Below, one piece after another: positions 1 to 64,000 of a stretch of DNA of 64,000 nt. How positions within the stretch are numbered: position 1 is the first letter of the stretch; each line of letters starts with the position of its first letter. The stretch spans positions 20,002,782 through 20,066,781 of the forward strand of contig NC_085842.1 in assembly GCF_035594765.1 (NCBI RefSeq). Reading direction: 5' to 3'. A program made the translations under genes and the position numbers. The DNA comes from Anolis carolinensis (Eukaryota). The notes under the pieces are model-generated. The model was not told the DNA's origin and searched no databases. It saw only the letters and a program-made list of their open reading frames with translations.

Positions 1-5
1 TTATT

Positions 6-53
<48 letters not shown>

Positions 54-242
54 GAGGGTTGGAAGAGACCCCTTGGGTTATTTAGTCCAATCCCCTTCTG
101 CCTTTGTGCACTGAAAGCACAAGCAAAGCACCCCTGACAGATGGCCATCCAACCTCAATGTTAATAATAATAATAATAATAATAATAATGTGATTTTGTG
201 ATACGAAATCCAGCATATCTATCTTGTTTGCTGTGTCATACA

Positions 243-293
<51 letters not shown>

Positions 294-423
294 GGGTTGT
301 AAGAGAAGAAGAGACCCCTTGGGTCATTTAGTCCAAACCCCTTCTGCCCTTGTGCCATGGGGGCCAGATAAATAGCTTCGATGGGCCGCATCCGGCCCCC
401 GGGCCTTAGTTTGGGGACCCCTG
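1..423. repeat. (AAT)n microsatellites with CR1-tail pieces, ending in a hAT-type TIR
   Basis: (AAT)n runs; ...TAGTTTGGGGACCCCTG terminus. Confidence 0.65.
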
Positions 424-520
424 GTCTACACTGTCATGTCAGTAACATGCTATGCTAATGATATAGTATATTTTATATATGTGTATGTGTGTGTGTATAA
501 TATTGTATATAATATACAAT

Positions 521-670
521 AGGTAAAGGTAAAGGTTTTCCCCTGACGTTAAGTCCAGTCGTGACCAACTCTGGGGGTTGGTGCTCATCTCCATTTCTAA
601 GCCAAAGAGCTGGCGTTGTCCATAGACACCTCCAAGGTCATGACTGCATGGAGCGCAGTCATGCTGGCCA
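521..670 (-). mobile_element. Sauria SINE 3' fragment
   Basis: (ACCTTT)n tail on the - strand and Sauria body; other pieces at about 9268-9378 and 48449-48585. Confidence 0.75.
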
Positions 671-1164
671 CATAATTATTTACAATAATAAATAATACTT
701 AATATATTGTATATACATGTAATATTGATAATAACATTATAATGTAATGCAATATAATACTAATAATAATACAATATAATAATATTAATTATATATTATT
801 TATTACATGTAATATTACTGGTAATATTACAGTATAGTGGTATAGTGCAATATGCTGGTATATAGTGCTAGTGTTGTGCTGTGCTAGTGATATAAAACAC
901 TGTATGTAAATATTATTTGTAAGCCGCTCTGAGTCCCCTTTGGGGTGAGAAGGGCGGGATATAAATGTAGCAAATAAATAATAAATAATAAATGTAATCC
1001 AGTTCAAAGCAGATTCTGTGGATTTTATACTGCTGTGTAGAAGGGGTTATATATTAATCAAATCCGTGATAGCCAAACCCACAAAAGTTAAACCTGTAAA
1101 TGTATTTTACTTTGTTAGCTGTGGTATATCTATAGTAAATCTTAAATGAGTAAAAAAAAAACCA

Positions 1165-1720
1165 TGTTGTAGAAGGCTTTCATGGCTGGAATCACTGGGT
1201 TGCTGTGCGTTTTCTGGGCTGTTGGCCATGTTCCAGAAGCATTCTCTCCTGACATTTTGCCCACATCTACGGCAGGCATCCTCAGAGGTTGTGAGGTTTG
1301 TTGCAAACTAAGCAAGTGGGGTTTATATATCTATGGAATGTCCAGGGTGGGAGAAAGAACTCTTGTCTGTTGGAGCCAAGTGTGAATGTTGCAATTGCCC
1401 AGCTTGATTAGCATTGAATGGCCTTGCACTTAACACCTCCCAACAAAAGATTCCCCCAGGCAGGAAGTAGCCAGGCTTTGAAGCTGCGAGGCTATTCAAT
1501 GCTGAGCAAGGTGACCAGCTGCAACATTCGCACTTGCCTCAAACAGACAAGAGTTCTTTCTCCCACCCTGGACATTATTCCACAGATATATAAACCCCAC
1601 TTGCTTAGTTTCCAGCAGACCCCACAACCTCTGAGGATGCCTGCCATAGATGTGGGCAAAATGTCAGGAGAGAATGCTTCTGGAACATAGCCATACAGCC
1701 CGGAAAACTCACAGCAACCC
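1165..1720. mobile_element. Penelope-like element fragment with inverted pseudo-LTRs (decayed hammerhead motifs)
   Basis: Inverted ~170-bp repeats containing CTGAGGA...GGGCAAAATGTCAGG. Confidence 0.8.
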
Positions 1721-2001
1721 ATACATACATAGTTTGGTTCCAGGACCTCCTATAGATTACCCAAATTTGTGGAACCTTAAGTCCCATGATATACAACAAC
1801 TTAGTAGAATGATGCCCCTTGTATGAAAGGGCAAAAACAAAGTTCACTTTTTAGATTAATTTTTTTTTTTCAAACAGTAGATGGTGGAATCCGTGGATGC
1901 CAAATCCATGGATACAGAGGGCTGATTTCACCTTCTGTTTTATTGTATGTTATGTTTTAATTGATTGTTTTATTTGATTGTTGTATCATTGTTTTAAGTT
2001 A

Positions 2002-2323
2002 CAGTAGAGTCTCACTTATCCAAGTTAAACGGGCCGGCAGAAGCTTGGATAAGCAAATAACTTGGATAATAAGGAGACATTAAGGAAAAGCCTATTAAAC
2101 ATCAAATTAGGTTATGATTTTACAAATTAGCACCAAAACATCCTGTTATACAACAAATTAGACAGAAAAGGTAGTTCAATACGCAGTAATGTTATGATGT
2201 AATTACTGTATTTACAAATTTAGCACCAAAATATCATGATATATTGAAAACACTGACTACAAAAATGGCTTGGATTATCCAGGGGCTTGGATAAGCGAGG
2301 CTTGGATTAGTGAGACTCTACTG
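2002..2323. mobile_element. Tc1/Tigger-like MITE (TIR CAGTAGAGTCTCACTTATCCAA, TA TSD)
   Basis: TIRs flanked by TA; other copies at 28572-28915, 39701-40023, 53974-54423 (end clipped), 60218-60540, 63544-63868. Confidence 0.88.
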
Positions 2324-2429
2324 TATTGATATGTGTTTTAAATTGCTATAACTTGTTTCTGTTTTGGGCTTGGCCCCATGTTAGCCGCCCCAAGTCCCTT
2401 CGGCAAGATGGTGGAGGGATAGAAAAATA

Positions 2430-2486
<57 letters not shown>

Positions 2487-2586
2487 CCATGGATTCCAAC
2501 CAGTTTCCACCATAGGGCCCTTGGGCTGAATCCAGCCCTCCCAATATTCCCCAGTGTTGTTGTATGTCTTTCGGGCTGTATTCTCT

Positions 2587-2627
2587 CCTGACGTTTCGCC
2601 CACATCTATGGCAGGCATCCTCAGAGG
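2587..2627 (-). ncRNA. Minimal type-I hammerhead ribozyme (Penelope-associated)
   Basis: Exact reverse complement of 2969-3009. Confidence 0.8.
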
Positions 2628-2968
2628 TTGTGAGGCATGGATAAACTGGGTAAGAAAGGAAAAAATATATATCTGTGGAGAGTCCAGGGTGTGACAAGAG
2701 TCCTTTGTCAGTGTTTCAGTTAATCACCCTAATTAGCATTGGAAAGGTTTGTCTCTTGCCTGGGGGGCATCCTTAGTTCAGAGTCATTAGCCGTCCTTGG
2801 GGCTCCTCTGCCCTCAGAGTGTTGCTTCCCATCTACTGTTTTGATTTTTGAGTTTTTTAATACTGGTAGCCAGATTTTGTTCATTTTCATGGTTTCTTCC
2901 TTTCTGTTGAAGTTGTCCACATGCTTGTGGATTTTTCCTTCCTTACCCAGTTTATCCATCCCTCACAA

Positions 2969-3009
2969 CCTCTGAGGATGCCTGCCATAGATGTGGGCGA
3001 AACGTCAGG
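2969..3009 (+). ncRNA. Minimal type-I hammerhead ribozyme (Penelope-associated)
   Basis: CCU-CUGAGGA-U-GCCUGC[cauagau]GUGGGC-GAAAC-GUC-AGG: both conserved core boxes, stem II, short stem I, GUC cleavage triplet. Confidence 0.8.
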
Positions 3010-3531
3010 AGAGAATGCTTCTGGAACCTGGCCACACAGCCCGAAAGACATACAACAACCCTGTGATCCCGGCCATGAAAGCCTTCGACAACACATTCCC
3101 CAGTGTCCTTCCTTCATAATACTCCCATCTCCCAGCTTTTGTTATTTTCTCCAGGCAGTAAATGGCTGCAATCCACCATTCAATCACCCAGCTTTGTCAA
3201 AAGCAGTAAGAAGCAGAATAGAATCATAGAACTGGAAGAGACCTCCATGAGAATCCAGTCCATGCAGGGAGACACAAGCAAAGCATTCCTGATAGATGGC
3301 CATCCAGACTTGATTTAACATTAATTGCAAAACCATGAAATCATAGGAACTCTAATTTTGCAAGCCTTCTCTGCCAGAGAGTGCTGATGCCTCACCAAAT
3401 TATAAATCCCATGACTCCATTGCACTGAGCCATGGCAAAGTGGTGTTAATCTGCATTAATTCTACAGTGTGGATGCAACCTTAGATAACAAGAACACAAT
3501 AGGATCCATAAAGCTATAACTCTACAGTGTT

Positions 3532-3665
3532 CAGGCATGGGCAAACTTGGGCCCTCCAGGTGTTTTGGACTTCAACTCCCACAATTCCTAACAGCCTACC
3601 GGCTGTTAGGAATTGTGGGAGTTGAAGTCCAAAACACCTGGAGGGCCCAAGTTTGCCCATGCCTG
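3532..3665. mobile_element. Near-perfect palindromic hAT-type MITE (related copy 55241-55395)
   Basis: CAGGCATGGGCAAACTT...AAGTTTGCCCATGCCTG with ~64-bp arms. Confidence 0.8.
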
Positions 3666-4478
3666 GAGCTGCACCTTGGGACTCACAGAAGCAAAACTTG
3701 GGACTTCTCACGGCCTGCCATAGATGTGGGCGAAACATCAGGAGAGAATGCTTCTGGAACATGACCATCACAGCAACCCAATCCTTTTCTTGATAGGGAA
3801 ACATCAGATCAGGAGTCAGAACATGTGGCTTTGCAAACAATACAGCTCCCATCATGCCCAGCCAGAATGAGCCTTAATGAGGGGTAACTTTGATCTTCAA
3901 AGATCTGGGTTCAAATCCCTACTCTCTCCAAGCATCTTACCTCTTCCTATGCACCCTCCTTTTTCTTTCTTTTTTGGATGCATCCAAAAAGAAAGGCCAG
4001 GCCAGGTCAGATCCTCTTCCTTTTCTCTTGGAGCCTAAATAAGAACAAAAGCCCCCTCTGCCCCAGTTTTGGCGATGCTCACTTACTCCTCCCTCCTTTG
4101 GCTTCCACAGCCCGCTCTAGGCAACTCAGCTCTACCAGCTTAACCCTTTGAAAACTCTATTGAAAATACATTCAACCTTCCAGGCCTATGCTTCCTAGGG
4201 TTGCCAGATTGAAAACTGCTGGGGGTTCTTGTGCATTTAGTGGCAATATTGGAGAAAGAATTGCAGCATAGTGTGGCAAGCAAACCCTGCTGCAATTCCC
4301 TTGAGAAACACTCCACAAGTCCTTATACAGATTTCTCAGGAGACAGGCAAGGTGGCTTGGTATCCTCATACCACCAAAAACTTGCCACAATGTATGAGGG
4401 TTGAATGAAAAGTAATGCCTCCACCTTCGTAACCCCACAACAGATGGCAGTCCTGGTCTGCGGCAGAGACTGGCTTGT

Positions 4479-4975
4479 GTTGTCGAAGGTTTTCATGGCC
4501 GGGATTCACAGGGTTGTTGTATGTCTTTCGGGCTGTGTGGCCATGTTCCAGAAGTATTCTCTCCTGACGTTTTGCCCACATCTGTGGCAGGCATCCTCAG
4601 AGGGTGTGAGGCATGGATAAACTAGGCAAGGAAAGGAAAGAATATATATCTGTGTGGAGTCCAGGGTGTGGCAAGAGTCCTTTGTCACTGGGAAGTCAGC
4701 ATTAATGTCTCAGTTTATCACCCTAATTAGCATTGGAAAGGTTTTCTCTCTTGCCTGGGGGGCATCCTTTGTTCGGTCATTAGCCGTCCTTGGGGCTCCT
4801 CTGCCCTCAGAGTGTTGGTTCCCATCTACTGTTTTGATTTTAGAGTTTTTAAATCCACAGATATATATTTTTTCCTTTTCCTTGCCTAGTTTATCCATGC
4901 CTCACAGCCTCTGAGGATGTCTGACATAGATGTGGGTGAAACATCAGGAGAGAATACTTCTGGAACATGGCCACA
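4479..4975. mobile_element. Penelope-like fragment with inverted pseudo-LTRs, inserted in the mariner left arm
   Basis: Flanked by imperfect duplication cagagactggcttgt / cagggattggcttgt. Confidence 0.8.
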
Positions 4976-5026
4976 CAGGGATTGGCTTGTTCAGTAGACT
5001 CTCCTCTATAGTTAGTTCCATTTAGC

Positions 5027-6091
5027 GGGAAGCTTTAGCATTGAACGGTTGTGTTAAAGTGCAAAGTATGGAACCCTGCGCGGATGGGGAAGCGTAGCAT
5101 TGAACAGTTGTGTTGTTAAAGTGCGAAGTATGGAACCCTGCGCAGATGGGGAAGCCTTAGCACTGAACGGTTGTGTTGTTAAAGTGCGAAGTATGGAACC
5201 CTGCACAGATGGGGAAGCCTTAGCACTGAACGGTTGTGTTGTTAAAGTGCGAAGTATGGAACCCTGCGCAGATGGGGAAGCCTTAGCACTGAACGGTTGT
5301 GTTGTTAAAGTGTGAAGTATGGAACCCTGCGCAGATGGGGAAGCCTTAGCACTGAACGGTTGTGTTGTTAAAGTGCGAAGTATGGAACCCTGCGCAGATG
5401 GGGAAGCCTTAGCACTGAACGGTTGTGTTGTTAAAGTGCGAAGTATGGAACCCTGCGCAGATGGGGAAGCCTTAGCACTGAACGGTTGTGTTGTTAAAGT
5501 GCGAAGTATGGAACCCTGCGCAGATGGGGAAGCCTTAGCACTGAACGGTTGTGTTGTTAAAGTGCGAAGTATGGAACCCTGCGCAGATGGGGAAGCCTTA
5601 GCACTGAACGGTTGTGTTGTTAAAGTGCGAAGTATGGAACCCTGCGCAGATGGGGAAGCCTTAGCACTGAACGGTTGTGTTGTTAAAGTGCGAAGTATGG
5701 AACCCTGCGCAGATGGGGAAGCCTTAGCACTGAACGGTTGTGTTGTTAAAGTGCGAAGTATGGAACCCTGCGCAGATGGGGAAGCCTTAGCACTGAACGG
5801 TTGTGTTGTTAAAGTGTGAAGTATGGAACCCTGCGCAGATGGGGAAGCCTTAGCACTGAACGGTTGTGTTGTTAAAGTGTGAAGTATGGAACCCTGCGCA
5901 GATGGGGAAGCCTTAGCACTGAACGGTTGTGTTGTTAAAGTGCGAAGTATGGAACCCTGCGCAGATGGGGAAGCCTTAGCACTGAACGGTTGTGTTGTTA
6001 AAGTGCGAAGTATGGAACCCTGCGCAGATGAGGAAGCCTTAGCACTGAACGGTTGTGTTGTTAAAGTGTGAAGTATGGAACCCTGCGCAGA
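5027..6091 (+). repeat. 63-bp minisatellite, about 17 copies
   Basis: Unit GAAGTATGGAACCCTGCGCAGATGGGGAAGCCTTAGCACTGAACGGTTGTGTTGTTAAAGTGC. Confidence 0.97.
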
Positions 6092-6310
6092 CGGTCGGTC
6101 AATGCGACTTAAGCAACGTGCAGTCACTGAATTCTTGACACCCCAAAGGAGATTCATCAGAGAATGCAAGCTGTTTATGGGGGTTGTGTTGATGTGAGTC
6201 CTGTGCATCGTTGGGCGAGTACGTTTAAAGATGTTGAGGTGGGAACATCTGACTTGCGTGACAAAGAGTTGGACGCCCTGTGACAGCAACCACCGAGTTT
6301 CACAAGCAAA

Positions 6311-6770
6311 ATTTATTTATTTATTTACAGTATTTATATTCCGCCCTTCTCACCCCGAAGGGGACTCAGGGCGGATCACATTATACACACATAGGGCAAA
6401 CATTCAATGCCCATAAACACATCAAACAGAGACAGACAGTCGCAGAGGCAATTTAACCTTCTCCTGAGGGGATGTTCGATTCTGGCCACAGGGGGGAGCA
6501 GCTGCTTCATCATCCACTCTGATGGCACTTCCTCATTCCAGGTCGTAAATTAGTTAAACTTGCCTCCCCACTTTTTTTTATAAGTGGTACCTTATTTCCT
6601 ACTTGATAGATGCAACTATCTTTCGGGTTACTAGGTCAGCAACGAGCAGGGGTTATTTTTTTTTTTAATTGACGGGTGCTCACCCCGCCACGGGCTGGCC
6701 TCGAACTCATGACCTCATGGTCAGAGTGATTTAGTGCAGCTGCTCAACAGCCTGCGCCACAGCCCGGCCC
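6311..6770 (-). mobile_element. Full-length tRNA-derived SINE with L2-type tail (Anolis SINE2-like)
   Basis: A/B boxes (TGGCGCAGG, GTTCGAGGCC), (TAAA)n tail, caaaa duplication; splits the mariner transposase remnant. Confidence 0.8.
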
Positions 6771-8409
6771 CAAAAGGTTGACGAATTGATTCAGGACGAT
6801 CGTTGTATCACTCAGTCACATTATTGCTTTGCTTGGCTATCGGAAGATCTGTGCATGATGGGCACCCAGGATGCTGACGCCTGAAATGAAAGCGCACAGA
6901 CTTGAAATTTGCCAGGAACTCCTCTCACGTTACGAGAATGAAGGTGACGCCTTTCTCCTTTGAGGTGACACCTTCTGCTCTCAAGAATTCAGTGACTGCA
7001 CGTTGCTTAAGTTGCATTGACCGACCGTCTGCGCAGGGGTCCATACTTCGCACTTTAACAACACAACCACTCAATGCTAAGGCTTCCCGCCAAATGGAAG
7101 TGTAGAGGAGAGTCTACTGAACAAGCCAGGACCTGCCGCAGACCAGGACTGCCATCTGTTGAGGAGTTACGAAGGGGGAGGCATTACTTTTCATTCAATC
7201 CTCATATTATGATCCACACAGTCAAAGTCTTTAGAATAGTCAATAAAACAAAAATAGATGTTTTTCTGAAACTGCCTAGCTTCCTCCATTATCCTGCATC
7301 CAGATATTGGCCATTGGGTCTCTGGTTCCTCTGCCTTTTCTGAACCCAGCTTGGACATCTGGCAGCTCTCGCTCCATGTATTGCTGGAGTCTGCCTTGCA
7401 GGATCGTGAGCATTACTTTACTGGCATGGGAAATAAGTGCCACTGTACGGAAGTTTGAGCATTCTTTAGCGTTTCCCTTTTTGGGTATGGGGATATAAGT
7501 TGATTTTTTCCAATCTGATGGCTAATCATGTGTTTTTCATATTTGCTGGCATATGGCATGCATCACTTTGACAGCATCATCTTTCAAGATTTTAAACAGT
7601 TCAGCTGGGATCCCGTCATCTCCTGCTGCCTTGCTATTAGCAATTCTTCATAAGGCCCATTCAACCTCACTCCTCAGGATGTCTGGTTCTAATTCACTCA
7701 CCACAATGTCAAAGCTATCCTCGATATTATCTTTCCTATACAGATCATCTGTATAGTCTCAACATCTTTTCTTGATCTCTTCAGCTTGTGTTAGGTCCTT
7801 GCCATCTTTGTTTGTGATCATGCCGATTTTTGCCTGAAATTTACGTCCAATAGTTCTAATTTTCTGGAAGAGGTCTCTTGTCCCTCCTATTCTATTGTCT
7901 TCTTCCACTTCCATGCATTGTTTGTTTTAAAATAGTTCATTATCTCTTCTGACTGACTTCTGGAATTGTGCATTTAATTGGGCATATCTCCCCCTATCAC
8001 TGTTTCCTTTTGCTTTCCTTCTTTCTTGCTCTGTTTCCAATATCTCAGCAGATAGCCATCTTATCTTCTTGGCAAGTCCTTTGGCCACATCATGAGAAGA
8101 CAGGAAAGCTTAGAGAAGGGAATGATGCTGGGAAAATGGAAGGAAAAAGGAAGAGGGGCTGACCAAGGGCAAGGTGGATGGATGGTATCATTGAAGGGAC
8201 TGGCTTGACCTTGAAGGAATTGGGGTGGCAATGGCCAACAGGGAGCTCTGGCGTGGGCTGGTCCATGAGGTCACAAAGGATCGGAAGCAACTGAACGAAT
8301 AAACGAAACAAAAGTACAGGAGCCCCTCCGGTATTTAATTTGGCAACCCTATTAACCTGTGGCTGCAGGTCTGTTTTGTGTGGCAGAAGGGTCAATGATT
8401 CAATGGCTA

Positions 8410-9126
8410 GGAGGTCTGTGCTGTTGGATCTTTCCCCACTACCCACTTCTCATGGTGTTTCCTTGGGAACGTTTCTTCCAAGAAATGTACTTTGTTCCAA
8501 GAAATCTACTTTACCAGAATCTTTACCAGAGTCGGATCAACTATGGCTGCTGTGAATCTCCTTTGGCAGAGAAAAAGCTGGGTGTAGATAACAACTTCTC
8601 AACAACAGGAACGTCTACCAGAACTTGTTCACAGAATCATGCTGGAGGACGTATAAAAACTTAGAGAAGTCTATAGGTCCTCTGGCATAAGTGCACGCAG
8701 ACATTAATCACAGAGATATGCTGAAGGACCTAGAGATTGTTAATGTGGAATTTGTGTATTGGTAGTGTTTAAATGAAATTTGTGTCTTGCCTGTATTGCA
8801 TCATCCAGAGTGTAACATAGTCTGGAAAGAGTTAATTACTAAGAAGCTGTGATGTCCCTGATGTGTGGCTGGAACCAGGGAGTGTCCAGACACAAGTGTG
8901 TGTGCATTGCTGATTGCATCAGTTTAGTTCAGTTCTGTTCTGAGTTGAGTCGAGAGCTGTCTGCTGAGAGTCAAGTCCTGTGTCCATTGTCTGCAAGTCT
9001 GTTTGTCTTGATTATTACTGCTTTCAGTAAAACTTGTATATAGTTTTACCATCGCCTCTGGTGTCTCTTCGTTTTGCATTCCACTAATTCCATCCAACTG
9101 CTGCTGCGCTGCAAATTACTCTGACA
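8410..9126 (+). mobile_element. Probable solo LTR (Gypsy-like); 5' boundary uncertain
   Basis: Ends ...TCTGACA, AGTAAA poly(A)-like signal near 9026; 5' part homologous to the flanks of the 26-bp array. Confidence 0.5.
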
Positions 9127-11692
9127 GACATTCCTGGAAAGAACATATTGATCAAATCCATCAACAGCAAAACGTGCAATTAGATGGCTGTTAGTATGTT
9201 TACAGAAATAACCACCTAAATATATATGTTTAGGAAATGGAAACAAACACAAAAATAGCCCATTGAGGGCCACGATGGCATAACGGGTTAAACCACTGAG
9301 ATGCTGAACCTGCTGACTGAAAGGTTGGCGGTTTGAATCTGTGGGATGGGATGAGCTTCCACTGTTAGCCCCAGCTTCTACCTCTGCGGAGAGGGGCAGA
9401 GAGGGACAGAGTGCGGTTACCACCCCTTTCTTCCTCGTACTCCTACAACCCAAGAAAATGACCATGCTTAATTTTAACTTTAATTTTAGTTTTTGCGGTT
9501 GACTTTGGAGGATTTTAATCCTAGAAGACTGAAGTTTAAGGGATTGTTAAGGCCAGTGAGAAATAGATCATAGATATTAAATAATCCAGATTTTGTGAAT
9601 ATTGTTTTATTAGCTGGTATTGGTTTTGGCGCAGTTTCTCTGTGACGGTTCCTGGTTACGTTGAATAGCAGCGTGTGTGTATCCCACGGGCCTTTTGTGT
9701 AATTGGACCATTGTGAGATTTTCCATGCCTGCTCCACCATCGAGAAGACCCTAGTGAGTGGACTACCCCTTCTGACTTGGATCAATGGAGTATTATTCAT
9801 CACAATTGAGCATTGTGCTCTCGGATATGTGTAACTTATTAGGTCAATCGACGAGCCTCCTTTTTCAACACCTGAAGGCCCTAAACAAGAAACTAGATCA
9901 CTTGGGTGAGGGGGTACCTCACATTGTAGCTACTTCAACTAAAAATTCCTTCCATCAAGGGGCTGAAGAATTCTTGGACCAGACAACTTTGTGGTTCTGG
10001 GGGAGAGAAAATGAGGCCTTAACTCATGAGGGATGGGGGGGCTGGAATTGATAATGACAATGATATTGAGGACTGGGAAAGAGGGAAATTATATGGCGGA
10101 AACATAGCGCAAGACTGCAGGGAAACATTAGATAGGTTGGATTACACAAACAAGTGCTATAAAGAGGAGAATCTGAACCCCAGATGCCAATATAGGCATT
10201 TATACCACCAAGAAAGGAATACATATCGTCAAGTCCCCCAATTAAACAAGGTAGCCTTTGATGTATCAGATACACGATTGAATAGAGGCAGGTGGAATAC
10301 ATTACATCGGGTTACACAGTCCCTTGCATAGATTCTCATGATGCATCCATCCGAAATTAAAATCAATGCCATTACTTGGCTATGCAAAAACATCAATAAT
10401 TCATTGCGGCTACTAACAACATTTGATGATGTCATCACGTCTAAGAACTTATATATCCTCAAGCCTACGTTATGTAGGCGGGGAATCTTAGTGAGAAGGG
10501 TATTTCAAGATCTAGCCATCCACCCACTATGACATGGGCTCAGAGAAACCGCTCATACAGGAAATTGTCCAAGGAACTGTTCAAGGCCCTTAAACTCGGC
10601 ACCCCAGGCACATGACAATAGGATAGAAAAGTATTCTAAAACTGACTTTTGAACAAGGATGGGCAGAGTAATCAGAGCAGAAGTTTTATGTATCTGGGTC
10701 CGTGTAGCGACCATCCTAAGTCGTTGAAAGCTTAACTATGACTAAAATTAAAACTATTTTTATAGAATCATAGAACACTCCTCGGCTTTGATTTTACTAT
10801 TACTTTTCAAGATTTATCCTTATAATTTTGCAGTCATAAAAGTTATAAAAACAGGAAAAATATGTTCAAGAAATAAGTCTCATATTGGATTAATAAATTT
10901 ATAAAATATTAAAGTAGTAAAATAGTAAAAAAAAAATCACCAACTCGCCAAATAATAAAACATATTTAATGAAATAAAGTAAAATAATAAAAATAATAAA
11001 AATTGTAAACTAGCAAATAGTAAAAATGATTAAATTACCTAGATGCTGAAATTCTCTATGGATTTGCATTGTGAAATACGAAAATGTTCTATGTAAATGT
11101 CATGTTAGAGCAAATCCCAGAGTCAAGGTATATTCTAAGCAATGTTTTATGAAGCAATGTCCAGTCACCGAGGGGGTAATTTCACTGACCGGCAGCCTTT
11201 TGTGTTAATCAGCTTCTTCAGCAAAAGGTCAGCTCTAAATACCCCTGAACTTCAGGCTTTGTCTTCCTTGATTGTTTCTTGCTCCTTGCACCTTCTCCTT
11301 TTTACTACTACTTAATTTTAGTTCAACTCCTTCTCAGCATCAGGCTACTTCTTGTAACAAACTAATGAGAGCGTTTGAGACTGGTCACCACGGGACCACC
11401 ACTAATTGACTTGATTAACTCATCAGCCCAAAGAAGGTCCACACTTTTCACTGAAATATATTTTAAATATTGTGGTGTTCTTTCATGGCTTTTTGCACTA
11501 CAAATAAAATATGTGCAGTGGGCATAGGAATTGGTTCATGATTTTTTCAAACTATAGTCTGACCCCAACAGTCTGATAGACCATGAACTGGCCCTCTGCT
11601 TAAAAAGTTTGAGGATACCTGATATAGGATATTTATTTTTAAGAGACTGTTCATTCATTTGGGTAAAAAGACTAATACAGCCATGCCGGCGT

Positions 11693-12516
11693 TCAGCAAA
11701 TGCTGAGTTTCATGTGGCAGCTTCTCTTGGTATGGACTCTCTGATGTAAAGTTAGGCTGTAACTTTGGCTGAAGCCCTTCCTGCACACGGGACAGGTGTA
11801 CGGTTTCTCTCCAGTGTGGATTCTTTTATGTCTGGAAAGGTTGGATTGGTCACGGAAACTCTTGCCACATACAGAGCAGGTATATGGCTTCTTCCCCGTG
11901 TGCATTTTTTGGTGCTCAATGAGCACTGATTTGTCGGTGAAGCTCTTGCTGCAATCTGGGCAGCGGTGTGGTTTTTCCTCCATGTGAATCTCCTGATGCC
12001 TAAGCAAGTGGGCACTCCGGACAAAGCATTTCCCACATTCCAAGCACTGATAAGGCTTCTCTCCCGTGTGGATTATTTGGTGTGACTTCAGATTGTCCTT
12101 CCGACCAAAGCATTTCCCACACTCCAAACATTTATACACCTTCTCCCCTTTTTGGATCCCTGGACGCTTAATCTTATCAGGATCCGAATTCATACATGGG
12201 TTCTCATCTGCAGAAATATTTTGATTCAAGTGTATGCTGGAACTCGTCCCATCATAAAGCATTTCACATTCAGTAATGCTTCCACTCTGATTGAAGGTCT
12301 TTTCAAACATTAAATCTTTTTTGTCCTCAGAGCAAACTGAGATTTTGTGGGAGTTTCCCACATGAAATGGGAAGTATTTGGCTGCCGGTTCTTTCGTGTG
12401 GCTTCCGTCTTGGCTCACTGGGCCTTCTTGGCTCCAAGCATTCTCCTCCAATGCTTCACACTCTGTTCTTTCTGGGGAATCCTCACCTAGTTGCCCCTCA
12501 CTTTTCCATTTATCAC
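11693..12516 (-). CDS. Gene A terminal exon: 5 C2H2 zinc fingers (spliced protein 558 aa)
   Basis: tttatttccaacag|GT acceptor; five CxxC-x12-HxxxH fingers with TGEKPY-type linkers. Confidence 0.92.
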
Positions 12517-14402
12517 CTGTTGGAAATAAAGCAGAAGACAAATTAGGGCCCATTCTCACAATGCCACCTGAAAGCTTCCCACAAAGGTTTAGGGGGAACA
12601 AGACACAGTGGTTGCTCCCAAGACTTAGGATAGTCTGAGAAAGTTTCTGAATCTTGAATAAGAGCCTAAAGGAAAATTGAACCCTATACTGTTTTTGTTA
12701 TTGACTCATTATTTTTTTATTTTGTAAAGAAACATAATACATCGAAAGTGGTGGAACAATGTATTGATAGGAAAGTGAGGGAGGTGAAAGGGTTCTGAAA
12801 ATAGGTGAAGAGAGAAAACTGGAGGGGGGAAAAAAAAGAAAGAAAGAAAAAAAACGAAAAAAAACTGGTTGACCAATAGGGAAGGGAACCCTATACTGTT
12901 TTTCTATTTTTTTCATTTCCTTCCGTTCCTTGCGCAGCATCCATTTATGTTGTTCAACAAGCTTCATGTTTATTTATTCCAATTATTTCCCTTATACAGC
13001 TCCTTCATGACATGTAACAACTGTTGTTGACCTACACTGATTATGAGATAGGTACAAGACTTTATTACAAACTAAGAGGGTTACTATGCCCACACTTCTT
13101 CTCAGGAGGTTTTTAAATAGATGGGATGGCCATCTGTCAGGGTTCTTTGGCTGTGCTTTCCTGTATGACAGAATGGAGATGAACTGGCTGGTCCTTGCGA
13201 TCTCTTCCAACTCTATGATTCTATGTCATCACAGGACCCACTGATAAGCCCATCACCCACAATATTAGAAATATTTTAAGGCCTCCAAAACAGCAAAATC
13301 CATATGTACAATATGACTTATTGACGCTTAAGGGGAAATAATCTCTCTGGGCATTTGCTAGAACCTCCAGTGTGATTCTATGGTACTCTTCCCCTGGGCA
13401 GTCTTGAACTTCTGACAGCCAGAACTGGATACAATAATCCAGGAGCAGATTGACCAGAGATGATGAGGATTTCCTGGCCAGGGGTCTGCCCATGCCATCC
13501 CTTAACTTACCCCAGGAAAGGGGAATCTTTGGCCTTCCAGATACTACAAGTTTCAGTCCCCTTTGGCATAGCATTACAGGAGCTGGGACCCCATGTACCT
13601 GGCAGACCCTTGGGCTTATTTATTATTTATTTATTTACTTACTATATTTCTACCCTGCTCTTCTCACCCCAAAGGGGACTCAGAGCAGCTTACAATTTGG
13701 CCACTTGAGTGCCACATTGCAAATACATAGTATATAAATATAATACAATACAAATCAAAGCACGTGTAACATAAAATACAAGACAAAAATCACACAAAGC
13801 ATAATGACATCCAGAAATATGATATAAATAAATATTAAGCATTAAAAAAATTAAAAACCAATTAGAATTATTGTGAGATTCATCAATTAAATAGTATATT
13901 TTGCTAAACTCATTCATCAGTGATAAACATGAGACAGCGAAAAAATTAAGAGAGGTCTCTACAAAATACACAAATAAATAAAAAATAAAGTATGAAAACA
14001 AAACAAAAAAAGTCCTCACTAAAGCCCAGGAGGAAGTGTCAAACACTTCCAAGCACTGACAAGAGAAGTGAGCAGCCCCAATCCAAGCCAAGCCTGATTT
14101 AAGTACTAAGTTGATGATCCTAGTACTGAAACATGATATATGCAGCATTTATAGGAATTTGTTTTTTCAATTAGTTCACACAAACACTCTTCATCCATCT
14201 GCCATTGGCCCGGCTCATCTGTCAAATTTTAAAACGCAATGCATCAAAAAGTTTGACTATGCTTGATATATAGACACATTTCATGGGGCTCCACAAGACA
14301 TTTTTGCTTCAAAAAGGGCTCAGCGGATTAAAAATTTGAGGACCCGTGGTCTTGGAAGAACATCCCCAACATCCAATGAAACAAACAGGCTATTCTTCTT
14401 AC

Positions 14403-14529
14403 CCAAAAGTCCAGCATCCCCGCCATCATCTTCCTGTTTGATCTCCACACTAAGCTTCTTCTGCTCAATCTCAGGCAGGGCTTGGCCAACTTCAGGGGAA
14501 CCCACCGTCTCCTCTTCCTCTAATGACAT
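14403..14529 (-). CDS. Gene A coding exon 2: 127-nt degenerate KRAB-A-like exon
   Basis: ttttag|ATG acceptor, TTG G|gtaaga donor; phase 0 to 1 links the SCAN and ZF exons in frame; conserved in all six paralogs. Confidence 0.85.
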
Positions 14530-15080
14530 CTAAAATATTTATCACTTGTTAGCCAAATGTATATTTTAAGTACATGGCTTTCCTCTGCTCTACACTGTCC
14601 TCAAAATATTTGACAGGTAGGTCACGGTCAGAGAAAATAACTAGCCCATGGTCACATGTTTCATGGTCCAGAAAGGACTTGTACCCAGATTTTGCAAGTC
14701 ACAATCTCACATTAAACTTATTGCCTGGGCATTTGATGGGGCCTGCATTCGCTCTTTGCAGGACACTCCACACGACTGCTGTATTTCAACTTTTTCTTAA
14801 ATTAAAATCTCAGTATGCCCACCTCCTCATGGGAATCTGTGGGGGAATTTTGCTGTGCTTTTCTCCTTCCATGGCTGTTTCAAGCACAAAGGAAACCTTT
14901 TATTGGGGCAGAGGGAGTGCTGGGAGATCAAAGAAGGCTCAAAGATAGCCCCATACAGGCTACAATTTACTTACCCCAGGCGTAACTACATTGCAACCCT
15001 TGCTTGATAAATGAAGGTCTGTTGGCACCTTGCCCAAAGCAGCCCTTTGGGAAGCCTGGACCCCAATGAATGGTCCTCAC

Positions 15081-15806
15081 CTGGTTCGCCTGAGGCCTGG
15101 ACTCTCGCTGCTTCTGGAGGAAGTCCTCCGCCAAGGCCACGGCCTGGGAGCAAGTCTCTAGACCACATTCCTTGACCCAGGCCTCTATCTCTGGAGGCAG
15201 GATGGCCAAGAACTGCTCCAAGACCAGCAGCTCCAGGATCTGCTCCTTCGAATGCCTTTCAGGTTTCAGCCACTGGCAACACAGCTCCTGAAGCTGGCTG
15301 TATGCTCCTTTTGGCCCCTCAGCCTCCCTGTAGCAGAACCGCCGGAAACACTGTCGCTGCTCCTCCCTCCGCATGGCATCTCCGTGCAAGATGGCGGCCT
15401 TCACTTTCCCATAATCCTCCCTGTCTTTGGCCTCCAGGCCGGTGAAGGCCCGCTTGGCCTCTCCGCTCAATGCTGGCAGGAGCCGGGGCACCCACTCTTC
15501 CTTGGGCCACCGGCAGGCTTGGGCCACTTGCTCAAAGGAGGCCAGGAAGGCTTTGGCGTCGCCCCACGGCTCCTCCCTCAACTGAGGGGCCTCCCTGTTT
15601 GGGTGAGGGCCTTCCACACTCTTCAGGAACTCCTGCAATTTGGTTTCCCACTGCTGAAGCGAGTCTTTGTCGGGTTCCTGTTCCACATCTGTAGGTCTCC
15701 TTTGAAGGAATGCCTCCGTCGTTCCAACATGGCAGCTCCCTCTCACTTCCCATGACACCTGCCCTGGTATAAGACTTGTAAGGTTTTTTTGGGTCTCCAT
15801 TTTCAT
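15081..15806 (-). CDS. Gene A coding exon 1: extended SCAN (Gag capsid-like NTD + SCAN) of an ESCAN-zinc finger protein
   Basis: ORF MKMET...[23 protein letters not shown]...RQCFRRFCY...[34 protein letters not shown]...QAVALAEDF (SCAN signature); donor CAG|gtgagg at 15080; 726 nt, phase 0. Confidence 0.92.
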
Positions 15807-16927
15807 CCTCGGACAATACTACCTAAAACGGTGGGAAATTGTAGACTCTACCGCAGCAGTCTAAACATCTGCATGGAGCTTTCTGCGTAGAAGACTGGAA
15901 GGGAAAAAAAGAAGGTCATTCAACATTCACATTTTAAAGAGGAAAAGTGACACAAGCATAATTGCAGTGCTGGAATGGAACTGGCAGTTGAATAATTAAC
16001 CAGGGAAAGGGAAAAACAGTCTGGGCCAAGGGGTCCCCAAACTGAGGCCTGCAGGCCAGTTGCACTCCTCCAAGGCTCCCACCCTCAACTTGAGTCTCAT
16101 GGCCAGTAATGGCACTTGTCCCCTCCTGTGGTTGTCTATTAACTGGGTAATAAAGTCATACAATTGCCTCTGTGTCTGTCTCTGTCTCGGTTCTATGTGT
16201 ATATGGGCATTGAATGTTTGCCCTATATGTATATAATGTGATCCGCCCTGAGTTTCCTTCGGGGTGAGAAGGGCGGAATATAAATATTGTAAATAAATAA
16301 ATAAATAAATGGCCACCCGAATTCTGCAATGACTTGAAGGGAAACAACCACACCAGTCCCAACAAACTCGACTATCTCATCAGCCAAAAGCAGGCCTACA
16401 CTTCCCATTGGAATACTGACAATTTTATGTTGGTTAAAATTGTGCTTCATTGTAAATATGGTATTGTTCTTTCATGGTGTTTTTATTTTTGCACTATAAA
16501 AGAGACATGTGCCGTGTGCATTGCGATTCATTGGTTACCCCTCTTTTCCTCCCATAATTAGGACTGGACACAGCTCACAACTTTAAAAAGCAAGCCATCC
16601 AAAAACATGCATTAAGGACATTTTAAAATGGAATTAAACTTGTCAGAGTAACTTAGGCTCATCTCCACTGTCGACTGGGTGCAGTTTGGTGCTCATTTTA
16701 ACTGCCAGGCTCAATGCTATAGAATCAGGGCAGCTGTAGTTTGAAGAAGAAAAGACCTTGTAAAACTGCAATTCCCAGGATCCCCTGCATGGGGCCAGGG
16801 CAGGGTCAGGGGTGTGAACCGCTTTCCTTCTCCAGTGGAGACGCACCCAGGACCCTCACTCCCCGGGCCGCCCTCCTGCTCCTCCCTTCAGACCCGCCTT
16901 GCCTTCCCTTCTCCTTCCTTCCCTCAC

Positions 16928-17282
16928 CTTCTTCCCTTCAGTTTCTTTCCTCTAAATCCAAGAACTCCGCCTTAGATGTTTCTCCTTTTCCTCCAAAAAC
17001 CTCCGGGAAAGAAAAGCCAAAGGCACGAGTTTCCCAAGAAGCCGCTTTTGGAGGAGAAGCCGGACCAGGAAGAGGAGGACACGGGACACATCCGCCCAAA
17101 ACAAAGCACCGCAGGAAGTCCTCTCTAGCCACCTGTAGTTCAAGATCTCGGAGGTCTGCCTTCAAGCCGCCTTTGATCCTCCAGGCTTTTGGACTCCAAC
17201 TCCCAGAAGACCCCGCTTCCTTGGACAAAGGAACTCTGGGAACTGAAGTCAAAACTGCCTGAAAAAGAGCTTGGGAAACACT
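16928..17282 (-). promoter_or_regulatory. Gene A putative promoter and non-coding exon 1
   Basis: CpG-retaining block repeated upstream of every paralog; GAAG|gtgagg donor at 16927; ETS-like CAGGAAG and ZNF143-like ACTCCAACTCCCAGAA motifs. Confidence 0.65.
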
Positions 17283-17814
17283 TGGGTTTTGAAGCTGGGA
17301 GGAAACGCTTTTCTCAAGGGGGAAGAAATGCCTCGGAAAATGTTTGAATAAAGTACTTTTTTTCCAGTTTACCCATGAGAAGAAGTGTAAATAAGGACTG
17401 TTTTTTAAAATTATTTATTCTTGAATTTTTATCATGTTGGTTTTTAAATTATATTTATCCTTGTTAACATTTTCATCCTTCTCATAGTCACACCTCATAA
17501 CACTAGAGTTTAGATCCACTTTGTGGAGGGGCCTTTAAACAGCTCAGCCAGACAGGTCCTGGGCCTCATTAAACTACAAATCCCAGAATTCTGCAGGAAG
17601 CAGAAACCGGATTTAAAATGGATCCATGCTCTGGTGTGATGAGGCCATAAAATGGTATTTCCATGGCCATTTCAATCTCCTAGCTTTCTCTGTCTGTTCT
17701 GTATCAAACGTGTGCTGTGAAAATTGTCTGTAGATTATTGATGATGCCCACCCCCACACCCCACCCCCGAATTGTCAAACCCACATGATCAAAGGCTTGG
17801 AAACTATGGGTATG

Positions 17815-18041
17815 TTTTATTTATTTATTTACAGCATTTATATTCCACCCTTCTCACCCCGAAGGGGACTCAGGGCGGATCACATTACAGTATAGGCAAA
17901 CATTCAATGCCTTTAACATAGAACAAAGACAAGACAAACATAGGCTCCGAGCGGGCCTCGAACTCATGACCTCCTGGTCAGAGTGATTCCTTGCAGCTGG
18001 TTGAAACAGGCTGCTCTCCAGCCTGCGCCACAGCCCGGGCC
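17815..18041 (-). mobile_element. Internally deleted SINE2-like element
   Basis: Head and tail match 6311-6770. Confidence 0.7.
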
Positions 18042-18398
18042 TTAGAGAACAGGTTAAGATGGGCATGTTTACATATCTCAAAGGCTTGTTTTCTGCTGCT
18101 CTGGAGACTTGGACACAAAAAACTCAGGGATAAAAATGACAGGAAAGAAGGATTCCACTTAAACATTGGGATGAACTTCCTGACAGACAGAGCTCTTCAG
18201 CCATAGTACGTGCTGCTACCTTGGAGTGGGTGTAATCTCCGCCTGTGGAAGTTTTTAAACAGAAGCTGGATGGCCTTCTGTCTGGAATGCTTTGATGGTG
18301 TGCCCCTGCATGGTAGAAGGGGTTGGACTTGATCAGACCCTTTTGGGGTCTCTTCCAACTCTAGGATTCAATGTCTAGGGATCCCTCAGCACTACCAG

Positions 18399-20143
18399 CT
18401 CTCGTGGTGTCTTCTTGGTAAGGTCTCTCGTGGCGTCTTCTTGGTGAGGTCTCTCGTGGCGTCTTCTTGGTGAGGTCTCTCGTGGCGTCTTCTTGGTGAG
18501 GTCTCTCGTGGCGTCTTCTTGGTGAGGTCTCTCGTGGCGTCTTCTTGGTGAGGTCTCTCGTGGCGTCTTCTTGGTGAGGTCTCTCGTGGCGTCTTCTTGG
18601 TGAGGTCTCTCGTGGCGTCTTCTTGGTGAGGTCTCTCGTGGCGTCTTCTTGGTAAGGTCTCTCGTGGCGTCTTCTTGGTAAGGTCTCTCGTGGCGTCTTC
18701 TTGGTAAGGTCTCTCGTGGCGTCTTCTTGGTAAGGTCTCTCGTGGCGTCTTCTTGGTGAGGTCTCTCGTGGCGTCTTCTTGGTGAGGTCTCTCGTGGCGT
18801 CTTCTTGGTAAGGTCTCTCGTGGCGTCTTCTTGGTAAGGTCTCTCGTGGCGTCTTCTTGGTGAGGTCTCTCGTGGCGTCTTCTTGGTAAGGTCTCTCGTG
18901 GCGTCTTCTTGGTAAGGTCTCTCGTGGCGTCTTCTTGGTAAGGTCTCTCGTGGCGTCTTCTTGGTGAGGTCTCTCGTGGCGTCTTCTTGGTGAGGTCTCT
19001 CGTGGCGTCTTCTTGGTGAGGTCTCTCGTGGCGTCTTCTTGGTGAGGTCTCTCGTGGCGTCTTCTTGGTGAGGTCTCTCGTGGCGTCTTCTTGGTGAGGT
19101 CTCTCGTGGCGTCTTCTTGGTGAGGTCTCTCGTGGCGTCTTCTTGGTGAGGTCTCTCGTGGCGTCTTCTTGGTGAGGTCTCTCGTGGCGTCTTCTTGGTG
19201 AGGTCTCTCGTGGCGTCTTCTTGGTAAGGTCTCTCGTGGCGTCTTCTTGGTAAGGTCTCTCGTGGCGTCTTCTTGGTAAGGTCTCTCGTGGCGTCTTCTT
19301 GGTAAGGTCTCTCGTGGCGTCTTCTTGGTAAGGTCTCTCGTGGCGTCTTCTTGGTAAGGTCTCTCGTGGCGTCTTCTTGGTGAGGTCTCTCGTGGCGTCT
19401 TCTTGGTGAGGTCTCTCGTGGCGTCTTCTTGGTGAGGTCTCTCGTGGCGTCTTCTTGGTAAGGTCTCTCGTGGCGTCTTCTTGGTAAGGTCTCTTGTGGC
19501 GTCTTCTTGGTAAGGTCTCTCGTGGTGTCTTCTTGGTGAGGTCTCTCGTGGCGTCTTCTTGGTAAGGTCTCTCGTGGCGTCTTCTTGGTAAGGTCTCTCG
19601 TGGCGTCTTCTTGGTAAGGTCTCTCGTGGCGTCTTCTTGGTAAGGTCTCTCGTGGCGTCTTCTTGGTGAGGTCTCTCGTGGCGTCTTCTTGGTGAGGTCT
19701 CTCGTGGCGTCTTCTTGGTGAGGTCTCTCGTGGCGTCTTCTTGGTAAGGTCTCTCGTGGCGTCTTCTTGGTGAGGTCTCTCGTGGCGTCTTCTTGGTGAG
19801 GTCTCTCGTGGCGTCTTCTTGGTGAGGTCTCTCGTGGCGTCTTCTTGGTGAGGTCTCTCGTGGCGTCTTCTTGGTGAGGTCTCTCGTGGCGTCGTCTTCT
19901 TGGTAAGGTCTCTCGTGGCGTCTTCTTGGTAAGGTCTCTCGTGGCGTCTTCTTGGTGAGGTCTCTCGTGGCGTCTTCTTGGTGAGGTCTCTCGTGGCGTC
20001 TTCTTGGTGAGGTCTCTCGTGGCGTCTTCTTGGTAAGGTCTCTCGTGGCATCTTCTTGGTAAGGTCTCTCGTGGCGTCTTCTTGGTAAGGTCTCTCGTGG
20101 CGTCTTCTTGGTAAGGTCTCTCGTGGTGTCTTCTTGGTAAGGT
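18399..20143. repeat. 26-bp minisatellite, about 67 copies
   Basis: Unit CTCTCGTGGCGTCTTCTTGGT(A/G)AGGT. Confidence 0.98.
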
Positions 20144-20537
20144 TTCTTCCAAGAAATTCACTTTACCAGAACCTTCCTCTGAGGCTGAGAGAGTGGGGCT
20201 TGCCCAAGGTGAGTTCCCCTGGTTGGGGTCCTAGTTTTCCAGTCCAAAGCAGAAAACCTATGATCCTGGGATACAAGCCTGTCTGGAAGGGCCTACACAT
20301 AGGCTTAAGGTCCTCAAGATTAATGGAGGAAACCCATGAATCAAACCCTTGCAATGGGAACGCTGGAATGCAGAAATAGCCCCGTGAGGGTTGAACACGC
20401 TCAGGAGGCACACAATGGGATCGGTTTGGGGAGAGAAGAGATTCAGCAACTAGGTTAAACGTTAAGCTTATTATACTGTTAGAATTCACAGTAATCACAA
20501 AAAATATGATATGGGTTTTGTACAGTTTCTCTTAAAT

Positions 20538-20927
20538 AGTATATAAGTGGGCTATTTGTGTTAAGCTTACTAACTCAGGAACCCATTCACATTGTACATT
20601 TCGGAAAGATTGCCATGGGAATTTGGGAGTTGTAGTTCGCCCTTATCCAGAGTGCACTGAACCCAGCTGACAACGGATCTGGACCAAATTTGGCACACAG
20701 ACCTAACATGGCCAACTTTGAAGACTGGAGGCATTTTTGGAGGATTGACCCAAGATTTTTGGGAATTGTAGTTCACCCACATCCTTATGCATTATCTTAT
20801 GGGAACATTCATAAAAAACGAAAGCAAAGAAACAATGCATCATAGGACCAAATAGATATTATCTCACATCCAAAAACAAACAAGGCCGTTTTCAAATAAC
20901 CTGGGCACTGCCGAATAGCCAAGCTAG
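20538..20927 (+). mobile_element. Helitron-like element (paralog of 30049-30722; 3' remnant also at about 41940-42177)
   Basis: Shared internal repeats and ...GCCAAGCTAG end. Confidence 0.65.
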
Positions 20928-21383
20928 AACTCATATACAGGTCAACATCATATATACGTTGTGGGCAAGTTTTGGGGCCAAAATGTTGGGTTTTGACACC
21001 CTCTCTATGGCTCCCAGAGGCCTCCTACCTAAGTATTCAATGCTATTAGCAATGCCGTGGTTGAGAGAAGGGTCGGTGTTTCTTTTAGGTTCTTCCAGGA
21101 TGGATAAGGTGTTGTCTTTTGCCACTCTACTTAGATACAGAGATAATCCCTTTATAAAAAATAAGAATTAGTGTATACTATTTACATTGACCTGTGGATA
21201 ATTATTTATTTTATTTATTTATTTACAACATTTATACCCCGCCCTTCTCACCCGAGGGGGCTTACAAAAATTGCCAAAATTTAATGCCCAAGGAATACAA
21301 TCATAAAAGCAAAAGTATACCTAGGATTTTGAGAGTTGATTTTTTTGACTAGGATTTCTAGACTTATACATGACTATATAGGT

Positions 21384-21930
21384 CAGGGGTCCCCAAAGTA
21401 AGGCCCAGGGGCTGGATGAGGCCCTTGGAAGTCAGTTACCCAGCCCTTGCCTCCAAACTTTGGTTCTAGGGTCACCTTCAATCTGAAACTAGTTGAAGGT
21501 CCACAAGAACAACAATCCTAATTAACTTGATCCTCCCCTCTCCCCTCTTTGAAAGAACCTTAGAAGACCTTAAGAAAGCTCAGAACATTCTGAAAGACCC
21601 ATTTAACCCAGAATATTCAGATAAAACAGACAGCTTTTATCCTAGAGCTGTAACGATATTGAACTCCATTGTTTGGCAGTGATGTGGCACTGGGGGCTGT
21701 GCAGTGGTGGATGGAGTGTGGAGGGATGGGTGTGTTGTTTTTTTAATCTGTGCTGGGGAAAGCATTTAATTTTGTTGTACAATGACAATGAAGTCATTCT
21801 ATTCCATTCAAATATGATATGCGCTGTGTGCATAGGGATTTGTTCATTTTTTCTCCAAAGTACAATGTGGCCTCCCTATAGTCTGAGGGACAGTGAACTG
21901 GCCCTCTTTTTAAAAGTCTGAGGACGCCTG
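21384..21930. mobile_element. hAT-type MITE in the 3' flank of ZF genes, with a nested Rex1-like LINE 3' end
   Basis: TIRs CAGGGGTCCCCAAA / TGAGGACGCCTG, 8-bp flanks atataggt / gtataggg; nested DSFYPRAVT.LN plus ATTCT tail; paralogous copies after A, C, D and E. Confidence 0.7.
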
Positions 21931-22091
21931 GTATAGGGTATTCCTTTTTAAGATGCCACTCAGTGAGAAGACTAACAGAGCCATGCTGGCATTCAGCAAA
22001 TGCTGATTGTCGTGTGGCATATTCTCTCGTCATGGATTCTCTGACGTAAGGTGAGGCTAGTAGTTTCACTAAAGCCCTTCCCGCAGTCTGG

Positions 22092-23218
22092 TTAGGAGTA
22101 CGGTTTCCCTCTGGTGTGGATTCTCTTATGTCTGACAAAGGTGGACCGGTCATTGAAACTCGTATTGCATTCTGTACACTTATAGGACTTCTCTCCAGTG
22201 TGAATCTTCTGGTGTTTCTTGAGATGGGCACTCTGACCAAAGCATTTCCCACACTCCAAACACTGATACGGCTTCTCCCCAGTGTGAATTCTCTGGTGTG
22301 ACGTGAGGTTGCCCTTCTGACCAAAGCATTTCCCACACTCCAAGCACTGATACGGCTTCTCTCTGGTGTGGATTCTCTTATGTCTGACAAAGGTAGACCG
22401 GTCACTGAAACTCTTATTGCATTCTGTACATTTATAAAGCTTCTCCCCAGTGTGAATTTTCTGATGTGACTTGAGAGAGTAACTCCAACCAAAGCATTTC
22501 CCACACTCCAAGCATTGATACGGCTTCTCCCCAGTGTGAATCTTCTGGTGTGACGTGAGGCTGCCCTTCAGACCAAAGCATTTCCCACACTCCAAGCACT
22601 GATACGGCTTCTCTCTGGTGTGGTGTCTCTTATGTCTGAGAAAGGTGGTCTGGTCACTGAAATTCATATTGCATTCTGTACATTTATAGGGCTTCTCCCC
22701 AGTATGAATCTTTTGGTGTGACATGAGGTTGGCCTTCTGACCAAAGAATTTCCCTCTCTCCAAACGTTTAAACAGCTTTTTCCCTTTTGGGATCCCTGGA
22801 TGGTTCATCTTACCAAGATCCGAATTCATACACTGTCTCTCATCTGCAGGAATATTTTGATTCAGGTATATGTTGGAACTTGTCCCTTCATAAAGCGTTT
22901 CACATTCAGTGAGGCTTCCATTCTGATTTAATGTATTTGCAAACATTAAATCTGATTCATTCTCAGGGTGAAGTCTACTAAGAACACTGGAGAAAGCGGC
23001 CCCCTTTTTTTCTTCCTTGCTTTCCTGCTGGATTGAGATTTCGTGGGAGTCTCCCACCTGAAAGGGGAAGGATTTGGCTTCCAGCTCTTTCGTGTGGCTT
23101 CCATCTTGGCTCGCAGCCCCATCTTGGCTCCAAAAATTCTCCTTTAATGCTTCACACTCTGTTCTTTCTGGGGAATCCTCACCTGGTTGCCTCTCATTCT
23201 CACTTTTCCTTTCATCGC
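22092..23218 (-). CDS. Gene B terminal exon: 1 degenerate + 7 intact C2H2 fingers (spliced protein 661 aa)
   Basis: caacag|GC acceptor; first finger lacks both Cys (KRLERG); TAA replaces the first Cys of a final relic finger. Confidence 0.9.
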
Positions 23219-23899
23219 CTGTTGGAAATAGAGCAGAAGGCAAATTAAGACCCATTTTCACCATGAAAATTTCATAGTCTGAGAAAGTTTCTGAACTTTG
23301 AATAAGAATCAAAAGAAAAGTTGAAACCTGTAAGATTTTCTATTTTTCATTTCCTTCTGTTCCTCACGCAGATACAACTTTCAATCTTTTCTGGCAAAGC
23401 ATTACAGCAGCTTGGAGCCCCATGTACCTGGCAGACTCTTGGGCTTAGACTATCTGAAGCTCTAAGGCTGTGGTTCTCAACCTGTGGATCCCCAAATGTT
23501 TTGGCCTACAACTCCCAGAAATACCAGCCAGTTTACCAGCTGTTCGGATTTCTGGGAGTTGAAGGCCAAAACATTTGGGGATCCACAGGTTGAGAACCAC
23601 TGGTCTAAGGTTAAGTGAACGAACCCAAAGGGTGCTCACTAATGCTTCCTTTTTTGCTGGAAAGAAGTGACAAGTGGAGTGCCATAAGCAGGGTTCCGCC
23701 CTGGGTCTGGTTCTGTTCAACATCTTTATTAATGACTTACATGAAGGGTTAGAAGGCATGATCATCAAGTTTACAGATGACACCGATCACTCTATGATTC
23801 TAATGGAAGGCCTTAGGGGGAGAAACAGCCACAGTGCTGTGGTTAGTCTAGGAAAAAAATCCCCAGCATCCAAGGACACCAACAGCCCGTTCTTCTTAC

Positions 23900-38531: not shown

Positions 38532-39368
38532 GGAAGAGGGGACATACTTTCACATTTGGTAGAAGTGTAAAAAAACAAAAGAATTCTGGTCTAGAATTCA
38601 TGAAAGTCTAGAAATGATTTTAGACAAGAGATTTAATAAATCACCCGAAACGTACCTATTAGGCATTTCAAATTTTCCCCCCGGGCTCAAATGAAGAAAA
38701 AATTGTAACATATTTAACAGCAGCCAGAATCATATACGGGAGATTTTGGAGACAAAAAGAAATACCTAATAAACAGATTGGCTAATCAAAATCTCAGAAA
38801 TAAAAAAACATGGACAGACTAACCTTTTTAACGGCTAAGCAACAGGGAAAACCAAGAAAAGAGACAAAGTGGCAACAAGTGGAGAACTATATAAACAGGA
38901 AGGAGAAAGAAAAATATATATATATATAGGGGGGAAAAAGATATCTTTTTAAATAAGATACCAGGCAGACCTATCTACTAGATAAGGAAAAAGATATACA
39001 CATACATATATACACACCAAAAAGTAGTAAGAATTGGATGAAGATTGAGAAAGAAGAAAGAACAGATGCAATATACCTCACCGGAAAAGACTTGGAAGAT
39101 CTACCCTTTTATTTTTATTTTATTTTCTTTCTTTATTTTTCTCCCTCTCTTTAAGCTTATTTATTTCTATCTCTCTTCTTTCCCCTTTCTTTCCCTACTC
39201 AAATCCCTCTTTTCCCTTCCCCCTTCTCTTCATTTCTTTCTTACACCTCTCTCTCTCTCTCTTTTTTTTTCTTCTATTTTTCTATATTTTATCAAAAATG
39301 GATGGAAAACCTTCAATAAAGATATTTTATCAAAAATGGATGGAAAACCTTCAATAAAGATTTTTTTA
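38532..39368 (+). mobile_element. 5'-truncated L1-clade LINE 3' end
   Basis: GTYFHIW..C..TKEFW...PETYLLG...AARIIYGRFWRQ ORF2 C-terminus; AATAAA tail; long flanking direct repeat. Confidence 0.75.
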
Positions 39369-39700
39369 AAAATTGATTACGTCACAAGCATCTTACTTAA
39401 CAAGCATACAATTCCATTGGTTTCTCTGTTCCATTGAGCAAAAAGCAACGTATGAGTCTTTAGACAATGGCGCTTTCATGTCACTGACCCTGAGCACAGC
39501 ACCTGCGGGACAGGCTTATCTACTTCTGTTGCAAACAAACATAACTTCAAAATGGCTGCGAAACTTAGGGAGTACTACCTAACCAGTTCTGTCCTGATGT
39601 GAAGTAACTTCCTCTCTGCAGCATCTCATTTTCCAAACATCAGCGTTTTCTCTCAAGACATGGGCCTCACACAATGACCTTTTGCAAATTAGATCAAATA

Positions 39701-40023
39701 CAGTAGAGTCTCACTTATCCAAGCTAAACGGGCTGGCAAAAGCTTGGATAAGCGAATATCTTGGATAATAAGGAGGGATTAAGGAAAAGACTATTAAACA
39801 TCAAATTAGGGTATGATTTTACAAATTAAGCACCAAAACATTGTGTTATACAACAAACTTGACAGAAAAAGTAGTTCAATACACAGTAATGTTATGTTGT
39901 AATTACTGTATTTACGAATTTAGCACCAAAATATCACGATATATTGAAAACATTGACTACAAAAATGGCTTGGATAATCCAGAAGCTTGGATAAACGAGG
40001 CTTGGATAAGTGAGACTCTACTG
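39701..40023. mobile_element. Tc1/Tigger-like MITE
   Basis: Same TIRs, TA TSD. Confidence 0.88.
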
Positions 40024-40588
40024 TAGCAGTAAATCAAGACATATGGGACTTACAGTCATTGGAAGTATCCCTGAAAATTCCCTTTTAACACCAGTCCCCC
40101 TCACTGGGAGTTCCAGTCCAACAGGATCGAGAGGGAGAAATCATTCCCTGCCTCGTGTCCACGATTTCGAGGCCATTCTCTGCGTTTGTAAGCACTGATA
40201 TCACATTCACTGAGAAATAACCCTCTAGATCAGCAGCTCTTCCTGCAGAACGTGGCTCTAAAGGGGAGAAGGGGCTGGACTAGATGGCCTCGGGTGCCCC
40301 TCCCTCCTCTCTGGCCCCCACTTTCCCTCCTTCTTCAACCACTTCTTAGCTCCTCATCAACGTTGTTGTTATTACCCCTCTTTTCCTCCCATATTTGGAA
40401 CCCAAAGCAGCCTTAAAAAGCCAGGGGAGTGAAGGGCCTTCCTTCCTCCTCCAGTGGAGACGCGCCCAGGGCCCTCACTCTCCTCCCCGCCCTCCGGCTC
40501 TGCCTCGTCCTGCTCCCGAGGGAGGAAGGAAGGAAGGAAACACGGCCCACCAGACCCGCCTTGCCTTTCTCTTCATGTCTTCCCTCAC

Positions 40589-40907
40589 CTTCTTCCCTCT
40601 AAACCCAAGAACTCCGCCTCAGGCGTTTCTCTTTTTCCTCCAAAATCCTCCCAGAAAGAAAAACAAAAGGCACGAGTTCCTCAAGAAGCCGCGTTTGGAG
40701 GAGAAGCCGGACCAGGAAAAGGAAGACACAGCCCACATCCGCCCAAAACAAAACACCGCCGGAAGTCCTCTCTAGCCACCTGGAGTTCCAGGTCTCGGAG
40801 GTTTGCCTCAAAGCAGCCTTTGGTCCTCCAGGCTTTGGACTTCAACTCCCAGAAGCCTCCGCTCCCTTGGACAAGAATGCCTGGAAGAGCCGGGCCTGGG
40901 AAACACG
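40589..40907 (-). promoter_or_regulatory. Gene C putative promoter and non-coding exon 1
   Basis: Paralogous block with the same donor and motifs. Confidence 0.65.
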
Positions 40908-41448
40908 TGGGTTTTGAAACTGAGAGGAAATGCTTTTTTTAACGGGAGGAAATTTCTCTGACCATGTTTTAATAAAGTTCCTTTCCCCACGTTACCCATA
41001 AGAAGTGCAAATCAGGTCTGCTCTTTCAAATTATGTGTTCTAGAATTTTATTCTTTTTATTTATTCTTGCATTTCGATTAACCTCTCCATCGTTCTTATG
41101 TTCTATAAAGTGTTTTACAAATTCCTCTTCCATCGGGCTGTGGTGGAGGCTCCTTCTTTGGAGGCTTTTAAGCAGAGGCTGGATGGCCATCTGTCGGGGG
41201 TGCTTTGAATGTGATTTACTGCTTCTTAGCGGGGGGTTGGACTGGATGGCCCATGAGGTCTCTTCCAACTCTACTATTCTATGATTCTATGATCGTCCTT
41301 TCCACTCCCAAGCTTCCTCTCTGCCTGTCCTTTATCCAAGGTGTGCTGCTGAACTTGTCTGGAGATGGATGATGTTCCCCTGAATTGCAAAGGGGCAAAG
41401 AAAGTGGTTTCCTCTGCAGTGAAGCCTCCTGCACTTTGCGCCCATTGT

Positions 41449-41720
41449 CGGTCTCCCATCCAAGTGCAAACCAAGGCTGACCCTGCTTAGCTTCCAAGAT
41501 CACATCAACTGCCTTCAATGCCTTTAGTATTAAGGTGCACCCTGTGCCTTCTATTCACTGGTGGGTTCATGCAGCCCCATGAATTACAAGGGGGTCTTCT
41601 CAGGTAAGGGGTGACTGGTTTTGCCAGTTCCTCCTCTGAAACAGAGCCCAGGACACTTGGGGTGTGTTGGGGTCTCCCATCCAAGTACTAACCAGGGCTG
41701 ACCCTGCTTAGCTTCCCAGG
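41449..41720 (-). mobile_element. 5S rRNA-derived SINE fragments (two copies; a third near 48724-48770)
   Basis: Reverse complement GGAAGCTAAGCAGGGTCAGCCCTGGTTAGTACTTGGATGGGAGACC matches the 5S internal control region. Confidence 0.7.
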
Positions 41721-43611
41721 GCAGATGGGATGTAGTGCTTTAGGGCATTTGTATTTTTTAAATCTTTGAGTTCCCTCAAATTGTTCATGACTTTTGGCCG
41801 TCCTAGAGTGAACCCAGCATAAGTTTTCCTGGCAATCTTTGTTTTGCGGGAGGAGTTGCCCTGCCTTCTACAGGAGCTGAGAGAGTGTGACGTGCCCAAG
41901 GTCACCGAGTTGAGTTTCACAGCTGAGTGGAGATTCACACCAACTGTGAATACTGGGGGAAATTTTGGAGGATTGACCCAAGATTTTTGGGAATTGTAGT
42001 TCACCCACATCCTTATGCATTATCTTATGGGAACATTCATAAAAAACCAAAGCAAAGACTGAGGGGTTTTTTTGGTAAGAAATAGTGTAACATAGGACCA
42101 AACAGATATTATCTCACATCCAAAAACAAACAAGGCCCTTTTCAAATAACCCAGGCACTGCCAGGTACCAAAGCTAGTACTCGTATAGAAGTCAACATCA
42201 TATATATGTTGTGGGCTGGTTTTGGGGCCAAAGCTTTGGGTTTTAACATCCTCTCTGTGGCTCCCAGAGGCCTCCTACCCAAGCATTCAAATGGCATTAG
42301 CAATGCCGTGGTTGAGAGAAGGGTCGGTGTTTCTTTTAGGTTCTTCCAGGATGGATAAGGGATCATCTTTTGCCACCCTACTCGGATACAGCTATGGGCC
42401 CTGATACAGACAGGGGCTGGATGAGGCCCTTGGAGGTCAGTTCCCCAGCCCTGCTCCTAAACTTTGGTTTCAGGGTCACCTTCAATCTGAAATGATTTGA
42501 AGGTACACAAAAGCAACAATCCTAATTAACTTGACTTTCCCCTCTCCCTTCTTTGAAAGAACTTTATAAGTCCTGCAGCCTTAAGAAAACTCAGAACATT
42601 CTGAAGGACCAATTTAACCCGACATATTCTTTTTTTTTTTGGGGGGGGGGGGGGAGGGGAATTATTACCATATGGCAGGCAGTACAAGATGACAAAAACA
42701 AGGACAGACTGAAAGACAGCTTTTATCCTAGAGCTGTAACAATGTTGAACTCCATGGTTTTGCACTGATGTGGCACTGGGGGCTGTGTGGTGGTGGTTGG
42801 AGCGTTGAGGGATGGTGTGTTATTTTTGTGATGTCTGCTGGGGAGAGCATTTAATTTCGTTGTACAAACTATAATCACAATAAAGTCATTCTATTCCATT
42901 CAAATAAGATAGGGCCTCCACCATCTTTATATACCAGGGGTGGTATATAAAGAAAGGGTGAAACTTTATGGAGGGAGATGGGGGATGGTGGTGGGGGAAA
43001 AGAAGGGATCTGTGTCAATTACTGTAATAGCATGTTTTATGCATATGTCTTTGTTTGATGTTTTTATAGTTTTAATGGTTTTAATCTACAGTTGTATGTA
43101 TTTTATTTAGATATGTGATATATTTTTATATAATTGTAAGGCATTGATTTCTGCCATTTATTATGTTGTAAACCGCTTTGAGTCCCCCCAGGGGTGAGAA
43201 AAGCAGTATAGAAATGCAGTTAATAATAAGATAGGCGCTGTGTGCATAGAAATTTGTTCATTATTTTTACTAACTATAGTGCAGCCTCCCAACAGTCTGA
43301 GGGACCATGAACTGGCCCTCTGCTTTAAAAGTGTGAGTACGCCTGGTATAGGGTATTCCTTTTTGAGAGGTCACTAGACTGTCCATTCCATTCGGTGAAA
43401 AGACTAACACAGCCATGCCAGCATTCAGCAAATGATGATTTTCGTGAGGCATCTTCTCTCACCATGGATTTTCTGATGTAAAGTCAGGCTAGTACTTTGG
43501 CTGAAACTCTTCCCACAATCTGAACAGGAGTACGGTTTCCCTCTGGTGTGGATTCTCTGATGTCTGACAAAGGGGGACCGGTCACTGTACCTCTTTCCGC
43601 ACCCTGTACGT

Positions 43612-44621
43612 TTATAGGGCTTCTCCCCAGTGTGAATGCTTCTCTCCAGTGTGAATCTTCTGGTGTTTCTTGAGATTGGCACTCTGACTAAAGCATTTCC
43701 CACACTCCAAACACTGATACGGCTTCTCCCCTGTGTGAATTTTCTGGTGTGTCTTGAGGGTGGCCCCCTGCCCAAAGCATTTCCCACACTCCAAGCACTG
43801 ATACGGCTTCTCTCTGGTGTGGATTCTCTTATGTCTGATAAAGGTAGACTGGTGACTGAAACTCTTTCCGCACTCTGTACATTTATAGGGCTTCTCCCCA
43901 GTGTGAATCTTCTGGTGTGTCTTGAGACTGTTACGCCGACCAAAGGATTTCCCACATTCCAAGCACTGATACGGCTTCTCCCCGGTGTGGATTATCTGGT
44001 GCGACTTGAGATGAGCACTCTGACCAAAGCATTCCCCACATTCCAAGCACTGATATGGCTTTTCCCCGGTATGGATTATCTGGTGTGACTTAAGATGGGC
44101 CTTCTGACCAAAGCATTCCCCACACTCCAAGCACTGATACGGCTTCTCACCGGTGTGGATTCTCTTATGGGAAGTAAGGTGTGAACTCCAACCAAAGCAT
44201 TTCCCACACTCCAAACATTTAAACAGCTTCTTCCCTTTTGGGATCCTTGGATGGTTCATTTTACCAAGATCTGAATTCATACACTGTCTCCTATCTGTAG
44301 GAATACTTTGATTCAGGGATATGTTGGAACTTGATGTATTTGCAAACATTAAATCTGATTCATTCTCAGGGTGAAGTCTACTAAGAACACTGGAGAAAGC
44401 AGACCCCTTTTTTTCTTCCTCGCTTTCCTGCTGGATTGAGATTTCTTGTGAGTCTTCCACCTGAAATGGGAAGGACGTTTCTTCCGGCTCTTCCGTGTGG
44501 CTTTCATCTTGGCTCACTGGCCCATCTTGGCTCCAAAAATTCTCCTTCAATGCTTCACTCTCTGTTCTTTCTGAGGAATCCTCACTTAGTTGTCCCTCAT
44601 TCTCACTTTTATTTTCATCAC
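43612..44621 (-). CDS. Gene D terminal exon: 7 intact C2H2 fingers, then frameshift (spliced protein 620 aa)
   Basis: caacag|GT acceptor; doubled linker ATTCACACTGGAGAGAAGC-ATTCACACTGGGGAGAAG shifts frame; two more finger units lie out of frame downstream. Confidence 0.88.
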
Positions 44622-45620
44622 CTGTTGGAAATAGAGCAGAAGGCAAAAAAGACCCATCCTCAAAATCAAAATTGTATAATCTGAGGTTTCTGAATCTTGG
44701 ATAAGAGTCAAAAGTAATTTTGGAACCTATAGTGTTTTTCTATTATTATTTTTTCATTTTCTTCTGTTCCTCACACAGCATCAATTTCTGTGGTTTAACA
44801 AGCTTCATGTTTATTTATTCAGATTTCTTCCCTTATACAGCTCCTTCATTAGGTATAGCAACAGCCATCAACCCACACACAACATGGATTATGGGAAGGG
44901 TAGGAGACTTTGCCACAAACTAAGAGGGCAACTTTGTCCACACGTCTCCTCAGGAAATGTGGAGTCCCCTTCTCTGGAAGTTTTTAAACAGAGATGGAAA
45001 ATCTATATGTTGGGGTGCTTTGAGTGTGTTTTTCTGCATGGCTGAATGGAAATGGACTAAATAGTCCTTGCAGGTGTCTTCCAACTCTATGATTCTATGT
45101 CATCACAGGACTCACTGGTAACCCCATCACCCACAATATTAGACATATTTTACGGCTTCCAGAACAGCAGAACCCGTATGTACAGTTTCACTTGCTTACA
45201 ATTAAGGGAAAATGATCTCTGAAGGCATTTGCTAAAATAGATCCTACGGTGTGATTCTATGGTATGTTTCCCCTGGCTATTTTTGAACTTTGATGGCCAG
45301 ATCTGGAAATAATAATCCAGGTGGGGACTGACCAGAGACAATGAAGCTTTCCAGGCCATGGGTCTGCCCATAACTTTGGGAAGTCCCTTAATTTACCCCA
45401 GGAAAGGGGAAACTTTGGCCTCCCGGATATTACAATATTCAGTCTTCTCTGGCAAAGCATTACAGGAGCTTGGAGCCCCATATACCTTGCAGAGCCTTGG
45501 GCTTAGACTATGCAAAGGTCTAAGGGAAGGATCTACTCAGGGGGAGAAGCAGCCACAGTGTGGTGGTTAGTCTAGGAAGAATATCACCAACATCCAAGGA
45601 CGCAAACAGACCATTCTTAC

Positions 45621-45747
45621 CCAAGAGTGCAGCATCCCCATCGTCATCTTCCTGTTTTGTCTCCACACTAAGCTTCTTCTGCTCCATCTCAGGCAGGGCT
45701 TGGACACCTTCAGGGGAAACCACCATCTCCTCTTCCTCTAACGACAC
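45621..45747 (-). CDS. Gene D coding exon 2: 127-nt degenerate KRAB-A-like exon
   Basis: ttttag|GTG...TTG G|gtaaga; 127 nt. Confidence 0.85.
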
Positions 45748-46287
45748 CTAAAATATCACTTGTTAGCCAAATGTATATCTTACATATATGGCTTTCCTCT
45801 GCTCTACACAGTCCTCAAAGTATTTGTAAAGTAAGTCAGTGCCCGAGAAAAAAACTGGCCCAGGATCACAGAATGAGTTTAATGGTCCTGAAGTGACTTG
45901 AACCCAGATCTCACAAGTCACAATCCCACATTAAACCTACTGCCTGGGCATTTGATGGGGGCTGTATTTGCTCTTTGCAGTGCACTCCTCACCCACACTC
46001 TATTTCAACTTTTCTTAAAGTAAAATCTCATGGGAATTTGTGGCCATTTTGCCACGTTTTTCTCATTCCATGACTGTTTCGGGCACAAAAGAAGCCTTTT
46101 TAAAATCACAAAATAAACTGAGAGTTAAGTATTGGGGCAGAGGGGATGCTGGGAGAACTATGAAAGCTCAAAGACATCCCCATACAGTCTACATTCAGTT
46201 ACTGCTACCCTGGCTAGATAAGTGAAGAAGATCTGCTGGCACAAAGCTGCCCTTTGGGAAGTCTGGACCCCAATGAATGGTCTTCAC

Positions 46288-47013
46288 CTGGTTCGCCTGA
46301 CGCCTGGACTCTCGCTGCTTCTGAAGGAAGTCCTCTGCCAAGGCCACCGCCTGGGAGCAAGTCTCTGGACCACATTCCTTGACCCAGGCCTCTATCTCTG
46401 GAGGCAGGACGGCCAAGAACTGCTCCAAGACCAGCAGCTCCAGGATCTGCTCCTTCGAATGCCTTTCAGCTTTCAGCCACCGGCAACACAGTTCCTGAAG
46501 CTGCCCGTAAGCACTTCTTGGCCCCTCGGCCTCCCGGTAGCAGAAACGCCGGAAACACTGCCGCTGCTCCTCCCTCCGCATGGCATCTTCGTGCAAGATG
46601 GCGGCCTTCACTTTCCCATAATCCTCCCTGCCTTCGGCCTCCAGGCCAGTGAAGGCCCGCTTGGGCTCTCCGCTCAATGCTGGCAGGAGCCGGGGCACCC
46701 ACTCTTCCTTGGGCCACCGGCAGGCTTGGGCCACTTGCTCAAAGGAGGCCAGGAAGGCTTTGGCGTCATTCCACGGCTCCTCCCTCGACTGAGAGGTGCC
46801 CCAGTTTGGGTGAGGGCCTTCTAGGCCCTTCAGGAACTCCTGCCATTGGGTTTCCCACTGCTGAAGAGAGTCTTTGTTGGGCTCCTGTTTCACCTCCGTT
46901 GGTCTCCTTGGCAGGAATGCCTCCGTCGTCCCAACATGGCAGCTCCCTCTCACTTCCCGTGACTCTTGCCCTGGTATAAGACTTGTAAGGTCTTCTCGGA
47001 TCTCCATTTTCAT
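46288..47013 (-). CDS. Gene D coding exon 1: extended SCAN
   Basis: Paralog; CAG|gtgaag donor; 726 nt. Confidence 0.9.
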
Positions 47014-47832
47014 CTTCGGACAATACTAGCCTGACACGGTGGGAAATGCTAGACTCTACTGCAGCAGTCGAAACATCCACATGGAGCTTTCTGCCTGGAA
47101 AACCGGAAGAAAAAAAATAAGAATATTGCACAATATTCAGATTTTAAAGAGAAATATTTAAGAAAACAAAGATGCAGGGCTGAAATGGAACTGGCCATTG
47201 AATAAGAAACCATGGAAAGGGAGAAACAGCCTTGGCCAAGGGCTCCCCAAACTGAGGCCTGCAGGTCGGTGCTGCCCCTCCAAGGCCCTTCACTTGGCCC
47301 CTGGCCTAAACCTGAGTCTCAGGGTTGTCCTAAGTCTGCAATGACTTGAAGGTAAACAACAACACCAGTCCTAACAAACCCGACTATCTCATCAGCCAAA
47401 AGCAGGGCCACACTTCCCATTGAAATACCGATGCCTTTATGTTGGTTAAAATAGTTCTTCATTTAAAATATTGTATTGTTCTTTCATGGTATTATTGCCC
47501 TAGAAATGAGACATGTGCTGTGTGCATTTATTACCCCCCTCTTCCTACATTCTAAAGTAGAATTAAACTGGTGACAATAACTGAGGGTCCATCTCTGCTG
47601 CCGAATAATGCAGTTCAGTGCCCCTTTTAACTGCCAGCCTCAAGGCTATAGGATCAGGGCAGCTGTAGTTTGGGGAGGAACCAGCACTATTTGGCAGAGA
47701 CGGGAAAGACCTTGTGAAACTGCAGTTCCCAGCATCCCCTGCCTCCCAGGACTCTCCCCTTGCCACCCTCCTGCCCTCCCTCATCCTGCTCCCAAGGGAG
47801 GAAGGAGAGGAAACATTTCCCATCAGACCCAC

Positions 47833-48197
47833 CTTTCCTTCTTGAATCTTCCCTCCAGTTTCTTCCCTCTAAACCCAAGAACTCCGCCTCAGATGTTTCT
47901 CCTTTTCCTCCAAAAAAGAAAAGCAAAAGGCACGAGTTTCCCAAGAAGCCGCGTTTGGAAGAGAAGCCGGACCAGGAAGAGGAGGACACAGGTCACATCC
48001 GCCCAAAACAAAACACCGCAGGAAGTCCTCTCTAGCCACCTGGAGTTCCAGATCTCGGAGGTTTGCCTTAAAGTGGCCTTTGGTCCTACAGGCTTTTGGA
48101 CTTCAACTCCCAGAAGCCTCCGCTTCCTTGGACAAGGAGCAGGAATTCTGGGAACTGAAGTCCAAATCTTCCTGGAAGAGCCGAGCTTGGGAAACAC
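47833..48197 (-). promoter_or_regulatory. Gene D putative promoter and non-coding exon 1
   Basis: Paralogous block; homologous donor altered, candidate AAAG|gtgggt at 47832. Confidence 0.55.
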
Positions 48198-48814
48198 ATG
48201 CGTTTTGAAGCTGGGAGGAAATGCTTTTCTCAACGGGGAAGAAATTCCTCTGGCCATTTTTAATAAGTAATTTTTCCAGCCTACCCATAAGTGCAAATAA
48301 GTACTGTTTTTTTTTTTAAAAAAAATTATGTATTCTTGAATTTTATTATTTTATTCATCCTGTATTTTAGAATTTTTATTACTTTTTCTATATTATTTTA
48401 TTTATTCTTGTATTTTTGTTAACATTTCCATCATTCTCATAGTCTATACGAGCCCCGGTGGCAAGTGCATTAAAGCACTGAGCTGGAGACTGAAAGGTGC
48501 CAGGTTCAAACCCCAGGAGCGGCGGGAGCGGCCGCTGTGAGCCCCAGCTCCTGCCAACCTAGCAGTTCGAAAACATGCCAATGTGAAACATGCCTGCCAT
48601 AGACGTGGGCGAAACGTCAGGAGAGAATACTTCTGGAATATGGCCATACAGCCCGGAAAACATATAACTACCCAAAGGTGGGTTTCCTCTGCAATAAAGC
48701 CTCCAGCACTTTGGACTCCATGTCGGTCTCCCATCCAAGTGCAAACCAAGGCTGTAGCTTCCAAGATAGATCCGTTGAACTGCCTTCAGGGTATTTAGTA
48801 TTAAGGTGCCTTCA

Positions 48815-49028
48815 ACTCACTCGCTCAGCAAAACAGCAGAGTTCTTAGGTGGCTGAAGAGACCTATTCTTGATCTGCATCTTCTCCCGCAGTGAGGACAT
48901 TGGTTTCCAGGTGGAAGGCAGTCCTGGTCAGGGTTGGCTTGACGGGCCTTCCTCTTGGCACGTTTCTCCCTTAAGCCCTCCATTCGTGCCTCTTCAAACT
49001 CCGCAGCACTGCTGGTTGCAGCTGACCA
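48815..49028 (-). mobile_element. RTE-clade LINE 3' end
   Basis: FEEARMEGLREKRAKRKARQ...CPHCGRRCRSRIGLFSHLR on the - strand. Confidence 0.75.
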
Positions 49029-49443
49029 TGAATGTATAGCGCAGGGGTCCCAAAACTAAGTCCCACGGGCTAGATGAGGCCCTCACAAGGTCATTTGCCC
49101 AGCCCATGTACTAAACTTCAGTCTCAGGGCCGGCCTAAATCTGAAAGAACTTGCAGGCAAATAACAACAATCCTAGCTAACTTGACCATCTCATCAGCCC
49201 AAAGCAGATCCACACTTCCCACTGAAATAATGGTAAATTTATGTTGTTTAGAATTGTCCTTCATATTAACTATTGTATTGTTCTTTCATATTTTTTTGCT
49301 CAACAAATAAGATATGTGCAGTGTGTGTAGAATTTAATTCATTTTTTTCCAACCTGTAATCATAACTCCCAATGGTCTCAGGGAGAGTGAATCCAGCCCT
49401 CTGCTTTAAAACTTTGAGGACGCCTGATAATAGGGCTTTATTT

Positions 49444-50621
49444 TTAAGGTGCTACTAGACTGATTGTTGGATTAGGTGGAGAGACTAACACAGTCATGCC
49501 AGTATTCAGCTGGTTATTCCCACTGATATTTGTGTGGCAGCTTCTTTGGCCGTGAATTCTTTGATGTAAAGTCAGGTTGGTACTTTGCCTGAATCCCTTC
49601 CCGCACTCTGCACAGGTGTACGGTTTCTCTCCGGTGTGGATTCTCTTATGTCTAACAAGGCTGGACTGATCACGGAAGCTCTTACCACATTCGGAGCAGG
49701 AAAATGGCTTCTCCCCTGTGTGAATCCGTTGATGGAAGCTTAGGCTTCCCTGGTGGCTGAAACTTTTTTCACACTCTATACATTTATAGGGCTTCTCCCT
49801 GCTGTGGATTACCTGGTGTGATTTGAGATGGGTACTCCGACCAAAGCATTTATCACACTCCAAGCATTGATACGGCTTCTCCCCAGTGTGGATTATCTCG
49901 TGTGACTTAAGATGGGCACTCCGGCCAAAGCATTTCCCACACTCCAAGCACTGATACGGTTTCTCCCCGGTGTGCATCTGTTGATGTAAGCTAAGGCTTC
50001 CATGGTGGCTGAAACCCTTTCCGCACTCTGTACATTTATAGGGCTTCTCCCTGGTGTGGAGTACCTGGTGTGACTTGAGATGGGCACTCCGACCAAAGCA
50101 TTTCCCACATTCGGAGCACTGGTACGGCTTCTCTCCTGTGTGAATTATCTGGTGAGACAAGAGATGGGTCTTCCGACCAAAGCATTTCTCACACTCCAAA
50201 CATTTATACAGCTTCTCCTCTTTTTGGATCCTTGGATGTTTCATCTTATCAGGATTTGAATTCATAAACTGTCTCTCATCTGCAGAAATACTTTGATTCC
50301 AGTATATGTTGGAACCTGTCCCTTCAGAAAGTGTTTCACATTCACTGGATTTGTCCTCAGAGTGAATTCTCCAATGAACTGTGGGGAAAGCAGTCTCATT
50401 TGTTTCTTTCCATCTTTCCTGCTGAACTGAGATTTTGTGGAAGTCTCCCAACTGAAATGGGAAAGATTCGGCTTTCACCTCCTCCAGGTGGCTTTCACTT
50501 CCTCCATTTTTGCTCGCTGGCCCGTCTTGGCTCCAAACATTTTCCTTCAATGCTTCACACTCTGTTCTTTCTGAGGAATCCCCACCTAGTTGCCCCTCAT
50601 TCTCACTTTTCAATTCATCAC
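49444..50621 (-). CDS. Gene E terminal exon: 8 intact C2H2 fingers (spliced protein 676 aa)
   Basis: caacag|GT acceptor; eight canonical fingers, open to the stop at 49444. Confidence 0.92.
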
Positions 50622-51668
50622 CTGTTGGAAATAAAGCAGAAAGACAAGTTACGGCCCATTCTCACAATGGCACCAGGAAGCTTCTCAGGAAGGTTTAAGG
50701 GGAACAAGACACAGTGGCTGCTCCCAAGACTTTGCAAATACTTTCTTGGCATAGTTAGGATCGTCCCTCCTTTCTTTCATTTCACTGACCAAGGAAAATT
50801 GTATAATCTGAGAAAGTTTCTGGATCTTGAATAAGTACTTAAAGAGATTTTTTTTCTGTTTTTCTATTTTTTCATTTCCTTCTGTTCCTCGCATAGCATT
50901 ATTTCTGTGGTTCAATAAACTTCATGTTTACTCATTCAGATTATTTCCCTTATAGCGTTCCTTCATCACATATAACAACAGTAATCAACCCACACACAAA
51001 ACACGGATTATGACAAGAGTACAAGAATTTGCCACAAACTAAGAGGGCAACTATGCCCACACGTCTTCTCAGGAAATTTAGAACCTCCTTCTTTGAAACA
51101 GAGGTGATATGGCCATCTGTCAGGATGTTTTGCATGGCAGAATGGAGATGGATCGCATGATCCTTATAGAATCAACTCTATGATTCTATATCATCGCAGG
51201 ACCCACAATCACCCACAATATTAGAAATATTTTACGACCTCTAGAATCCATATGTACGATTTCACTTACTTACACTAAAAGAAAATAATCTTTTTGGGCA
51301 TTTGCTAGATCCTCCAGTGTGATTCTATAGTATGTTTTTCTTGGACATTTTTGAACTTTAATGGCCAGAACTAGATACAATATTCCAGGGGAGAATTGAT
51401 CAGAGATTATGAGAATTTCCAGGCCAGGGGTCTGCCCATGCAGTCCCTTAACCCCAGGGAAAGGGAATCTTTGGCCTTCTAAATACTACACATTTCAATC
51501 CCCTTTGGCAAAGGTGGGAGCCCCATGTAGCCAGCAGACCCTTGGGCTTAGACCATCCAAAGGTCTAAGGGAAGGCCCTACTTAGGGGGAGAAGCAGCAT
51601 CACTGCTGTGATTAATCTAGGAAGAATATCATCAGCACCCAAGGACACAAACAGCCCATTCTTCTTAC

Positions 51669-51795
51669 CCAAGGGTCCAGTATCCCCGTCGTCATCTTCC
51701 TGTTTGATCTCCACACTAAGCTTCTTCTGCTCCATCTCAGGCAGGGCTTGGACACCTTCAGGAGAACCCGCCGTCTCCTCTCCCTCTAACGGCAC
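51669..51795 (-). CDS. Gene E coding exon 2: 127-nt degenerate KRAB-A-like exon
   Basis: ttttag|GTG...TTG G|gtaaga; 127 nt. Confidence 0.85.
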
Positions 51796-52364
51796 CTAAA
51801 ATATTTATCACTTGTTAGCCAAATGTAGATCTCATGTATATGGATTTTCTCTGCTCTACACCATCTTCAAAGTATTTGTGAGGTAGGTCAGGGCCACAGA
51901 AAATAACTAGCCCATGGGTTTCATGGTCCAGAAAGGATTTGAATTCAGATCTCACAAGTCATGATTACACATTAAACCTACTGCCTGGGCATAAGATGGG
52001 GGCTGCATTTGCTCTTTGCAGGGCACTTCTCACTCCCACTGTATTTCAATGTTTCCTTACATTAAAAACTTAGTATGACCACTTCCTCATGGGAATTTGT
52101 GAGGCAGTTTCATCGCGTTTTCTTCCTTTCCATGGTTGTTTCAGGCACAAAGGATGCTTTTTTAAAACCACAAATTAAGCTGAAAATTTAGAATCTTTTA
52201 AACTTGAAGCCAGATTAAAAAACCCAAATGATACAGGCTCAACGACAATACTAGATGTCAAAAAAGTCAACAAAATATTAGAGTTGCCAGAACGAAAATT
52301 TTCAAATTTCAAACCCCAACCCATATGTGAGTTACACAACATTGAGATGATGAACGGTCCTCAC

Positions 52365-53090
52365 CTGGTTTGCCTGCCTCCTGGCCTCTCGCTGTCTCTG
52401 GAGGAAGTCCTCCGCCAAGGCCACCGCCTGGGAGCAAGTCTCTGGACCACATTCCTTGACCCAGGCCTCTATCTCTGGAGGCAGGACGGCTAAGAACTGC
52501 TCCAAGACCAGCAGCTCCAAGATCTGCTCCTTCGAATGCCTTTCAGCTTTCAGCCACCGGCAACACAGTTCCTGGAGCTGCCCGTAAGCCCCTCTCGGCC
52601 CCTCGGCCTCCCGGTAGCGGAAACACCGGAAGCACTGCCGCTGCTTCTCCCTCCGCATGGCATCCCCGTGCAAGATGGCGGCCTTCACTTTCCCATAATC
52701 CTCCCTGCCTTCGGCCTCTAGGCCAGGGAAGGCCCGCTTGGCCTCTCCGCTCAATGCTGGCAGGAGCCGAGGCACCCACTCTTCCTTGGGCCACCGGCAG
52801 GCTTGGGCCACTTGCTCAAAGGAGGCCAGGAAGGCTTTGGCGTCGTCCCACGGCTCCTCCCTCGACTGAGAGATGCCCCAGTTTGGGTGAGGGCCTTCCA
52901 CGCTCTTCAGAAACTCCTGCCATTGGGTTTCCCACTGTTTAAGAGAGCCTTCGTCAGTTTCCTGTTTCACCTCCGCTGGTCTCCTTTGCAGGAATGCCTC
53001 CATTGTCGCAACATGGCAGCTCCCTCTCACTTCCCTTGGCACCTGCCCTGGTATGTGACTTATAAGGTGTTCCCGGGTCTCCATTTTCAT
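52365..53090 (-). CDS. Gene E coding exon 1: extended SCAN
   Basis: Paralog; CAG|gtgagg donor; 726 nt. Confidence 0.92.
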
Positions 53091-53679
53091 CTTTGGATAG
53101 TAGCCCGAAACTGTGGGGAATGCTAGACTCTACTGGAGCATTATAAACATCAGCATGAAGCTTTCTGCCTGGAAAACCGAAAGAAAAAAAAGAGGAATAT
53201 TGCACGACATTTACATTCAAAGAGGAAGAGTTATGAAAGCAAAGATGCAGGGCTGGAATGGAACTGGTCATTAAGTAGGTAACCATGAAAAGATCAAAAC
53301 AGGATAGTCATGGGGGGTATTTTCCTTAATTTACTGCAAAAACAGAAAACCATGGATGACAGAGAACTTTATTGAAATGAATGACTCTGCCAACAAACAG
53401 TTGCCCTGGAGAATCGAGGCCAGGAGTGTCTATCCCATTTTTATTAAGGGCTACATCAGCTTTACGGCTGCCTTTAAACGGCCATTGAGACCATGGATAG
53501 AGAATCTGTGGATACAGAGGGAAGCTATAATTCTTCTACATAGTGTTTGATACTCTTTAGTTTTAACCTGCTGCGCCACAGGCTAATAATAATAATAAAA
53601 TTTTATTTTATACCCTGCCCCATCTCCCTGAGGGGACTCAAGAGTGGCTTACAACACTTGCAGCAGCTAATATAAGAAG

Positions 53680-53973
53680 CTTAGAATCTAATATAAGAGA
53701 TTTAGAAGTCAGAAAAGTGGAACAAAAAATAGGTGTATGTGCCGATGACTTAATGCTACTGATGGAAAACCAAGCAGATTATTAGTTGCATTAAACCAGT
53801 TGTTAAGGGATTATGGCACAATATGAGGACCTAAGGTCAACAAAGAAAAAAAAATAAAATAAAATTTGCAACAGACAAAAACTGATGGAAGATTCAGGAT
53901 TTCAAATAGACAGAAAAGTGAAATACTTGGGAATTTGGCTGACAGACGTGTCAACAATATTTAAAAACAATTA
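53680..53973 (+). mobile_element. Degenerate L1-type RT fragment
   Basis: xADDLML and VKYLGIWLT motifs. Confidence 0.6.
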
Positions 53974-54423
53974 CAGTAGAATCTCACTTATCTAACATAA
54001 ACGGGCTGACAGAATGTTGGATAAATGAAAATGTTGGATAATAAGGAGAGTTTAAGGAGAAGCCTATTAAATGTCAAATTATGTTATGATTTTACAAATT
54101 AAGCACCAAAACAAATCGACAGAAAAAAAACAGTTCAGTACATGGTAATATTATGTAGTAATTACTGTATTTACAAATTTAGCACCAAAACATCGCAATG
54201 TATTGGAAAAATTGACTACAAAAACATTGGCTACTAACAAATTGACTACAAATAAAGATAGAATTACAGAAAATGAACTTACAGTAACAACATTGTTGGA
54301 ACTTAAATGCATCAAAAGTTCAGTCCTTACTGCCTAGAGAAACAGCTGTGGATCCGGGCGGGAGGCAAACTGCATTGGATAATCCAGAGCGTTGGATAAG
54401 TGAAAGTTGGATAAGTAAGACTC

Positions 54424-54852
54424 GCCCCCAGTGGCACAGTATTTATTTATTTATTTGACTTGTATACCGCTACTCCCAGTTTGGCTCGGAGCGGTTTACA
54501 GAAACAGATTAAAACAAAGTGCTGTTAAAGTGCTGAGCTGCTGAACAGAGTGCTGTTAAAGTGTTGAGCTGCTGAACTTGTGGACCAAAAGGTTGCCGGT
54601 TTGAATCCAGGGAGCGGAATGAGCGCCCACTGTTAGCCCCAGCTTCTGCCAACCTAGTATTTTGGAAACATGCAAATGTGGGTAGATAAATAGGTACCGC
54701 TCCTAGGTAATGGCGCTCCATGCAGTAATGCCAGCCACATGACCTTGGAGGTGTCTACAGACAACGCCGGCTCTTCGGCTTAGAAATGGAGATGAGCACC
54801 AACCCCCAGAGGCAGATATGACTGGGCTTAACGTCAGGGGAAACCTTTACTT
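54424..54852 (+). mobile_element. Sauria SINE with a short L2-type tail inserted near its 5' end
   Basis: tRNA-like head, GTTAGCCCCAGCTTCTGCC body, ...GTCAGGGGAAACCTTTAC tail. Confidence 0.8.
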
Positions 54853-55441
54853 TATGTCCAATTATGTTACTGAACCACAACTGCCACGACTTTTGGCCAC
54901 GTGCCGTGCGACCGGGGGATAATGGGAATCGCAAGGCAACTGCATTGGTGGCTCTGAGGTTGGAGAATGTTTAAAGGGAATTTTAAAGCCAGGCCTCACA
55001 CCCACAAGGCTTGTATCTCAATAGAGACCCCACTCTTCCAATTAAAGAGAACAAGCTACAGCCTTCCAGATGTTACTGTATCACAACTCCCATCAGCTCC
55101 AGTCCTGATGTCTAATGATGAGGAATACAGGAGTTTCAGAGCGGAAATACAGGAGTTGTAGATGAGAAGGAACACATTAAATGACATGGAAGGCCACAGT
55201 CAGCATGTGGGCCTTGGGTTTGATATATATGACCTAGTGTAGGTCTGGGCAAACCTTGGCCCTGCAGGTGTTTTGGACTTCAACTCCCACCATTCCTGAC
55301 AGCCTCAGGCCCCTTCCTTTTCCCCCTCAGCCGCTTAAGCTGTCAGGAATGGTGGGAGTTGAAGTCCAAAACACCTGCAGGGCCAAGGTTTGCCTTTTGA
55401 GGTGCAACATTTCCCATCAGATCCTCTCCTCTTCCACTCAC

Positions 55442-55912
55442 CTTCCTCCCTCCAGTTTCTTCCCTCTAAATCCAAGAACTCCGCCTCAGACGTTTCTCCT
55501 TTTCCTCCACAAACCTCCGAGAAAGAAATGTAAAATACACGAGTTTCCCAAGAACCCGCTTTTGGAGGAGGAAGAGGAGGACACAGGCCACAACCTTGCA
55601 AAATAAAACACCGCAGGAAGTCCTCTCTAGCCAAATCTCTGGAAGTTGGAGTCCAAAATTCTGGAGGACCAAAGGCGGCTTGAAGGCAAACCTCCGAGAT
55701 CTGGAACTACAGGTGGCTAGAGAGGACTTCCTGGAGTGTTTTGGGCGGATGTGGCCGGTGTCCTGCTCTTCCTGGTCCGGCTTCTCCTCCAAAAGCGGCT
55801 TCTTGGGAAACTCGTGCCTTTTGCTTTTCTTTCTCGGAGGTTTTTGGAGGAAAAGGAGAAACGCCTGAGGCGGCGTTCTTGGGTTTAGAGGGAAGAAACT
55901 GGAGGGAGGAAG
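55442..55912. promoter_or_regulatory. Putative bidirectional promoter: divergent first exons of genes E (-) and F (+)
   Basis: Two inverted copies of the exon-1 block about 80 nt apart; outward-facing donors GAAG|gtgagt (55441, -) and GAAG|gtaagt (55913, +). Confidence 0.7.
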
Positions 55913-55941
55913 GTAAGTCCAGGCGGCTGTGATGGGAAATG

Positions 55942-56472
55942 GGGTTGTTGTATGTTTTCCGAGCTCTCTGGCCATGTTCCAGAAGTATTCTCTCCTGACG
56001 TTTCGCCCACATCTATGGCAGGCATCCTCAGAGGTTGTGAGGTATGGAGAAAACTAAGCAAGGAAGGGTTATATATATATCTGTGGAAAGTCCAGGATGA
56101 GAGAAGAATTCTTGTCTGTTGGAGGCCAGTGTGAATGTTGTAGTTAATCACCTTAATTAGCATTGAATAGCTTCATATCCTGGTTTCTTCCTGCCTGGGG
56201 CATCCTTTGTTCAGAGTCGTTAGCTGCCCCTGGTTGATTCATGTCTGGAACTCCTCTGTTTTCAGAGTGTTGCTTCTCATTTACTGCTCTGATTTTGGAG
56301 TTTTTTTTAATGCTGATAGCCAAATTTTGTTCATTTTCATGGTTTCCTCCTTTCTGTTGAAATTGCCCACATGCTTGTGGATTTCAATGGCTTCTCTGTG
56401 TAGTCTGACATGATAGTTGTTGGAGTGGTCGAGCATTTCTGTGTTCTCAAATAATATACTGTTTCCAGGCCC
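55942..56472 (-). mobile_element. 5'-truncated Penelope-like element in gene F intron 1
   Basis: GIY-YIG endonuclease C-terminus ILFENTEMLDHSNNYHVRLHREAIEIHKHVGNFNRKEE followed by a pseudo-LTR. Confidence 0.85.
55994..56034 (-). ncRNA. Minimal type-I hammerhead ribozyme (Penelope-associated)
   Basis: Intact core identical to 2587-2627. Confidence 0.8.
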
Positions 56473-56954
56473 CATGCTGGGGGATGCTGGGAATGGCAGT
56501 TTTACAAGGTCTTTTCCTTAAAAAAAAATAATTTTATTAAATTTTTATACTACATCAAAAGGGTGAGAACAACCAAGGTATAGAAAAGTAAGAAAAAGAG
56601 AGAAAGATAAAACTCTACAATCTACAAAATATACCCACACACCAAAAATAAAAAAATATATAAAAATGACTTCCATTCCATCTGCTTGGATAATATTTTC
56701 TTATTATTCAATAATATTTTTTCTTACTAAAGAGCTATCCTGATCCTATAGCATTGAGCCTGGCAGTTAAAAGGGGAACCAAATTGCATTCATTTGCCAG
56801 TGGAGATGCACCCTCAGTTTGTTTACATTTTAAAGTGTATTTTCTGTATGTTTTAGTTGAGTTGTCCTGCATTTTAAAGTTGTGGGAGGAAAATAGGGAT
56901 AATAAATAAGTAAAGGTAAATGTTTTTCCCTGACATTAAGTCTAGTCATTTCCA

Positions 56955-59692
56955 ACACCTGTTGGAGATACCCAAAGAGGACAAAATCATCCTCCTGGGT
57001 GATTTTAATGCGAGAGTTGGACTTGGACCTGTGGCCAGGGATTATAGGAAAAGATGGGGTTGGAAACAGCAACCCAAATGGCATCCCACTTCTCACCAAA
57101 TGTGCACCAACCTTGTCATCACAGACACACTCTTTCACCAGGCAAACAAGCTTAAGACATTATGGAAGCACCCGGTCAAAGCATTGGCACCTCTGAGACT
57201 ATGTAACTATACGTGCCAGAGACCGCCGTTATGTGCTCCACACAAGAGCATAACAGTCACTTCTGGTGTGAGAGAATTGGCTGTCTGCAAGGACGTTGCC
57301 CAAGGGACACGCGGATGTTTTGATATTTTTACCATCCTGTGGGAGGCTTCTCTCATGTTCCCGCATGGAGCTGGAGGTGATAGAGGGAGCTCATCCACGC
57401 TCTTCCCGGGTTGGATTTGAACCGGCAACCTTCAGGTCAGCAACCCAATCTTCCAAGTCACAAGGCTTTAACCCACTATGCCACTGGGGGCTCTTTAACA
57501 GATGCTGCTGACTGCTGGACAGACCATTGGTTAACTCGATGCACGATGGCCATCAAGATCGCCCCCAAACACAGACTCCAAAGAAGAAAGATAAGCCGTA
57601 AAATGAACATCCAAGCCCTTTAAGAGCCCTCTAAATGAGCCCTTCTTCAAACAACATTCAAGGATCATCTACCCTTAGAACACCCTGAAAATGTTGAGGA
57701 ATGTTGAAACAAACTGAAGACCGCCATCGAACTGATGGAGGCTCCTTCTTTGGAGGCTTTTAAGCAGAGGCTGGATGGCCATCTGTCGGGGGTACTTTAA
57801 ATGCAATTTCCTGCTTCCTGGCAGGGAGTTGGACTGGCTGGCCCATGAGGTCTCTTCCAACTCTATTATTCTATGATTCTACAGCCTGCGAATAAACCCT
57901 TGGGTACCAAACTAAGAAACATCAAGAGTGGTTTTATGAAAATGATAACTAGATCCAGTAGTTAATCGATAAGAAAAGGAAAACCTTCAAAATATGGCAG
58001 AGAAACACCAACTCCGCTCCAAAGAAAAAGATCTATGCCAGTGTGAAAGGTGAGGTCCAAAGAAGGACCAGAGAACTCAACAAAATCTGGTGGACAAAAA
58101 GGCCCAAGAAATCCAACACTTTGCAGATATCCATGATGCATGGGGATTCTTTAAAGCCACAAAAGTCATCTATGGCCCAAGAAATCATGGCATACATGAT
58201 CTGTGTTAATCAGATGGAAGCAAACTTCTGAAGGATAAAAAAATAAATTCCACTACACTAAGAGCACAACCACAACCTCCCTAACCTCCCTAGCACTGGC
58301 TAGTCTGAAGGAAGTCAGCAAAGCCATCAGCCAACTAAAAAATAACAAAGCCAGAGGACCTGAGGGGATCCCTGTTGACAGGGAAAGGCAGACCTTTCCC
58401 ATCTTTTCTCCCATACCTTTCTTTTATTATTTTACTGTAAATCTTAATGATTTTTTTTTTAAAAAAGAGGGTGGACCTGAGCTGAGACCACAACTCCATC
58501 AGCTTATTGAGAAAGTGTGGGCAACTGAGAAAATCCCAGCGGAGTTCACATCATCAACCTTTTCAAAAAAGGGGATAGAACAGATTGCGGAAACTATAGG
58601 GTAATCTCCCTTCTAACCTCCGCTGGGAAATGTCTTGCAAAAATCCTTGCAAACCACTTTCTACCTATTTCAGAAGACATCCTCCTAGAGTCAGAATTGC
58701 CCCAACCTTATTCTCCGTCTTATAATAATAACAATAATAACCTTATTCTTATATCCTGCCACCATCTCCCCGAAGGGACTCAGGGCAGCTCACATGGGGA
58801 CGGGCCCAACAAAACATAGGTTAAAAACACAGTCTTCATTGCTATGATACTACGCCTTGTTGATGGGAAGCTCCCCATCGGCGTGGAAATTGTCTATTAG
58901 ACAGATGGCAAGCTATTTAACTTCAGCAGACTGAAAGCCAAAACCAAGGTCAAAACAACATCAGTTATAGACCCCAGTATGATAATGTAGTCTGTGCTCA
59001 TTCAGAAGAAGACCTACAAGTCACTCTAAACACCTTTGCAGAAGCATACAAAAAGTTTGGCCTCTCACTGAGCATCGAGAAACTCTTCCAGCAGGCACCA
59101 GCCAATCCCTCTGCAATGCCTGAAATACAGCTTAATGGTGTAACATTAGAAAATACTGACCATTTCCACTCCCTTGGCATCAACTTCTCCATAAAAGTTA
59201 ACATCAACACTGAAATACTACACCGTCTGAGCACTGCGAGTGCAGCATTTTCTCAAATGAAGCAGAGTGTTTGTAGATCGGGACATTCGTAGGGATTCTA
59301 AGATGCATGTTTATAAAGCTATTATCTCGCAACCCTATTATACACCTGCAAAACGTGGACCCTCTACAGACGTCACACTCAACTTCTGCATTCTATCAGC
59401 ATTGCCTCCGAAAAATTCTGCAAATCTCTTGAGAAGACAGGAGGACAAATGTCAGCATGCTGGAAGAAGCAAAGACCACCAGCATCAAAGTGATGATCCT
59501 TCACCATCCAATTTACTGGGAAAGCCATATTGTCCGAATACCTGATCACTGTCTGCCAAAGCAGTTACTATACTCAACTCAAGAATGGAAAACGGAGTGT
59601 TGATTGATAGGAAAAAGAGATTTAAAGAAGGGCTTATAGACAACCTTAAAAACTGTGGCATAGACAATGAGAAATGGGAAGCCCTGGCCCTC
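56955..59692 (+). mobile_element. Degenerate RTE-clade LINE (endonuclease to RT) with nested SINE (about 57255-57493, -), CR1 tail (about 57735-57882) and L2 tail
   Basis: KIILLGDFNARVG, NLVITDTLF, KGDRTDCGNYRVISLL motifs; many frameshifts. Confidence 0.85.
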
Positions 59693-60217
59693 CAGATGCT
59701 GGACTACACCTTCTGTATTTCTCATCATTAGACATCAGGACTAGAGCTGATGGGAGTTGAGATAAAGTAACAGCTCGAAAACTACTGTTTGTTCTGTTTA
59801 GTCAGGATAGTGGCGTGGCATTTAAGAGAGAAGGCCTGTGGATAAGATGTCTGACTGTGAAATGCCCTGTAACTTTTTCCTAACTTCAGAGCCATAAGTA
59901 CTCTTGGGTTGCGATTCCTATTAAGTGGTGGGAGTTGTTATTCAATAACACCTGAGGACCCAAACTAGATAAAAACTAAAGAGTACCAAACACTATGTAG
60001 AAGAATTATAGCTTTCCCTCTGTATTCACAGATTCTCTATCCATGGTCTCAATGGCCGTTTAAAGGCAGCCATAAGGCTGATGTAGCCCTTAATAAAAAC
60101 GGGATTGACACTCCTGGCCTCAATTCTCCAGGGCAACTGTTTGTCGGCAGAGTCATTCATTTCAATAGGGTTCGCTGTTTTCCACAGTTTTGTTTTTGCA
60201 GTACATTACGGAAAATA

Positions 60218-60540
60218 CAGTAGAGTCTCACTTATCCAAGCTAAATGGGCCAGCAGAAGCTTGGATAAGCGAATATCTTGGATAATAAGGAAGGATTAAG
60301 GAAAAGCCTATTAAACATCAAATTAGGTTATGATTTTACAAATTAAGCACCAAAACTTCATGTTATACAATAAATTTGACAGAAAAAGTAGTTCAATACG
60401 CAGTAATGTTATGTTGTAATTACTGTATTTACGAATTTAGCACCAAAATATCATGATATATTGAAAATATTGACTCCAAAAATGGCTTGGATTATCCAGA
60501 GGCTTGGATAAGCGAGGCTTGGATAAGTGAGACTCTACTG
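60218..60540. mobile_element. Tc1/Tigger-like MITE in gene F intron 1
   Basis: TA TSD; empty paralogous site gaaaaTAcccc in gene E near 53315. Confidence 0.9.
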
Positions 60541-60783
60541 TACCCCCGATGGATACAGAGATCTGACTGTCCTGTTTGATCTTTTCATGCTTACCTACTT
60601 AATGACCAGTTCCACTCCAGCCCTGCATCTTTGCTTTCATAACTCTTCCTCTTTAAAATGTGAATGTTGTGCAATATTCCTCTTTTTTTTCTTTCAGTTT
60701 TCTAGGCAGAAAGCTTCATGCTGATGTTTATAATGCTCCAGTAAAGTCTAGCATTTCCCACAGTTTCAGGCTACTTTCCAAGG

Positions 60784-61515
60784 ATGAAAATGGAGACCCG
60801 GGAACACCTTACAAGTCACATACCAGGGCAGGTGCCAGGGGAAGTGAGAGGGAGCTGCCATGCTGGGACAACAGAGGCATTCCTGCAAAGGAGACAAATG
60901 GAGGTGAAACAGGAACCTGACGAAGGTTCACTTCAGCAGTGGGAAACCCAATGGCAGGAGTTCTTGAAGAGCTTGGAAGGCCCTCACCCAAACCAGGACA
61001 CCTCCCAGTCGAAGGAGGAGCCATGGGACGACACCAAAGCCTTCCTGGCCTCCTTTGAGCAAGTGGCCCAAGCCTGCCGGTGGCCCAAGGAAAAGTGGGT
61101 GCCCCGGCTACTGCCAGCTTTGAGCGGAGAAGCCAAGAGGGCCTTCATTGGCCTGGGGGCCGAAGGCAGGGAAGATTATGGGAAATTGAAGGCTGCCATC
61201 TTGCACGGGGATGCCATGCGGCGGGAGGAGCAGCGGCAGTGTTTCCGGCGTTTCCGCTACCGAGAGGCCAAGGGCCCGAGAGAGGCTTACGGGCAGCTTC
61301 AGGAACTGTGTTGCCGGTGGCTGAAAGCTGAAAGGCATTCGAAGGAGCAGATCCTGGAGCTGCTGATCATGGAGCAGTTCCTGGCCATCCTGCCTCCAGA
61401 GATAACAGCCTGGATCAAGGAATGTAGTCCAGAGACTTGCTCCCAGGCAGTGGCCTTGGCAGAGGACTTCCTCCAGAAGCAGTGTGAGCAAGAGTCCAGG
61501 AGGCAGGCAAACCAG
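60784..61515 (+). CDS. Gene F coding exon 1: extended SCAN (inverted paralog)
   Basis: MKMETREH...; CAG|gtgggt donor; 732 nt; polypyrimidine acceptor near 60680-60705. Confidence 0.9.
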
Positions 61516-61548
61516 GTGGGTTTCTAGGCTTCCCAAATGGCTGATTCG

Positions 61549-61683
61549 NNNNNNNNNNNNNNNNNNNNNNNNNNNNNNNNNNNNNNNNNNNNNNNNNNNN
61601 NNNNNNNNNNNNNNNNNNNNNNNNNNNNNNNNNNNNNNNNNNNNNNNNNNNNNNNNNNNNNNNNNNNNNNNNNNNNNNNNNNN
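61549..61683. other. Assembly gap (135 N) in gene F intron
   Basis: Run of N. Confidence 1.
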
Positions 61684-62066
61684 TTGTTATTATTATTAAA
61701 CTTTATTTGTACCCCGCTAGCATCTCCCGAAGGACTCGATGCGGCTTACAAAGGCCAAGGCCTCAACACACAATATAACAATACAAAACAAAAGGCAAAT
61801 TAAAAACAATTAAAACAGTATAAACAACAAGCAATAAACAATACGCTAAAACACAATAAAACTGGGCCGGGCCAGAGTAATGGGTACAAGATTAAAAGTG
61901 CTGATGTGACAGGTGATATATAAGGCTTCTAGGGCAAGTGCAGAGTGCGATATACGATCTAGTTCTAATAAAGTGCTTATGGGACTTGGAGTTGGAGATT
62001 TCCTATTAATCTGGGAAGGCACATTGGAACAGCCAGGTCTTCAAGTTCTTTCTGAAGACTGCCAAT
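61684..62066 (-). mobile_element. L2-clade LINE 3' end
   Basis: FRKNLKTWLFQCAF on the - strand, stem-loop tail and (AAT)n. Confidence 0.7.
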
Positions 62067-62971
62067 GTAACTATTATATAATAGTTATAACATATTGTAC
62101 ATACATATAATATTCATATTATATTGTAATACAATATAATACTAATAATACAATATAAAATTAATTATATATTATATTTTACATGTAATATTACTAATAA
62201 TACTACAATATATTGATACAGTACAATATAGTAATTTATTACCAGTATTGTACTGTGCTAATATAATATTGTATGTAAATTTAATTTGTAAGCCGCTCTG
62301 AGTCCTCTTTGGGGTGAGAAGGGCGGCATATAAATGTAGCTAATAAATAAATAAAACAGGGTGGCAGTATGTTTAAGTCTGGAATGAATAAAGTGTAACC
62401 TGTATGGGGCTATCTTTGAGTTTCTTAGGTCTCCCAGCATTCCCTCTGCACCATTAGTTAACCCTCAGTTTACTTTGTGGTTTTAAAAAGGCTTCTTTTG
62501 TGCCTGAAACAGCCATGGAAGGAGAAAAATATGTCAAAATTGCCTCACAAATGCCCATAAAGAGATGAGGGTTACTGAAGGATATGAGTTTTAAATGACA
62601 TTTTAGTTTATTTGCTGCCTTTTAATTCTGTTTTTACCACACTGTTATTGCATTGTTTTTAAACTTTTGTATTGTTCTTTCTAAACTGTTGTTTAGATGT
62701 TAGCCGCCTTGAATCTCATGGGGAGAAAGGTGGGATATAAATAACGATTTATTATTATTTATGAAAAGTTGACATATAGTATGGGCAAAGAATACCTTGC
62801 ATAGAGCAAATGCAGCTGTCATCAAATGCCCAGGCAGTAGTTTTCATGTGAGATTGTGACTTGCGAGATCTGGATTCAAGTCCCTTCTGGACCACGAAAT
62901 GCATTGTGTAAGTCAGAGGAAAGCCAAATATGTGAGATATGCATTTGACTAACAAGTGATAAATATTTTAG

Positions 62972-63098
62972 GTGCAGTTAGAGGAAGAGGAGATGTCGGG
63001 TTCCCCTGAAGCTGGTCAAGCCCTGCCTGAGATAGAGCAAAAGAAGCTTCGTCTGGCGACCAAACAGGAAAATGACGACAGGAATGCTGGACCCTTTG
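62972..63098 (+). CDS. Gene F coding exon 2: 127-nt degenerate KRAB-A-like exon; ZF exon expected beyond the window
   Basis: ttttag|GTG...TTT G|gtaaga; 127 nt; downstream intron homologous to other paralogs up to the window end. Confidence 0.85.
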
Positions 63099-63543
63099 GT
63101 AAGAAGAACGGGCTATTTGTTTCCTTGGATGTTGAGGATGTTCTTCCTAGACTAACCACAGCACTGTGGCTGCTTATCCCCCTGAGTAGGGCCTTCCCTT
63201 AGATCTTTGGATAGTGTAAGCCCAAGAGTCTGCTAGGCACTTGGGGCTCCCAACTTCTATAATGCTTTGCCAGAGAGGATTGACAGTTGTAGTATCTGGA
63301 AGGCCAAAGTTTCCCCTTTGCTGGGGTAAGTGAAGGAACCGCATGGACAGACTCCTGGCCTGGAAATCCTTATCATCTCTGGTCAATCCTCCCCTGCATT
63401 ATTGTATCGAGTTCTGCCCATGGTATATTTCCAAAGAATCGCACTGGAGGATCTAGCAAATGCCTAGAGAGAGAATTTTACCTTAAGTGTAAGTAAATGA
63501 AAGCGTATATATGGATTCTGCTGTTCTAGAGGCCTTAATAATA

Positions 63544-63868
63544 CAGTAGAGTCTCACTTATCCAACATTCGCTTATCCAACGTTCTGGATTATCCAGTGC
63601 AGTCTGCCTTTTAGTAGTCAATGTTTTTGTAGTCAATCTTTTCAATACATTGTGATATTTGGGTGCTAAATTTGTAAATACAGTAATTACTACATAACAT
63701 TGCTGTGTATTGAACTGCTTTTTCTGTCAAATTTGTTGTAAAACAAGATGTTTTGGTGCTTAATTTGTAAAATAATGTAATTTGATGTTTTACAGGCCTT
63801 TCCTTAATTCCTCCTTATTATCCAATGTTCTGCCGGCCCGATTAAGTTGGATAAGTGAGACTCTACTG
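63544..63868. mobile_element. Tc1/Tigger-like MITE in the gene F intron after the 127-nt exon
   Basis: TA TSD; empty site in gene A near 13270. Confidence 0.9.
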
Positions 63869-64000
63869 TACTTCTAATATTGTGGGTGATGGGGTTACCG
63901 GTGTGTCCTGTAAAAACCTAGAACCATAAAGTTGGAAGAGACCGCAAGAACCATCCAGTTCATCTCCATTCTGCCATGCAGAACATTGGATAATAAGGAT

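Follow-up and report, generated by a model that had tools for sequence, protein, structure and literature searches.

The ESCAN zinc-finger genes of Anolis carolinensis, their origin from a Gmr1-like Gag and the idea of capsid/retroelement targeting go back to Emerson and Thomas (2011, J Virol 85:12043), as related in PMC3406341 and PMC4592553. The genes described there come from the same species and encode tandem C2H2 fingers behind a complete domain derived from CA, and as far as these accounts of that work go, they show no essential difference from the genes analysed here. Both the gene class and the functional idea have been known since 2011, and the genes of the present cluster belong to the published ESCAN set. 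What is added here is a confident two-lobe structure prediction, fold matches to the lobes of Arc and PEG10, and selection estimates for the cluster.

Mammalian SCAN zinc-finger proteins share with the Anolis genes the C2H2 arrays after SCAN and the organization in tandem gene clusters, and the SCAN domains (ZNF174, 1y7q; ZNF24, 3lhr; MZF1, 2fi2) are 42-52% identical (TM 0.69-0.84). However, according to the literature they do not possess the N-lobe, and many of them carry a KRAB box, unlike the Anolis cluster. For the human proteins, binding to subfamilies of transposable elements and anchoring of nucleosomes have been reported, in most cases with no involvement of TRIM28. The predicted ESCAN structure has the two-lobed helical CA module in common with domesticated Gag proteins of Ty3/Gypsy origin such as Arc, dArc1 and PEG10 (153 columns in the case of Arc CA), but the identity is only 13-18% and there is no sequence-profile match. 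Furthermore, the ESCAN proteins, known here from sequence and model, lack the N-terminal assembly domain and the nucleocapsid and are fused to a DNA-binding array. KRAB zinc-finger proteins likewise form fast-duplicating tandem C2H2 clusters with diversified contact residues and are thought to target transposons; they carry KRAB, whereas the Anolis cluster does not, in any exon or frame. The ESCAN genes represent an intermediate stage on the way from a retrotransposon capsid gene to the large family of SCAN transcription factors, and no host zinc-finger proteins other than their products are known to us to retain both capsid lobes.

Organization of the cluster

The window (the whole stretch of A. 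carolinensis DNA analysed, 64,000 nucleotides) contains six paralogous ESCAN exons (exons A), of which the sixth lies on the plus strand and the others on the minus strand (Table 1). All six start with MKMET and end with a consensus CAG/GT donor. The genes have three coding exons each: the ESCAN exon, a 127-nt acidic linker exon (exon B) and a zinc-finger exon with 5-8 C2H2 fingers. The sequence-only reading had reported a six-gene cluster of full proteins. The six paralogous ESCAN exons are there, but only five genes are complete; the sixth is cut by the window end and is represented by its ESCAN and linker exons, the latter closing the stretch marked in the sequence-only reading (63098). Its zinc-finger exon is expected near position 64068, past the window end, from the collinearity with paralogue 4. 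A tandem C2H2 array downstream of ESCAN in the same gene was accordingly seen in 5 of 6 genes, the array of the sixth being outside the window.

Table 1. Positions of the ESCAN genes and their parts in the window (/, exon boundary)
Feature	Position	Strand	Evidence or remarks
Gene 1 exon A (ESCAN)	15081..15806	-	242 codons, ATG to CAG/GT donor; Pfam SCAN E=3e-40, residues 148-235; AF2 pLDDT >90 over 80-240
Gene 1 capsid N-lobe-like extension, residues 80-147	15366..15569	-	four to five helices; Arc N-lobe, PEG10 and Arc CA lobes as top Foldseek PDB matches; dN/dS 0.24
Gene 1 exon B, 127 nt acidic linker, phase 0 to 1	14403..14529	-	tblastn of annotated Anolis proteins; ttttag/ acceptor, G/GTAAG donor
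Gene 1 zinc-finger exon, 5 C2H2 fingers, including stop codon	11693..12516	-	acceptor aacag/G at 12516; Pfam zf-C2H2 E=1.9e-33
Gene 2 exon A (ESCAN)	24581..25312	-	ORF, Pfam SCAN, alignment, donor
Gene 2 N-lobe-like extension	24872..25075	-	register as gene 1, indel-free before column 234; motif positions
Gene 2 exon B	23900..24026	-	tblastn, splice sites
Gene 2 zinc-finger exon, 7 fingers and a degenerate first finger without its cysteines	22092..23218	-	finger scan, Pfam, acceptor
Gene 3 exon A (ESCAN)	35524..36255	-	ORF, Pfam SCAN, alignment, donor
Gene 3 N-lobe-like extension	35815..36018	-	motif positions, alignment
Gene 3 exon B	34843..34969	-	tblastn, splice sites
Gene 3 zinc-finger exon, 7 fingers and a degenerate first finger	32006..33147	-	finger scan, Pfam, acceptor
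Gene 3 extra finger, out of frame past stop	31942-32004	-	finger scan
Gene 4 exon A (ESCAN)	46288..47013	-	ORF, Pfam SCAN, alignment, donor
Gene 4 N-lobe-like extension	46573..46776	-	motif positions, alignment
Gene 4 exon B	45621..45747	-	tblastn, splice sites
Gene 4 zinc-finger exon, 7 fingers	43612..44621	-	finger scan, Pfam, acceptor
Gene 4 extra finger, out of frame past stop	43464-43526	-	finger scan
Gene 5 exon A (ESCAN)	52365..53090	-	ORF, Pfam SCAN, alignment, donor
Gene 5 N-lobe-like extension	52650..52853	-	motif positions, alignment
Gene 5 exon B	51669..51795	-	tblastn, splice sites
Gene 5 zinc-finger exon, 8 fingers	49444..50621	-	finger scan, Pfam, acceptor
Gene 6 exon A (ESCAN)	60784..61515	+	ORF, Pfam SCAN, alignment, donor
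Gene 6 N-lobe-like extension	61021..61224	+	ORF, alignment
Assembly gap, 135 N, in gene 6 intron 1	61549..61683	.	sequence left as N
Gene 6 exon B	62972..63098	+	tblastn, splice sites, collinearity

Exons A are 81-84% identical to copy 1. The copies diverge by 9-20% at the DNA level in exons and introns alike and are therefore true paralogues rather than the result of an assembly duplication. Gene 6 stands head-to-head with gene 5, and the exon A regions of the two share 91% DNA identity in inverted orientation. In each of the 16 exons seen, the frame is open and the splice sites follow the consensus. Exon order and splice sites agree with the annotated A. carolinensis proteins (tblastn), and gene 1 is 99% identical to the A. 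carolinensis protein H9GUM9_ANOCA. Together with two other A. carolinensis paralogues, the six copies form one clade (support 100/100).

The assembly gap in intron 1 of gene 6 begins 33 nt past the exon A donor. The frame reading through from exon A stops at 61525-61527, ahead of the gap, and no coding frame crosses the gap. Both flanks are collinear with intron 1 of the paralogues (upstream flank, positions 17-46; downstream flank, about 95-554), and the extra ~0.9 kb in this intron is a repeat insertion. The assignment of exon A and exon B to one gene rests on the scaffold join being correct.

The zinc-finger exon encodes a linker of 126-182 residues followed by the fingers, whose number and base-contact residues differ between paralogues. 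The arrays have a 252-bp periodicity; they grow by duplication of three-finger blocks and are trimmed by frameshifts. No Pfam family was found in exon B (checked on the paralogues), and no KRAB was detected by Pfam in any of the three kinds of coding exon. When the whole window was scanned for motifs in six frames, KRAB, CCHC, protease and reverse-transcriptase motifs were absent as well. As there is no KRAB in any exon or frame, recruitment of TRIM28 is not expected.

The capsid-like domain preceding SCAN

The SCAN fold is a five-helix domain similar to the C-terminal domain of CA. Pfam SCAN (PF02023) was recognized at residues 148-235 in all six copies (E 1e-38 to 3e-40; 130-136 bits at a cut-off of 27), and Foldseek matched this part of the model to 3lhr_A (TM 0.84, rmsd 1.7, E=7.7e-6) as well as to 2fi2, 4bhx and 4e6s. 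Sequence matches in the PDB (SCAN domains of ZNF174, ZNF24, MZF1, PEG3 and Zfp206) were confined to residues 146-234.

Directly before SCAN, in the same exon, all six copies encode a stretch of 68 residues (residues 80-147), in which 56 of the 68 columns are invariant across the copies. It is found in the same exon and at a fixed 67-residue spacing to SCAN in more than 100 squamate homologues, too. About 65 conserved residues had been noted here in the sequence-only reading, and the motif quoted there indeed lies directly upstream of SCAN in each copy, but the conserved region is about 100 residues long. It includes an additional helix ahead of the 68-residue domain (residues 45-64), whose W53, E54, Q56, Q58, F60 and L61 are each shared by 90% or more of 118 squamate sequences. 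In these sequences, columns conserved to at least 90% make up 30 of 68 in the extension versus 33 of 88 in SCAN; judged by this alignment, squamates preserve the extension no less well than SCAN. The extension is under purifying selection (dN/dS 0.24), as is SCAN (0.25; range in the domains 0.2-0.25), and has the lowest dN (0.033).

A single-chain AlphaFold2 model built on the 118-sequence alignment has pLDDT >90 over residues 80-240 and shows two lobes linked by one continuous helix (residues 132-155). In the Foldseek ranking for the whole model, SCAN structures were followed by Arc CA (7r24_A; probability 1.00, E=0.02 for the two-lobed alignment over 153 columns) and then by 6gse, MLV, dArc1 and HIV CA. 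When the extension was folded alone, the top seven among 350,542 PDB chains were Arc N-lobe, PEG10 CA and Arc CTD entries, all of them CA lobes of Ty3/Gypsy origin, with weak E-values of 0.17-3; TM was 0.71 for the Arc N-lobe 6tno_A (rmsd 2.1 over 61 columns) and 0.75 for 6tq0_O, and the superpositions on the Arc N-lobe gave rmsd values of 2.0-2.4 Å over 61-64 columns.

No counterpart was seen at the sequence level. Capsid families in Pfam did not match the extension in 111 sequences scanned (a single Arc_capsid_dom hit with E=0.08 is at chance level), Gag/capsid families (Retrotrans_gag, Arc_capsid_dom, PNMA and similar) were not found by Pfam in exon A at E<=1, a PDB sequence search with the extension returned no match, and a search of viral structures in BFVD returned noise only. 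The proposed resemblance to the N-terminal domain of Gypsy Gag capsid is thus supported for the fold, where AlphaFold and Foldseek did find an N-lobe match with weak E-values, but not by Pfam or PDB sequences and profiles. The model and the selection estimates support the view of the extension as a folded, selected domain with a Ty3/Gypsy-type capsid N-lobe fold, so that a two-lobed CA-like module precedes the diversified zinc-finger arrays.

Possible roles of the retained N-lobe

A folded, selected, Arc-like N-lobe raises the question of whether it binds partner peptides or Gag or leads to oligomers beyond the SCAN dimer. This question was posed in 2011 for the same species, and the present results corroborate what was known and make it slightly more precise rather than opening something new. 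The best explanation for the locus, with a probability of roughly 0.8, is a lineage-specific tandem cluster of ESCAN C2H2 zinc-finger transcription-factor genes, five complete and one cut by the window end, with putative functions as set out below. The exon A product consists of an N-terminal tail, helix 45-64, the N-lobe (80-147), the long joining helix and SCAN (148-235) as the C-lobe. SCAN would drive homo- and heterodimerisation, by analogy with the solved mammalian SCAN dimers, and each paralogue would recognize, through its fingers, a separate DNA target of ~15-24 bp. The retained N-lobe would be a second protein-protein surface, either for partner peptides or for higher-order self-association, and not a relic. 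The targets are probably transposon-derived sequences, and KRAB/TRIM28 may not be needed for the action on chromatin, in line with published work on human SCAN zinc-finger proteins.

That the cluster consists of decaying pseudogenes or is an assembly artefact of one gene is hardly credible. The out-of-frame finger after the arrays of genes 3 and 4, the degenerate first finger in genes 2 and 3 and the assembly gap would fit such a view, but the intact frames and splice sites of 16 of 16 exons seen, the dN/dS in the domains and the even divergence of exons and introns argue against it. A role of the extension as a mere structural cap, which stabilizes the SCAN fold or dimer in squamates without interacting with anything and is replaced or dispensed with in mammals, appears unlikely. 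In favour of such a role, the last helix of the extension is continuous with the first SCAN helix in the model, the selection on it is similar to that on SCAN, and solved structures show mammalian SCAN domains folded and dimerised in its absence. However, conservation of SCAN strength in squamates covers the whole 68-residue domain and the upstream helix, beyond the needs of a cap, and the Arc N-lobes, to which it is structurally closest, bind peptides (the matched entries are ligand complexes).

The sequence-only reading, like the speculation of 2011, went further: with both capsid lobes intact, ESCAN proteins may co-assemble with Gmr1-like/Gypsy Gag or build capsid-like lattices, and would then restrict retroelements at the capsid level besides binding DNA. 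The two-lobed CA-like fold and the purifying selection on both lobes are consistent with this. The squamate SCAN zinc-finger expansion also coincides with a depletion of Gmr1-like elements that has been reported for reptile genomes, and binding to Gmr1-like sequences has been predicted for some of the Anolis SCAN zinc-finger proteins (cited in PMC4592553). Nevertheless, we consider it improbable: the CCHC knuckle of a nucleocapsid is missing, the lobes are joined in the model by the continuous helix instead of a flexible linker, and lattice formation is hardly to be expected of a nuclear protein that binds DNA with 5-8 fingers. In addition, SCAN reportedly forms a stable domain-swapped dimer, the geometry of which is unlike that of capsid CTD contacts (Ivanov et al. 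2005). Even more doubtful is a hybrid restriction factor that would combine recognition of retroelement DNA with interference with Gag, the N-lobe enabling squamate ESCAN proteins to form higher-order, capsid-like or Gag-poisoning assemblies; if true, it could explain the depletion of Gmr1-like elements where ESCAN genes expanded.

The ESCAN exon and its relatives

A six-frame motif scan and an ORF list of the window (G+C 44%, with a single N run) revealed one exon in six copies, five on the minus and one on the plus strand. All copies of this exon (exon A) share an MKMET start methionine and show 81-84% identity with copy 1 when the six are aligned. SCAN (PF02023) occupies residues 148-235 in every copy (130-136 bits, cut-off 27), and residues 1-147 matched no Pfam family in any of the six. 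PDB sequence matches to exon A were likewise confined to residues 146-234, i.e., to the SCAN domains of ZNF174, ZNF24, MZF1, PEG3 and Zfp206.

The sequence-only reading had noted a conserved extension in front of SCAN, and this is borne out in all six exons by the motif scan, the alignment and Pfam: its motif lies directly upstream of the SCAN motif in each copy, and 56 of the 68 columns of the extension (residues 80-147, the N-lobe) are invariant across the six. The length of about 65 residues given for the conserved stretch has to be corrected. A helix further upstream (residues 45-64) is also conserved, with six nearly invariant positions in 118 squamate sequences, so that the conserved region before SCAN comprises about 100 residues. 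This helix (WE.QWQEFLK) is amphipathic and present in all six genes; its model confidence is 65-80, and it lies outside the Arc N-lobe matches described below.

The word search returned 1380 relatives, of which the best 120 were squamate throughout; the closest among these 120 are Anolis carolinensis proteins annotated as 'SCAN domain-containing protein 3' or 'uncharacterized', and gene 1 is 99% identical to A. carolinensis H9GUM9_ANOCA across 119 residues. The spacing between the extension and SCAN motifs is 67 residues in nearly all homologues, and in the 118 squamate sequences 30 of 68 extension columns and 33 of 88 SCAN columns are conserved in at least 90%. Among word-search candidates of 63-200 aa, the extension profile found 27 matches, all squamate, with no Gag fragment and no short mammalian SCAN protein, which hints at a restriction of the extension to squamates within this size class.

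In 2011, Emerson and Thomas reportedly defined ESCAN as the ancestral state of SCAN, capsid-derived and of full length; it is said to be fused to zinc-finger genes in Anolis and to be represented in mammals by the truncated form alone. The genes studied here are members of this published Anolis set, from the same species; the sequence-only reading linked them to the literature correctly. The finding is real and already known, and the function proposed with it is published speculation. Two articles summarize the ESCAN work (PMC3406341, PMC4592553), and SCAN is not included in a survey of domesticated capsid genes published in 2024. As no structural study of the ESCAN N-lobe was found in the literature searched, its predicted structure is a small addition to the known biology.

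Predicted fold of the extension

All searches and folds were run on single exons or exon parts. AlphaFold2 modelled exon A, supplied with the 118-sequence alignment, with pLDDT >90 for residues 80-240, predicting helices at residues 84-97, 102-112, 115-122 and 126-130 and a long helix (132-155) that continues into SCAN. When this model was compared with the PDB using Foldseek, SCAN structures ranked first, followed by the two-lobed Arc capsid (7r24_A, 153 columns, probability 1.00, E=0.02; also 7r23_A and 6gse) and then, with low probability, by MLV, dArc1 and HIV capsid proteins. Since SCAN is only about 88 residues long, the 153-column alignment with Arc must take in the extension.

Residues 39-152 folded alone gave a pLDDT of 79 overall and about 90 in the domain. 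The top seven matches of this model among 350,542 PDB chains were all lobes of domesticated Ty3/Gypsy capsids: the human Arc N-lobe in 6tnq_C (probability 0.99), 6tno_A (TM 0.71, rmsd 2.1 A, 61 columns), 6tq0_O (TM 0.75, rmsd 2.0 A) and 6tq0_G (TM 0.70, rmsd 2.4 A, 64 columns), the PEG10 CA-like domain (7lga_A) and the Arc CTD (7r24_A, 7r1z_A). The Arc N-lobe was covered nearly whole; the E-values of the seven matches were only 0.17-3. The models thus support a capsid N-terminal-domain fold of the extension, at the level of fold, and the resemblance proposed from sequence finds its structural counterpart in the Arc and PEG10 lobes.

Profile searches returned nothing comparable. No capsid family was found in Pfam for 111 extension segments at E<=10; the most frequent match, an EF-hand family (12 members, best E=0.016), was regarded as chance. 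The extension profile had zero matches among PDB sequences at E<=10, a Foldseek comparison of the extension with BFVD viral structures gave noise only, and hhalign of the extension profile with the SCAN profile detected no lobe-lobe similarity, aligning only five residues common to both alignments. That the extension is homologous to Gmr1-like Gag as such is taken from the literature.

Gene structure, selection and putative mode of action

Every exon A closes at a CAG|GT donor. A polypyrimidine-AG acceptor lies about 90 nt upstream of each ATG, so a 5' untranslated exon probably exists; no CpG island was found at the gene starts. With two annotated Anolis proteins as tblastn queries, each unit was found to have two further exons, a small one and, as the third, a zinc-finger exon. 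The second exon (exon B, 127 nt) lies between a ttttag| acceptor and a donor of the G|GTAAG type and leads from phase 0 to phase 1. The zinc-finger exons start at a conserved aacag|G acceptor; they encode 5, 7, 7, 7 and 8 C2H2 fingers in genes 1-5, respectively, behind a linker of 126-182 residues. The frames are open in all 16 exons seen. A motif scan of all frames of the window found no KRAB A-box, CCHC knuckle, protease or reverse-transcriptase motif.

The finger arrays vary between paralogues in finger number and contact residues. They have a 252-bp (three-finger) periodicity (76-86% identity) and grew by duplication of a three-finger block made up of a 'CTEC...RHKR' finger and, after it, two 'CLECGKCFG' fingers. 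The first finger is degenerate in two arrays. The arrays of genes 3 and 4 are cut short by a linker frameshift, and one more C2H2 finger, intact-looking and out of frame, lies just past their stops. These features are the usual birth-and-death pattern of zinc-finger arrays. The C-terminal tails WVEAL (gene 3) and WGEAL (gene 4) look like the TGEKPY linker in another frame, so these two arrays were shortened by frameshifts.

Pairwise Nei-Gojobori comparison of the six paralogues gave dN/dS values of 0.24 for the extension, which has the lowest dN (0.033), 0.25 for SCAN (residues 148-235), 0.20 for the upstream helix (residues 45-66), 0.46 for the N-terminal tail (residues 1-44), and about 1.8, from very few sites, for the loop at residues 67-79. 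DNA identity between the units is 80-91% across exons and introns, and genes 2 and 3 are most similar to each other (zinc-finger exon 94% identical). A maximum-likelihood tree of 23 rows, chosen with about 100 other homologues left out, places the six copies in one clade (support 100/100) together with two other A. carolinensis paralogues; other A. carolinensis ESCAN proteins and the sampled ESCANs of 13 other species including A. sagrei fall outside it. The cluster is a young, lineage-specific expansion.

In these genes, a two-lobed capsid-derived module is joined by a linker to a variable C2H2 array, and all three are intact and under selection. From what is established for C2H2 proteins, each paralogue would recognize its own DNA site, and the solved SCAN dimers suggest that the proteins pair through SCAN. 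As the N-lobe is conserved and its relatives, the Arc N-lobes, are peptide-bound modules throughout, it would provide a second interaction surface. According to a preprint, human SCAN zinc-finger proteins bind subfamilies of transposons and keep nucleosomes in position, for the most part independently of TRIM28; it also notes that SCAN zinc-finger genes expanded markedly in squamates and that Gmr1-like elements are depleted in reptiles. By analogy, a similar chromatin role on transposon-derived DNA would be the most economical guess. Co-assembly with Gag or the formation of lattices, as the sequence-only reading envisaged, is judged unlikely: the proteins lack a nucleocapsid, the model connects the lobes through a rigid helix, and SCAN dimerizes by domain swapping.

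Gene 6, the assembly gap and other elements

Gene 6 lies head-to-head with gene 5. The frame reading through the end of its exon A meets a stop at 61525-61527, and the gap starts after 33 nt of intron 1. Ahead of the gap, 30 nt match positions 17-46 of the introns in the paralogues; behind it, the match resumes at about position 95 and continues collinearly to the intron end. Hence the gap interrupts no reading frame and has one and the same intron on both sides; that the flanks are contiguous depends on the scaffold. Collinearity with gene 4 would put the start of the gene 6 zinc-finger exon near 64068, past the end of the window. Within the window, the cluster described as six genes for full proteins therefore comprises five complete genes and a partial sixth, and the end assigned to it is that of gene 6 exon B.

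Positions of features in the window
Feature	Position	Strand	Remarks
Exon A, gene 1	15081-15806	-	
Exon A, gene 2	24581-25312	-	
Exon A, gene 3	35524-36255	-	
Exon A, gene 4	46288-47013	-	
Exon A, gene 5	52365-53090	-	
Exon A, gene 6	60784-61515	+	
Exon B, gene 6	62972-63098	+	
Upstream helix, gene 1	15615-15674	-	residues 45-64
Three-finger periodicity	22099-22765, 32112-32675, 43638-44235, 49707-50218		
Out-of-frame fingers, genes 3 and 4	31942-32004, 43464-43526	-	
~300-bp upstream element, genes 1-5	16955-17213, 27489-27722, 40602-40899, 47872-48190, 55469-55885		
N run (gap)	61549-61683		
~300-bp interspersed repeat	62072-62355, 686-985		first copy in gene 6 intron 1
Minisatellite	18399-20147		26-bp unit (78-bp super-unit) x 67, 98% identity
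Second minisatellite	5027-6091		63-bp unit x 17, 97% identity
Reverse transcriptase fragment	33767-34273	+	gene 3 intron 2
ORF between genes 5 and 6	56920-57420	+	
Interval between gene 5 and 6 ATGs	53091-60783		7.7 kb

Gene 6 intron 1 contains an extra ~0.9 kb that includes a copy of the ~300-bp interspersed repeat. The two copies of this repeat are 80% identical, and its 70-bp tail occurs at about eight other sites in the window; its insertion next to the gap may be the reason why the assembly broke there. The exon A regions of genes 5 and 6 form an inverted duplication (91% identity). The ORF between these genes resembles a LINE endonuclease by eye and has no Pfam match. The reverse transcriptase fragment in gene 3 (Pfam RVT_1, E=1.2e-6, narrowly below the cut-off) is a LINE remnant.

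The larger minisatellite (G+C 0.56, CpG observed/expected about 1) lies 2.6 kb upstream of the gene 1 ATG; no other part of the window is CpG-rich. ORFs of 558 and 589 aa arising from this minisatellite are spurious, as is a 411-aa ORF from the second minisatellite. Each of genes 1-5 has, 1-4 kb upstream, a copy of the ~300-bp upstream element, a candidate promoter, 5' exon or transposon. In the public A. carolinensis gene model P0002 (LOC134295839), a copy of this upstream element serves as C-terminal coding sequence in place of the zinc fingers, which is probably a mis-annotation.

What the first reader, a model, noticed from the sequence alone, without database searches (positions are those of the whole stretch)
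14403..14529. Hidden 127-nt exon is a 'dead' KRAB-A exon kept in all six paralogs
Seen: an exon of exactly 127 nt, phase 0 to 1, ending L/F-G|gt, in all six genes (also 23900-24026, 34843-34969, 45621-45747, 51669-51795, 62972-63098). Established: this is the canonical size, phase and position of a KRAB-A exon. The translation aligns by eye: SLEEEETVGSPEVGQALPEIEQKKLSVEIKQEDDGGDAGLLG vs [40 protein letters not shown], and gene F keeps QEN..RN. The residues needed for KAP1/TRIM28 binding (DV, FS, EEW, LY, MxENY) are replaced. Inference: these are ESCAN-KRAB-ZF genes that abandoned KAP1 repression but kept the exon, now acidic, perhaps as an activation or linker module.
Basis: partly seen in the sequence, partly recalled or inferred. 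Interest (0 to 1): 0.78.

Follow-up and report, generated by a model that had tools for sequence, protein, structure and literature searches.

The report
KRAB-like acidic exon after SCAN
The 127-base piece is a real, already annotated exon of six lizard SCAN zinc-finger genes; it is a decayed distant relative of the KRAB-A repressor box, but it belongs to a separate exon family that sits upstream of the true KRAB-A exon in related lizard genes.

Summary
The exon is real. All six copies are 127 nt, phase 0 to 1, with AG/GT splice sites. Five lie on the minus strand and one on the plus strand. It is already part of annotated Anolis carolinensis proteins, and RNA-type contigs show both of its junctions in gene A.

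The KRAB idea is half right. The Anolis exons alone show no significant KRAB similarity (Pfam: none; hhalign P 0.02). They do belong to a squamate-wide "post-SCAN exon" family, here called exon M. The exon M profile matches canonical KRAB-A end to end (hhalign E 2e-11) and retrieves canonical KRAB-A boxes from 1.8 billion proteins.

Exon M is not the KRAB-A exon itself. Squamate SCAN-KRAB-ZNF genes carry both, in the order SCAN | M | linker | KRAB-A | ZF. The window's exons resemble that upstream M exon, not KRAB-A. The six genes lack the linker + KRAB-A cassette, and their introns hold no detectable relic of it.

In Anolis, exon M is strongly acidic and predicted disordered. Among the six paralogs dN/dS is about 1. 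The exon is needed to keep the zinc fingers in frame.

The finding is moderately interesting and is a new variant of a known kind.

The parts
14403..14529 (-). Exon M of gene A (127 nt, phase 0->1)
   Evidence: Reading frame and splice sites. Exon-family HMM E 6e-21. Both junctions seen in RNA-type contigs.
23900..24026 (-). Exon M of gene B (= P0001 residues 245-286)
34843..34969 (-). Exon M of gene C (donor gtacg)
45621..45747 (-). Exon M of gene D (= P0018)
51669..51795 (-). Exon M of gene E (= P0052)
62972..63098 (+). Exon M of gene F (= P0026; the same residues also occur in P0049)
15081..15806 (-). Gene A first coding exon (N-terminal extension + SCAN), 726 nt, ends in phase 0
   Evidence: Pfam SCAN E 3e-40; boundaries
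11693..12516 (-). Gene A zinc-finger exon, starts in phase 1 and runs to the stop codon
   Evidence: Pfam zf-C2H2; acceptor ccaacag|; junction
24581..25312 (-). Gene B SCAN exon (732 nt)
22092..23218 (-). Gene B zinc-finger exon
35524..36255 (-). Gene C SCAN exon (732 nt)
32006..33147 (-). Gene C zinc-finger exon
46288..47013 (-). Gene D SCAN exon (726 nt)
43612..44621 (-). Gene D zinc-finger exon
52365..53090 (-). Gene E SCAN exon (726 nt)
49444..50621 (-). Gene E zinc-finger exon
60784..61515 (+). Gene F SCAN exon (732 nt); its downstream exon lies beyond the window
   Evidence: Pfam SCAN E 3e-38

Best explanation
The 127-nt segment is the middle coding exon of six tandem Anolis carolinensis SCAN-C2H2 zinc-finger genes, each built as SCAN exon | exon M | zinc-finger exon. 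Exon M belongs to a squamate-wide family of exons that directly follow the SCAN exon. That family is a remote but statistically solid homolog of the KRAB-A box over its whole length, and it has the same intron phases (0->1). It is a paralogous exon, not the KRAB-A exon itself. In squamate SCAN-KRAB-ZNF genes the order is SCAN | M | short linker exon (phase 1->0) | canonical KRAB-A (0->1) | zinc fingers. The window genes have M but lack the linker + KRAB-A pair. That pair is a phase 1->1 unit, so its absence keeps the reading frame. In Anolis, exon M has decayed into a 42-residue, strongly acidic (net charge -5 to -11), predicted-disordered spacer. The KAP1-contact positions are replaced and the KRAB helices are no longer predicted. 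What is shown: the exon is spliced in, and it is indispensable for reading frame, because skipping it runs the zinc-finger exon into a stop after 9 codons in gene A. This explains why every copy keeps an open 3n+1 exon with good splice sites while its residues drift (dN/dS about 1). What is inferred: the peptide acts as a flexible acidic linker between the SCAN dimerisation domain and the DNA-binding array, it does not recruit KAP1/TRIM28, and it may carry a weak effector or SUMO-acceptor function centred on the one well-kept motif, K-x-E followed by acidic residues.
For: Gene structure, phases and splice sites come. The exon is present in annotated proteins. An iterated HMM finds the exon family in 96 of 124 squamate SCAN proteins. 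All 28 named exon-M-type hits of an exhaustive profile search are squamates, from geckos to iguanians. For homology to KRAB-A, the exon-M profile retrieves canonical KRAB-A boxes from 1.84e9 proteins, for example a single-domain P0267 at library E 8e-6 aligned over profile positions 2-45, and the turtle protein P0142 at E 1.7e-14. hhalign of A4 against A5 gives Prob 97.3%, E 2.3e-11 over 43 columns; column-shuffled controls reach at most 14 against a score of 50. KRAB is the family hit most often when the 82 exon-M members are scanned singly against Pfam (5 of 82, best E 0.012). For M being a separate exon, 10 of 10 proteins show SCAN, then M, then Pfam KRAB at E 1e-17 to 6e-25. The Sceloporus locus L001 has M at 118 nt, a linker at 86 nt and KRAB-A at 121 nt as distinct exons. 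The upstream M of those proteins is itself homologous to KRAB-A (E 9e-11). Anolis M matches upstream M (E 2.8e-5) but not KRAB-A (P 0.022), and 78 of 82 segments prefer the upstream-M HMM. A KRAB-A HMM finds nothing anywhere in the window's six-frame translation. On decay, AlphaFold2 gives exon M pLDDT 62 with no secondary structure, against pLDDT 89.7 with three helices for a lizard KRAB-A control. dN/dS is 1.02 (bootstrap 0.55-2.18) for exon M against 0.34 for the SCAN exon. K-x-E is kept in 145 of 170 family members.
Against: The Anolis exons have no significant direct similarity to KRAB-A, so the link is transitive through other squamates. Some database proteins that show M plus KRAB-A are automatic gene models. 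Only one (Sceloporus) was checked at DNA level, and none by RNA. The direction of history (loss versus gain of the KRAB-A cassette, duplication versus fusion) is not resolved; the SCAN tree is weak and unrooted. Mammals, turtles, crocodilians and tuatara were not examined for an M-like post-SCAN exon. The functional part (linker, no KAP1 binding) is inference. AlphaFold2 disorder for a 45-residue peptide is weak evidence. The residue before the K of K-x-E is hydrophobic in only about a third of members.
Confidence: 0.72

Rival explanations
1. One reading: exon M is the original KRAB-A exon of SCAN-KRAB-ZF genes, decayed in place after KAP1 repression was given up. A variant of this is that M was the ancestral KRAB-A, and a second linker + KRAB-A cassette was acquired later by some genes from KRAB-ZNF neighbours.
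For: The exon has the same phase class, begins with V and ends L-G|gt, is 127 nt in the window, and is homologous to KRAB-A at family level. The order of events is not resolved here, and the KRAB label changes at least 5 times on the SCAN tree.
Against: Exon M and canonical KRAB-A coexist in fixed order in many squamate proteins and as separate exons in L001. The window's exons group with the upstream exon, not with KRAB-A. The decayed, acidic form is already shared by geckos and iguanians. So nothing was 'abandoned' in these six paralogs or in this subfamily.
Confidence: 0.13
2. Exon M is an unrelated acidic linker exon, and its likeness to KRAB-A comes from chance or composition.
For: Pfam gives no KRAB hit for the six exons even at E 10. 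The family profile finds no KRAB chain among PDB sequences. A KRAB-A HMM does not see the six exons. Anolis against KRAB-A is no better than shuffles. The sequence is of low complexity and rich in E/D.
Against: The family-level profile-profile E is 2e-11 with an end-to-end alignment in register, and shuffled and reversed controls stay far below it. Of 58 non-Anolis members, 39 hit a KRAB-A HMM individually at E<1. An unbiased library search pulls canonical KRAB-A boxes. The intron phases are shared.
Confidence: 0.05
3. Exon M is an active effector rather than a passive spacer: an acidic activation module like the acidic 'variant KRAB' activators of human ZNF473, ZFP28 and ZNF496, or a SUMO-dependent repression module using the K-x-E + acidic patch.
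For: Net charge is -5 to -11 over 42 residues. K32 and E34 are the only nearly invariant columns across 82 squamate members. Human variant KRABs that activate are significantly more acidic, and SCAN-linked KRABs are mostly non-repressive (bioRxiv 10.1101/2020.09.09.288324). The exon has been retained for the whole squamate radiation.
Against: dN/dS is about 1 among the six paralogs. In-frame deletions of up to 4 residues are tolerated. The residue before K is T more often than a hydrophobic residue. Frame-keeping alone explains retention. No functional data exist.
Confidence: 0.2

Closest known systems
KRAB-A box (Pfam PF01352) of KRAB zinc-finger proteins
   Same: It shows remote sequence homology at family level over all ~42 positions, the same intron phases (0->1), a start at V-x-F/L-E-E and an end at L-G split by the intron, and a location N-terminal to a C2H2 array.
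   Different: There is no Pfam match. The DV/EEW/MLE positions are replaced (MLE aligns with K-Q-E). No helices are predicted. It is strongly acidic. It is a separate exon lying upstream of the true KRAB-A in SCAN-KRAB genes.
Variant (non-KAP1) KRAB domains of old SCAN- or DUF3669-linked mammalian KZFPs, and two-KRAB proteins such as ZFP28 (Tycko et al. preprint; Liu et al. 2014)
   Same: These are divergent KRAB relatives linked to SCAN. They are expected not to bind KAP1, the activating ones are acidic, and one divergent and one standard KRAB can sit in the same protein.
   Different: The mammalian variants are still recognised by Pfam KRAB, and their function has been assayed. Exon M is far more decayed, is squamate-wide, and is untested. 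No orthology to any mammalian gene is shown.
Mammalian ZSCAN-type genes (SCAN + C2H2 without KRAB)
   Same: They share the same overall architecture, and NCBI names the Anolis genes after them (ZNF397, ZSCAN22, ZNF391).
   Different: Lizard SCAN-ZNF genes expanded independently and have no mammalian orthologs (PMC3971581). Whether the mammalian post-SCAN exon is related to exon M was not tested.
Anolis ESCAN/SCAN-ZF genes of Emerson and Thomas 2011 and the 89 SCAN / 240 SCAN-KRAB lizard models of Liu et al. 2014
   Same: They are the same gene family and the same genome.
   Different: The text of Liu et al. that I could read does not mention a KRAB-like exon between SCAN and KRAB-A. The Emerson and Thomas paper was not available.

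Membership tests
KRAB-A box (PF01352) | Match to the Pfam KRAB model at or above the gathering score | tested here: not met
   The six exon translations give no KRAB hit even at E<=10. Among 82 squamate family members only 5 give weak hits, best E 0.012.
KRAB-A box (PF01352) | Profile-level homology to canonical KRAB-A | tested here: met
   Family level: hhalign Prob 97.3%, E 2.3e-11. Canonical KRAB-A boxes are retrieved from 1.84e9 proteins. Anolis copies alone are inconclusive: P 0.022, equalled by 2 of 30 shuffles.
KRAB-A box (PF01352) | KAP1-contact residues (DV at 6-7, MLE at 36-38; Margolin 1994 as cited in PMC3971581) | tested here: not met
   In the hhalign register, DV/EV aligns with E-E/E-T and MLE aligns with K-Q-E. 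Actual binding is not testable here.
KRAB-A box (PF01352) | Helical KRAB fold | tested here: not met
   AlphaFold2 on exon M gives pLDDT 62 with no secondary structure. A lizard KRAB-A control run by the same method gives pLDDT 89.7 with helices at 5-8, 14-18 and 22-42.
KRAB-A box (PF01352) | Being the KRAB-A exon of the gene (orthologous exon position) | tested here: not met
   SCAN-KRAB proteins carry exon M and KRAB-A together. They are separate exons in L001. Of 82 M segments, 78 fit the upstream-exon HMM better.
KRAB-A box (PF01352) | Exon phase 0->1 and size near 127 nt | tested here: met
   The window exon is 127 nt, phase 0->1. Lizard KRAB-A in L001 is 121 nt and M there is 118 nt, both 0->1. 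Size is therefore not diagnostic.
Squamate post-SCAN exon M family (defined here) | Directly follows the SCAN exon, phase 0->1, matches the family HMM, and has an acidic C-terminal half with K-x-E | tested here: met
   HMM E 1e-17 to 4e-21 for all six copies. Position and phases. K-x-E is present in all six.
SCAN-C2H2 zinc-finger genes | Pfam SCAN domain plus a tandem C2H2 array in one gene | tested here: met
   SCAN E 3e-40 and zf-C2H2 E 2e-33 in gene A exons. The full-length annotated protein P0001 carries both.
Variant KRAB (non-KAP1-binding KRAB) | A KRAB relative that does not bind KAP1/TRIM28 | not testable with these tools
   Only the sequence-level loss of the contact motifs is shown. 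This needs co-IP or a recruitment assay.

The most novel reading that the evidence does not exclude
Exon M is an ancient tandem paralog of the KRAB-A exon, fixed before the squamate radiation, that was turned into a new acidic, disordered effector module (activating or SUMO-dependent). It is now carried by hundreds of squamate SCAN zinc-finger genes. Squamate SCAN-KRAB proteins would then be built with two opposed KRAB-derived modules.
Probability: 0.2. Interest if true: 0.6.

Novelty: new variant of a known kind. Interest (0 to 1): 0.45.

Why it matters
SCAN zinc-finger genes are one of the largest lineage-specific transcription-factor expansions in lizards. How their effector parts evolved is little known. 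Here nearly every squamate SCAN-ZNF gene sampled carries a cryptic KRAB-A-like exon right after SCAN, and true SCAN-KRAB genes carry it in addition to a canonical KRAB-A. This changes how these genes should be classified: Pfam-based counts see neither the relationship nor the tandem arrangement. It gives a natural series, from gecko and lacertid to Anolis, of a KRAB box decaying into an acidic disordered linker. It also cautions against reading 'kept in all paralogs' as selection on the peptide. Here frame-keeping and recent duplication explain the retention.

Tried and rejected
1. Pfam on the six exon translations at E<=10 gave no KRAB (one search failed on a frame slip).
2. The exon-family profile against all PDB chain sequences gave no KRAB chain, only a designed repeat protein at E 0.001 on a 14-residue stretch.
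3. I looked for a relic KRAB-A exon in the introns. A KRAB-A HMM over the six-frame translation of the window gave a best E of 2.2, so nothing was found.
4. Paralog dN/dS as evidence of constraint gave about 1.0 with a wide interval (0.55-2.18). It offers no support for selection on the peptide.
5. The language-model look-alike search put KRAB clusters on top, but at score 0.77, below the tool's own reliability line. I kept it only as a lead.
6. The SCAN-domain tree, meant to order loss and gain of KRAB, has 93 columns, is poorly resolved and is unrooted. It shows only that the window clade is uniformly KRAB-less and that the label changed several times.
7. The Emerson and Thomas 2011 paper could not be read. 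The 'ESCAN' literature search returned noise.
8. P0244 had no contig on record; its longer isoform P0272 did.
Exons were searched separately by reference, and full-length context came only from database proteins returned by the tools.
10. The strict SUMO consensus idea was weakened, because the residue before K is T in 61, and I, V or L in 57, of the 145 members that keep K-x-E.

Full report
**What is at the coordinates**

Each of the six intervals holds a 127-nt open segment (42 codons plus one base). Five are on the minus strand and 62972-63098 is on the plus strand. All six have a polypyrimidine-AG acceptor and a GT donor and end L/F-G|gt.

In gene A the upstream exon runs from the ATG at 15806 to 15081. 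It is 726 nt, ends CAG|gtgagg in phase 0, and encodes a Pfam SCAN domain (E 3e-40). The downstream exon starts at 12516 after ccaacag| in phase 1 and encodes C2H2 fingers. The same boundaries and phases hold in genes B to E, and for the first two exons of gene F.

An HMM of the exon family scanned over the six-frame translation of the whole window finds these six places (E 1e-17 to 4e-21). Nothing else scores below E 0.3.

**Origin and annotation**

The window is Anolis carolinensis. Gene B is 99% identical to 'zinc finger protein 397 [Anolis carolinensis]' (P0001, 661 aa). That protein contains the exon at residues 245-286. Genes D, E and F likewise correspond to P0018, P0052 and P0026. So the exon is not hidden from annotation.

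Exons were searched by reference, and full-length context came from proteins that the search tools returned.

**Transcription**

Contigs of RNA-type runs were laid on window:11650-15850. They carry a joint 14529->15081 (skips 551, GT..AG on the minus strand; two runs from two studies). They also carry a joint equivalent to 12516|14403 (skips 1886; a third run from a third study). These are exactly the two junctions that flank the exon in gene A. No SCAN-to-ZF joint that skips the exon was listed.

The runs are only guessed to be RNA. Intron-less contigs with canonical ends are nevertheless hard to explain otherwise.

**Conservation among the six copies**

Exon p-distance is 0.126, against 0.167 for the upstream intron flank. 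Pooled dN/dS is 1.02 (bootstrap 0.55-2.18). For comparison it is 0.34 for the SCAN exon and 0.52 for the pre-finger linker.

Retention in six paralogs is therefore what recent tandem duplication predicts. It is not evidence of selection on the peptide.

There is a structural constraint. The SCAN exon ends in phase 0 and the ZF exon starts in phase 1, so a 3n+1 exon is needed between them. In gene A, skipping it would read GTG ATA AAT ... TAG and stop after 9 codons. Family members with in-frame deletions (38-41 residues) fit this picture.

**Is it KRAB-A?**

Directly, no. Four tests agree:
- Pfam gives no KRAB hit for the six exons at E<=10.
- A KRAB-A HMM built from 132 squamate KRAB-A boxes does not see them.
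- hhalign of the Anolis-only alignment against KRAB-A gives Prob 2%, P 0.022.
- A profile search of PDB sequences finds no KRAB chain.

Through intermediates, yes. The segment that follows SCAN in other squamates forms a graded series towards KRAB-A. An iterated HMM finds it in 96 of 124 squamate SCAN proteins.

A profile of 82 such segments (A4) was searched against 1.84 billion representative proteins. It gave 253 hits at E<=0.001. Besides exon-M-type segments, these include many canonical KRAB-A boxes aligned over nearly the whole profile. One is a single-domain protein at library-wide E 8e-6. Another is a turtle protein with two KRAB-A boxes at E 1.7e-14.

Further support:
- hhalign of A4 against 70 canonical KRAB-A boxes gives Prob 97.3%, E 2.3e-11 over 43 columns.
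- Column-shuffled controls reach at most 14 against a score of 50, and the reversed profile scores 10.6.
- 39 of 58 non-Anolis members hit the KRAB-A HMM individually at E<1.
- KRAB is the family matched most often when members are scanned singly against Pfam (5 of 82).
- Anolis exon M is clearly homologous to the non-Anolis members (E 1e-16).

The chain Anolis M - squamate M - KRAB-A therefore holds.

**It is a different exon from KRAB-A**

Many hits carry both an exon-M-type stretch and, a median of 26 residues further on, a canonical KRAB-A.

- All ten such proteins tested with Pfam have SCAN, then the M stretch, then KRAB at E 1e-17 to 6e-25. They come from Sceloporus, Anolis sagrei, Elgaria, Hemicordylus, Varanus and others.
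- In the Sceloporus undulatus gene for P0272 (locus L001) the units are separate exons:
  - the SCAN exon ends in phase 0;
  - exon M is 118 nt (0->1);
  - a linker exon is 86 nt (1->0);
  - the KRAB-A exon is 121 nt (0->1);
  - the finger exon follows.
- The upstream M of these proteins (A6, 22 sequences) is itself homologous to KRAB-A (E 9e-11; shuffles at most 11).
- The Anolis exons match A6 (E 2.8e-5) but not KRAB-A.
- 78 of 82 post-SCAN segments score higher with the upstream-M HMM than with the KRAB-A HMM (medians 18.4 against 2.3 bits).

The window's exon is therefore the counterpart of the upstream KRAB-like exon. The six genes lack the linker + KRAB-A pair, a phase 1->1 unit whose absence keeps the frame. 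No relic of that pair is detectable in the window.

**Age and range**

All 28 named proteins with exon-M-type hits are squamates: geckos, skink, lacertids, cordylid, amphisbaenian, anguimorphs and iguanians. The decayed, acidic form therefore predates the six paralogs and the Anolis subfamily.

On a weak, unrooted SCAN-domain tree the window genes sit in a clade of 24 KRAB-less rows (support 95). KRAB presence changes at least five times. The direction of change is not resolved. Non-squamate amniotes were not examined for an M-like exon.

**State of the peptide**

The six copies carry 10-14 acidic and 2-5 basic residues.

In the hhalign register, the DV/EV, EEW and MLE positions of KRAB-A align with E-E/E-T, E-x-x-Q and K-Q-E. 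DV and MLE are the KAP1-contact clusters named in PMC3971581.

AlphaFold2 with the 82-sequence alignment gives pLDDT 62 and no secondary structure. A lizard KRAB-A run the same way gives pLDDT 89.7 and three helices.

The only nearly invariant columns across the family are a K and an E two residues on, followed by acidic residues. K-x-E is kept in 145 of 170 members, but the preceding residue is T more often than a hydrophobic residue.

**Mechanism, with basis**

Shown:
- It is a real, spliced, frame-keeping exon.
- It is a remote KRAB-A paralog.
- The KAP1-contact positions and the predicted fold are lost.

Inferred:
- It serves as a flexible acidic linker between the SCAN dimerisation domain and the finger array.
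- It does not recruit KAP1/TRIM28.

Possible but untested: an acidic activating or SUMO-linked role. The analogy is to the acidic variant KRAB activators and the two-KRAB protein ZFP28 in human (bioRxiv 10.1101/2020.09.09.288324).

**Comparison with what is known**

Liu et al. 2014 counted 89 SCAN and 240 SCAN-KRAB zinc-finger models in Anolis and found no mammalian orthologs. The text I read does not describe a KRAB-like exon between SCAN and KRAB-A.

Variant, non-KAP1 KRABs linked to SCAN are known in mammals. Exon M is a more extreme, squamate-wide case and a separate exon family. I rate it a new variant of a known kind, of moderate interest.

Its interpretation is partly supported: the remote homology and the loss of KAP1 residues hold, while 'the KRAB-A exon kept after abandoning KAP1' does not.

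Noticed in passing
window 60784-61515 and 62972-63098 (gene F); proteins P0049, P0051: Gene F's SCAN exon is 244/245 identical to the N-terminus of P0049. P0049 is an older NCBI prediction of 1152 aa in which SCAN and the gene-F exon M are joined to a BED zinc finger and a hAT transposase dimerisation domain. Anolis sagrei has a protein of the same build (P0051). UniProt P0026 instead joins the same exons to C2H2 fingers. This could be a SCAN-transposase fusion gene or alternative 3' exons; the downstream part lies beyond the window.
   Followed up: partly
window 18399-20147: There is a very regular 26-nt tandem array (67 copies, 98% matches) with extreme AT skew (-0.59) and GC 0.55. It lies between genes A and B and creates spurious 558-589 aa ORFs.
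   Followed up: no
window 5027-6091: There is a 63-nt tandem array (17 copies, 97% matches). It gives a 411-aa repeat ORF with meaningless weak Pfam hits.
   Followed up: no
window 22099-22765, 32112-32675, 43638-44235, 49707-50218: The finger arrays of genes B-E show a 252-nt (three-finger) higher-order period on top of the 84-nt finger period. This suggests array growth by three-finger blocks.
   Followed up: no
proteins P0031, P0037, P0038, P0045 (gecko and iguanian 'ZKSCAN7-like'): These carry SCAN, a weakly M-like exon, a linker, and then a third segment that hits the lizard KRAB-A HMM only weakly (E 1e-4 to 5e-4) and Pfam not at all. This is a second, independent-looking case of KRAB decay in the canonical KRAB-A position.
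   Followed up: partly
proteins P0125, P0041, P0126, P0127, P0130, P0131: Many squamate gene models hold 2-5 repeated SCAN-M or KRAB-A units in one protein. They may be read-through models across tandem genes or true multi-unit genes; this was not resolved.
   Followed up: no
window 60898-60927, 52947-52973, 25175-25198: A second V-K-Q-E + acidic motif sits near the N-terminus of each SCAN exon. It gives weak hits with the exon M HMM (E 0.35 to 17).
   Followed up: no
window 14523 (loose ends in runs X4, X10): Some contigs run from the start of exon M of gene A into sequence that reads as the end of a paralog's SCAN exon (...QANQ|V). This indicates that paralogous transcripts are spliced in the same way.
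   Followed up: no
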